This document shows positions 1-64,000 of a stretch of DNA of 64,000 nt, in pieces. Made by a program: the position numbers and the translations under genes. The stretch is from Hydrolagus colliei (lineage: Eukaryota): the NCBI GenBank assembly GCA_035084275.1, contig CM068752.1:8246001-8310000 (forward strand). Reading direction: 5' to 3'. The first letter of the stretch is position 1; every line of letters begins with the position of its first letter. The notes beneath the pieces were generated by a model. The model was not told where the DNA came from, did no database searches, and saw only the letters and a list, made by a program, of their open reading frames with translations.

Positions 1-393
1 CACTGTCTAGATTCACACCTCGGAATGACAATGGACAGCCGTTAGCAATTGTGTATCTATTTTCTAATATTTGTCATTGTAGTATGGAAAGGAAGCTGAA
101 AGAAGCATTGAGTGAAAGAAAAAGAATAGTGTGTCATTGGGGTCATCAGCACAGTTTCCCATGTCAGTGAAAACGCTATTGGCATATGGCTAATAGTTCC
201 ATTTAAATAATCTGGCAATAAATTTAGTATTCACCAGTTTCTACAGTGATAAATGATTACCTCCATTTATTAAAAATAAATGAGTGTCACAATATGGTCA
301 AACAAATTGAAAAATGATCTGAACATATTCTGTAATTAACAGCAAAGAAGACATCTTCACTGCCGATTTAAATTCCAGGCCATCTCTATATTT

Positions 394-622
394 ACAACAA
401 CAACAAAATTACACTTGAGGACCAGGATCTTGAGTTGGATCCTCTGGATGATGGGGAGCCAGGATTCGGCAAGGATGGGGAAAATGGGGTCATGGAGTTT
501 GAAACAGTAGAGGACACGGGCCGCAAAGTTCTCGATCATCTGAAACCTGTGGAGAAAGGAATTGGGAAGGCCGACAAGCAGGGCATTTGCATAGTCGAGC
601 CGGGTTGTAATGAAGGCATGAA
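394..622 (-). mobile_element. Older L2-clade LINE, 3' part (split by a younger L2 insertion), joined to a (TTG)n tail
   Basis: Minus strand translates HAFITTRLDYANALLVGLP...WLPIIQRIQLKILVL, the typical L2 ORF2 C-terminal region; (AAC)n on the + strand at ~394-410. Confidence 0.8.
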
Positions 623-2289
623 CAACAACAACAACAAATTACATTTATAGAGCGCCTTTCACGTCGGGAGGACGTCCCAAGGCGCTGCACAGGAGGCGTG
701 TGACCCGAGCTGGGAGGGGAGTGTTTGGGAAGGGGTGAGACACGAAGGGGAGGTCGAAAAATTCGGGGTGGAACAAAAGGCACGGTCGAAGAGGAAAGTC
801 TTCAAACCGGCCTTGAAAGAGGAAAGGGAAGAAGCGAGATGGAGGGATTGGGGGATGGCATTCCATAGGGTGGGAGCGGAGAAACTGAAGGCCCGGCCTC
901 CGATGGTGGGGCGGTTTGGGCGGGGGGCTTTGAGCAGGCCAAGTCCTGTTGAACGGAGGGTCCGGGTGGGCTTGTAGGGGGAAAGTAGATTGGTTAAATA
1001 GGGCGGGGCAAGGCCGTGTAAGGCCTTGAAGGTGAGGACTAGGATCTTGAACTCGATCCTCTGGAGAATGGGGAGCCAATGGAGACGGGCGAGGGTGGGG
1101 GTTATGTGGTTGCGGGGGCGGGTGCGGGATAATACATGGGCTGCAGAGTTTTGGATGACCTGCAGCCTGTGAATGGAGGAAATGGGGAGGCCGACAAGGA
1201 GAGAGTTTCCATAGTCCAGCCTCGAGGTTATGTATGCATGCACGAGTGTTTTGGCAGCGCTGGGGGCTAAGATAGTTGCAGGAGCCTGGCAATGTTGCGC
1301 AGGTGGAAATAAGCGGTGCCGGTCAAGGCACGGATGTGGGGGAGGAAGGAGAGTTTTTGATCGAACGTGATGCCGAGGTTCCTGATTGGCTTTGTGAGGT
1401 GGAGAGTGCAGCCTTGGATTTTGAGGCTGGCAGCGCCCGATGTGCGGAGGCGCTGGCTTGAGCCAATCAGGAGGGCCTCGGTCTTACTCACGTTCAATTG
1501 CAGGAAGTTGTCCCTCGTCCAGGACTCGATGTCGGACAGACATGCTGTCAGAACATCGATGGTCTGGGGGTTGAGGGATGAGACAGAAAGGTACAGCTGG
1601 GTGTCGTCCGCATACATGTGGAAATTTACCCCTTGTTTGCGGATGACATCGCCCAGAGGGAGCGTGTAAAGGGTTAAAAGGAGGGGGCCGAGGACAGAGC
1701 CCTGGGGGACGCCGTGAGAAACTGTGCGGGGGTTTGAGGAAAAACCGTTGGAAGAAACAAAGTGTAAACGGTGGGTCAGGTAGGAATGGAACCAGTCAAG
1801 GACTGTGCCTTGAAGGTTGAGGTGGGAGGAAAGGCGTTGGAGGAGGATGGTGTGATCGACTGTGTCGAATGCAGCAGATAGGTCAAGGAGGACGAGGAGG
1901 CAGAGGGATCCCTGGTCACAGGGGGTTAGGATGTCATTTGTAACCTTAACCAGGGCAGTTTCTGTGCTGTGAATTGGGCGGAAACCTGAATGGAGGGGTT
2001 CAAGGAGTGAGTGAGTTGAAAGGAAAGAGCGGAGCTGGGAGGCAACCACTCTTTCAAGGACCTTGGATAAAAACTGGAGGTTGGAGATGGGTTGATAGCT
2101 TGATGGTTGCGACGCATCAAGGGAGGGTTTCTTCAGGATAGGGGTGATGGTGGCTGTTTTAAAGGAGGTAGGGACGGTGCCTGAGGAGAGGGAAAGGTTG
2201 ATGGTGTCAGAAATGAGCGGGGCCAAAAAATGGAGCTGGGTGCGGAGGAGGGGTGTGGGGATGGGGTGCAATGAGCACGTGGTGGGTTT
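623..2289 (-). mobile_element. Younger 5'-truncated L2-clade LINE: reverse transcriptase domain, C-terminus and 3' tail; frameshifted
   Basis: ORF 1267-2292 has LLDLSAAFDTVDH, GVPQGSVLGP and YADD; ORF 659-1243 has SRLDYGNSLL and HWLPILQRIEFKIL; frameshifts near 1262-1285; tail GCGCCTTGGGACGTCC...GAAAGGCGCTCTATAAATGTAAT(TTG)n. Confidence 0.93.
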
Positions 2290-2935
2290 CACGAATTAGG
2301 GTTTCAGCAGCTTTGGGGGTGACGTAGTGGTAGAGTCGGGAAATATTGCGGAGATGAGAAAAGGCAGAGCGAATCATTGCTTAGATATGGGGGAGAAAAG
2401 ACAGTTTAGAGTTGAACAAGAACTAAGTTCTTGACTGGTTGGTGAGGTCGAGGGAGCAACCATGGATGTTGAAGCTGCCAGCGCCTGATGTGTGAATGCG
2501 CTGGTGCCAGCCAATCAAGACGGCCTCAGTATTGTTGACATTCAACTGAAGAAAGTTAGCTCTCATCCATGACTTGATGTCTGACAGACAATCTGTTTGG
2601 ACATCATTGATCATGGAATCGAGGGTAGAGGCAGAAAGGTATAGTTGGGTGTCATTTGCATACTTGTGGAAGTTGACTCCATGTCTGTGGATGATGTCAC
2701 CAAGGGTGGGAGCACATCGATATTGAAAAGTAGTGGCTAAGGACAGAACCCTAAGGGCTGACAGTACAGGGACTGGAGGAGAAGCCGTTGGTGGCAACAA
2801 AGTGCAAATGGTGAGAGAGGTAAGAGTCAAACCAGGCAAGAGCTGAGATTGAGCTGAGAGAGATGATGTAAGAGGATGAACTGGTTGACAGTGTCGAAGG
2901 CAGCAGAGAAGTCAAGGAGGACATGTAGCCAGAGA
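2290..2935 (-). mobile_element. Older L2 LINE, upstream (RT) part, decayed
   Basis: Minus strand reads HLRNISRLYHYVTPKAAETLI, and ORF 2423-2839 has GVNFHKYANDTQLYLS and WMRANFLQLN; continues logically into the 394-622 fragment. Confidence 0.82.
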
Positions 2936-3469
2936 GTGCCCTCTGTTTTCAACAGCATAAATAATGGCATTGTTATTCCAGACAGACTTGGTAATATTCA
3001 AAATATTTGCAGCAGGGTTGGAATTATTCATTAGAATGGAGCCGAGCATAAACTAAAATGATTTTTGTTACCAGTAGTGCTGTACTCCCTTTCCCACAGA
3101 ATACATTGTTTCATAGGCCAAGGTAATCAATGTATTTTATTTTGTACCCTGAGGTAAGACTGGTGTCCCATCTGATACTTCACTTGAAAGTTGCAACTTC
3201 AGATTAGTTATGAATTTGCTGTTGGCTTACAGTAAAATGAATTGGTATATGTTGCAGTGCTATTTATTAAAAATTATTGAACCTTCACTAGAAAAAAAAG
3301 AGATCTGCATTGTTGAAGTCAGCTATAAATCAATGGATTTTTCACTAGACTGGTGAAACGAGCTGTCAGAAATGGAAACACAGCGTACGCCCTGCGTGGT
3401 CAGCTCAAAAACACTTGCGCATTAACTGAACCATGGCTGAGAGGGTCAACATTATGGCCAAGCTTAATT

Positions 3470-3885
3470 GGGCCTTATTTTCAAAGCCCTCCACGGCCTT
3501 GCTCTCCCTACCTATGTGGCCTGTTAACCTCTATATTGACCTGTCAATCTCTCCACTCAGCGGGATATGAACTACTGCCTGTCCACCTTCACAGTCTGCC
3601 CCAACATCAGTGGTTCGGCCTTTAGCCTTTCTCTCTTCCGTATTTGGAACTCCATTCCGTAGTTCCTTTTCTTCACTCACTCCCTTGCTTCCTTCAGGGC
3701 ATATCTCAAGACCATTCTCTTCAACTCAACCTTCGATTACCCTCCTACCCCTACCCTTCCTGCCCTCCCCCCATTCTGATCCCAACCCCCTGCTCGGGTC
3801 CGAATCCCTGACTGACCAGCACCTTGGGACTTCTTCCCGACATGAAAGGCACTGTGTAAATGTAATTTCTTATTGTTACTGTTGG
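3470..3885 (+). mobile_element. Decayed L2 3' fragment with tail
   Basis: TTCAAAGCCCTCCACGGCCTTGCT (FKALHGLA) and tail CAGCACCTTGGGACTTC...GAAAGGCACTGTGTAAATGTAATTT. Confidence 0.75.
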
Positions 3886-5864
3886 TAATTCAGATCTTCC
3901 TTCTCCTCAGAAGTGAATGTAGTTTTTGTTGTATTCATCTGCCTCTGAAGTGTTGGAAACTCATCACTTGTCAGTCTCGAAGTATGAGTGACAGTCATGA
4001 TGAAGCATCAAACCTTTCTCTTGGCTTTGGACAAAAAGAATATTTTCCTGATAGGATTTGACTTCCTATTTTTTTTCTAGAATTGATGTCTGAATACACT
4101 AACCTACATTTTCAGCATTTTGAATGTAGGTGACATGATAATGGTAAATAAACACACATTGAAGGCAGACACCTCAAATCTTTATTTAGAATCATGGTAT
4201 GATACAAAAAGTAAGGATTTTTGCTTTTTGAATGACCTATATGACAACAAATTTGACTACACAAATAATAATATTTGTACATGTTATTTGACAGTAGATT
4301 GCTACTTGCAATAGAAGTTAATTTTTCCCTGATCAAAGATTATTATTGTTTGCAGTGAAGATGCATTCTTATAAATGTGGAGCTAGTGTGAAAAACCTTC
4401 ACAGCAGTATGATTGTCACTTGCAAGTTGCTGCTAATTTGTGACAGCGTTCTAAAGTTTGCCTGAAATGGATTAAGACTGTTTAAATCCAGTTTTCATGT
4501 GGAACCTCTGCAGCAGTAAATGATTGTGTTGAGTGAGTTTTTTTCCCTCCACAGTGGACAATTACACTGAAGAAGGACACACCTAATTGCTGTAATTACA
4601 CTTCATGGATAATTAACATTTAAATTAAAATCCGACTATATTTGGAGAAAAAATATTCATGTAGTTATGGTTGTTTTTCTCTCTTCACTGAATACCACCG
4701 TGTCTTACTATATATGGATAATATTAATTCAGTTGAAAGTACTAATGTAATACATATTTCATAAATAACATCATCAATTATGAATAATCATATTCAGAAA
4801 AATTTCAAAGTTTAAAATGTGTACATGATTTGAAAATATATTCAAAAGATCTGCTTTTTACATATAATAATTTAGTGTTGGTTATTTTAAAACCCCCTCT
4901 TTAATGATTAATTCTGGTTTCTCATAGGAGCTATGAGAGAATTGTTCCTCAATAAAGGATTAAAAGATGAAATACCTCCAACGGAGTTCAGCAAACTGTA
5001 GCAGAGATTTAGTATTGGACAAAATTAACAAATATTAATCAAGCAGGAAAATGACTGCTTATCTAAGGGAGGGCTTAATTTAATCTAGATTGATGCCCAT
5101 TTTGTAGAATTCTTTATTTGTTATGTTGTATGGCACGCTGTACCTGGTTAGAATGTGACTCAATATTCATTTGAACAATTGTGAACAGAACTGAGCTAAT
5201 TATGCCAGTTTGTACTGTATTTCCTTTCAGGGTGCTATCTCAATCACTCTCAGCTCTGTTTCCAAACACCCCTGGGAAACTCAAGTCTTGAATGCATTTC
5301 AGATTCATAGAGAAAAATATATTTCATAGATATAATCAGAGAAGTTATAGCACTTACTGTGTCCATTGTGCCCATTGAGCCCTTGCCAGTGCTCAAACTT
5401 TCTGATCTTTTGATGGGAAGGAAAGAAAAACACGTCAAAAAAAGTAATGATTTTATGAATTTTCACAAGCATTTCAACCTGAGCAAAGCATCACTAAATT
5501 GGTAATCAGTTGTCTGAATGCAAATCTTCCTCCTTTAGGCAGTGAGCAGGGGGCGTGTGACATATGGTAGAGAGTGGTAATGTCATTCTTTTTTGCCTTT
5601 TGATTCTATCTCCCTGGAACATTCTGTCCTTTTAAAGTTAGCCAAATTATATTGTGACTTTTAGTTCTCTACCCAAACTGATTTCATCTTGGCTGCTCTA
5701 CTTGTGACAATCAAAGAGCAGGACGAGTGTTTTTTGTTGACATCAGACTGACTTGAAAATCTGACCGACAAGCAGGGCTCGTGGCAATGGATGAGTGGCT
5801 TGTGGGTCACAGCCATCATGGCGGGCAATTGGCCGACACCATCTTCCAGTGTGAAAAATGCTGA

Positions 5865-5922
5865 ACAATAAATTACATTTGTACAGTGCCTTTCACACCA
5901 GGATGACGTCCCGAGGTGCTGT
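5865..5922 (-). mobile_element. L2-type 3' tail fragment
   Basis: AATTACATTTGTACAGTGCCTTTCAC...GACGTCCCGAGGTGCTG matches the tail at 635-690. Confidence 0.65.
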
Positions 5923-6068
5923 CAACTGCCATAGTTAAATACCTGGGATGAGGGAGGTGGATAGAGAATTCCTCCTGCAACACCCACATGAAGTCTATTC
6001 CATATCCTTAAATATGGAATGAATTGTCCTCAGTATTGCTAAAATGACTCCCAAGCTTTATGGGAGAG

Positions 6069-6145
6069 AACATTGGAATGTAGGAACAAGAATAACCATT
6101 CACTCCCTTATGCCTGTTCCGCCATTTCTAAAGGATCATGGCTGA
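6069..6145 (-). mobile_element. CR1-type 3' end fragment
   Basis: TAGGAACAAGAATAACCATTCACTCC...GCCTGTTCCGCCATT...GATCATGGCTGA, similar to 53650-53740. Confidence 0.6.
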
Positions 6146-6897
6146 ATTTGAGTCAGGACGATAGGAAGGAAAACAGTTTAGATATAATTAGTTTGTAGTG
6201 CATGGTGACTGTGTGTAAGGGACCTATGGAGGCAAATTGTTTAAAATAATTAAAGGTGGATTTGGATAGCTATTTAGAGGAGTGAGAGGTGTGAGGAAAA
6301 GAGGGTTGGTGTGATTTACTATTGTTCTGGACTGGCCTGATGGGCTGGATTGTGTGGGTTGAGATATCTAAGATCCAGGTAAGAAATTGGATAGTTAAGG
6401 AAATGCAGCCTTATATTGTGTCGTACCTTCAGGAGAGGAGAAATTAGGGCTGAAGATGTAGCTTTAATAATGCACTGTCTTTGAGAATCATATAAAACAA
6501 CATCTTTATGGAGAGAAATTCAAACAAGTTATGTCAGGTGCATTACTCATCATTCCAAATGGTCACTAAGTTATGCAGTTCCAAATCAGCCAGTGATTAA
6601 TTTTCCATTAAGCCGCCAAGTATCATTGCATCTGTTATTCATCCACTCCTTTAGATTGTAAAGTACATTTGCGCAATGTAGAATACAGTAAGATATATTA
6701 TTCTTGGTGAGGTGCCTTGCTATTAAGGCAGATTACTTTTCAGTGCTGTTTTTGTGGCTAACACTTAGCTGCTTGCTACTTGTGTGTTGCTATGGTGATG
6801 GGGAAAAAGACTTGTGCAGTTGCAAAGAATACTTACACTGTGTGCCGTGTGGGAAACCAAAATGCTGTCTGTCTTCTTGTATTGCTGTGTTAATAAG

Positions 6898-7245
6898 TGG
6901 ATTTCTGTAGTGTAGTGGTTAGTATTCTCTCCTCGCAAGCGAGAGACCTGGGCATAATTTCCAGACAGAGCGTAACCTTTAGGCAAGTTTCTTTAGTCTA
7001 CTCACCTCTGCTTACCTAGAAGTAAGTTGCAACCTGGTTGTTAGTGAATTAGTGGATTGCTTTCCGAGTGTCTTAATCCTTTTTAAAAAAAATAATTTTG
7101 TCACTCAATCCACAACTCTTTGCTGTTGCTGTGTTTTGCCCACAAAGTACACAGTCGATCCACTTTGCAATATATCCTATGAAGTACTTTGAGACGTCTC
7201 AACAATGTGATAAGATGTTCTATCAAATGCAAGAATTATTGTTAT
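6898..7245 (+). mobile_element. tRNA-derived SINE with Deu-like body and LINE-type tail
   Basis: A-box-like TAGTGTAGTGGTT, decayed B box, GGCAAGTTTCTTTA; 3' part GCCCACAAAGTACACAGTC...CTTTGAGACGTC...TATCAAATGCAAGAATTATT; same family as 53323-53642. Confidence 0.7.
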
Positions 7246-7819
7246 AAACTGCTATCATACTACAGTAACTAATAATCTTAGCAAAGTGCCACAAGAATCA
7301 TGTTCAACAAACACCATCTCATCATCTTAATGTTCTGATCTACCCTTAATCAAAAGTTCATTTGAAGGAAATGTCTAGAGTGGTCTTCAGTTATAGTATC
7401 ACATGTTGTAATTTTGACCACACTATAAATTGTTTTCTATGTACAGTGAATGTGTTGGTATAATTTCTCAGTAATTTAGATGTATAAATATTTGCATCCT
7501 CCTGCTTCTGTTGCAGTGATATTTATGTAAATTGTAGACTTAACCAATTGTAATGCACAAAAAATGCCATTACCTAATCAGTGTCAGTTACTGTGTAAGT
7601 ATATCACATCACACACAATGAACAATTTATATGGACACTATACCTAAGGCACTCAGCCCCAATTTAATCAACCAGTTTTGAATACTTTTCACTTTATTAA
7701 CCAGATTGAGCCTGTATCTGTCCAAGTGTAGGGTTGATTAAAGTATACCCGAATACATGAACCTACAGTGAATCATTTTGAACTGCAGCAATTTTAAGAT
7801 AACAGAACATATTTGATAT

Positions 7820-8052
7820 AAAAACAAAAGTTGCTGGGGAAACTCAGCAGGTCAAGCAGCATCCATAGAGAAAGGAAAAAGTTTCAATGTTTTGGGTCTA
7901 CAACCCTTCGTCAGACGGTTCTGACGAAAGGTTGTAGACTTGAAATATTGACTCTTTTTCCTTTCTCCTAGGATGCTGCTTGACCTGCTGAGTTTCCCCA
8001 GCGACTTTTGTTTTTGTTTCAGATTCCCAGCATCTGTAGTATTTTTTGTTTT
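7820..8052. repeat. Palindromic (fold-back) interspersed repeat with ~95-bp inverted arms and hammerhead-like cores; putative Penelope-derived non-autonomous element
   Basis: Arms ~7821-7915 and ~7920-8015 are reverse complements around loop CGGT; CTGACGA...GAAA at 7921-7945; related copies at 33265 and 49570. Confidence 0.8.
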
Positions 8053-8796
8053 GTTCATATATTTTATATATTCTTGATATTATGAAATGAATTGTGGGCC
8101 AAGCATTGCACATAGCAGTGGCTCCACAAGCAGTCGTGGATATACTTGATGGTAATCCTCTTTGTAGATACTGCATTTAGTTTGATGAAAAGGTCATTTT
8201 AATTTGAGTTCACAATGTCTGACTTTGAACATCACAGATAAAGTAGTAGTAAAGTTAAAGGGTTAAAAAGCTGATAGGGTAAATTGAATGTACCTAAAGT
8301 AACAAGTGTCTACTTAGTGGAATTGTCACCTTGAAATGAGATATTTCATTTTAAATCAATATAAATCATGTAACACAAGTTTGGAGGTGTTTGGGTGGAA
8401 TGATGAATTATTGAGTTATAAACAGATTCCACAGCAATGGTAAGTGGTGATGGGGAGAAACATAATTATTATCAAAGAAAATAAAAGATAAGCGTTGGAT
8501 TTAACAAAATACATATTTTGTGAAATGCACTCGGTCCATTTAAATAAATATTTGAACACATCCATTTGTGTATACATTGAACTTTTCCTAAAATAATAAA
8601 CTTCCTGCACTCAGTACAACTCACTTGTTTTTAATCTTTTCTGTTTATTTATTTCCCATCTACTTTTAACTTTTTCAATATTGCCTTTAAATCTGATTTC
8701 CAATGGATTGCTTCACTTTGTATTATTATGGTGCTTTCATGACTGTGCTCAAAAGACAATTAGTATTATTTGCTCTCTATACCATTGACTAAAAAG

Positions 8797-9297
8797 GACA
8801 ACAAAATTACATTTGTGTAGAGCAAAGGTGCCAGACAGTCCCAAGGTGCCAGACAGTCAGTATTTCAGACACGAGCTGGGGTCTGCATTGGGGAGGTTGG
8901 AGTGAAACAAGATGATTTGGGGTGACCGATGGGGTCAAAGAGGATTTTTTGAGGCGGGACTTGAAGGAGACTAGGGAGTGGGTGAGGCAGAGGGAGTGCA
9001 GGATGAAATTCCAGAGGTTGTAGGCAAAAGGACTGAAGGCATGCCCGCTGATGGTGAGGCCGGTGGGTCAGAGCACATGGCGCAGGTTGGAGCCCTATGA
9101 GCAGAGTGAAGGGAACAGGCAGTTTGGTAGGGGGTTAGGAGGTCACAAAGGTAAGTTGGGGTGAGGCCGTAGAAGACTTCGAAGGCATGGACCAGGATCT
9201 TGAATTGATTTCTCTGGATGATGGGAAGCCAATAGAGTTGGGTGAAAATGGAGGAGATGGGGTCGCGGAGCATGGAGTAGTAGACGACACGGGCTGT
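8797..9297 (-). mobile_element. Decayed L2 3' fragment
   Basis: ORF 8971-9273 has LYWLPIIQRNQFKILVHAFEVFYGLTPTYL; tail ACAACAAAATTACATTTG at ~8800. Confidence 0.8.
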
Positions 9298-9439
9298 CTT
9301 TGTTTTTGTACTGTTGTTCTTTAATCTTTTTCTCTCTCCTACTTTTCCTGTACCATTGAATCATTTTCTGCCTTGCCTTCATTTCCCAAAACAATCTTAA
9401 TAATAATTTTAAAAATTATTTTATAAATGAAATATACTT

Positions 9440-9600
9440 AATAATAATACTTGCATTTTGTATAGTAACTTATCATATCTTTGAAATATAATAATTGCTT
9501 CACAGAATATACTGTAAAGTGAATTGACTGTATATTTTGTGGGCAAAACATGGCTGGTAATTGGGCACAGCAGTGTCCCACAAACAGTCGTGGATTGAAT
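9440..9600 (-). mobile_element. Deu-like SINE 3' half
   Basis: AATAATACTTGCATTT...CAGAATATACTGTAAAGTGAATTGACTG...GCACAGCAGTGTCCCACAAACAG. Confidence 0.7.
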
Positions 9601-10047
9601 TTGATTTTTTTTTAGACTTAACTTTTTCTGTCAGACCTGTTGCACATGCTCTGTTAAAATAGGGAGCTGTACAATGTTTCGGAAGAAAAATATCTGAATG
9701 AAATTACTTCCATTTTCAGAATAGATTACATTTAATTCATCTTAAATTGATGTGAGCTGGATTTCATCTTCCTGGCAATTTATTCACCACCTTCTCATCA
9801 GCCACTACATTTGTCAGACAGCATCAAGTTACTGACTAATGAATATATTGTGTAGTTAATGGGCCAGAAATTCAGGAGAGATTTGAATCAGATTGTATAA
9901 ACAAACCTAGTTTGAATCAATTTGCTATACAGGTGGTGTAAACAGCCTATGAATTTTAAAGTTAGTGCATGCATTATTTTGGAATAAAATTCTGCTAATT
10001 TGAAATGGGTAGAAATTGCGAACAAATTGCAATGAAAAGCTAATGCA

Positions 10048-10308
10048 TAATATAGGAATAAGAGGAGGCCATTCAGCCCCTCAAGCCTATTCCGCCGTTC
10101 TATTAGATCATGGTTGATCTGATCTGTACCTCAAAATATCCGCCTTTGCCCCATATCCTTTGACACCATGACCTAATAAAAATCAGAACATTTGAATGGA
10201 TCCAACATCCACAGTCTTTTGGGAGAGAGAATTCCAGATTTCCACTATCCTTTGTGTGAATAATTGCTTCCTGATTTCACTTCTAAATGGTCTAGCTCTA
10301 ATTTTAAA
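10048..10308 (-). mobile_element. CR1-clade LINE 3' fragment
   Basis: Minus strand encodes KIRARPFRSEIRKQLFTQRIVEIWNSL; CR1 3' end GGCCATTCAGCCCCTCAAGCC...GATCATGG. Confidence 0.8.
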
Positions 10309-13300
10309 CAGTGTGTTACAGCTGTTGATCTCACTGTGTGAGTGGAAGTTGAACACAAAATAGTAGAAGAATATCACACAGTCCTTGACACCTCCCAACT
10401 GAGAGATGGGATGTTTCTGGAGATCATAGAGGAGCTCCACACGGCAGCAGTCAATCTGCATTCATATATCACGCAAACCAATTCTCGAGTGAGAAATATG
10501 TTTATGGATTGATTGTGTAATATAACCTGTGTGTGCATCAGTTAGTGAATTTTTCATTTAATTGATTGACCTCAGGAACCAGATAGAAGAGCATAACCTA
10601 CAAACAGACACAGTCACTATACTTTACAGAAAATCCTGTAAAGCGCTTTGAGACATCCTCCCAATGTGAGATAAATTGACAGATGCAAAGATGTACATTG
10701 TTCAGATGTAAAATGGATTAAATTAGAAATAACATGAGGGTGAAAAGTTATTGTGGCCAGGAAACTCATTACACTTCTTCAAGAAACAAATGGAACTGGT
10801 TATGCTTTCCTAGCAAGTCGGATTATTATTAGTTTGCCATTGTTCTCAATTACATTACATGTAAGGACAGCCCAAGGTAGCTGCTGACTACCTGGTAAAC
10901 AATGCACATTGATACCAGGTATGAATCATCACCACTAAATGAGTTGCAGGATGACTCACGGTTTTATCCTGGTAAACTCTATAATATTACTACCAGAGGT
11001 GAAGGGAATACAATAAATTCATGACACACAGCCTTTGGTTACAAAATAGATTACTTTTATGAAAGCATTTATCACTGATGCATTTATCGCTGGTCTTGAT
11101 TAAGAAATGCTTTTTTAAAGGTCCAGTCTGCCTGTTCAGTTGGATTTGAAAGAGAATGGAAATAGATCCTCCTCATGTTGCTGAGCAACAATTCACACAG
11201 ATTTAAAAAAAATTAATGGCTGAACTTCATGGCTGTTTTCCAGGCATATCTCCTGGTTTCCGATACCATCACAGGGGTAGTGGAGGTCACAGGACATTTC
11301 TCATAGTGTTTCTAACAATCAGTGAATGTCTTAATGTGATCACAATACTTACACAAAGGCATCATGTCGAAGTTGGTGCACTGTGTGGTATTTGACACAA
11401 GTGGTCTCCAGAAGTCTCTAGTAACTGCATAAAATAAGCGGAGGATTGAAACCTGGCAGTATCCATTTCAAATCTGCGAAAATACAATGTATAAGTGGAA
11501 TTAACAGTCACTTGTACTTGCCAGTCTCACACTAGTGCCAAAATATCACTAAGCCAACTTTACAAAGCCCTACTTTATTTCATGTTTCAGTTGCAAGTGA
11601 GTATTTCACAGCACAAACTAGCTTAACTGATACCCAATTGCATCAAAGTGTGCTTGAGGGTGCGACATACAGCAGTGATGACGTTAGACATCTGGCAGGA
11701 TGACACTGGGACCTAAGGAGGAAGAAGAATTTCCTGTTCAGATAATGCAGTCCCTATGCATACATTTGAGCTCAAATCACATTAACAAGAATATAAACAG
11801 CCAATTGTCCTCTCTTCACTCTCATGGGCAGGGGTTAACCTTTTCCCAGGGAGGCTTTGAAAAAAAAGACATTAAACTTATATAATAATATAAATAATAA
11901 TAATCCTTACATTTATATAGTGCTTTCCATGTCTTATCGACATCTCAAAGAGCTATATAGGAAAATACTGCAAAATTAGGTAAAGCCTTGGTGATAAATC
12001 TTGAGGAAAATATAATAGGAGAAAGGAATATATACAGCCACAACTTGCAAAGGTGCGCATCTACATTCAGTTGACTATTTAACTCTGCTGCCTCAGAGAT
12101 AGGCCAAACCCATTACATTTAATGGAACTAATATTTCTAAATATCTTAAGTGTGTGTGTATGTCTGCGCGTGTGTGTGGCAGGATTGAATGCATTATCTC
12201 TTGGGAAGTAAGCGAGATCTCCCCTGGGGCAGAAGCGGCTCTGAGTAGTTTTGGGCAGTATTCAAAAGCACCGATAATGGTTAGAGCCCTAAAACATTGT
12301 ATTATTAAAAACATGAAATCTGTGGCTCCGTTTAAACCCATTGCTCGCTGGGGAAGGAGATTGTTTGCAGACGACATTTCTCGTAATTATGTATGTTTTA
12401 TTACTGGAAAGTAAGACATTTTTTGCGGTTTAAGAGAATATCCTAAAACTGTGCTGAAAATAATAAGAAACAGTGACTGTTGAACAAAAACAACGATTTG
12501 GGGTGAATTTTTAAAGATATATTGCCTTGCCGCAGCAAATACATTATTTAACACTTGCAATTTTCATCCTTATATTTCAGCAAATAACATTAATAATAAT
12601 CACATCAATAAACTTGTCAAAGACAAAGCAGCAGGATTTGATTGAAATAGGGTCAGGTTACAGACCTTTCACGATTAGTAAAATGGAGCGCTGCATCGCT
12701 GAATGTAAGAAACAGGAACAAAGTTGTTTACTTTAGTAAATACGTCTCAGAACAACTCTTTGATGTATTTTTCAACATAAACCCCTAGAAAGACTGTAGC
12801 TGCTCTCGCTAGTAACATGGTGGGAGGTTCTGTAAGGAAGCACGATGCAATGGTTGACCCCTGAAGAGCAAAACACAGACTCTGCACATCAGGGCTTCCC
12901 CCTGGAGGCAAAAGCCGATTTTAATAACTACACTGGAGCCTTTGAAACAGACTAGGTCTCTTTCATGTTTAATCCATTGCAAAGCGGACCAAACCTCAGT
13001 ATGAATGGAGTTTATTATGCGAAATTCTAACAGAAATTCAGTTGTTAAATATATCACTGAGATTTTTGGCTCTTTATAGACATACATGCAATCGGTCTCT
13101 TTCTCCCTTCCTTCCAACACCTACAAGCGGTCGAGAATTGACTCATTATACAGTAATATGGTTGCATTTTCTTTTGATATTTCACGAGAAAAAATGTTTG
13201 AGAACAGGATTGTAATAGAACTTTTATAAGTTTTATAAGATTACGCAAAAAAGTCGGACAACTGATATCAAAGGCCAAATTAATGACCCACAGAATTTTA

Positions 13301-14997
13301 ACACTGATGTAAGTTTATGAAACCCTCTTTAATGAGATGTGCAACAATAAATATTTTTGCTGCACTGCCGAGACTTAAAGCACAGGATGAATGTGCCTAG
13401 GACTAGAGCCCGGTTCCTTTGAAAATGTGATAAGATGGTTTTAGGAGCAATTTGATTTGCTGCAGCATAAATAAAAAGGTAGCAATCAATACCAACTATA
13501 ACATGGGACTTTCAGTCACTTACAGTTGGTTTGGGAAGTGCAAAGTGGCACTTGTGAGATTTCGACTGAGTCACAATGTTAGGGCTTTGCTCCGCATCTA
13601 ACCATTCCTCATCCTTCTGGGAGTGCTTGACACCAACACCGACAGGCTGAAATGGAACAGGGTTCCAGTTCCCACTACTAACATCCATCACCGTGAAAAG
13701 CATAAAATGTACCAATTTTGTATTAAAAATTTTAGAATTTATTACATTGCATTCAGTCATGGCATGAATAAAATATTTGTCTTGGGAGCTGTGGGCTGTG
13801 CAGAAATAATGCAGCTCATAGATTCAGCATACAAATAGCCCACAAACACTTTGATGCATAACTTTCTTATATGCCTGTGTTCTCTGTCAACTGTCTATTA
13901 CTTGCCAATCATCAGTATTGTAATTATGTTCACTGACATTTTCATTACATGTAGAGTATGGTCGCAACCCAAATTATTAAAGTCTGAGCGTCTGACAGGA
14001 GTATTCTGTAGAAAATTAATTTTTATTTTATTGCGTCTTATAGAAGCCCCATTCTGGAAAACAAACACACTTGAATAGGCATTTTCAAATGTCACTTTTT
14101 AAAGTAACAAGAAATTACAACAACAAAATTACATTTATATTGTGCCTTTCACATAGAAAGAATGTCCCAAGGTGCTGGTCAGCCAAGAAATTTGCAATTA
14201 CACCTTCAAATGCCAAGGTTTGATTGAGTGCCACATTGCTCAAGCTCAAAACCTAATGACTAGAATTTTGTGGTGGGTTTACCTTATCGGATAGATTTAT
14301 CTGCTGTGGGTTGAAAACAGCTGTATACTTGTTTAATCATGATCCTTTTCTGTCTTGGTTCATTTTAATAGCAGTTGTCGAAGTTTTCTATCCTGTTGCC
14401 TAGCAGAAGGTATTTGCATGAGCAAGAGTATATAATCAGGTTTATTTCTCATGTATGGAAAAATCTATAATTCACAAGCACTGCGGGCATGACAGAATTA
14501 TCACATCTCTTATGCAAGTAAAATAAATGAATACGTGAAGCTGCCAGTGCAATAATCTATTTATTATTAATACAGGCTACAGCAGGATGCTCATCAATAT
14601 GGCTCCTAACTGGTTACAAAGAGATGCTTGAGAATGGACCCGAGATAGATAAATACACTGTCTATATTTGCTGGTTCGCCACAGTGAATGACACTGAGGT
14701 CAATTGTGTGTAGAGGGAAACCTAACCACTACATGATAGCGTGTCGCAGTGTCACCATTGTTGAGGACCTACTCCAATTAAACACATATTATTTTATCAT
14801 TAAGTGTACAGAAGGAGGCCATTCATCTCATAGTGATTTTGCCAGCTCTCTAAAAGAGCTGCCAATTATTTACTTTCCCCCTTTAGTTTTTCACGAATGT
14901 TTTATGTATTTTCTTTGGCAATTATCTGCCCGATTCTCTTATCAACAAAACTGTTGTTCACCAACAAAATGCACAGTTACTACACCTTACACTATAA

Positions 14998-15245
14998 CAA
15001 TAATAATAGTAATAATAACCCTTGCATTTGACATAGCACCATATCACGTCTTTGAGACTCTCAAAGTGCTTCATGCAATATACTGTAAAGTGTATATTTT
15101 GTGGTCAAAACTATATCCAGTCAAGTGCTTTAAAACATTGTCCTGATGTAAAAAGGCTTCATATCAAACTTTATATCAAAAGATTATTACTTCAACAACA
15201 ACAACAAAATTACATTTATGGAGCGCCTTTCACATCAGAAGGATG
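14998..15245 (-). mobile_element. Deu-like SINE 3' fragment followed by an L2 tail fragment
   Basis: (AAT)n CCCTTGCATTTGACATAGC...CTCAAAGTGCTTCA; then (CAA)n AATTACATTTATGGAGCGCCTTTCAC. Confidence 0.62.
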
Positions 15246-16939
15246 CCAGAATTAAACATTCCCAGGTCAATCCATTCAAGTCGTAAAACTGGAAAACAGC
15301 TCTGATTGAAAAAAAACTATTGGGTTCACAGGCTGAATAAAAGTCTGTCCTGTTAAAACGATCCACAGTTGCTATCTCTTCCTGGAAGACATGTGATGGT
15401 GACATGACAACAGTTTCCAGGATTGAACATCTTATGACCTCATCTAAACCATTAGGGGATTCACAGGTAGTTTACGGGATTTAACCCTTAACCTGCTGAG
15501 AAAGAGATAATTGTACTGTAGAATTAATTCAACTAATTCTTTTAACTGGAGAATCAAGAGTTAACATCTAAATTCATCTCAGAGCTATGATCTTTGGAAT
15601 GTAATATGGGTTCCAATATCTCACTGACAGCTGAACTTTTGCAGTCCATATGTTGCCTTTTTGCACAATGATAGGAAAAGCAGATGAGAAGCTGACAGCC
15701 CTGCATGAGCCTGAGAGATGGGATGAATATAGCGCTTCTAAACAGGATTAACACTTAAGCGTTTTAACAAGACATTGTTCAAAACCGAGATTCTCTATTG
15801 CTATGGAGACAAAATGCTTCACAACAGAATAGTAAACAGTTATAATTTCATCATTTGAAGGTTAGTTTACTGGTGAGTTAATACAAATGTATTACAAATG
15901 TAATATTTGCAACCTGGATTCACCCAGAATTCGTTTTTTTAATATATCCTGCTGATAATGGGATGTGCATTGCACAAATTGGCAGGAGCCCTAGTCTGAC
16001 ACGATTGGAAGTAGATTGAGTTTGAAGCGGACTTTATCCCAGGTCTTATTTCCAGTTGATAGGGAAGCAGTTGCTCTTTGCACGTTGCACCGGATTGTGT
16101 CATAATGGTTCACAAATTACTGCTAGATTTGGTTGGATGTTTGAATCGCAGAGAAAATGAAACGAACACGCACCTCAAGTACAGACACATATCCAAGCCA
16201 ATGGATTTGCAATATACTGTTCTATCGCACGGTAATATTGCAATGGACAAGCACTGTTACAAAGGACATTGTGACAAATTGAAATGTTGTGTTCCTTATA
16301 GCAATCCAGTGAAGCTGTCTGGGTGAGGACAGGTGTTTATTGGCAGTGATGCTCTTGCAGTCAGACACTGTGCAGAAGCTCACTGTCTAGACAGACTTAT
16401 CAAGGTTACTTGACCGAGGTATCTGAAGGCTGCCAAGACTCACAGTACTGTCTGCTGGCAAAGGAAAGCATAAAATCAAAGATATTGTTGCAGAATTAAC
16501 TAGTGGATGCCGATAGAATCCTATTATCTCAATTTCAGACTTATGCGTTGCAGATAAAAGGAGAAAAACGTGACCGCTGGGAATCTGAAATAAAAAGAGA
16601 ACATTCTAGAGAATGCAGAGCACATCAATCAGCATCTGAAAGAGACAGACAGGTTAAGACTTCAGGTGATGTGATAACAAAGGGTCTCTCATTCCTCTTT
16701 CTCTTTCAGATACTGATCCAAAATTTCCCAAACCCGTTTCTGTTTTAAAATAAAGAGTCATGCTGTTTCTATCCGATAGGATTATGCTGTATAACTTCAG
16801 TTAAAATTTGCATTTTGTTGCTTTTTCTGTCGTGCTCTTTCTACGTTCATTTCTCTGAGGCTCAGGTAGAGGAGGATCAATCATTTGATCATTGATTACT
16901 TGTCTAGGTGTCTTCGTGAGGCTGAACCAATTTTTTTGT

Positions 16940-17097
16940 TAGCGCTAGCAAACACACAAAGACAGAGTGGTGAGAATGGAATTGCAATTTGCCCACAAAA
17001 TACACAGTCAATTCACTTTACATTATATTCTGTGAAGTACTTTGAAATGTTTTGATGATTTGATAAGACACTATATCATATGCAACTATCAGTATTA
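16940..17097 (+). mobile_element. Deu-like SINE 3' fragment
   Basis: GCCCACAAAATACACAGTCAATTCACTTTACATTATATTCTGTGAAGTACTTTGAAA...ATAAGACACTATATCATATGCAA. Confidence 0.65.
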
Positions 17098-19344
17098 CAT
17101 TTCTCAATGAAGCTTATATGGGGAGAAGAGTGGTTTGATTAAACGTTTGTGCTATTTGGATTTTGTAAGTGCAATTATTTTTTGGAACGTTATCGTGAAT
17201 TTCGGGAAAATGAAGCTTGTCAGGGTGAACCTTTATGCTTGTGTAAGCACCTTTCATCTACCATTTTCAACATGCACACAGCACTTGCCCATTTGCACTT
17301 TGTAGATCGGTGATTGAAATTAAACGTGACATTAAGGTAATTTTAATGTGAATCTGACTGGTGGCATATTTGATTTGAAGCAAATCTGAAATCCCAATTT
17401 GTTTGGCTCCTGGCGTATAATTTTTGTGAAAGTTTAGCATCAGAGGAAGATTTTTTTTGATTGACTTTATCTGCTGGGGAAGTGATTCCTTTGCTGGTGA
17501 ATCGATTGTCATTATGCTTTCAGATGTACAAGTGGTTGTTGTGTTGACAATCTATATGAAGAGCCTTGGTCAACAATGGGCTTCATTGTTCCTGGGTTAG
17601 TGGGAGAGTAAATTAGCCAACGTTCTGTTGATTACTACATCAGAACCCCTGATGGAAGGTGTATGTATTAGTGCATGTCCAGTGAGGAAAGAAAAGGGTT
17701 TGATTGAATGACCCTCTCCCCACTCCGTTTCCAGGAGCTTGCTGACACTCAGTGTCAATGCATAGCCATGAATAATGGGCAACTTGGATGAATTACTGTA
17801 GCATGCCACACGAAAAGCTGAAATGCATACAGATGAGTCAGAGAGAAATTTGAGGCAAATCGGATGAGAGAAAACAAATCGAAACAACAGGAGATTTTCA
17901 GATCCTGAAAAGTCCAGCTAAAGCAAGATGGAATTTATATTGCTTTTTTTTCCCTCCAATTTTGTGAAAATTTGACTTTGTGTTATATCATTTAGGACTT
18001 GCCGAGTTTCAGCAATACATCATATAGTTTCCTCATTACTTATGCAGTGTTACTGAGCACGTACTGAGTAAAATGGTGATAAACCATAAAGCTCACATTT
18101 ACCAGTGTTTTACATGGAAATATCACATAATGGTCCCAACTACCATTTACAAGCAGCTCCTTAATTATTAAAGACCAACATCTTTTAACAACAGATTTGA
18201 GATCTCTTTAAAGATGATTTAGTACAAAGAACATAGAAACTGCAAGTGTGTTCACTTTCTGTTTCTTTCTCCAATTTGCTGCCCCACACTCCATGGAAAA
18301 ACAATCTTCCCCAGATCTTAAGAAGCTTTTTAGCTACAGATACATTTTGTATCAAAAAGGCAGTTTACAAGCAGAGTTTGAGAAGCTTCCTATTGAAACT
18401 GACAGAAGCTAATGTTAAACAAAAGGTTTTATAGCAATCAATGAACAACATCATTGAAACCACAGATTTCAAATAAGAAAGTCAATTTCTGCTGCGACTA
18501 TTTTTTAAAGGTAACATTTTAATAATAATCCTTGCATTTGACATAGCGGCTCATCAAAGAATATACTGTAAAGTGTGTTTGATATAGTCTCACGCTTAGG
18601 AACAATTAAATTTTATGTAGTCATAATTCACCATGTCATATTCTACTAAAAAGTAAACATAATTTTTTCTTAACCATCCATTGGTGGACTGCAGTTTCTG
18701 CTGATTCTATGACTTGACCTGTATTAGCAAGAAAGATGCCACATACAATTTCATTCCGCCATATTATTTTATTCTTTGTAATTCGATTTAATGCAACTCA
18801 TTCAGAATTCATTGTACAATCACCACAATTAGACATAAAACTAATTAATATATTTCTCAAATGACTACTTTCAAATCCACAAACATTTTGTGCTTCCAGG
18901 CATGCTTCCAGTATTCCTGTAAGGGCAGTTATTTGTGCTAGCCTCAAATAAGATTGCACTGTTAATTTATCCACTGAACCAAAAGTAATTTCCATTTTTC
19001 TTTTATACATTTCTCTGAATCAAAGCTCACAATATTTAGAAAAGCAAGTTCATAAATATATTATCAAGAAACTGCATATTTTTAAAAGCAACTGAGAAAA
19101 TTAGGGATGAAAGAAATCTTTAGCCAGGCAGTCTTTGCTCTGATATGTAGCAATAACTCAGAAAGAAAATTTAAATTAATCTGATAATTGCAGATGATGT
19201 TTATGCTCACTAAATTTAGCAATTAAATTTACTGTATGGGGAGTTGGATATAATTATCTTTTTTTCTGACATTTAATTCATTTAAAGATTCCAAAAAGAT
19301 TTGGCAATCAAAAACCTGGAGTTTTTTTTAGTTCCTTCTGTTTA

Positions 19345-19495
19345 CATTATCTCTGTAACCCGGGTTTGAATTTACTCCAGACTGATGGGATACAGCAGTA
19401 AGGGTCTCAGTGAAATTAGTTCAGGTTATTTCAGAAAGCCTCAATGGACATAATAGTCATGTATAAAACTGTGAACTAATTTGGTACCAAAGAGG
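19345..19495 (+). mobile_element. Ancient tRNA-derived SINE remnant, possibly LF-SINE-like
   Basis: B-box-like GGGTTTGAAT, then GTGAAATTAGTT, CAATGGACA and ACTAATTTGGTAC; resemblance judged from memory, not aligned. Confidence 0.35.
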
Positions 19496-19861
19496 GTGAA
19501 TGCATCCATCGCACTTCAGGTCTTAAACAAAAATGCCTGTTGTGTTTGATAGGAATTCTAGAATTGTATTGCTGATATATTCTGTGATAAAGAACATGTC
19601 ACAATTTAAATTTCAGGCACGAAATTTTGCAACAGTCTTCCTCTATCCCTCTATCTTGCCCCCCACTCCTTCCACATCTCCAGGTCCCTGCTGAAAATCT
19701 TCCACTTCAACCGTTCCTATCGTCTCTTCTTCCCCCAAGCTCAGTGTCATACTTCATTACTGTCAATTGCTCTGGGACACTACCCTGCGTGAGGAGGCGC
19801 TATATTGTTATTGATGTCATGAACTGTAATAGTCTTGACTTTATTTCATTTCTTTTAATAG

Positions 19862-20139
19862 ATGCAGGATACATTGAAGCATCTCCGGATCTAGAAGATG
19901 GCATTCCTACTTGGGTTCCACGGTATGGATCACAGCAGGTTGAGCACCAGGAACCTGATGAGTATCAGCCCGGCATCTACATGGGAGGTAGTCCAGTCCG
20001 ATTGCCCGCTAAACAGGACCAAGTGGCTAAACTGGACGGGCAGCAATCTGCCTCGTCCACCAAGAAAAAGAAGAAACGCAGCAAACGAACGGAAAAGAGG
20101 GAGAGCAAAGTTACCATTGAGGAGCCACAGAATGAGTAA
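19862..20139 (+). CDS. Terminal constant exon of the upstream clustered-protocadherin subcluster (Pcdh-alpha-like cytoplasmic tail)
   Basis: Polypyrimidine tract and AG at 19860-19861; phase-1 start (G|AT). Reads DAGYIEASP...WVPRYG...EPDEY...GGSP...TKKKKKRSKRTEKRE...*, matching the Pcdh-alpha constant-region pattern EVSP/WTFKYG/PGSP/TKKKKK/EKKE. Earlier constant exons were not found in the window. Confidence 0.85.
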
Positions 20140-23100
20140 TGCAACGTGTAATGACAATCTGAGAACTATCAGTATCCAGATCAGGGCACTAGGATAGACA
20201 TAAGGGTTTTGCGAATTAAAATTAAAATCACTTTTTAAAAGAGGTATTGTACTTTCAATGCTTAACTGTTTTTCTTTGTTAAATTCCATTGACTCTGTAA
20301 GAGGGAATCTCTCATCAGGACTTGATGCCTGGATTAATCAATTCTCATCTCTTCTATATCCAACTGTAGCCAAATAAAGTCGATGGTAAGAACAAATGAA
20401 AAACAAAATTAACAAAATAGCTTCTTGCTAATACAAAACAGCAGTAGACTGACGTACAATTAAGGCAATGCCCTTGTGTGACAAACGTATTAGCAATTTT
20501 ATGCACCCTTAAGTGTCTTATCCAGGAACTGACCCACAGAACAGATTAATTGTACTATACATGTTTGAAGTGGAAAATTATGTATGATGTAAGTGAATAT
20601 TGATTAAATCTTGAAATAATAACAAGGGGATAACAATCAGAATTCATCTGAATGGAATGAAAACAAATGTACACAAAAATCTGAATCCTGCATTAAGCAG
20701 TAATTATTTCCAGTGCCAATCTAGATGCAGTTTACTCCACAGGAACCTAAATTAAATAGTTCTTGAACCAATGCATGTCATGCCAACCAAGCGGTTACAT
20801 TTACACAGCTTATCCATGTCTCAATTAACCTTGGCCTGGAAAGAATAAAAGCATGTGTTTGCCGCTTTTTCTCATGGTCTCCAAACAGCTGACTGTATAC
20901 CTGTTGAGCATGGATCGCCCAGTAAACTGTCTCCAGCTGCACTTTGTAGCAAAGTCAGGCTGGTTCTGTACTGCTTAATAGCCATATGAAATATATTGTG
21001 CTGTTCTCAAATCAGTAATCACAAAAAAGGTCAAAATTTGTTCAATTACCTGCGGCAAACTATGCATTTTTTTGTTACATTTGTACCAAAGGTGGCTTCC
21101 TTTCCCAATAATGTCTAATGTAATCTTTTTATGCTTTAGTCTATTTTCAGATGTATTCTGTTTTGCATGTATAAGTAAACGTGATCAGGACAATCTTTAC
21201 TATGTATGTGTTTATTGAGAACCAAACACTTCATCACTTGCGTTCTACAGTTTTAGAACATACTCCACACAAATAATGTGTACACATTTCTAACTAAAGT
21301 TTAGCTTCATTTATATTTTGTAGCAAGTTATTTGAGTGGTAATCCTTTTTCAATAATCATAATCTTTGCATTTGATAAACAACAACAACAACTTGGACTT
21401 ATATAGTGCCCTCCTCGCCGGAGACATTTCAAAGCACTTCACAGAATATATTTTAAAGTGGGCTGACTGCTTATTGTGAGTCTTTTACTGAAAGATTTTG
21501 AAACATTACTCCAAACATAACCATCATGAAGTCAAATAAAATCTAAACATTGCATTTGAGCCCATAGAATAAGTTAACATACATAATTGTCCCTGAAACA
21601 ATGGCACACACATTGGTTTGGCTTCTGTTGCAATGTTCTGGTAAAATAGCGATATAACATTAAACAACACTTACATCTGAAATAAAACAGACAGATCTGA
21701 ATATACTGGATCCAAATAATACTTCAATTTGATTGCTTCCTCTCTGTTAAGACCTAGAAATCAAATACATTGGAACTGGAGCAGCTATATTGTCTATCAA
21801 AAAGAACATAAAACAACAGAACAATTTGCACATCATGGGGACAAGGTGAAATAGTGCGTGAAAACGTTATCTTTTTCAAGACTTATAGACCATAGGTTCA
21901 ATCCAAGCTAGATGAAATGAGTGATTATTATCCCTCTCAAAGTGAGCACTAACATTTCTACATCAATCGATTATGAAAAGTCTCAGCCCAATTGCAATTT
22001 TAGACCCACAGCAAAATGTTATTAATTCGAGTATCAATTTGTATTGATTTGGCTTTTTCATCCAGAGTAAGCTAACATAGGAATACATGATGATGAACAT
22101 GAAATAAAGAAAGCCATCTTGCTCTGACAGGCAAAAAAATATTTATTTGACTGCTGCAAGGGCACGAGAAGAACTGAGTGGTTTGCAGTTAATTCCTGGA
22201 CTACAAAAGCCAAAAATCAGAAATATTCCACTCCCAAATTTTATCCTCGGTGCAAAATATCTATGAATATTTCTTAATGAGACAATTGAACTATGTTGTG
22301 GGTTCCTGGGCTGAACACCTACTGGACAGCTCACAATGTAAGATCACACGCAAAGATATATGGTGAGGCTTCAGAATGAGGTAGCATCTTTTGAAGCAGA
22401 GAATAGACAAGCCACTCTATGAGGATAAAGACTGGCACTTTTTACAGTTCAGAATGTTTGAACAGAAACATAGAATCATAATCATGTACTTTATGTTTAG
22501 TTTAAGAGATTTCTAAAAGCTAGGTAATTTGGATGCAGAATTATTAAATTGTACTTTCCGGACAGGTACACTCGATGTGTACACGATTAGATAGATTTAT
22601 TTTCGGAAATAATATTATGGGATAATACATTATATCATTTAGACTTTGGTCTTCTTTCATCTAGCAATCCCTCTATATGATTGTGTGAAGGATTCAGGAA
22701 GGGTTAGGTTCGAAAACTGAGTCTGTGACGAGGTCACACAAACTAAAATGGATTGTTCCTATCCATTCTCTGATTGGAATGGAATATTGTTTTGGCAAAT
22801 CTACCAGAACCTGTATCTATAAGACAAAGAATCTATTAATTTTATAATGTTATTCCACTTTTATTAAAATGATGCAACCCATCTGCAATCTACATCAGTT
22901 TGACTTGGACTGGGGCATGCAGAGTATTTTGGAGTGCACAGGCAACAAATTATTCTAATGAGTTGAGAGAGGTGAGATTTCAGATTATATCTAGAGGGAT
23001 GCATTGATATATCTGGAAAACAATATTCAACTTGACATGCTCAGAAACTTAATTTACTTGTTAATCTTACTTTCAATTGTAAACTAGTCATTTCTGGATT

Positions 23101-25652
23101 AGCAATAGTAGGAGGGGCGGCGGGGGGGATGTTGGGGGGAACTATCCAATAATGATTTGTCTTTGCTAGGTGTTACTTTGCTATAATTTATCTTCTTTTT
23201 GGTATGCTAATAAAGATAGATTCTTATCTGCTGAACCCAGCAGCATGTTCAATCAAGTGGAATGCAGTCATTATGCATTGATCCTTCAACTAATTTTGAG
23301 CTATTTTAAGTATCCCTTGACCTCCACCCGCTTCACCCCGCGGAGCTTTCCACTGATTTAAGTATTTTTAACGAGATGGCGAGAGAAGCAATGCTGAAAA
23401 AAATGCCCTACATAATTTGCACAGTTAATTACTAAATGTGGACTTAAAACTTAAAAGCTTATGTTTGTATATGGTTTATGCGTAAACACGCTCACTCTGT
23501 GCATAGAATCTGTAATATGCACTCCAAAATACAGACAGGCAAATGCCATGTTTATTTACATATTCTAGTCTTGCTGTATAACACTGAATAAATGTCATCA
23601 TTAGCTCAATGAGATGGCTTGTATCCTACGCATCTCAATTTCTACACAAATTTAGTTTCACTTCATGTAGTGATAAATAGAAAAACAAAAAGTAGATGGT
23701 AAAAATTTAAATTTGGAAACAAACAGCTGATTAATGTATCTTTATATTTTAAAATACTGATTGGCCTAATTTCCATTCTTTTCACTGTTGTTGCTTTTTT
23801 CATTATTATGACAACTTGTTAAACCACTTAGGCATTAAGTGGAATAACTGATTTCTAACAAGAATTCTTTCTGCATTTGGTGGAAATGATTGTAAAATGC
23901 AAATTTGGTTTTATGTTCAGAGCAACGCATTAGCAACATTATAGATGGATTCCTAAAACACATGCCTATAAAAGTAACGCATCATTTGCACTGTATCTTT
24001 CTAATTTACTTATTTAGAGATTATATACATTTATCTGAAACAGCAAATGCGAATAGACCTTCTTCCCAACCTGAATAGTCAAAACACCAAATACTGAGTA
24101 TTATTTCTGAACCTCAGATGCTTACAAACTGGAACACTGTAATGTAAATGCAAATTCTAATATCAAGCAGATCAGTTACCATGTAATATTATTCAGATTG
24201 CATTGTCAGCAGAAAAATGCATGTATTTGTACATCAATGTTAATCTACGTGGTGTCATATGTTGCTTTGAGTCAGACCAAAAATGACAACTTACAGTTTC
24301 TGGTCATTGTATTTTATTTACACTGAGCAAAACATATCCATTGCCACAATGAAATCTATAAGTAATTAGTATAAGCATCTGGATGAATAGTTTGAAATGA
24401 TAATTACAAAAATACAGAGTAATATGTGATGAAATGTACAGGGAAGTTACCTTTGGAGCAGGTAACCAGTGTTTCAAACCATGCTAATCATAAATCTAAG
24501 ATGAATTTATGAAATAGTTCAAAGGATTTTTTAAAATCCTAAACCAAGTTGTTTTAAATTACAGAAGGTACATTCTTGCCATACCTTGTGCCTCCTTTCC
24601 TAATCCAGGACTAGATTTATTTGGCAAATAACAATAGCATTGAACTGGACTATTGTATCCTGCTGATCTCTTTGGGGTTAACAGTGAGAATTGGCCTGAG
24701 TCCACTGGGTTTCATCCCAGTTGCTATTCAGTGGCACTTTAAAATGTGCTGGGTATGAATGTGGGACAATACATGACCTGATATAGCTGTGATTTCCCTC
24801 TCTCCCAAACTCCTTACAAACTCAAGAGTCTTATTATCTTGCTGACATTCAAGATCCCATCTCAAACCATAACGTGCAGTCACTGGGCTAAGTAACCCAA
24901 AGTGTGGCTTCTAACTGTGGTAATGTATACCATGACCTGACATGATCGTGTGCTTTAAGGGGTGAAGGAGAATAAACATAGGAAGGTAATTGATGTTTCC
25001 AAGATAAGTTTATTATTTGTAGAATATCTAAACAGAAAAAGCAAAGTATGTGAAATGCAATTGCATAAAAATAACTAATTGTATTGAATTGAAGGTTGCA
25101 CTGTGCAGAAAAAACTCAACATCTATAATAGTCAATAATCTCAACAATTATAATCTTTTAAAGAAACGAAAATCAATGCTTGAAATGAACCTTGGATTAT
25201 TTTTATTTCAACATTGTTTCTTTTTGCGTTTGGTTTGTTCCATTCAATTATGTAAAAATATTACAAAAATACTTGGATAATGTTACATAATTACTTGTGT
25301 ACTTCTGTAAATCATGTTGCAGTTGTTTTGATTTTCTTTCCAGGTTAAGCATTTAGTTCACAAATCTACCTGTAGAATAAATATTGTACTGTTGCTTTAC
25401 GTGCGTTAGCATTCAAATCTGCAACCATTTACTTAAATAAAGTGTATTATGCACATGCAGATATGCATGGTAAAAAATTCAGAAGAAATTTTGAACTGAA
25501 ATGATAGGACTTCTTGAATGATGACTGCTCATAAACGAACACCAGTTTTATATTTAACATTTTTAATATAAAAACGCCCATGTAAATACATTAATTAAGC
25601 ATTTCTTTAAATAGTTTGTAACCTGACACAATTGTGAGTGGAAAGAAAATAC

Positions 25653-25690
25653 AATAAATTCTTTTAAAATGTTCATTGTTGTCTTTTTTC
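25653..25690 (+). terminator. Candidate polyadenylation signal for the upstream subcluster
   Basis: AATAAA at 25653 followed by GU/U-rich TGTTCATTGTTGTCTTTTTT; other AATAAA copies at 20373, 20844, 21535, 23587 and 25376 are alternatives. Confidence 0.3.
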
Positions 25691-26267
25691 TGGAATATAA
25701 GATGTCATTTCAACATTCATAGCATGAATTGAAGAAAACATGAGGTTGAACAATTAGCCCCATTGAGCCTTGAAGGAGACTTCTGTGCTGCAACTTGTAT
25801 GTTTTAAGGATATTCACAGTTAATAAGCTAATGTAAAGGATATGTACCCATTTCCAACAAAAGATGCACTTACCCCTTAAAAGAACCGATGGGATTTATT
25901 GCATATTCACTGTACATATTTGATTATTGTTGTTGATCAATTGATCAGCTGTCAAACCATTTTTGGCAGACTTATCCCAACTTTTACATTGTACCTTACT
26001 TTCTGTCAGGATGAAGCAATTCCTCTCCCAATGCACCATTCAATTTGTGCCATTGTTTTGCAACTTCAGACATTTCAGAGTCGATTTGCCATTTGTGCCG
26101 CTTAGCAACAGAGCCTGTTTTCATTTTCAAAAATAAAAGAAAACTCCAAATGCAATTTACCAATAATTTTCCTTGTGTGACATTTTCCCGAAAGCGTGAT
26201 TTCACCCCGAATCTAGAGGAACTGACAATTCCACAATAATGTTAAACCACTCACTTCATGGAATACA

Positions 26268-26560
26268 ACAATAATAATCCATGCGTTTCATATAGTGGCG
26301 ACCTTACTACCTCTTTGAGACTTCTAAAAGTGCCTCACAGATTACACTAGTACTTATAGAATCATAAAATTTTATAGCACAGTAGGTGGTCATGTGGCCC
26401 ATTGTGCCATCTCTTTGAAAATCTGTCCAATTAGTCCCACTCCACCACTCTTTCCCCATAGCCTTGCAATTTTTTTTCCTTTCAAAGTATATATCCAATA
26501 CCCTTCTGAAAGTTGTTATTGAATCTACCTCCACCAGCATTTCAGGCAGTGCATTCCGAA
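26268..26560 (-). mobile_element. SINE tail plus CR1-type 3' fragment
   Basis: AATAATCCATGCGTTTCATATAG tail; ATAGAATCATA..CACAG..GGCCCATTGTG and NALPEMLVEVDSITTFRRVLD on the minus strand. Confidence 0.65.
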
Positions 26561-29099
26561 ATTGTCCCTTATTTCTGCAAAGGTAGTTCTGCAGAATTAT
26601 AATTCCTTTGCTATGAATTGGTAGCACTAGTTAGCATTAGACACATATCCGCTGAAACATCATTAAGCTGTTTCATTATTGTAGTATTGTATGGAACATT
26701 TCACTTGAAAAGGCATTTCGAAATACCGTGACCTTTCAAAGCACCATGTGTTTATAACTCATCACATTCAGTCGCTACCACTATAATTGTAACCTCACTC
26801 TTGTGCCATGGATTTGACTGGGGAGAGAAGAAAGATGTGACTCCCTCCATGAGTGTCACCATATGAGAGTGTGGTATGGCTGTGAATGAAACAATCAATT
26901 CTCCTTGATGCAATCAACAAATTCAATTGGCTTTGGAGTCAAAAACCATTGCAAAGATAAAAAGAAGAAGGACAAAAATGATTTATTTGCACATCACAGA
27001 ACAAATCGAAAGCACTTCGGGGGGAAATGAAATGAAAACTCATCTAAGGTACATCTAGTAGAAGATTCCACATGACATTCTGGCAGAGGTAAAAATGACA
27101 AGTTCAGGGGAAAACGCAGAAAGCACTTCTGTGATCTCAGTAGCTCTGATTTTACCTGTAGGGATCACTTTTTAACAAAAAATTACATTTCTATAGTGCC
27201 TTTCATGTCATAAGCACGTCCCAAAGATACTCCATTAAAATTGCTCAGGAATCATAATATATGAATCTAAATTTTCGCCATCTTGCATCTCACCAGATTG
27301 ACTCCATCCAAAGGGATTATGTGTTGTACGCAAGCACGTTGTCCAAATCGTGAGCATCTCACGAAATTACTGCTTGTTCTAGACATTCTCGATCAATTTC
27401 AGCTCCATTTGAAACTTGAATAATTCTACTTGTAGGAATAGAATATTTTGCTTCGGTTGTTTCCCTGCAAGCCTCAAGACAGTAACAGTGGCAAACTTTT
27501 GCCTTTTATCCTACGTGCACACCTAACTTCTTCTCTCTTGGCAATGTCCAATCAAAACGAATTTTGATCAAATGCCGACTTGTACCTTAGATATTAGCTT
27601 AGGATTCAAGGAGCAAGGAGTCAGACACTCCGTTTCCTTGGCAACAGGGCTAAAATCCTCGTGCAAAATTGATTCCTGAGGTGTATCTGGTAAACATTCA
27701 CGTTCCTCCTAACAGTTTTCACAGGAGTTATGTGTGTTACAATTGAAGGGGTTTCAAAAGAGAGCAAGATTATTTCTATTTCAATTCTCCCTATCTGCCA
27801 AAACTGTTATACCACAACAGAGAAATACTAGGAGAAAATGTTATAGGTGCAATTCGTTCATTTACAGCAACAATGCATTGCATGGAATTATATTGTTATT
27901 ACTTGCCTCCAACGATTGTATGCAATATTTACCAATCTGTGTTGTGCAAGGTAAAACTTGCATTCTCCCAGGAAACCATATTAATTTTCAACCAAGTTCC
28001 GATTTTAGAACCAAAGTTTGCTGGGCCAATTACAAAAGTGCACAGAAAGTTTCATGTACTCCAGATACTTTCAAAAAGTCTATTAGTTTATCTACGACAA
28101 ATGTACTTCGAATACGATTGCTGTAAAACACAGTCACCTCACTAATTCCATGCCGCAGATATGCACATCTCACTCAGATCCAAACATTCAAAATAATCCC
28201 CAAAATATTTGGGTTACCGTTTCCAGCTGGATCTCACTTGGCAACTAGGCTGCATTCATTCTAAGTGACAATAATCTATTTCAGATCGAGTGTTAAGGTC
28301 TTTTTTTTCATAGATAAAGAGATAAACATATTTTTAAGTGTTTAATTTTAATTAATTTGCTCTTTGTTGTATTTTTTCAGTCAGAACCGCCGTTTCTACC
28401 ACTTCACCACTGTTTACAACTCCCGATGAACATTATTGATAGAGAAATAAGCCTTCAATCTGCATTTCCCTCTTCAAAGGCCCCATTGCTTGCTGCTTAG
28501 ATTCGTCTTTTATTTATAAGATAACACAGCGGAATCCCATCAACATAAATTTCAACCAACCACAAATGGGCAATCCAGGCCATAAATGTACGTTTTAATA
28601 TATATAAAACTGTTAGGCGAAATGATAGAAAAAAGCAGTAGGCATACTTAAGGGATGACTTTGTTTCCTTTGCTTATTATCCAGTATTGAGTGCAGAATT
28701 AATTCTCTCTCCCTCCGGGAATTCTGCCAAAGGTCGGATGAAAAATATTCCAAGGCTCATTAAGTTTGGACATTCGCTAAGAACTCCGGGAGGCAATTTT
28801 CACGCGAGTGCACAATAATGAGTTTAATAAGTTGACTCCAAGAAAACACACACATATATATTCAGAATACTGCAGAACATGCAGAAAGAATACTGGCAGT
28901 TTAATAGCTATATAGTAATTTCGCTTTGGGTAATGTGTTGTACAAGCAGAATAGCACTTATTGATCGCTGAAAAGTTTGAATTTCAAAGCAGTTTAAATT
29001 CCTCCTTTTATTTTTTTTTTACAAGAACACCAGCAGCAAGATCATGTCAAATTCAATGTGCATTTCAGCACTGGAACATTCTCAGCGGGAATTCAGTAT

Positions 29100-29272
29100 G
29101 GAAGGGAGGGAGAGAAGGGAGGAAGGGGAGGGAGGAAGAGAGGGATGGGGGTAAGGTGGTGGGAGATAGAGAGAGAGAGGGCAAGAGAGAGGGATGGGGA
29201 GAGGCAAGAAGGGAGGAATAGAGAGGAATAGAGAGTAAGGGGAGGTGGGTGGGAGAGAGAGGGGGGGAGAGA
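29100..29272 (+). repeat. Polypurine (GA-rich) low-complexity tract
   Basis: ~170 bp composed almost entirely of G and A. Confidence 0.9.
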
Positions 29273-29531
29273 AATTCTGATTAGGACAAGAAAGGCAGAA
29301 AACGTTTTGAGAAACATTTGAACATTTTATATTCCAGTGCTTTTTGCATGTCTTGCTCCGTAGAGTGAAGCATTAATTCCTCACTTTGAAAACTACCGTG
29401 AAGCATAAACCAGAATAGCGCTATCTATATATGTGCTATTGTTGTTGGAGAGGTGTGGGGGAGGAGGGTCCTTAAGTGAAGCTGAATCTTTCTTTGCATT
29501 AAACTGTTACGCGTTGAATCTCTTGCAGCTG

Positions 29532-29552
29532 CTGTCCGCTACTCAGTGCTGA
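29532..29552 (-). promoter_or_regulatory. Candidate non-canonical (spaced) RE1/NRSE site
   Basis: CTGTCC-N7-AGTGCTGA, versus canonical CTGTCC-N2-GGTGCTGA. Confidence 0.45.
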
Positions 29553-29587
29553 TATGTGAGCGGTACTTAACAAAAACCCTGCACAAC

Positions 29588-29680
29588 AACACACACAAAC
29601 CAAACCACCTCCACACACACTCTCTCACTCACATACACACACACACACACACACACACATTACATACACACACGCGCGCG
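29588..29680. repeat. (CA)n microsatellite ending in (CG)4, in the V1 promoter region
   Basis: Direct reading of the sequence. Confidence 0.9.
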
Positions 29681-30004
29681 CCTGTAGCCTAATTAAAGTA
29701 CAAATCGGCGTTACAAGAGAGCATTACATTCCTTCCCGGGTCGATGTCTGGAGAACAGATTGAGAACGGCGCTCCCAAAGAATCCTCTTCCCCACCTCCC
29801 TAGGTTGATCATTTCTCAGGCAGCACAGAATCTGAACAACTGAATGTGTTTCCCAACGCACGGGAACTTCCCCTAAAAGTGGATAGCTACCAGTCAATAA
29901 TATCTGTCTCCCCCACCACCATCACCCACCCCTTCAACCTCTCTCTAATCAATACTCACAAGAACAAGGGAGATATATTTTACCCTCACCTGCGGTTGTG
30001 GAAA

Positions 30005-32575
30005 ATGTTTACTGGATGGAGAAAGGGGACACTAGCCAGGCAAGTGGTGTGTTTTATCGCCGTATCCTTCATCGGCGACTTGATTTCTGCCCAGATCCGC
30101 TATTCGATTCCCGAAGAGTTGAAACACGGCGCTTTTGTGGGGAACATTGCTGACGATTTGGGTTTAGATATCCGAACACTCTCAGCCCGAAGGCTGCGCA
30201 TCGTTTCCGGGGCTATCAAACAATACCTGGAGGTGAACTTAGGGAACGGCATCTTGTTTGTCAATGAAAAGATAGACAGGGAACTATTGTGTGGCGAAGG
30301 AATTACCTGCTTTCTGCACCTGGAGGTGATCATCGAAAATCCGCTGGAGCTTTACCGAATCGAGGTGGAGATTCTGGATGTGAATGACAATTCTCCGGTC
30401 TTCTTGAGGAAGGAGCTCGAGTTGGAGATCATAGAGTCGGCTGCGCTCGGCACTCGCTTCCCCCTGGAGAGTGCGCACGATCCAGATGTTGGCAGCAACT
30501 CCGTCCGCACCTACCGACTCAGCCCCAATGAACACTTTATCCTGGATGTAGAGACGCGCAGCGATCGCAGCAAATTCGCCGAACTGGTGCTGGAGAAACC
30601 GCTGGATAGGGAACAACAGCGCAGTCACCATCTGATCCTGACCGCCATTGACGGGGGGGTCCCGGTGAAGTCTGGCACGGCTCTGGTCAGCATTCTGGTC
30701 CTGGACGCTAATGACAACGTGCCTGTCTTCGAGCAGTCCGTTTACAAAGTTAGCTTGTTAGAAAACACGCCCAAAGGCACACGAGTCGTGAAACTCAGCG
30801 CCAGTGATTTGGACGAAGGCTCCAACAGCGAAATAGTATATTCCTTCAGTAGTCATACTCCGCCTAGTGTCCACCAACTGTTCAGTGTGGATCCCAATAC
30901 GGGTGAAATTAGAGTCAATGGTATTGTTGACTACGAGGAAGCAACTGTTTATGAGATTTATGTGCAAGCCAAGGATAAGGGCGGCCCATATGCAATCCCC
31001 GTCCATTGCAAGGTCCTAGTGGAGGTAATTGATGCCAATGATAATGCCCCAGAAGTGATATTGACCTCGCTGTCCAGCCCAGTCCAGGAAGATGCTACAC
31101 CCGGAACTGTGATCGCTCTCATTAGCGTTACAGACCAAGACTCTGGTAAAAATGGCCAAACAAATTGCAGGATAGGCCAGAACCTTCCATTCAGACTCCA
31201 AACCTCCTTCAAGAACTATTACACTCTGGTGACCGCCGATACTCTAGACCGAGAGCGTGTCTCTGAGTACAATATCACAATTACAGCCTCTGACTTGGGA
31301 ACTCCTTCTATGTCCACCCAAAAATCGATAGTCCTTAAGGTCTCAGATGTGAATGACAATGCACCAACATTCTCCAAACCTTCCTACACAGTTTATATCA
31401 TGGAAAATAACGCTCCCGGAGCCGCCGTTTGCTCCGTATCTGCACTTGACCCCGATTTGAATCAGAACTCCTACTTGTCCTATTCAATCCTAGATAAATC
31501 CATCCAGGGGTTGTCGTCCAGAACCTACGTGTCCATTAACTCCGATAACGGCAATATTTACGCGTTAAGGTCCTTCGACTACGAGCAACTCAAAGGGTTT
31601 CAGATCGAGATCCAAGCCCAAGATGCCGGGTTCCCACCACTCAGTGGCAAAGCGCATGTCAACGTTATTATATTGGACCAGAACGACAACGCTCCGGTCA
31701 TCTTGTCCCCACAACCCAACAATGGTTCCGCAGCGTTAGAGACGATCCATCGGTTTGTGGAGCCCGGTCACTTGCTGACCAAAGTCAACGCCGCTGATGC
31801 CGATTCTGGCAAGAATGCACGGCTGTGTTATCAGTTGCTCCAAGCCACCGATTCGACGCTGATTAATGTGGCGCAGTACACTGGAGAGATTAGGACAACC
31901 AGACGCTTTGGGGACAATGAGGCCCCCAAGCAAACGTTGCTGATCCTGGTGAAGGACAACGGGCAACCTCCGCTTTCAGCCTCCGTTACCATTATCCTTT
32001 CAATCGTGGACAGTATCACGGAGCCTATGCCTGATGAGGTCGCTGACCTGTCTACCAAAGCAGAACACACGTCCGACCTCACTTTCTACTTAATTGTCAC
32101 CCTGGGGTCCATTTCGTTCGTCTTTCTGCTGGCCATCATTATCGTGGCTGCCACCAAGTGCCACCAATGCAGAAATAATGTGCACGATTACAGCTGTCCC
32201 TTGGGACATTGCCCATGTCTCCAGCGAGTTAATTCGACTGATATCTTGAAAACGTCGAAACTGAACCTTCAAATGACCACCAACTCCAAGGTGCCCCCTG
32301 AGTTTCTGGAGGTTGGAGGGAGTGGTCACCTCCCTTGTACCTACTATTACAAGGTGTGCCTGACTCCTGAATCCGCCAAGAGCGATTTTACTTTTCTCAA
32401 ACCGTTCAGTCCTGCAACCCCGAGCGACAACAACAGGAACAATATCGACCCACAGGAGACGCCTTGGCAGAAGCAGGCCACAAAACCTCTCAACAATTAC
32501 CTATCACCCACGAAGATCAACCGCAAAGCTATTGAATCTCGCAGGGTAGAGTCGAGTAGGCCTCCATCCCACCAG
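30005..32575 (+). CDS. Clustered protocadherin variable exon V1 (C-type-like), 857 codons
   Basis: ATG 30005 (MFTGWRK), signal peptide, QIRYSIPEE, six EC repeats (DRE, DxNDNxP, DYE), [22 protein letters not shown], donor CAG|GTGAGA after 32575, phase 0. Confidence 0.95.
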
Positions 32576-33264
32576 GTGAGACCTGAGCTCACTTGTGATT
32601 TTGTTTACTTAGAAGATTTTTTATTTTAATTATTCATTTCCATGTAGTTTACATGTTAAACGTACCTCTGCAAATCTTCCTGATTGCATTACCATGAGCC
32701 GAACTTTTTGACTTGCCTTTGGGTGCATTCATAACCTCTGATTCATACATTATGCATACCTAACGTTAATCGCTAAGATGATGTTTAATTAATCCTTGGA
32801 GTACCAGATTTCACTTGAATTGATAAGACATCTGGGTTTGCTTCCACCATTTATAATTTTTAATGATATAAAGTGAAATACTCTACCATTTAAGCATAAC
32901 AGAGGTGCGAAGGGGGGAGGAGGGTAAATTGAAGAATTGCAATCTGCAATCGATATCATTTTGAATGTGTACAATATGTAGCCTTTTTAAAGAGCTTGGT
33001 TCAATTTGTTTGATTGGACCGCCTGCTATTTTTAGATGGCGAATTCTTCCCATGACATTTTAACGTGAGAAATCCGATTGTCCTAATGAGTTGTCTCCTT
33101 GCAAATAGTGAATCGACATAAGGCAGTGCGTTGGGCTGCTGTTCCTCTGATAGAGAATAAGAAATAATGAAATAAGATCATTCGACGCTACAGGATAAGT
33201 TGGAATGTGTAGTGCAGCACAAGTATCAAAGTAGGGTGTCACAGATACCAGCACGGGTTGGAGA

Positions 33265-33470
33265 AGTAAAAGCAGACATGGCTGGGAACACTCAGCAGGC
33301 CAGGCCGCATCTATGGAGAGAGGAAAGCGTGTCAATGTTTTGGATCCACGACCCTTGGTTCAGACATTGACTCACTTTCCCTCTCTCCATGGATGCTGCT
33401 TGACCTGCTGAATGTGTCCGCCGATTTCTGTTTTTGTTTCAGGCTTCCAGTACTGTACCTGCAGTATTTC
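33265..33470. repeat. Decayed copy of the palindromic hairpin repeat
   Basis: CTCAGCAGGCCAGGCCGCATCTATGGAGAG ... CTCTCCATGGATGCTGCTTGACCTGCTGA; centre partly deleted. Confidence 0.75.
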
Positions 33471-36158
33471 GCGTTGCGTTGCAGGAGCGTTAGGTGAGGA
33501 GTAGAAACAGCGCGCCGAATGGTGGCAGAGTTAGGGAATTTTACAAAGAATGAAATAAAAACTGCGCCTCCAATGAATCTTACACGTTAACCATGTGAGG
33601 CACAGCGCAATCTTTGTTCGCTTGTACAATGAATACGATGAAGTTTAAGACTTTTTTTTAATGAAAAGGCGTTGTGTCCTTCCTTTGTCCCTTCAAAGCA
33701 TTTCCGAAACGAGGCAGACATTCATTTCCACACGCGTTAACATGATCACATAGTTCTCAGTTAGAAATTAAACGGGTATTTAGTTTTGCACTGAATCATA
33801 AACTATGATAATTCTACTAACTCGAGATATTCAAATGACGTGAGTACAGCATTCATCATGTGGAATTACTGTGTGTCAACTGCGCTGAAAGTGTAGTGAC
33901 GATTCTGTATATTTAAGCAAATATCTTCTCCATATGTATCCACGCTATTTAATAAATTGCGACATACGTCAGCTCCAAAATATAGTTTTCAGACACATTA
34001 ATGATTAAAATAATTGGTCATTTGAGTATTAAATGTGAAACTTTTCAATGGAAACAGTAGAAACGCAAAACAACACAATCCATTATATCGGTAAAACAAA
34101 TAACCGAACTTTCCAAGTGTACTTGATCCCAGATACAATTTCATCAAGTTACATAACACTGGACAATAATAATAATAATGTACACGGACTACATATCATT
34201 CACTGTGGCATATCTACGGTGTCACGCAGGCTCCGAAATTCTGTGCTGTGGATTTGGGCCGAATAGCTTGTGAATAAACTCTGCACCTGATCAGGGTTTC
34301 AACGATGAAGGGGTGGAATTGGAATTGACCTCAAAACGGATTGCATAGTTTGGGATTGTTTTGATAGAAAAACACAAAACAACTAAAGAGAAGTCCAGGG
34401 TTTTTATGATATACCTTAATACAACAACTAGTAACAACACATGTATATTAATATGGCGCGTTTCGAGGTTTGAACACCTGTCAATGAGATGGGGCAAGGC
34501 GTCCCCAATAGATTCCAGGCAGATATATCTATTGGAATGTATATTGACATACACCACAGAACGTGATTTAATGTTAAGTGAGAAGGCATCTAATTTGTGC
34601 AAGGACAGAATGTTTATTTAGCACTTTTTATGTACCTGTGATATTCTGAATCTACATAAAACATCCCAACATTTTAGAATCTCAGGCGGTGTCTGTTTTT
34701 ATCAGACAGAGGACGAAGACTATGTGGTATTGCAATATTTCGGTGATTAAGATAAATTTGTGCATTCAAGTGTCGTGATTCTGCTGGAAAGGGCGCTTCT
34801 CTGCGTACAATCTATTTTAGAAATAAAAGTAATAATGAAGAAAAAGTACGCCTCTAGATGTAATAGTGCGCCTTGGTAATGATTATATCACAGCACAAAC
34901 TTGTGTTGTTAGTTTTTCAAGGCTAATTTGTTTAAGAGAGTGCTGGATATTACAATGCCACATACTATATGTTTAATGGTCGTATTGCGAACAGGTCCCA
35001 GCTGGTGGGAATATTTACTATTCAATTTCTGACGAATTAGATCTCACTAGCCTGGCTTATAATATTGCAAACTATTTCGGGTTAGATTTTTATACAGTTT
35101 TCTGCTCGTAGCTGTCTAATGAAAGGCGCTCTATAAATGTAAATTGTTGTTGTAATTATATCTGAGTCTAGGTGGGAATAATTTTGTGCAACTATAAAAA
35201 ATAGTAAACTAAAATAATTTGGAACAATTTCACTGACAGAACATAGCACGCCGAATCAACTTTCCAACCTTCCACTGACTTTAAAAGACACTGATGCGTT
35301 TAAATTTGATGACGGAATCAGGTCACATTAACCGTGAAACAATTGCACCAATAAAAATACGAGAAGCCAATCAACAAGTATTTATCTGTCTTCCTTTTAA
35401 TCATCCCAATCCATTCTTAAGCTTCTGGTGTATCCGTTGTGTGAAGATGTGTGTATTACTTTATCTCGCTATAATATGAACGCAATGTCCTATAATTTGG
35501 GATCCCTCCGTTGAAATGAAGAGTCGTCAATAGTTGGCTTGTCTATCTCTCTTTATTTGAAGAACAAACTTCAATACGACTAACCTATCCTGATCAACTA
35601 TTCTAGGCAGTATATGGGGAGGGAGTGTGGGTGGGGGTGGGGGGATATCTGACAGTAGAAGAGGTGGGCATTGAACATGGGCCTCTGGCAAGGTCTGTGG
35701 CCGTGAAGGGTATGTGTGTGTATTTGTTTTGGGTGGGAGTGGGTGGGACTGTGTGCATTATTCTATTCTATTCTATTCTACTCTAGGAAACTTATTCCAC
35801 CAATAACTAACATTTATTCACAGGACGTTTCAACACTGGGGGGAGGGGGGAGGGGCTGTGGAGGGGTATTGGGGGAATCTACTGTTGTCAACCTTCCCAA
35901 GCCAGTGAGCAACCTTTTAAGGTTGGGGAGTTCAAAACCAGAAACAGTGCTACAAGTGAAACTCCACATAACTTTAACATCACATCTTTGCTTTTGTATT
36001 CCTGACTACATCCCGAAAATGACCGCCCAGTCATTTTGACTGCGCCATATTTGGGATAAATAACGTAAGGAAATTAATAATTAATAGCCAGATGAATTCA
36101 GTCAATTTGCACAACATTAAATGTAAATAGTAATATGCCATTCAGCAGCGGCAGTATT

Positions 36159-36285
36159 GCTTTAAGAACGGTTGATTTGATTATTGGTCAATCGCTTTGT
36201 GTCACTGACGACCAATCAGGTGAAGAAATGTATTCCGCGATCCCTTATCACGCCCCCTTCCCATCGCCAACCTCTGCGCAGAATC
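36159..36285 (+). promoter_or_regulatory. Variable-exon promoter module (V2)
   Basis: GCTTTAAGAA(36159)-N15-TTGG-N23-ACCAAT(36211)-N22-GATCC(36239), then a C-rich tract. Confidence 0.75.
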
Positions 36286-36513
36286 AGTGCTCATTATTAT
36301 TCCAGGTTTTCCATTCAACTCGGAGGATGGGCCTCAAATACTCTAAGGAGATTTGTACAATTACTTCTGGGCATTATGACCAACACAGGCCGGCCTTTCA
36401 CTCAGAAGGCGTCTATTCTGGAAGCGGGAGGTAACGAACCACAATATTATTTGATACATGAGTAATTATCGCGCCCCTCTATCAGCGCATTTCGTGAGGA
36501 TTTTGTTGCAGAA

Positions 36514-38988
36514 ATGGCTTGTTGGATGGATCATGGGGTGTCACGCTGGCAAGCCCTGTATTTTATTCTGATCTACGTTTCGGATTGTGTTTGCGGAGAC
36601 ATCCGTTACTCGATTCCCGAAGAGTTAGACCGTGGGGCCTTTGTGGGAAATGTCGCCAAAGATTTGGGATTGAACGTGAAACGGCTGGGCGCCCGCAAGT
36701 TCCGGATTGTGGCCGATCACGGGAAACAATACCTGGGTGTGGATGGACAAGGGGGGACATTGTTCGTTGATGAGAGAATCGACAGGGAGCGGCTGTGTGA
36801 ACAAAGCCTGGCTAAGTGCGTGTTGGAGATGGAGGCTGTGGTTGAAAATCCCCTCCATCTGTACCGTGTTGAGGTTGAGATTGTGGACGTGAACGACAAC
36901 TCACCGGAGTTTCAAGGCAGCGAGTTTCGCTTAGAAATCTCGGAGACGACTGTCCCCGGAGCTCGCTTTCGGCTCCAGAAAGCGCACGACCCCGACTCGG
37001 GTACCAACAGCGTCCGCTCCTATCACCTGAGCGACAATGATCACTTCTATTTGGAACTACAGACTGAGAGCGAACAGGGAGTCATCCCGGAGTTAGTCCT
37101 TCAACGGCCGTTGGACCGAGAGGAACAGCCGACTCATCAATTAACGCTGACTGCAGTTGATGGCGGGATCCCAGAAAGATCCGGAAGCACCCGTATAGTT
37201 ATCAACGTCTTTGATGTCAATGATAACTCGCCCGTTTTCGATCAGGACGTCTATCAGGTCACCACCACCGAAAACTTGCCCAAAGGTTATTTAATAGTGA
37301 AAGTGAATGCGATAGACGTGGACGAAGGCTCGAACGGTCAGGTAATCTATTCCTTTGGCGACTACACGCCGGACAGAGTGCGCAAACTGTTTCACTTGGA
37401 CTCTCAAGCCGGGGAGATCACTGTAACTGGCGCGTTAGACTTTGAACAAGCCAAGGAGTATGATATTTCAATACAAGCTAAAGACATGGGTCCAGCCGCG
37501 GAGCCAGTGTACTGCAAAGTTCTAGTGAAGGTCACGGATGTTAATGATAACAGCCCAGAAATATTGCTAACCTCGCTTTCAGGTCCCATCCAAGAGGACG
37601 CGGCCGTGGGAACGGTGTTGGCTCTTTTTAAAGCAACGGACAGGGATTCTGAAGAGAGAGGGAACGTTTATTGTCACATTAGCCCAAACATCCCCTTTAA
37701 GCTGGAAAGCTCATTTAATAACTATTACACGGTGGTGCTGAATGGTCCGCTTGATCGGGAGCAAGTGGCCGACTACAATGTGACCATGACATGCAGGGAT
37801 GGCGGATCGCCTCCCCTCTCCGCCAACCAAACCATCGCGGTTCAGGTCTCGGATACAAACGATAACGCGCCACGCTTTACGCAGCCAGCGTTCACCGTGT
37901 ACTTAATGGAGAATAACGCCGTGGATACGTCCATTGGCTCTGTCTCCGCTTTCGACCCAGATTTCAGCGAGAACAGCAGGCTGCGGTACTTTATTCTGGA
38001 CAACACCATCCAGGAAATGCCTGTCTCTACACTCCTCCTCCTCCATCCGGACAGTGGAGTCCTGTCAGCGCAACGCTCCTTCGACTACGAGCGCCTCAAG
38101 ACTTTTGCCGTTAACGTGGGAGTCAGCGATGGCGGGTCGCCTCCTCTCAGTAGTAACGCCACTGTGAATGTGGTCATCGTGGATCGGAATGACAATATCC
38201 CTGTCATCGTATCACCCCCTTCGAGTCCCACATTCCCAGCAGAGGAGACGATGCCTTGGTCCTCTGATCCCGGTTATCTAGTTACCAAGGTTACAGCCAC
38301 AGACGCCGATTCGGCGGAAAACGCCCAACTCACCTACCTGCTTCTTCACCCAACAGACACAAGCCTCTTCACTGTGGCTCCACAGACGGGAGAAATCTGG
38401 ACCATCCGGAATTTGGCCAACAAAGACTCTCTCCAGCAGAAACTCGTGGTCCTTGTAAGGGACGACGGAAAGCCACCCTTATCATCCACAGTCACCATCA
38501 ACGTGGCGGTGCTGACTGATGGAACCGTACATCTATCTGGTGCCACCGCGTTGGGAAACCCGGGACTCTGGACCACTAATTTAAGATTTTATTTAATCAT
38601 ATCGTTTGGCACAATCTCATTTATTTTTCTGTTGGTTATAATTATCCTCGGGGTTAAGGTGCACAGGGGTAGGAGTGGTGATGGCGATTACACCAGGTGT
38701 CTTTTGGGCGCCATACTCTGCTGCGAGCGGGGAAATTCGCCGCACGGAATTCAAAAGGCTAGTGTAAATATTCAAAGGCAACCAAATTACCCAGAGGTTT
38801 ACGAGAGCGAGGCTTTTACTCAAACATTACGCTATGGTGTGTGTCCAACTTTAGATTTGCCCATGAATGATTTAATGTTTCTGAAGTTGTACGGGTCAGC
38901 TGCCCCCACGATCAATGTCAAAACGGGAACTTGTATGGCGAGTGACACTGGGAAGGCATCAAATTCTGCAGCCACTGATTTCCTTGAG
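36514..38988 (+). CDS. Clustered protocadherin variable exon V2, 825 codons
   Basis: Signal peptide, DIRYSIPEE, six EC repeats, TM FYLIISFGTISFIFLLVIIILGV, donor GAG|GTGAGA. Confidence 0.95.
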
Positions 38989-40039
38989 GTGAGACCAGAG
39001 ATATAAAAATAAGTGTAATGTTTCCCTCAATGCATACACACTACAACAGGTTAAACTGTCTAACATTCTGACGTTTTGACTAAGTTGCTCAAACGGAAGT
39101 ATGCAATTCCAGAGTCATACCAAATTATTGAGAGTTTAGGAATCGTATGATTAAATTACGAATAGAAATGCCAATTTCTTGGTTATATCAATTATTTCTA
39201 TATTTGAATATAAATCAATCAATGATTTATCTTCCGTATTTACAAAATTCAGCAAAAGCTGCTGTAAATATAAATTCTATCTAGTGATCAGCCGGTGCTA
39301 ACTCCAAACGGCAACCCACACGGATGTTCCAAATCCAGTCTGTATTGAATCTCATTCTACATCGTTAAAAGAAAAATAGTTGAGTTAAAATATTAACATA
39401 AATATTAAATAGAACTCCCCCCACCCCTCACCCATTTGTTAGCATCTAATATTGGATGTTTTGAAAAAGTTTAGCGAATCTGTCTATTGTAATAACCTGG
39501 TGAACACTATGTAATTATTTGTCGAGGGGAAGCTTCATTAGATGAATAGCTTTAATCCCAGAACCACTTAGTCTTGTATTTTAATTGATTTAGTCCCTAT
39601 CCACAAGCTGGCAAACAGTATCTGACCGTATCCAGCATTGTGCATCACTATCCTTGTTTAACCATTATCACTGTGGTTGTACTTGAAATGAAATTCATTC
39701 AAACTAAAATTTGACAGCCTCGGGAGTAACATATCAGTTCTGAAAGTAATTCGCTGCAGTTACGAGATTTAGTGATGAAACAATAAACTAAAATAACTGG
39801 AGTGGGTATGTAATCATGGTTGTTTATATGTGGCAAGTAGTCTTGGCGAAGCAATTGTTTGCAGATGTTTTACAGCCAAAGTCATACTTTCAGAAATATT
39901 GGTGTTTATTTTTTCTGTTTGTCTTGGTTATTTATCCCTCATATTATTTCTTCTCGTCTGCTCTACAAAGCTCATTCGTTACAAGAACTCAAATGTCCAC
40001 TACAATTCATAGGGTTTCAGTGAAAGTTGAGTAAGTTCC

Positions 40040-40185
40040 AATACTGATGTGGATAGATTTTTCTTAAGTCAGATTGTCAGGGGATGGAGCAAAGGTGGAT
40101 AAATTGAGGTGAGGTACACATTGGTCATGATCCAAGAGAATGGTTGAACAGGCTTGAGGGGCTGAATCGCCTATTGCTGTTCCTA
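40040..40185 (+). mobile_element. CR1 3' end fragment
   Basis: GGATAGATTT...CATGATC...GAATGG..GAACAGGCTTGAGGGGCTGAAT.GCCTATTGCTGTTCCTA. Confidence 0.7.
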
Positions 40186-40544
40186 AATTCCAAATGTGAG
40201 TGAATGGAGCTACTTATATATATATAATATATATTGTATATGTCAATTGTAGTGAAGATATCGCTTTAATATTCAAACCAGAGTGATAACCTACACCTAT
40301 GTACATCTAGGTACACTGAGAAACAACAAATTTGTTTCAGAATAGGAATCAGACTTTGGGGACAATTTCTGCGAACAAATTACATTAAGATATCCCCCCC
40401 CCCACCCCCCCACCCCCGCAGATCCCTATTGAACAAATCATTCATTTTACGTTCCTTTACGTCAATGAACTAAAAAAAAGTGTAAGTTCCAGAGCAATCA
40501 ACCACATCACCACAGTACCAATTGATCTCAACCTGGTCAACATG

Positions 40545-40631
40545 GCTTTAAGAACCGCAGCGTGTGGTTACTGGACTGGGCTGATCATTGCTCTGTGCAC
40601 CAAAGAGGATCTGAGCTGCGTGCCCAGATAC
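40545..40631 (+). promoter_or_regulatory. Degenerate variable-exon promoter module (V3)
   Basis: GCTTTAAGAA-N16-CTGG-N24-ACCAAA-N22-GATAC: spacing is kept but both CCAAT boxes are mutated. Confidence 0.6.
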
Positions 40632-40905
40632 ATTCAGTCCCAAGCCGGAATAAAGTCAACAACATACTGTTACCAGAGCGCATTCTTTCACGTATTTTGC
40701 ACAGGGAACGGATTGACTGGTATGTTCCCGAAGACAGAGTCAGCCATTCCAACAAGGTGTGTCTCGTATGAGTTTGTATGTATGTGAGGTTCGTTTTATT
40801 CACTGAAAAATTGATTTGCCTATAAGACTTAACAATTATCCAGCTGCCAATTATCTAGCTGGTCTGGGAACATATTCACCTACCTTATTTTTTGTTCTGT
40901 TCGCG

Positions 40906-43235
40906 ATGGAAACCCAGCAGTGGGAACGATTTTGGGTTGTAAAGTGGCAAGTGATTCCTTTATTCTTTTCTTGTGTGAAAATTCTGGTGTGCGGACAGTT
41001 TCGATATTCGATTCCCGAAGAGCTGGGTGAGGGTGCCTTTGTTGCAAACATCGCTGCCGATTTGGGTCTCGACTCGGCCAAACTGTCCAGCCTGCGATTG
41101 CACACCGCGTCCGGATCGAGAAAGCAATATTTCAACGTTGACACGGAAACCGGGATATTATCTGCATGTGAACGACTTGACAGAGAGGAGCTGTGTGGAC
41201 CGATGCACAGCTGTGTTATGCATATTGACGCTGTCCTTCAAAACCCTCCGGAACTCTATCGCCTGGCAGTGGAGATCCTGGACGTGAATGACAATCCGCC
41301 CACTTTCATGAACAGCCAAATCAGGTTAAATATTCTCGAATCGGCTTTACCTGGCACTCGTTTCCCGCTGGACGGCGCGCACGATCCGGATGTGGGTCCG
41401 AATTCGATGTACACCTACCAGCTCAGCAAACACGAACACTTCGTTCTGGGTGTACAGGCTCTGGCTGGTGGGAATATGTTTCCGGAATTATTGCTGGAGA
41501 AACCTCTGGATCGAGAGAGGGTTCTCGTCCATCAGTTGCTGTTGACGGCTGTCGACGGTGGGACCCCAACAGCGAGATCCGGGACAGTCCAAATTATTAC
41601 CACCGTCCTGGATGTTAACGACAACGTGCCGGTGTTTGATCGGTCGGTTTACGAAGTCATTCTGAGAGAAAACGTACCACTGGGTACAATGATAACTATA
41701 CTAAATGCCACCGATTTGGATGAAGGTTCAAACGGTGAAATCGTTTATTCATATTCGAGCCGTACAGCGGATCAGGTCCGCGAGGCTTTCAACCTTGACT
41801 CCCAAACCGGGAAGATCAGAGTGAAAGCCAATGTGGATTTTGAAGAAGCCCATTTTTACGAGATGTACGTGCAGGCCATGGATGTCCCAGGCGCTGGTCC
41901 ATCCCAATGTAAAGTTCTGGTGACTATCACTGATGCGAACGACAACGTCCCGGAAGTGATATTGACCTCGGTGACCTCGGTGACCCAGAAAATGCATTTT
42001 CGGGCTCTGTAGTAGATCTAATATGTGTCACCGACCGTGACGCGGGGGACAACGGTCAGGTGTCCTGCCGGATCGCCAACAACCTCCCTTTCAAACTGTT
42101 CTCCACTGTGAACGGCTATTACAAGTTGATGACCGATGGTCCATTGGATCGTGAGCTGGTGTCTGAATACAACATCACGATCATAGCTTGGGACATGGGC
42201 TCCCCTTCTCTTTCAGTCAATAAAAACATCCTGCTCGAGGTTTCCGACGTCAACGACAACATCCCGCAATTTGAGACATCACCGTGCACCGTCCACTTGA
42301 TGGAGAACAACGCGGTTGGGGCTGTGATCCACTCGGTGAGAGCCATTGATCCCGATTCCAATCAGAATGCTCAATTGACCTATTCCATCCTGGAAAATGA
42401 TGACTCGAACGACACCTCCATCTTCAAATTCGTTTCTATCAATTCGGCCACTGGTGACCTTTACGCGCAACATTCGTTTGACTACGAACACGTGAAAAAT
42501 CTTCAGTTCCACGTTCACGTCCAGGATGGCGGGTCGCCAGCCCTCGGCAGCAACGTGTCCGTGGGTCTAATCATCCTGGATCAGAATGACAATACCCCAG
42601 TGATAGTATCGCCGCGGCCAAATCCAGAGTCCACCTTTGTGAGAGAAACAATGCCAAGGTCGGCTGACCCTGGTTACATGGTGGCGAAGGTGAGTGCGGT
42701 CGACTCGGATACCCACGCAAATGCGCGGCTCACCTACCGCCTGCTGCGGAGAATGGATGCGACTCTGTTTGCCGTGTCCGCCGAAACGGGTGAAATCTGG
42801 ACAATTCGGCGTTTCGATGCCAAAGATCCATCCAAGCTGAAACTAGGTATTCTGGTGACTGATCACGGCCAACCTCCCCTCTCGACCACACTGACAATCA
42901 CTGTCACGGTGTTGGACAGTGTCAAGGACGCCCTGTCAGGCGGTAGCGGCTGGATTGGACTTCTCGATTTTTCCAGTGATACATTTTTGCATTTAATTAT
43001 ATCCCTGGGATCAATTTCCCTTGTTCTCCTGCTGGCTATCATCGTCCTTGTTGTCACTGTGTGGCGCAAGTGTGGCTGCTGTTCGTCTGCTCAATGTTGT
43101 GGTCCCAAATTGACATATTCAATACCCGTAGCTCAAGCCACAACACTCCCTTACTCGTCCTCCAATGCTAACGCATCATCGAATCAGCTCGATAACTCTA
43201 TGGCCAGTCAAAATTCTTATGACTTTGAATTGTAG
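40906..43235 (+). pseudogene. Protocadherin variable exon V3, disrupted (1-bp frameshift, stop without splice donor)
   Basis: ORF 40816-42012 covers EC1-3 and ORF 42060-43235 covers EC4-6 plus TM; adding one C at CCC 41984-41986 restores LTSVTSVTPENA; ends in TAG at 43235 with no GTGAG donor. Confidence 0.75.
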
Positions 43236-43850
43236 GTGTATTCGTGATTTCATATGATTATCATTCTGATGCACGAAACGTATTTGCTAATACGCTTACA
43301 CATGGAATCCTACTTCTATGTACAGTATAACCAAATGGGCTCGACACTGAACAGCTGATGTTTGTGAAACATTCAATCGAAACTTGATCTTTTGCGGCAC
43401 CAACAGATAGAAGCGTTTAAATCGAAACTTGTATAATGAACCATAAAACTATGATTGAAATTCCTCTGGGACTCAATACTCTCAAATACTTAATCTGGAG
43501 GAGTACGCTTGCATTTTCGTATGGAGGAATAAGTATTTTAATGGCTGCGTGAAGTGATTCTTACTTAAAGGATATGGCTTCGATATTGGTGTCAATCTCC
43601 ATGCGTAATCGTGGGCTAACTGTCTTTCAAGGATATCCGCACAATATAAAATGACACATATGACACTTGTGATGTAAGTTTTGTTTTTCTAGGACGTCCC
43701 ATCCTAATCCTTCAGACCGACTGCTACTTTGAAAGGTCGCCAAGACGTGACATTCTTGGCTAGGAATCAGTTTCAAATGTGTCGGGAAAACAAGCTCCGA
43801 GAATTATTAATAATAATAATGATAAATGGAGAACCTCGTGGGATCACGAG

Positions 43851-43889
43851 CCCCCCCTTCCCCCCCCCCCCCCACCCCCCCCCCCCCCC
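43851..43889. repeat. Poly-C tract (G-quadruplex potential on the minus strand)
   Basis: Direct reading; a similar tract lies at 40394-40417. Confidence 0.85.
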
Positions 43890-44820
43890 AGAATCTTTGG
43901 ACATGTTTTCAAAGCTGTCGATAGTTTAGTCTAGGCGGACGGCAAAGCTTGTGCCAATCCTATTGTAGCTTTACGCACCAATACAGTTCTGTTCAGCACA
44001 TGGCAATGAAAAGATCTCAGTGCAGCACATGAGGTGAAAATTAATGAAAATCGCTTGGTTCCTGCCAGATGGCAATCTCTGCAACACAGCAGACACACAA
44101 TCTGACGCACAGTCGTCTATCACTTAACAACCATAACTAACAACCACAGAAAAATCATAACAGATGAACTACGTGTATAACCCAAGTCAATGTGAGATAC
44201 CAGGAGAAGAGGGAAACTGTGTTCTGCATGTAAGGATTCAAATGTATTCCAAATGAACTCCTGGAATATTTATTAACAGCGAAGCTTGCCATTCTGATTT
44301 TTCTATCTGTGACACGGTTTCCTACACAATATTATTCTTTGGCATTTTCCCGCTTTTGTTTTTACTTGATTTTGGCCATTGATGCATGCAAAAAACTGTA
44401 AAATATGCGACTTGTTCGCTGGTTGCAACTCTATGTTTTGTAATTTATTTGTTCACCATATTCCACTAGCTGTATCCCTACTTGAATGCAATTACTGGCT
44501 CGCCAGTGACGACGTGTATAAATAAACCTCTGGACATATAGCTGGCTGTTTCTGTGTTCTGCAGTTTGTTTTATCTGAGGACCAAACCATAAATATTCAC
44601 TATTGAAGCTGAATGCCATTTGTAGCTGGCCTATTAGTTTTGCTGTGCTGATCATCGATGCTTAGTTTTGACGAGACACTCTCATGCTTTAACGCTGCGT
44701 AAAGTTGTCCCTGGACGCATCTATCTGTGATGTTTGCAACACACATTTTTGTCAGAAATTTGGTTCGGTCTTAAAATACGGATGGTGCATGTATATGAGT
44801 TGAGCAATAATGAGTGAGTG

Positions 44821-44883
44821 AGGGGTGGGGGGGGGGGGGGGGGGGGTGGGGGGGTGGCGGGGGGGGGGGGGGGCGGAGAGGGG
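44821..44883. repeat. Poly-G tract (G-quadruplex potential)
   Basis: ~60 bp nearly pure G. Confidence 0.85.
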
Positions 44884-45280
44884 ATTCAATGTACGTCTCT
44901 TTGTTATGTGTTGATTGTAAATAATCTTGGCATTTTCGAAGAAATGCAGGTATCTTTGCTACATTATAGTTGCAACAAATAGGGCATAAAATTAAGAAAG
45001 TTTCGCTGCAATTCTGAATGGTGGCGGGTAGTGCTAAAACAATTGGAACGTATTAGTCTACAAATAAATTAAGCAGGTGCTAACATGATCAGTTTATTAT
45101 CGTACGGGTACTCTAGTTGTTTGACATGTTGATTATTTCCTTCTCTAACTCTTTCCTTCTGAATTTAGGGGAGTGTCACTTTACAGACAGATTCTGCTGC
45201 AAATGGCTTTCTCACCACGTGTCTTTCTGATTGAATCTGAGCAGAGGACGCAGCGTTTGGATACACATTTGGGCCAAATC

Positions 45281-45525
45281 CACGTTTGTTTATGGGTCAC
45301 TGTTGTGCGCAATTAGCTGCTGCATTTCGCCTACAAAACATACAGTCAATTCACTTTGCACAACATTCTGTGAACATATTGAAACATGTCATCGACCAGA
45401 TAAAGCCTGTATCAAATTCAATGATTATTGTTATTATTATAACTAAAATGGCATATGGTCAAAGCAATCAACAATAACAACAAAATTACACTTGTATAGC
45501 GCCTTTCAAGTCGAGAGGACGACCC
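45281..45525. mobile_element. Deu-like SINE 3' half (+) facing an L2 tail fragment (-)
   Basis: TGTGCGCAATTAGCTGCTGCATTTCGCCTACAAAACATACAGTC...(ATT)n; then ACAACAAAATTACACTTGTATAGCGCCTTTC. Confidence 0.7.
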
Positions 45526-45799
45526 AATCAACTCGAAGAATGCGGTATTAAGATGAACCTACTATTTAATTACATTTAATTTATTTAGGTTACCATCAAT
45601 GTACTTTAGCTCTATTTATTCTTTCTTTAAAAGTTCTGGAAATCTAGTGAATTGCAGTAAATTCGATAGCGACTCACAGTTCCAACTCATTTTAATACAA
45701 GCCGAAAAAGATAAATGGAAAAAAATGGAATTCAAAAAAACATTTTAGTTGCACAACCATAATTGCACGGCTGCCTGCAGAGGGTTTAGGGGCTATCCA

Positions 45800-45920
45800 G
45801 CTTTAAGAAACATGAAGCAACCTGGTTGGTTGAGTCTGTGAGTGGCGACATCCACCAATAAACGCATTGGTCTGTGGCTGGTGATCCACACTCCCTCCTC
45901 TTCACCAGCATTCAACAATG
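45800..45920 (+). promoter_or_regulatory. Variable-exon promoter module (V4)
   Basis: GCTTTAAGAA-N16-TTGG-N24-ACCAAT-N23-GATCC; TTGCACAACCATAA at ~45749. Confidence 0.78.
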
Positions 45921-46163
45921 GGAAATCGAAATACAGGCTGAGTGAGATGGTGAGAGGACAGGATATGTAATCGTATGGACTTCTGAAGGGAATATCAACA
46001 TCTACCAGAACAATATTAGCCACTGAAATTTGTCAAATAAGGATATTTTGTTTATTTAAAAGAAAGCTACACTCGTAAGACGGTTTCATAAGGATGTAAA
46101 TCACCGAATTACCGAACAAAGCGGTGTGTCCTGCTCAAGCGATCACATGTATGGACAGTGGCG

Positions 46164-48590
46164 ATGGTCTGTTTCAAAAGGTATTGGATGTTTTTCTGGC
46201 TATTGCATTCGATGTTCTTATTCTGGGATTCGGTGACCGCACAGATTCGTTATTCGATTCCGGAAGAGCTGCAAACTGGGGCCTTTGTGGGGAATCTCGC
46301 CCACGATTTAAGGTTAGACGTAAAGGAGATTTCGACTCGCGGTCTGAGGATTGTCTCGGGTGCCAGGCAGCAGAATTTGGATGTCAATTTAGACAATGGA
46401 TATTTGTTTATCAAAGAAAAAATAGACAGGGAACAGCTCTGTGGGCCGAGTGTCGCTTGTGTGCTGTCTTTCGAGGCCGTGCTCCACAATCCCCTCAATT
46501 TATACCACGTCGAAGTGGAGATTTTGGATGTAAACGACAACGCGCCCAGTTTCCCAAACAGCCAATTCCGCCTAGAAATCCCAGAGGCGGCGGCACTAGG
46601 AGCTCGTTTCCAGCTGGAGTCGGCCTATGATCCAGATGTCGGTAGCAACTCCCTGCAGTCCTACCGACTGGTATCGAACGATTTCTTCACTCTGGATGTG
46701 CAGACGCGCAGCCGGGATGAGAAAGTGCCCGTGTTAGTGCTGGAAAAGCCCCTGGATAGGGAAAAGGCACCGAGCCACAGGTTAGTGTTGATCGCTGAGG
46801 ATGGCGGGGTTCCTCGGAGGTCAGGGACTGTACAAATAACGATCATAGTGGAGGATGCCAACGACAACGAGCCGGTTTTCCCTGAGTCGGATTTTACAGT
46901 CAGTCTGTCAGAGAACGCGCCCAAAGGAACCCTGGTGATGACACTGAACGCCACTGATCTGGATGAAGGTGCAAATGGAGAGATAGTTTACTCGTTCAGC
47001 CCCCTCACGACTGCTATGGTGCGGGAACTGTTTGATTTGGATTCTCAAAGTGGCGAACTCAGAGTTAAAGGGAGTTTAGATTATGAGGAAAATAATATGT
47101 TTCAGATTAATGTGCAAGCGAAGGATAGAGGTCCTCATGCCACTCAGGTTTACTGTGATGTCTTAGTGAACATTGTAGATGTGAATGACAACGCACCCCA
47201 GGTGACCCTGACCTCTTTGTCCAGTCCAGTGCGAGAAGATGCTTTGCCCGGGACAGTGGTGGCTTTGATCAGTGCGACTGACAAAGATTCGGGACAAAAT
47301 GGACAGGTGCAATGTGAAATCGGGAAGGACGTTCCTTTTAAACTTGACTCATCCTTGAAAAACTATTACAGATTGCTGACTCGGCAGCCGCTGGATCGTG
47401 AGAATGTCTCCAATTATAATGTAACCATCACTTGTCGGGATAGAGGAAGCCCGCCTCTGGTAACCAATAAAATCATTCAGATGGAGGTTTCAGATATCAA
47501 CGATAACGCACCACGCTTTTCACGGCCTTTATACAGAGCCCAAGTGATGGAGAACAATTTGGTTGGCGTTTCCATATTCTCCATAACTGCTTTCGATCCG
47601 GATTTGAACCAGAACTCTCGACTCTCCTACTCCATCCTAGAGAGTTTGGTTCAGGGCGAGTCGGTCTTATTGTATGTTCAAATCAACTCTAACTCCGGGG
47701 TCATAGTGGCCCAGAGATCTTTTGATTACGAGCAACTCAAAAAGTTTCAGATCCAAGTGCAGGCTCAGGACAGTGGAGTGCCTCGGTTGATCAGTAACGT
47801 GTCTGTGGATGTCATCATCCTGGACCAGAATGACAACTCTCCAGTTATCGTGTCTCCATTACCAGAGTTTGGCTCAACCGTGACAGAGACTGTATCTCGG
47901 TTGGCAGAGCCAGGCTACCTGGTGGCCAAGGTCTCGGCCATTGACGCTGACACGGGGCAGAATGGGCGTCTGTCTTACCAGATTCTCCAGGCCACTGACC
48001 GTGGGTTTTTCACCATCTCCCCTGACACAGGAGAAATCTGGACCATCCGCAGTGTTAGGGACAGAGATGCCAACAAGCAAAGGCTGGTCATTGTGGTGAA
48101 GGACAATGGATCACCATCGCTGTCAGCCACCATGACCATCATCTTATCGTTGGTGGGAGGTGATACAGAAATGCTCTCCGATAGCAGCGGGGTGTCAGGG
48201 GCCTCGGGGATTCCGTCTGATTTAAGCCTTTACATGGTCGTATCTTTAGGAATTACCTCGACCGTGTTTCTCGTGGTTTTGATTATTCTGGCTGTGAAAG
48301 TCCACAGAAACAGAGATGGTTTTGGCGCCCATTTTCCTTTGCCCCCTCGCTGCTGTTTCGAGTCAAGGAACTCGCTGAATGGAATCCAGAAAGCCAGTAG
48401 GAACATCCAGATACCTCCCAACTACGTTGAGGTATTTGGGGGTGACCCGCTATCTCAGAGGTTTCGCTATGGGACAGGTTCAAGTTTTAATTCAACCAAG
48501 AGGGATTTCGTGTTCTCCAACTGCAGGAGTGAATTGGGAAAAGATAATCGTTGGCAGTCATCAACTGGCAGAAACACTATAAATGGCGAG
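46164..48590 (+). CDS. Clustered protocadherin variable exon V4, 809 codons
   Basis: ATG 46164, QIRYSIPEE, six EC repeats, TM, NSLNGIQKASRNIQIPPNYVEVFGGDPLSQ, donor GAG|GTGAGA. Confidence 0.95.
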
Positions 48591-49569
48591 GTGAGATTGT
48601 TCTTGGGAAGTCTTACAGACTTGAACGGCGCTATACAAATGTAATTTGTTTTTGTTTATCTAGTAAACAGTCGTAGATTTATTTGATATGGCTTTATGCA
48701 AATCTAAATTGAGCTTAAGAACGATTGAGTATTTTGAGTCTGTTTTTCTCTCTTTAAGAATTACCTCCATCATATCTCTCCAGCGTTTCAGTATTCTTCC
48801 TGTTAAGGTTCACAGAATTTGAAAATTTGATAATGAAATTTTGATAGTCAAATTTTGGATTGAAAACGTTTTTTTTCGGAATTTGAATAAACAACAGATC
48901 TGAAATCTTGAATGCTTTCTGGTTCTGGTGTTCAAATTCAATCTTTCCTTCCCATATAGATAACACCAAGAAACGTTCAGCACCTTGGAACGTCCTCCCG
49001 ACGTGAAAGATGTTCTATAAATATAATTGTATTGTCCTCGATAATTAAACATCTGTAATGGCAGGCAGTCCCACATAAATGTACGTTAGCGGAAGTTCAG
49101 TTACATGGAGTTAGAAAATAATCATAGATTCTGTTCATAGGTGAGCTAATCCGTGTGATGAAAGATAAAATCATCGTTAATTCCTGAGAGGTAGTTGCTG
49201 ACTTCACAGCTGTCTAATTGCACGTTGTTGTTGTTGATATAACATTGCAGGCATTAGGATATTATTTATGCGTTTATATAGCATTTCTTCCTCTGAGATT
49301 CATCGCAATTATAAGTTGTTGGTTTGGGATACAATTTATAGTAAACTTGAGGACTTTCATCTGCATTTGGCTTCTTGAAAAATAGATCATATGTGTCGAA
49401 CTGAGACCCTCTCTCGATGTGTTCGTGTTCCTACGGAGTTCAATGTGTCGAGGTGATTTGTGGACTGCAAACCTTTTTAATACCGCCCCCTCACCTCAAC
49501 CATCCTCTTCAATCTCAGAAAGTCACAAAAATCATTAGACGTCACATCTCGACCTGTGTTACCTAATCT

Positions 49570-49762
49570 GAAACAAAAACAAAAGTTGCTGGGAAAACTC
49601 AAGCAGGTCAGGCAGCATCCATGGGAAAAGGAAAGTGAGTCAACGTTTCGGGTCCGTTGACTCACGTTGACTCACTTTCCTTTCTCCATGGATACTGCCT
49701 GACCTGCTGAGTTTTCCCAGCAACTTCTGTTTTTCTCTCAGATTTCCAGCATCTGTAGTATG
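49570..49762. repeat. Copy of the palindromic hairpin repeat with a collapsed centre
   Basis: GTTGCTGGGAAAACTC..GCAGGTCAGGCAGCATCCATGG ... CCATGGATACTGCCTGACCTGCTGAGTTTTCCCAGCAAC; left arm retains GTCAACGTTTCGGGTC. Confidence 0.8.
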
Positions 49763-50239
49763 TATGTTTTATTTACATAATCTGAAAGCGGTCATAGTTG
49801 ACTGTATAACCAAATGCTATTTTCCTCGCACAGTAACTGATATCGGAAGAACTTTTATTGCTTGATCTACGAGAAGTAAAGCGATTGTGAATTTTTCCAG
49901 CTCACCAGAATCATTTTTGTAATCGACGTAATTAATCTCCAGAGTTTACGAGGAGCAAAATTCCAAACAGCCTGCATGACTTAAAGGGTGAATCAAGAGA
50001 GTGCGGCATTTGGGGGCAGTTTACCATAATTACTCCCCAAAGAAACGTGGGAGACAGACTGTTTCTGAGCGTTCTTTATGGATTACTCTCACAGTGTTAT
50101 ATATAAAGTTATTTTTATTAACATCAATTTAGCAGCAGGAGAGCCAAATATCCAAACCAATGAACCGAATTTCTCTATTGCATTTTCGATTGCACAACCA
50201 TAAATGCTATTTTACGCAAGTATGTTTTAGGTCGTTCCA

Positions 50240-50370
50240 GCTTTAAAAACGAGTCGAGTGTTGATTCGTTGAGCGCGAGGCTCCATCCTTTGACCAATCA
50301 AAGGCCCGAATGGTGCTTGAGATCCTGCCCGCCCTCTTGCTCGCCCATCCACCATTACGTACAACCAGAT
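50240..50370 (+). promoter_or_regulatory. Variable-exon promoter module (V5)
   Basis: GCTTTAAAAA-N15-TTCG-N24-ACCAAT-N22-GATCC, then CTCGCCCATCCACCAT. Confidence 0.78.
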
Positions 50371-50616
50371 GAGACACAAACATGCCTAGCGAGCAGTGTG
50401 GTGTGAATAAAGCTTTCTACCTGTGTCCAGGGGGTGATTTTAACAAAAGGAAGACTTTGTAGGAATTATAGCAACGTTTATTGAAGACGAATACGTGGAA
50501 ATTATCAGGTTTGAACGTCTAGTTTTAACAACGAGAAATGTTTACTTATCCCAAGCAATCATTGAGCGGTGCCGTGCCGTGCTGAACTCAAACGATTGGG
50601 ATGCTTTGTGCTGGAA

Positions 50617-53082
50617 ATGGGCTTATACGAAATACATTGGCTGTTGAAATGGCAACCGTTCTCTTGTTTGTTGCTTTGTTGGAATCTGGCGTCCGGATCC
50701 ATTTTTTATTCAGTGCCCGAAGAGCTGCAGCCGGGTGCCTTTGTTGGGAATATCGCACAAGATTTGGGGTTAGATGTGAAGCAGCTGTCGGCTCATAGCT
50801 TCCGGATCTTACCCGGTCCCGGGAAGCAATATTTCGATGTGAATCTGGACAACGGGAATTTGTTGGTGAAGGAAAAAATCGACCGAGAAGGGCTCTGTGG
50901 TGCGAGCCTGACTTGTGTCTCGTCCTTCGAGGCTGTAATCGAGAATCCTTTCAACCTGTACGACATTGAAGTGGCGATTGTGGATGTGAACGACAATGCG
51001 CCCCGTTTTTCGAAGAGCCAGATCCGCCTCGAAATCTCAGAGCTGGCCGCTCCCGGAGCTCGCTTCCCCCTGGAAGGTGCCCAGGACTCGGACGTTGGGA
51101 CTAACTCCGTGCAAACCTACCAGCTGTTGGCAAATGAATATTTCTCCCTGAACGTTCAGGGTGAGAGTGGGGAAGTGAAGTTACCGGTTCTTGTGTTGGA
51201 AAAGCGACTGGATAGAGAAAAGCAATCGACCCACAGGTTAGTGTTAATCGCCCAGGACGGAGGGACACCAGAAAGATCAGGCACAGCTGAGATACTGATC
51301 AAAGTGCAGGATGCTAATGATAACGCGCCGGTTTTCACCGAGTCTGTGTACAGAGTCAGCCTGCTGGAAAACACACCGAGGGGAACCCTGGTGATCAGAG
51401 TGAACGCCACAGATTTGGATGATGGGAATAATGGACAAATAATTTACTCTTTCACGAGTCACACATCCGCTAAAGTCCGTGAATTATTCAACATAGATTC
51501 TAAAACCGGTACCGTCAGTGTTAAAGGTAATTTGGACTATGAAGAAAATACTGTTTATAAAATTAATATAGAAGCGAAAGATAAAGGACCTTATGCAATA
51601 CCAGTCTATTGTGATGTGTCGGTGAACATTATTGATGTGAATGATAATGCCCCTGAGGTGACACTAAACTCCTTGTTCAGCCCAGTTCGGGAGGACTCAC
51701 TGCCCGGGACAGTGGTGGCTTTGATCAGTGCAGCCGACTCAGATTCAGGGGAGTATGGACAGGTACAATGCCTAATCCCGCATAACCTTCCCTTTAAACT
51801 GGATTTATCGTCAAGGAAGTATTTCAGATTGCTGACTCAGCAGGCACTGGATCGAGAGAAAGCCTCGGAATACGATGTCACAGTGATGTGCAGTGACAGA
51901 GGAACCCCACCTCTCACATCCAACCTTACAATCCGAGTGGAGGTTTCAGACATCAATGACAACGCACCGCGGTTTACGCAGCCTTTGTACAGAGAGCAGG
52001 TGATGGAGAACCAGGCTGTGGGGACTTCAATGTTCTCAGTGTCAGCCTTTGATCCGGATTTAAATGAAAACGCTCGAATTACTTACTCCATTCTGGAGAG
52101 TCAGATCCAGGGCCAGTCAATGTCCAGTTACGTCTCCATTAATTCTAACAACGGTATCGTGTTTTCTCAGAGATCATTTGATTACGAACAACTCAAAAAC
52201 TTTCAGATTCTAGTTCAGGCATTGGACAACGGTGAGCAGCCACTAGTCAGCAATGTATCTGTGGATGTCACCATCCTGGACCAGAACGACAACTCCCCAG
52301 TCATCGTGTCTCCATTACCCGAGTTTGGCTCAACCGTGACAGAGACTGTATCTCGGTTGGCAGAGCCAGGTTACCTGGTGGCCAAGGTCTCGGCCACTGA
52401 TGCTGACACGGGGCAGAATGGGCGTCTGTCTTACCAGATTCTCCAGGCTACTGACCCGGGGCTTTTCACCATCTCCCCTGACACAGGAGAAATCTGGACC
52501 ATCCGCAGTGTTAGGGACAGAGATGCCAACAAGCAAAGGCTGGTCATTGTGGTGAAGGACAATGGAAGCCCATCACTCTCAGCCACAGTAACCATTCTTT
52601 TGTCAGTCATAGGTGGCGATGCAGAAATGCTCTCCGATGTGAATAGTTTGCCTGAGGACATAGGGTTCCCTTCCCATGTGAGCTTTTATTTGGTAATTTC
52701 GTTAGGGATAAGTTCGTCCGTATTCCTTGTAGTTTTAATCCTGCTCGCCATTAAGGTCCACAAGAACAGAACTGGCTTTGGTCACTCTAATGATTGCCTG
52801 GGTATGTGCTGTTGCTTTAAGACAAGGAACTCCCTCAATGGAATTCAAAGAGCCAGCAGAAACATTCAGATACCCCCTAACTATGTTGAAGTATTTGGGG
52901 GCGATCCACTCTCCCAAAGTTTCCGTTATGGATCCTACTCAACGTCAGGTTCGACCAAGACAGACTTGATGTTTCCCAACAGGTGCAGCTCACCTACACA
53001 CAGGAATAATGCCAGGAGTGGAGCTATTGAGAATGAAAGGAATTCACGCTCAGCACATTATAACACTACTGTAACTGGTGAG
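50617..53082 (+). CDS. Clustered protocadherin variable exon V5, 822 codons
   Basis: ATG 50617 (MGLYEIHW), SIFYSVPEE, six EC repeats, TM, donor GAG|GTGAGA. Confidence 0.95.
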
Positions 53083-53322
53083 GTGAGACGCTTATCAAAT
53101 TAACCCCTGAGGGTGTTATTTGGATGTACAAAAATCACTGGGAATTTCAATCACACTAATGCTAATATGGAAGAGATAACAAAAAAGTTTTGAATTTGCC
53201 AGCCATTTCCTGATTTTATTTGTCTAGATCAGCATTCTGTGAACTGTCCTATAATTGCAACCTGTATTGTTTTCATAGTTTCTTAGTTCCTTTCACATTC
53301 GTTTGCCATAATTTTGTTAGGG

Positions 53323-53642
53323 ATAATAATGATAATCCTTTCATTTGTTGTAGCACTTTTCACGTATTCTAGTCATCTAAAAGCGCTTAACAGATTATGC
53401 TGTAGAAAGTGAATTGACTATGCTTGTGGGCGAAACGTGGCTGCCAATTGCGCACAGCAGTGTCCCACAAAGATTCGTGGTTTGAAATTATCAATTTTAT
53501 TATTGTGTTTATTTGAAGGGATTGTTATTAGGCGTGTGGAGTAAGGAAACTTGCCCAAGGTTTTGCCCTGATTTGTCTGGATTCAAACACAGGTCTCACG
53601 CTTTTAAGGCAAATGCTCGAACCACTGGGTTACAGGACTCCT
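53323..53642 (-). mobile_element. Near full-length tRNA-derived Deu-like SINE
   Basis: Minus-strand head TAACCCAGTGGTT...GTTTGAATCC; Deu-like CTGTGCGCAATTGGCAGCCACGTTTC; (ATT)n tail. Confidence 0.75.
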
Positions 53643-53647
53643 ACATA

Positions 53648-54535
53648 AAAGAACATAAGAACATAAGAATTAGGAGCAGGAGTAGGCTATTCGGCCCTTC
53701 GAGCCTGCTCCGCCATTCAATAAGATCATGGCTGATCTTCTTACCTAACTCTAATTACCTGCCCTATCCCCATATCTCCTAATCCCTCTATTGTTCAAAA
53801 ATCTATCAGTCTCAGCCTTGAAAATGTTCAAGGACTGAGCAGCTACAGCCTTCTGTGGTGGTGAGTTCCATAAATTCACTACCCTCTGAGAGAAGAAATG
53901 TTTCCTCAACACTGTTCTGACAGACTAACCCTTAATTTTAAGACGGCGACCCCTGGTTATCGATTCTCCTACCAGGGGAAACCATCCCTCAGTGTCTACT
54001 TTATCTAGCCCTTTAAGAATCTTACATGTTTCAATAAGATTCCCCCTAATTTTTCTGTACTCTAGAGAATACAGTCGTAGTTTATTCAACCTATCCTCAT
54101 TGTTCAGTCCTCTCATCCCAGGAACTAACTTAGTGAATCTACGCTGCACTCCCTCTAAGGCAAGTATGTCCTTTTTTAAATAAGGAGACCAAAACTGCAC
54201 ACAATACTCTAGTGTTTTCAAGGTGAAAAATTTCAAACCTGCTAATATTGAATTCCATCTGCCACCTACTTGCCCACTCCCCTAGCCTATCTATATCTTG
54301 TTGCAATCTTTTTGCATCATCCTAGAGCTCACTCTGTTACCTATCATCCGCGTCATCCGTGAATTTAGACACATTACATTCAATGTCCTCGTCCATATCA
54401 TTGATGTAAATAGCTGAGGCCCAAGCACTGATCCTTGTGGCACTCCACTAGTTACATCCTGCCAATTCGAGAATGACCCGCTTATCGCTACTCTCTGCTT
54501 TCTACCAGATAGCCACGCTTCTATCCATAGAAATA
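53648..54535 (-). mobile_element. CR1-clade LINE 3' fragment (RT C-terminus), decayed
   Basis: SGVPQGSVLGP and LEYCVQFWSPYLKKDILALEGVQRRFTK; (TTCTTATG)n tail at ~53650-53668. Confidence 0.9.
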
Positions 54536-54629
54536 ACAATAATGAGAATAGTGGCTAGGAGAGGAACATAATCAAGAGTTTAAAGAATTATTGACAGGAA
54601 CTTCATCAATAAGAGCTAAATTGTGCATT

Positions 54630-54730
54630 GATATGGGGCAAGGGTGGGTAATTGGAGATGAGTTCCTGATCAGCCAGGATCTATGATAATGGTGGAACAG
54701 GCTTGAGGTGCCTACTTGTGTTCTTATTGT
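54630..54730 (+). mobile_element. CR1 3' end fragment, inverted relative to the 53648 copy
   Basis: GATATGGGGCAAGGGTGGGTA...GATCAGCCAGGATC...AATGGTGGAACAGGCTTGAGG..CCTACTTGTGTTCTTAT. Confidence 0.65.
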
Positions 54731-55428
54731 TGCTAATTAATGACTGTAGTTGCGAAAGTGTCTTGGACTCATAAACGCACCCGTACTTGTGTTTGCCATA
54801 GTTCATTCCATTGTTAACATAAAAACAATACGATGTAAATCAAGGGAGCACTAACACATGTGTATCAGGCACATATGGCTAAATGCCAGATCCTCACCAA
54901 TCTTACTTAATTAGTTCAGTGGCAGTGCAAAATATATTGTATTGTTTTTGCAAATCGACTGAGAGGGATGAGAACACCCACAGTGTCCAGATCTGCCCAG
55001 TTGGTAAGGCGATTGTCTTATGCCAGGAGATGCCGAGGTCTTGAGTTAGGTTGATTACTTCCTTGAATTGAATTTGTATTTCTCCAATAAAGAAATTCGG
55101 CTGACATTACTACAAATGTTAATTCTGGGGAAAATAATAACTCACGTATCAAAACTAAGGTTGCAGTGAATAAGAATAATTTAACGAAGGGCAGACTGGC
55201 AGGGTCGCATAGGAAAGTCAATTGTGACTTTAATAAAATATTGAAACGGATGTATATTCTGATGGCTAATGGAGACGTTGTCTTTATATTATAATCTGTC
55301 AAATAAATGTCCTAGCATTTCAGTGGCGTGAACGACTTGTCCAAACTATGCCAGGGGAAGGTTCGTTCAATTTTGGTTGCCCAACTAAAATTATATTTGT
55401 TTACGCAGCATTTGCTTGGGACGTTCCA

Positions 55429-55560
55429 GCTTTAAGACAATCCCACGGTCCTGATTGGCTGAACACCGTCCTTCTTATATTCACCAATGGAGAGCTGAAA
55501 AGCGACCAATGATCCTGACTGCCCCCTCCCCTCGCTATCCGCCATTGCGCACAGTTAGAC
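55429..55560 (+). promoter_or_regulatory. Variable-exon promoter module (V6)
   Basis: GCTTTAAGAC-N16-TTGG-N24-ACCAAT-N22-GATCC, then CCCCTCCCCTCGCTATCCGCCAT. Confidence 0.8.
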
Positions 55561-55806
55561 ACGGTGCAAAAAATGGAGAACGACCTTCATATCAGGCTAT
55601 GTACCGGTTTGATTCAGTGAATTTAGGGGAGAAATATGAGGATTCGAGTGAAATAATCACGGCGGTTTTTACACAACTAAAGGTAACTTCGATTATGCAT
55701 CGATTTGTCCATGTAGAAAAAAAATCTGATAAGTAAATTAACCAAATAAGGAAACTAGATGCGGCCCCGCGCCGTGTTCAGGCAATTGGAATGCTTTGTG
55801 TTTGAC

Positions 55807-58266
55807 ATGGGAAATTGTAAGATACTTTGGCTGTTCAAGTGGTCGATATTGTGCTCCCTTTTCCTCTGGTGGGATCTAGTTTCTGCACAGATTCGTTACT
55901 CGATTCCCGAAGAGCTGCAAATAGGTGCTTTTGTGGGGAGTGTGGCTGCCGATTTAGGGTTGGATACAAAGGAGCTCTCGGCTCGCGGTTTTCGCACTGT
56001 GTCTGGTCCCCGAGCGCAGTATCTGGGCGTAGATTTGGACATTGGGATTTTGTTTGTGAAAGAAAAGATTGACAGAGAAGAGCTGTGTGGTGCGAGTCTC
56101 GCTTGCATTTTGTCTTTAGAGGTGGTGATTGAAGAACCTTTCAATCTGTACGACGTGGAAGTGGAGGTAGTGGATGTGAATGACAATGCTCCCAGTTTCC
56201 CAAAGAGCCAGTTCCGCCTTGAAATCTCCGAGGTTGCGGCGCCAGGATCTCGCTTCCCCCTGGAGAGTGCTCACGACCCTGACGTTGGAATCAATTCCCT
56301 GCAAACCTACCGACTCGTTAACAATGAATATTTCACCTTAAATGTTCAGACGCGAACTGTGGCTGGGAAGTTGCCAGTGCTGGTGTTAGAAAAGTCCCTG
56401 GATAGAGAACAGCAATCGACCCACAGGTTAGTCCTAATCGCCCAGGACGGAGGGACACCAGAAAGATCAGGCACAGCTGAGATACTGATCAAAGTGCAGG
56501 ATGCTAATGATAACGCGCCGGTTTTCACCGAGTCCGTGTACAGAGTCAGCCTGCTGGAAAACACACCGAGGGGAAGCCTCATGATCAGAGTGAACGCCAC
56601 AGACCTGGATGATGGGAATAATTCAGAGATTGTTTACTCATTCAGTAGTCACACATCTGCTAATGTGCGAGAAATATTTTCTTTAGATTCCAAAATTGGG
56701 GAAATCACAGTCAAAAGTAACTTGGACTATGAAGAATTCAATGCTTTTGAGATTAACATAGAAGCGAAGGATAAGGGTCCATATGCAATACCCGCCTATT
56801 GTGATGTGTTGGTGAACATTATTGATGTGAATGATAATGCCCCCGAGGTGACACTAAACTCCTTGTTCAGTCCAGTTCGGGAGGACTCACTGCCCGGGAC
56901 AGTGGTGGCTTTGATCAGTGCAGCCGACTCAGATTCTGGGGAGTATGGACAGGTACAATGCCTAATCCCGCATAAACTTCCCTTTAAACTGGATTTATCG
57001 TCAAGGAAGTATTTCAGATTGCTGACTCAGCAGACACTGGATCGAGAGAAAGCCTCGGAATACGATGTCACAGTGATGTGCAGTGACAGAGGAACCCCGC
57101 CTCTCACATCCAACCTTACAATCCGAGTGGAGGTTTCAGACATCAATGACAACGCACCGCGGTTTACGCAGCCTTTGTACAGAGAGCAGGTGATGGAGAA
57201 CCAGGCTGTGGGGACTTCAATATTCTCAGTGTCCGCCTTTGACCTGGATGTTAATCAAAATGGTCGCCTCACCTATTCAATTCCCGAGAGTCAGATTCGG
57301 GGAGAGTCGGTGTCCACCTATGTTTACATCAACTCAGAAAATGGCGTGATACATTCTCGGAGATCCTTTGACTACGAGCGAATGAAAAGCTTTCAGTTCA
57401 CGGTTCAAGCAGAGGATAGTGGCTCGCCACCCCTCACCAGCAACGCCTCGGTGGATGTCACCATCCTGGACCAGAACGACAACTCCCCAGTCATCGTGTC
57501 TCCATTACCAGAGTTTGGCTCAACAGTGACAGAGACTGTATCTCGGTTGGCAGAGCCAGGCTACCTGGTGGCCAAGGTCTCAGCCACTGACGCTGACACT
57601 GGGCAGAATGGGCGTCTGTCTTACCAGATTCTCCAGGCCACTGACCCTGGACTTTTCACAATTTCTTCTGACACAGGAGAAATCTGGACCATCCGCAGTG
57701 TAAGGGATAAAGACCCGGCTAAGCAGAGGCTGGTCATTGTGGTGAAGGACAATGGATCACCATCGCTATCAGCTACAGTGACTATTATCTTTTCAATGGA
57801 AGGTGGTGACACTGAAATGCTTTCTGATACGAGCGTATTAGCTGAGGATCCGTGGCTGACGACAGACGTAAGCATTTACTTAGTCATATCTTTGGGGATC
57901 ACCTCATCCATATTCCTTGTGGTGTTAATTCTGCTGGCTCTCAAAGTCCACAATAACAGAAATGGCTTTGGTCACGGTAACTATACTGGACTGACTTGTT
58001 GCTGCTTTGAAGCAAGGGAATCGCTGAATGGAATTCAAAAGGCTAGTAGAAATATTCACCTACCTCAGAACTATGTCGAAGTGTTTGGAGGTGATCCACT
58101 CTCACAGAGTTTCCGCTACGACTCTTGTTCGACTTCGAATTCTACCAAGGGAGACTTCATGTTTACGTCGGGTCGTAGGAATAACTTCAGGAGTGAAACT
58201 ATTGGGAACGAAGGAGCCCTTCATCAAGAGAACCCCTCAAATTATAGGATCGCTGTAAATAGTGAG
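55807..58266 (+). CDS. Clustered protocadherin variable exon V6, 820 codons (alternative in-frame ATG at 55759)
   Basis: MGNCKILW signal peptide, QIRYSIPEE, six EC repeats, TM, donor GAG|GTGAGG. Confidence 0.95.
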
Positions 58267-58959
58267 GTGAGGCACTTCCAAGAATAAACCCTTACAGGTT
58301 TGATTCGGTTGTTTAGAGAATTCAATCCTACAGAAAATTGACGTGTTTATTTGCGAGATAACAATATCTGAATTTTGAGCTCGGTTTTCCCCAAGTTCAT
58401 TCGCAGCCAAGTTTCACTGTGTGTGCTCTGCGTGTACGTCTGTATGTTTTTGTCTGTACGTTTTCTGTTCTCATTTACAAGTGGATTATTGGACAAGTAC
58501 AATATCATTGGGATCTTCCGAAAATTGCACAAATTTCCCTACTCGTTCCAGGGTCTCCAATATAAAATTAGTTGATATCAGTCCCAGCTGTGTGTACGTG
58601 TGCAACTTGAATGGTTTTGAAGCGCTTTGAGGCGCCGTGGAGGGCGCTATGTAAATCGAAATTCTTGTTGTTGTGACAGGTTGGTGAGGTATTCATTGAA
58701 ACAGATGGTACTCTGTGTATAAAAGCTACAAGAACGTGTTACCAGAAAGGATCGCCTTTTCCAGGACAATGTAATCATAGAAGGATCAGATTAAATGAGC
58801 CCGAGGTCCTGCTTCATCTAAATCTATTTTGCAATGAAGAGTAGTTCCTTGCTGATGTTATTGTTGCTCTTTTTACGCCTACTGTAATGTTGACTTCACG
58901 TCTGGGCGAGCAAACTTCAGTGCAGTGATATTTATTGACTTTCCATTTCTCCTTATATT

Positions 58960-59020
58960 CATATATATATATATGTATACACACACACACACATATATAT
59001 ATACACATAGATATATATGC
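58960..59020. repeat. Mixed (TA)n/(CA)n microsatellite
   Basis: Direct reading of the sequence. Confidence 0.9.
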
Positions 59021-59321
59021 AGTACTTATTATAATAAAACGAGACTGGCAATGCGGTCAATGAGGGAACAACATTTGGGAACTATCCACAAGATTGCATG
59101 GAATAAGAGATTTTAATGGCGGAATACAGTGAAACTTTTTGGGAGGGGTGTGGGGCGGGGTGGGGGGAGAGAGTTGTCAGAATAAGTGATTCTTTTGGCT
59201 TCTAATGTTTATTTATAATGAGTAATAATATCGCAGACGGTAAAAAAAACACTAAATTATGGAAAGGAGTAGCTAATAATATATTTGATCACACAGCCTT
59301 ATATTTACGCAAAGCATTACA

Positions 59322-59455
59322 GCTTTAAGAAACACTCACACGTCTGATTGGTTGAATATCATTATGACTACGTAGACCAATAGGAAGTTGAGAAGCTGCC
59401 AGAGATCCAGGCTTCCCCCTCCCCTCGCCATCCTCCATTACATACGACCAGATGC
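59322..59455 (+). promoter_or_regulatory. Variable-exon promoter module (V7)
   Basis: GCTTTAAGAA-N16-TTGG-N24-ACCAAT-N22-GATCC, then CCCCTCCCCTCGCCATCCTCCAT. Confidence 0.8.
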
Positions 59456-59703
59456 GATGCAAGAATGGGGGAGCGAGCTGCTCCATGTTATATCAGGTTC
59501 TGAATATCCATCTCTGGACGACTTTATTAGAATAATAAGAAGAATTGTGGAACCTAACCCCAGCGGTTATTCGACAGGGCAGGTACTATTTTCTAATGTA
59601 GCTGTTTTATAGGTGAAAATGTTAGACAAATAACTTGATTTACGGAAACGCAAAACGGGCGCTGTGTTGCGCCGAAGAAATCTGGGATGCTTTTGTTTTG
59701 GAA

Positions 59704-62178
59704 ATGGGGTATTTTAAAGCAAATTGTTTACTGAGGTGGCGATTGTGGGGCTGTATATTCGCCTCCTGTGAACTGGTTTGTGGACAGATTCGTTACTCGA
59801 TTCCCGAAGAATTGCACGAGGGTGCCTTTGTTGGGAATATCGCCGGCGATTTGGGCTTGAAAGCGGCTCAGCTTTCAGAACGCAGTTTTCGCATCGTCTC
59901 CACGGCCAGGAAACCGTATTTGGACGCGAATTTGGACAAAGGGATTCTGTTCGTGAAGGAAAAAATCGACCGAGAAGATGTGTGTGGGCCCAGCCTGGCT
60001 TGTGTGTTGTCCTTCGAGGCTGTACTGGAAAACCCTTTCAATCTACACGACTTGGAAGTGGAGATTCTGGACGTAAACGACAATGCTCCAAGCTTCCCCA
60101 AGAGCCAGTTCCGCCTGGAAATCTCGGAGGTCGTGGCCCCCGGATCGAGCTTCCACCTGGAGGGAGCACACGACCCGGACGTAGGAACCAATGCCCTGCA
60201 AACCTACGAGCTGTTTGCAAACGAATATTTCACCTTAAAGATCGAACAGCGCAGTGGGGATGGGAAGCTGCCGGTGCTTGTGTTGGAAAAGCCACTGGAT
60301 AGGGAATTGCAGTCGAGCCACCGTTTAGTGCTAGTCGCCAAGGACGGGGGTTTGCCCGAGAGATCCGGTACCGCAGAGATCGTAATCGTTGTTCAGGATG
60401 CTAACGACAACGCGCCAGTTTTCACCCAGTCCGTGTATAGTACCAGTCTGTCGGAAAACGCACTCAAAGGAACCCTGGTGATGAAATTAAATGCCACTGA
60501 CTTGGACGATGGCACGAACGGAGAGATAGTTTACTCGTTCAGCAGCCATACTTCTAGCAGAGTGCGACAACTGTTTAGTCTCAGTTCCCAAAGTGGTGAA
60601 ATCAGAGTCAAAGGTGATTTGGATTACGAGGAAAATCGCGTATTTGAGATCAACATAAAGGCGACAGATAAGGGCGCTTATGCAATTACTGTCTACTGCC
60701 GTGTACTTGTGAATATTACTGATGTGAATGATAACGCCCCGGAGGTGACACTGGTTTCGTTGTTCAGTCCAGTTCGCGAGGACTCTCTTCCAGGCACTAT
60801 AGTGGCTTTAATCAACGCGGCAGACAAAGATTCGGGAGAGAATGGACAGGTGCGGTGTCAGGTCGCGAACGAACTTCCTTTCAAATTGGAGCCTTCTTCA
60901 AAGAAATACCTCCGATTGATAACTCAACAGCCCCTTGATCGCGAAAAGGCTCCCAAGTTCGACATTACTGTCCTGTGCAGCGATAGAGGAACCCCTGCTC
61001 TCACTTCCCGCAAACGTATCCGTTTGGAAGTTTCAGATATCAACGACAACGCGCCACGATTTACGCAGCCGGTATACACAGCACAGGTGATGGAGAATAA
61101 CGTGATCGGCGCCTCAATTTTCTCGGTTTCCGCCGTTGATCCGGATTTTAACCAGAATGCCCGACTCATTTATTCCATTCTAGAGAATCCGATTCAAGGG
61201 GAATCGGTATCCAGTTACTTCTCCATCAACAAGGAGAATGGGATAATTTCGTCTCAGAGATCTCTTGACTACGAGCAGATCAAAGGTTTTCAGATCCAGG
61301 TTCAGGCACGGGATAACGGAGAGGCCCCACTTGCCAGCAACGCTTCTGTGGATATCATTATCCTGGACCAGAATGATAACGCCCCAATAATTGTGTCTCC
61401 CATACCCGAATATGGCTCCATGGTCACAGACACCGTTTCACGTTTGGCCGAGCCTGGCTACCTGGTCGTCAAAGTAACAGCTAATGACGCTGACACTGGG
61501 CAGAATGGACATCTGACTTACCAAATTCTCCAGGCTACTGAGCCTGGACTTTTCACCATTTCCCCCGATACGGGGAACATATGGACAATCCGCAGGATGA
61601 CAAACCACGATGCTTTGAAGCAGCGGTTAGTTATTGTGGTCAAAGACAATGGATCGCCATCACTCTCAGCCTCGGTGACTATCATCTTATCAGTGGAAGG
61701 GGGAGACACAGACACCATGGTGCCTGACAAGAGTGGGTTGACTGCAGAACCGTGGCTCACGACAGACATAAGCATTTACCTAGTTATATCTTTAGGGATT
61801 ACATCATCTATATTTTTTGTGGTCTTAATCCTGCTCGCCATTAAGATCCACAACAACAGAACTGGCTTTCGTCACTCCAGTGATTGCCTGGGCATGTGCT
61901 ATTGCTTTGAGGCAAGGAACTCACTCAATAGAATTCAAAGAGCCAGCAGAAACATTCAGATACCCCCTAACTATGTTGAAGTATTTGGGGGCGATCCACT
62001 CTCCCAAAGTTTCCGTTATGGATCCTACTCAACGTCAGGTTCGACCAAGACAGACTTGATGTTTCCCAACAGGTGTAACTCACCCACACACAGGAACAGC
62101 GTGAGGAGTGGAGCTATTGGAAAAGAAACTCCACAAGTCTCCAGTTCTGCTGAATATAGAAATCCTGTAAATGGTGAG
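59704..62178 (+). CDS. Clustered protocadherin variable exon V7, 825 codons
   Basis: MGYFKANC signal peptide, QIRYSIPEE, six EC repeats, TM, donor GAG|GTGAGG. Confidence 0.95.
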
Positions 62179-63348
62179 GTGAGGTGCTTTAAAATAAACA
62201 TCACTTGTTAGTTAGGGATTCCACGGGTGTTCGCAGCAAAATTCGTAGATATATTTCTATCGGTTACTTTTTGGTTTCAGAGTTGAAGCATCTGCGAAAA
62301 AAAACAGCTGACACGCCAGTCTTCTAATATATGTATGTTGTATTTGTCCAGGCAGAAGTTGTATGCATAACGCAGTGTATTATATGTTCGTAAGTGTTTA
62401 TATATGTATACATGATCTAGATAAAAATAACCACAACAAAATACAACAGTAAATACGTAGTTGTGGCTGTATAAATTAACAGTTCTTGCATATAAACACA
62501 TGCGTCGTGCATTTAGCTTTCGGTGTATTACACTTTTAAACCAATCAAACTTGTTGTGGGAGGAATATCAGGGTTAGATTCCACCAATCTAAGAATGTTT
62601 TGCTCAGGATCTGGTTTTGTATTGCCCGTCTTATCCAAAGAGAAGTCACCGCGGTCCTCATTGCTGGTACACATTTTAACCAGGGTATTGTCACGTTTGC
62701 TATGTTATTCCTTGAAGAAACAAGTAGATGGCATTTACATTTCATTGTGTTTCTGGCGACAAAACTGTTCTTTTGTTCATTTTCAGGCATCCAAGCAAAG
62801 CCAGGTTAGATATATAGCAGTCAATGTAGAGAGAGGTTCCTTATTTGGTTCTGCCGATAGATCTCAGCAGAATTATTTGTGCGAAGTGGATGCAGCATCG
62901 TGCGTTCTGCTCAAGGTCATTTGGAGGCTCTCAGTAATCAAACTTGTTTCATTTGGAATAGTGACCAGGAAAACTCATACTGCACTTGTCAAGATACATT
63001 AGAACACATTTTACAAGAGGTGAATGGTCAATATGGTAACCTTCGGTAAAGCTCATTGCAGAATAACGTGATTATAATTGAATATCGGGATGCTAAGGCA
63101 AGTCTGTGATAGAAAAAACACACCTGTTGAATTCGGACAGAATCTTCTCTGTGTTTCTTACATTAAGTCTATATTTAATTGAGGTATGGATTGGTAGGCC
63201 TTATGGCAACAACTACAACCTTGTGCCAGTGAACTGTATTTAACAGACTGGTGAAAATATATAAGGAAATGAATTTAAAGGGTCAGTTCAATTATGGTTG
63301 TGCGCCCGTAAAGGTAAACGTACCACATTGGCTTACTCGAACGTCGTA

Positions 63349-63480
63349 GCTTTAAGAAAGGAGAGCTATTCTGATTGGTCTAGTGCGAATGTGCCTCCAT
63401 CCACCAATAAGTAGCTCGCATGTGACGGGAGATCCAGACTGCCCCCTTTTCCTTCCCATCCACCATTGCATACGAACAGA
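63349..63480 (+). promoter_or_regulatory. Variable-exon promoter module (V8)
   Basis: GCTTTAAGAA-N16-TTGG-N24-ACCAAT-N22-GATCC, then CCCCCTTTTCCTTCCCATCCACCAT. Confidence 0.8.
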
Positions 63481-63727
63481 TACACAGTAAAATGGAGAGG
63501 GAGCTGCGGATCTTTGCAGCAGATTTTGACAAAGGCTGCTAATCGTGTTTGTAGAAGAAATATGGAGTTGTTTCCGAAGTAAACTTGGAGACTGTTTTTC
63601 AAACGTACAGGTATTTACTTACAATTCAGCTCAGCTGTTTAAGGGGGGAAATGGTTGATTCATAACAGTACCAAAGGAATTATTGAACAGTGTGGGTGCT
63701 GCTGAAGGGAAATGCTTTGTGCTGGAA

Positions 63728-64000
63728 ATGGGATTTTATACAATCAATTGCCCGTTAAAACGGCGGCCGTTCTTCTTTGTGACTTTCTGCTGGTGTGTAG
63801 TTTATGGGCAAATTCGTTATTCGATCCCAGAAGAGCTACAATTGGGCGCCTTTGTTGGGAATATCGCTGACGATTTGGGTTTAGCGGTGAAACAGCTGGG
63901 GACGCGCAGTTTCCGTCTTGTGTCTGGCCCTAGGAAACAATATTTAGACGTGAATTTGGAGAATGGGATCCTGTTTGTGAAAGACAAAATTGACAGGGAA
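63728..64000 (+). CDS. Clustered protocadherin variable exon V8, 5' partial (runs off the window; absent from the ORF track)
   Basis: Hand translation: [52 protein letters not shown]...LFVKDKIDRE. Confidence 0.92.
   Translation, partial: MGFYTINCPLKRRPFFFVTFCWCVVYGQIRYSIPEELQLGAFVGNIADDLGLAVKQLGTRSFRLVSGPRKQYLDVNLENGILFVKDKIDRE

What the first reader, a model, noticed from the sequence alone, without database searches (positions are those of the whole stretch)
36159..63480. Fixed-spacing promoter grammar repeated before seven variable exons
Seen: GCTTTAAGAA - N - (CTGA)TTGG - N - ACCAAT - N - GATCC, usually followed by a C-rich tract, starting 355-382 bp before each ATG (36159, 40545, 45800, 50240, 55429, 59322, 63349). 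Spacer lengths are 15/23/22, 16/24/22, 16/24/23, 15/24/22, 16/24/22, 16/24/22 and 16/24/22, while the spacer sequences are unalignable. Length is therefore conserved while sequence is not. The core is a pair of oppositely oriented CCAAT boxes (NF-Y-like). Known: mammalian Pcdh promoter choice centres on CTCF-bound conserved sequence elements, and I see no clean CTCF consensus in these modules. Inference: a stereospecific, possibly CTCF-independent or ancestral promoter-choice module that I do not recognise as described.
Basis: partly seen in the sequence, partly recalled or inferred. Interest (0 to 1): 0.82.

Follow-up and report, generated by a model that had tools for sequence, protein, structure and literature searches.

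The report
CCAAT-type promoter module of chimaera protocadherins
Seven neighbouring protocadherin (neuronal cell-adhesion) gene segments of a chimaera-like fish each carry the same upstream control module, built around CCAAT boxes at fixed distances and lacking the CTCF-binding motif that mammalian protocadherin promoters use; it is a real, selectively kept promoter element, but its role in gene choice is untested.

Summary
All seven start coordinates hold. Five of seven sites fit the full grammar. One (50240) has a broken distal box. One (40545) is decayed and sits before a frameshifted pseudo-exon.

The genes are clustered-protocadherin variable exons of a holocephalan (best hit Callorhinchus milii, 77% identity). 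Motif positions survive between paralogues whose synonymous sites are saturated, while spacer 1 is at chance identity. This points to purifying selection, not recent duplication or gene conversion. The conserved unit is larger than described, about -75 to +150 around GCTTTAAGAA.

Only 4 of 7 modules have a true inverted CCAAT. The proximal CCAAT is intact in 6 of 7. Spacers 2 and 3 are weakly alignable. No module contains a CTCF-like site or a conserved CGCT box.

My best reading is a subfamily-specific, NF-Y-type proximal promoter, a CCAAT-based counterpart of the mammalian CSE. A role in promoter choice, an ancestral status and CTCF independence in vivo are all untested. No RNA runs or orthologous DNA could be obtained. 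Yu et al. 2008, the elephant-shark cluster paper that may already show these motifs, was not readable here. The scan's earlier notes hold no record of this module on other DNA.

The parts
36084..36309 (+). V1 promoter module: bZIP-like TTGCACAAC block upstream, A-box 36159-36168, distal ATTGG 36183-36187, proximal CCAAT 36212-36216, GATCC 36239-36243, C-rich tract
36514..39006 (+). V1 variable exon ORF (830 aa; six cadherin repeats plus Cadherin_C_2); GT donor candidate at 38989
40545..40631 (+). V2p decayed module: A-box intact; boxes read ACTGG, CCAAA, GATAC; no C-rich tract
40906..43010 (+). V2p pseudo-exon: frame 1 changes to frame 3 at about 41961-41979; homology ends at V3 residue 696
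45725..45953 (+). V3 module: A-box 45800-45809, distal box mutated (GTTGG 45825-45829), CCAAT 45855-45859, GATCC 45883-45887
46164..48644 (+). V3 variable exon ORF (826 aa from the ATG)
50165..50391 (+). V4 module: A-box GCTTTAAAAA 50240-50249, distal box mutated (ATTCG 50264-50268), CCAAT 50294-50298, GATCC 50321-50325, C-rich tract plus CCATCCACCATT
50617..53103 (+). V4 variable exon ORF (828 aa)
55354..55581 (+). V5 module: A-box GCTTTAAGAC 55429-55438, ATTGG 55454-55458, CCAAT 55484-55488 (an extra CCAAT lies directly before GATCC), GATCC 55511-55515, CTGCCCCCTCCCC, CCGCCATTGCG, AAAATGG block
55807..58287 (+). V5 variable exon ORF (826 aa from the homologous ATG; an in-frame ATG also lies at 55759)
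59247..59474 (+). V6 module: A-box 59322-59331, ATTGG 59347-59351, CCAAT 59377-59381, GATCC 59404-59408, CTTCCCCCTCCCC, CGCCATCCTCCATT
59704..62211 (+). V6 variable exon ORF (835 aa)
63274..63501 (+). V7 module: A-box 63349-63358, ATTGG 63374-63378, CCAAT 63404-63408, GATCC 63431-63435, CTGCCCCC, CCATCCACCATTGC
63728..64000 (+). V7 variable exon, 5' part only (cut by the window end)
30005..32629 (+). V0 variable exon (874 aa), used as contrast: no module upstream; only a GGCGCTC at 29768-29774 (ATG-235), which does not score as a CTCF site

Best explanation
The repeated unit is the proximal promoter of one subfamily of clustered-protocadherin variable exons in a holocephalan (chimaera-like) genome. 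It was inherited by tandem duplication and has been held in place by purifying selection.

It is a composite, TATA-less-looking promoter of about 225 bp. In 5'-to-3' order it contains:
- one or two bZIP/C-EBP-like palindromes (TTGCACAAC, TTACGCAA);
- an invariant AGCTTTAAGA box with no factor assigned;
- a distal inverted CCAAT (Y-box-like CTGATTGG; the Y-box name is recalled);
- a proximal CCAAT;
- GATCC;
- a C-rich CCCCTCCCC tract (Sp/KLF/MAZ-like; recalled);
- a CCATCCnCCATT block, followed by AAnATGG (YY1/initiator-like; recalled).

Inferred mechanism: NF-Y binds the proximal CCAAT, and the distal one where it is intact, and opens chromatin. Factors bound to the C-rich tract and an initiator about 80 bp downstream of the proximal CCAAT then set the start site near the CCATT block. 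The module has no CTCF motif. Enhancer contact for these exons is therefore unlikely to rely on a promoter-bound CTCF site of the mammalian CSE type.

Shown: the anatomy, its position-specific conservation, the absence of a CTCF/CGCT motif, and decay in the pseudogene copy.
Inferred: which factors bind, where transcription starts, and any role in stochastic choice.
For: Gene identity: Cadherin_2, five Cadherin stretches and Cadherin_C_2. PDB hits are gamma, alpha and beta protocadherins and PCDH10, with E values down to 5.7e-193. The best database hit is C. milii at 77% identity over 100% of V1, against 55-61% for sharks. GT donors sit at the conserved E|VR position.

Selection: dS is 0.65-1.7 among V3-V6, and above 2.8 or not computable for V1 against the rest. 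Even so, V1 matches 37 of 54 columns invariant in V3-V7 against 25 of 83 variable columns (Fisher p=1.1e-5). V0 shows no such pattern (21 of 54 against 31 of 83, p=0.86). Spacer 1 is at chance identity, so conservation is motif-wise rather than tract-wise.

No other shared element: the only 9-mers shared at matching positions across the six intergenic units come from the module.

Pseudogene: the frameshifted V2p has lost both CCAAT boxes, GATCC and the C-rich tract.

Not a genome-wide repeat: depth over the V5 and V6 modules in a related species is 35.6 and 37.1, against 45,767 for a real repeat 600 bp away.

Close relative: run X6 shows 16 listed differences in 55000-55419, none listed in 55420-55557, and then 7 in 55558-55876.

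NF-Y knowledge: the CCAAT box typically lies about 80 bp upstream of the TSS in either orientation, and NF-Y is stereo-positioned with partner factors (PMC3730095, passages). CCAAT dimers with preferred spacing define promoter classes (PMC4982600, passages).

No CTCF.
Against: - No RNA run holds the stretch, so neither the transcription start nor promoter activity is shown.
- Upstream ATGs are not depleted between the module and the start codon: 40 observed against 39.8 expected over six genes. This fits poorly with a 240-nt 5'UTR that starts at the CCATT block.
[quoted passage not shown] A double-NF-Y architecture therefore cannot be general.
- The best-conserved box, AGCTTTAAGA, has no assigned factor.
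- The cross-species signal is weak. Contig 17 of X6 reports 18 differences and only 16 are listed, so up to 2 may lie in the module (Poisson P for 2 or fewer is about 0.2). X11 shows 2 differences in 154 bp over the V6 module, similar to its rate elsewhere.
- Factor names for the C-rich, CCATT and bZIP-like blocks rest on recalled consensus sequences, not on a matrix library.
Confidence: 0.6

Rival explanations
1. The module is an upstream regulatory element, such as a proximal enhancer, a chromatin-opening element, or a bidirectional or antisense promoter. It is not the core sense promoter, and the sense start site lies closer to the ATG.
For: Upstream ATGs are not depleted between the module and the ATG (40 observed against 39.8 expected). 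A second conserved block, TGCTTTGTGCTGGAAATGG, abuts the start codon in V4-V7. Read on the minus strand, the order is a perfect-context CCAAT (CAACCAATCAG) and then, about 20 bp on, a TATA-like TTCTTAAAGC (the TATA reading is recalled). NF-Y CCAAT arrays can drive bidirectional promoters (PMC1802594, search listing and abstract only).
Against: There is no RNA evidence either way. The block order CCAAT, C-rich tract, CCATT, AAnATGG on the plus strand fits a sense promoter with a start about 80 bp after the CCAAT (PMC3730095). No ORF or conserved feature lies upstream on the minus strand.
Confidence: 0.2
2. The module is a diverged CSE that still recruits CTCF through its C-rich tract, so promoter choice works as in mammals.
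For: On the minus strand the C-rich tract reads AGGGGGCAG(T) in V5 and V7, which equals the 3' half of the recalled CTCF core. A CGCT element has been reported for the elephant-shark cluster (statement in PMC2926608 citing Yu 2008). Like the CSE, the module sits at a fixed distance before each exon.
Against: The CCA half of the core is missing in all 7 modules. The best approximate-PWM score in any module is 6.8 of 28.5, against 18.2 for the best site in the window. There is no hit with up to 2 mismatches to the 15-mer consensus. No CGCT is positionally conserved in V1 or V3-V7. The tract varies (CTTCCCCC in V6, CACTCCCTCC in V3).
Confidence: 0.1
3. The similarity is passive. It is left over from recent tandem duplication or spread by gene conversion, with no selection on the motifs or the spacing.
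For: The units are tandem paralogues. Among V4-V7 the GATCC-to-ATG distance (296-300 bp) is as constant as the module, so part of the length constancy is simple inheritance. Spacers 2 and 3 keep above-chance identity.
Against: dS is near or beyond saturation. Flanks and spacer 1 are at chance identity, while discrete motifs are invariant. Conversion would give contiguous identical tracts, and none is seen. V1 and V3 differ from V4-V7 by 16-22 bp downstream but by only 1-2 bp inside the module. The motifs decay in the pseudogene.
Confidence: 0.05
4. The module is part of a dispersed repeat or transposon-derived sequence that merely landed near the exons.
For: NF-Y sites are abundant in some LTR families (PMC3730095). 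High-copy repeats do lie between the exons (58546-58742 and 59137-59333).
Against: In the window the composite occurs only at the seven homologous positions. Depth over the modules in a related genome is at single-copy level. An exact-pattern scan of metagenome contigs found 0 matches, though that collection is unlikely to hold fish DNA.
Confidence: 0.03

Closest known systems
Mammalian protocadherin conserved sequence element (CSE) with its adjacent specific sequence element (SSE), bound by CTCF
   Same: It is a conserved element at a fixed distance upstream of every variable exon of a subfamily. Shared motifs are interleaved with paralogue-specific sequence whose length matters: 5, 10 or 15 bp linkers between the SSE and CSE abolish alpha-6 promoter activity (PMC3333863). 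A YY1 site lies just 3' of the alpha-6 CSE (PMC3333863), and a YY1-like AAnATGG lies 3' of this module.
   Different: There is no CGCT box and no CTCF-like motif. The module starts 355-382 bp before the ATG rather than about 200 bp (PMC4978886, PMC7811963). It is about 225 bp long and multipartite, rather than about 22 bp plus 20 bp. Its recognisable sites are CCAAT boxes.
[quoted passage not shown]
   Same: These are precedents for subfamily-specific promoter elements, or no CSE at all, within protocadherin clusters (PMC4978886 section 18; PMC7811963 section 10).
   Different: The sequences of those motifs are shown only in figures that I could not see. None is described in the read text as CCAAT-based. 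This module is longer and belongs to a cartilaginous-fish subfamily.
NF-Y-dependent CCAAT promoters with paired, stereo-positioned CCAAT boxes
   Same: The CCAAT pentamer sits in a good flanking context (CAACCAATCAG on the minus strand; RACCAAT on the plus strand). Two boxes lie at a constant distance, with GC/CT-rich partner sites. Stereo-positioning and preferred dimer spacing are known (PMC3730095, PMC4982600).
   Different: The known preferred spacing is for direct repeats (31 bp edge to edge, PMC4982600). Here the boxes face opposite ways at 24-25 bp edge to edge (29-30 bp centre to centre). The distal box is not a CCAAT in 2 of 6 intact genes.
MHC S-X-Y promoter module
   Same: It is a multi-box promoter with strict spacing that ends in an inverted CCAAT, the Y box CTGATTGG (recalled). 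The distal box here reads CTGATTGG in V5, V6 and V7.
   Different: No RFX-like X box or S box is recognisable upstream of the distal box. This is a resemblance of principle only and was not tested with matrices.

Membership tests
Protocadherin CSE (CTCF-binding promoter element) | Present upstream of each variable exon of a subfamily at about the same distance from the ATG | tested here: met
   Seven of seven consecutive exons V1-V7 carry it 355-382 bp before the ATG. V0 lacks it. The distance is larger than the roughly 200 bp given for mouse and frog (PMC4978886).
Protocadherin CSE (CTCF-binding promoter element) | Highly conserved CGCT box | tested here: not met
   No positionally conserved CGCT or AGCG lies in the 800 bp upstream of V1 or V3-V7. 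Only V5 has CGCT in the C-rich tract, where V1, V4 and V6 have CGCC.
Protocadherin CSE (CTCF-binding promoter element) | Sequence matches the CTCF core motif | tested here: not met
   The IUPAC 15-mer with up to 2 mismatches gives 8 hits in the window (3.35 expected), none in a module. The approximate recalled PWM scores at most 6.8 of 28.5 in the modules.
Protocadherin CSE (CTCF-binding promoter element) | Bound by CTCF/cohesin; methylation-sensitive promoter choice | not testable with these tools
   No ChIP, methylation or RNA data are available. Only DNA runs hold the stretch.
NF-Y (CCAAT-box) promoter | Intact CCAAT pentanucleotide | tested here: met
   The proximal box is intact in 6 of 6 intact genes (CCAAA in the pseudogene). 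The distal inverted box is intact in only 4 of 6 intact genes.
NF-Y (CCAAT-box) promoter | Box about 60-100 bp upstream of the transcription start | not testable with these tools
   No RNA runs were found. The conserved CCATT block lies 55-65 bp, and the AAnATGG block about 85-90 bp, 3' of the proximal CCAAT. This is compatible but does not show a start site.
NF-Y (CCAAT-box) promoter | NF-Y occupancy | not testable with these tools
   No ChIP data.
Dispersed repeat / transposon fragment | Many copies, unrelated to gene starts | tested here: not met
   In the window it occurs only at the seven homologous positions. Depth in a related genome is at single-copy level, against 45,767 for a neighbouring repeat.

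The most novel reading that the evidence does not exclude
A cartilaginous-fish protocadherin subfamily selects among its variable exons without promoter-bound CTCF. NF-Y acts as a pioneer factor on a rigid CCAAT scaffold. The paralogue-specific spacers, held at fixed length, serve as gene-specific recognition sequences, as the mammalian SSE does. CTCF-based choice would then be one of several solutions, and possibly a later one.
Probability: 0.1. Interest if true: 0.8.

Novelty: new variant of a known kind. Interest (0 to 1): 0.4.

Why it matters
Stochastic protocadherin promoter choice is explained in mammals by CTCF sites (the CSE) at each promoter. A whole run of variable exons in an early-branching jawed vertebrate keeps a different, CCAAT-based module under selection and shows no CTCF motif. 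If that holds, CTCF-anchored looping is not a universal feature of clustered protocadherin promoters. The chimaera and elephant-shark subclusters would then be a natural system for asking what else can support isoform diversity. The module also offers a compact, testable promoter with built-in natural mutants: V3 and V4 have lost the distal box, and V2p has lost both. The value is limited because subfamily-specific and CSE-less protocadherin promoters are already known, and the elephant-shark paper may already show these motifs.

Tried and rejected
I tried two substitutes. (a) Related-species reads gave only a weak signal, and the table of differences was cut after 56598, so the V6 module was not seen. 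(b) An exact composite-pattern scan of metagenome contigs gave 0 hits. I did not run a protein-based metagenome scan, because protocadherin queries would most likely pull human contamination, which I am not to collect.

RNA evidence. No RNA run holds the stretch, so start sites are unknown.

Pairwise semi-global alignments to compare indel rates inside and outside the module collapsed to short overlaps and matched shuffled controls. I discarded them and used anchor-to-anchor distances instead.

V0's GGCGCTC as a canonical CSE. It is at the right place (ATG-235), but its context does not score as CTCF (best upstream score 4.3). I leave this open.

Exonic CTCF sites. Weak minus-strand hits lie 444-450 bp after the ATG in V0, V5 and V6. 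They coincide with codons R-F-P-L-E-S, and hits scoring 9 or more are not enriched (13 against 9.44 +/- 2.98). I take them as coding conservation.

NRSE. The motif from PMC2926608 gave only 3-mismatch hits (5 against 1.88 expected), and none lies in a module.

ZNF143, YY1 and Sp/MAZ readings of the 3' blocks were compared by eye with recalled consensus sequences only. None is claimed.

Literature. Six full-text searches found no paper in the library that links protocadherin promoters with CCAAT or NF-Y. PMC3333863 contains neither word. Yu 2008, Wu 2001, Noonan 2004 and Wang 2002 are not held. Supplements were not opened. The motif figures and supplements of Yu 2008 and of PMC4978886 could bear on the novelty claim.

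Constant exons. tblastn of the C-terminal 260 residues of all 120 retrieved proteins against 1-29800 gave 0 hits.


Full report
WHAT IS THERE

The window carries eight tandem plus-strand ORFs of about 830-930 codons. Each has an N-terminal Cadherin_2 domain, five Cadherin stretches and Cadherin_C_2. The closest solved structures are clustered gamma, alpha and beta protocadherins and PCDH10. The best database hit to V1 is a Callorhinchus milii protein at 77% identity over its full length, while sharks and rays reach 51-61%. A C. milii protein also matches the V5 C-terminus at 72%.

The genome is therefore a holocephalan other than C. milii. Unchecked notes of this scan also call it chimaera-like. 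The ORFs run past a GT donor at a conserved E|VR position, as expected for variable exons that are spliced to constant exons lying outside the window. No constant exon was found in 1-29800.

I call the exons V0 to V7, with ATGs as follows:

| Exon | V0 | V1 | V2p | V3 | V4 | V5 | V6 | V7 |
|---|---|---|---|---|---|---|---|---|
| ATG | 30005 | 36514 | 40906 | 46164 | 50617 | 55807 | 59704 | 63728 |

V2p changes reading frame near 41961-41979 and loses homology after V3 residue 696, so it is a pseudo-exon. V7 is cut by the window end.

THE OBSERVATION

With up to one mismatch there are 14 matches against 6.09 expected. The full grammar (A-box, TTGG, CCAAT, GATCC) matches at 5 of 7 sites.

Measured with fixed anchors, the spacing is:
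- A-box to ATTGG: 14-15 bp
- ATTGG to CCAAT: 24-25 bp
- CCAAT to GATCC: 22-23 bp
- A-box to GATCC: 80-83 bp in all seven

TGATTGG-N22-27-ACCAAT occurs 4 times against a mean of 0.003 in 300 shuffles. Module start lies 355-382 bp before the ATG.

- The distal box is a true inverted CCAAT in only four modules (V1, V5, V6, V7). V3 reads GTTGG, V4 reads ATTCG and V2p reads ACTGG.
- The V2p module is decayed. The A-box is intact, but CCAAT has become CCAAA, GATCC has become GATAC, and the C-rich tract is gone.
- Spacer 1 is at chance identity (0.305 against 0.275, p=0.15). Spacers 2 and 3 are not (0.433 and 0.403 against about 0.28; 0 of 2000 shuffles reach them).
- The conserved unit is larger than described. 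MAFFT of -650..+30 shows additional blocks:
  - TTGCACAAC at about -65;
  - TTACGCAA at about -25 in V4-V6;
  - after GATCC, CTGCCCCCTCCCC, then CCATCCnCCATTnCnTAC..CAGA;
  - AAnATGG-GAG at about +140.
- V0, only 6 kb upstream, has none of it.

IS IT SELECTION?

Synonymous divergence is 0.65-1.7 among V3-V6, and above 2.8 or not computable for V1 against the rest. I took the 54 columns that are invariant in V3-V7:

| Sequence | Match at invariant columns | Match at variable columns | Fisher p |
|---|---|---|---|
| V1 | 37 of 54 | 25 of 83 | 1.1e-5 |
| V2p (pseudogene) | 34 of 54 | 29 of 83 | 0.0016 |
| V0 | 21 of 54 | 31 of 83 | 0.86 |

The only 9-mers shared at matching positions across the six intergenic units come from the module. 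Conservation is therefore confined to discrete motifs inside otherwise randomised DNA. That pattern excludes recent duplication and gene conversion as the cause.

Among V4-V7 the 296-300 bp from GATCC to the ATG is as constant as the module. Only the older V1 and V3 lineages show the contrast, with 16-22 bp of change downstream against 1-2 bp inside the module. My attempt to measure indel rates by pairwise alignment failed.

CROSS-SPECIES EVIDENCE

Twelve public runs hold the stretch and all are DNA. Four runs of one sample are probably the source, and others belong to relatives that share 15-32% of 31-mers.

I laid four of the relatives on 55000-60900. Run X6 gave these listed differences:

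| Region | Listed differences |
|---|---|
| 55000-55419 | 16 |
| 55420-55557 (the V5 module) | 0 |
| 55558-55876 | 7, plus a 1-bp deletion |

About 4.3 differences would be expected in the module. However, contig 17 reports 18 differences and only 16 are listed, so up to two may lie in the module. X11 shows 2 differences in 154 bp over the V6 module, no fewer than elsewhere. The table was cut after 56598. I therefore count this as weak support only.

Depth over the modules (35.6 and 37.1) is at single-copy level, against 45,767 for a repeat at 58546-58742. The module is thus not a dispersed repeat. A composite-pattern scan of metagenome contigs found nothing.

CTCF

The recalled 15-mer CTCF consensus with up to 2 mismatches gives 8 hits (3.35 expected). 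None lies in a module and none recurs at homologous positions. An approximate PWM, recalled and not a database copy, scores at most 6.8 of 28.5 in any module. The window's best site, at 12893 on the minus strand, scores 18.2.

On the minus strand the C-rich tract equals the 3' half of the core (AGGGGGCAG), but the CCA half is absent. No CGCT is positionally conserved upstream of V1 or V3-V7. V0 has GGCGCTC at ATG-235 in a context that does not score as CTCF.

The defining features of the mammalian CSE are the CGCT box, CTCF binding and a position about 200 bp before the ATG (PMC7811963 section 10, PMC4978886 section 18, PMC3333863; passages read). These features are not met here.

WHAT IT MOST LIKELY IS

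I read it as a subfamily-specific proximal promoter of the CCAAT/NF-Y type. The proximal CCAAT is intact in 6 of 6 intact genes and mutated in the pseudogene. The distal box has an ideal NF-Y context (CAACCAATCAG) where it is present.

Three points come from passages read in the literature. All five CCAAT bases are needed for NF-Y binding. The box typically sits about 80 bp upstream of the start site in either orientation, and NF-Y is stereo-positioned with partner factors and can enter closed chromatin (PMC3730095). CCAAT dimers with preferred spacing define promoter classes (PMC4982600).

A start site about 80 bp after the proximal CCAAT would fall at the conserved CCATT...CAGA block, followed by a YY1-like AAnATGG. 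For comparison, a YY1 site also lies 3' of the mouse alpha-6 CSE, and SSE-CSE spacing is critical there (PMC3333863). The factor names for the C-rich, CCATT and bZIP-like blocks are recalled resemblances, not tests.

Four points count against a simple reading:
- The distal box is not a CCAAT in V3 and V4.
- The most invariant box, AGCTTTAAGA, has no assigned factor.
- Upstream ATGs between the module and the start codon are not depleted (40 against 39.8 expected).
- A further conserved block abuts the ATG in V4-V7.

The real start may therefore lie closer to the ATG, with the module acting as an upstream or bidirectional element. I rate that rival at 0.2.

COMPARISON AND NOVELTY

Subfamily-specific protocadherin promoter elements are already known:
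- zebrafish and Xenopus alpha CSEs without a CGCT box;
- a separate 13-bp motif for Xenopus gamma2 15-36;

PMC2926608 states that a CGCT element was identified in the elephant-shark cluster by Yu et al. 2008. That paper, Wu 2001, Noonan 2004 and Wang 2002 are not held, so I cannot say whether this CCAAT module has already been drawn there.

Six full-text searches found no paper in the library that links protocadherin promoters to CCAAT or NF-Y. PMC3333863 contains neither word. The scan's own notes hold no earlier record of the module.

I class it as a new variant of a known kind. It is a real, selected, CCAAT-based and CTCF-motif-free counterpart of the CSE. Its role in promoter choice is wholly untested. 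Interest 0.4.

Noticed in passing
window 40906-43010: V2p is a frameshifted protocadherin pseudo-exon. tblastn moves from frame 1 to frame 3 near 41961-41979, and homology stops at V3 residue 696. Its promoter module has lost both CCAAT boxes but keeps the A-box 10 of 10.
   Followed up: partly
window 58546-58742 and 59137-59333: These are very high-copy repeats in the V5-V6 intergenic region. Summed contig depth in a related species' run is 45,767 and 751, against about 25-100 around them. Many loose ends share one consensus at 58636-58674, which looks like a SINE.
   Followed up: no
window 12893-12911 (minus strand): This is the best CTCF-like site of the whole window (TTGCCTCCAGGGGGAAGCC; 18.2 of 28.5 on an approximate recalled matrix; 2 mismatches to the 15-mer consensus). 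It lies in the 29-kb exon-free stretch upstream of V0 and could be a boundary or enhancer-associated site.
   Followed up: no
window 30455, 56251, 60148 (minus strand); 46607 (plus strand): Weak CTCF-like matches (scores 9.2-12.1) recur 443-450 bp after the ATG in V0, V5, V6 and V3. In V5 they coincide with codons R-F-P-L-E-S, so they are probably coding conservation. The position is close to where mammalian alpha exons carry an exonic CTCF site, but the orientation here is reversed.
   Followed up: partly
window 29768-29774: V0 lacks the CCAAT module. It has GGCGCTC (a CGCT box) 235 bp before its ATG, the position expected for a classical CSE, but the flanks do not score as a CTCF site.
   Followed up: partly
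window 48976-48992: An NRSE-like sequence, TTCAGCACCTTGGAACG, lies about 330 bp after the V3 exon. It has a perfect left half and 3 mismatches to the motif printed in PMC2926608.
   Followed up: no
window about 50595-50620, 55785-55810, 59682-59707, 63706-63731: A conserved block, TGCTTTGTGCTGGAAATGG, abuts the start codon of V4-V7. It includes an out-of-frame upstream ATG at -16. The in-frame residues upstream of the ATG (CFVLEMG) are also similar.
   Followed up: no
window 645-2839 (minus strand): Retroelement remnant: the ORF at 1267-2292 has an RVT_1 reverse-transcriptase domain (E=1.8e-32), with adjacent minus-strand ORFs.
   Followed up: no
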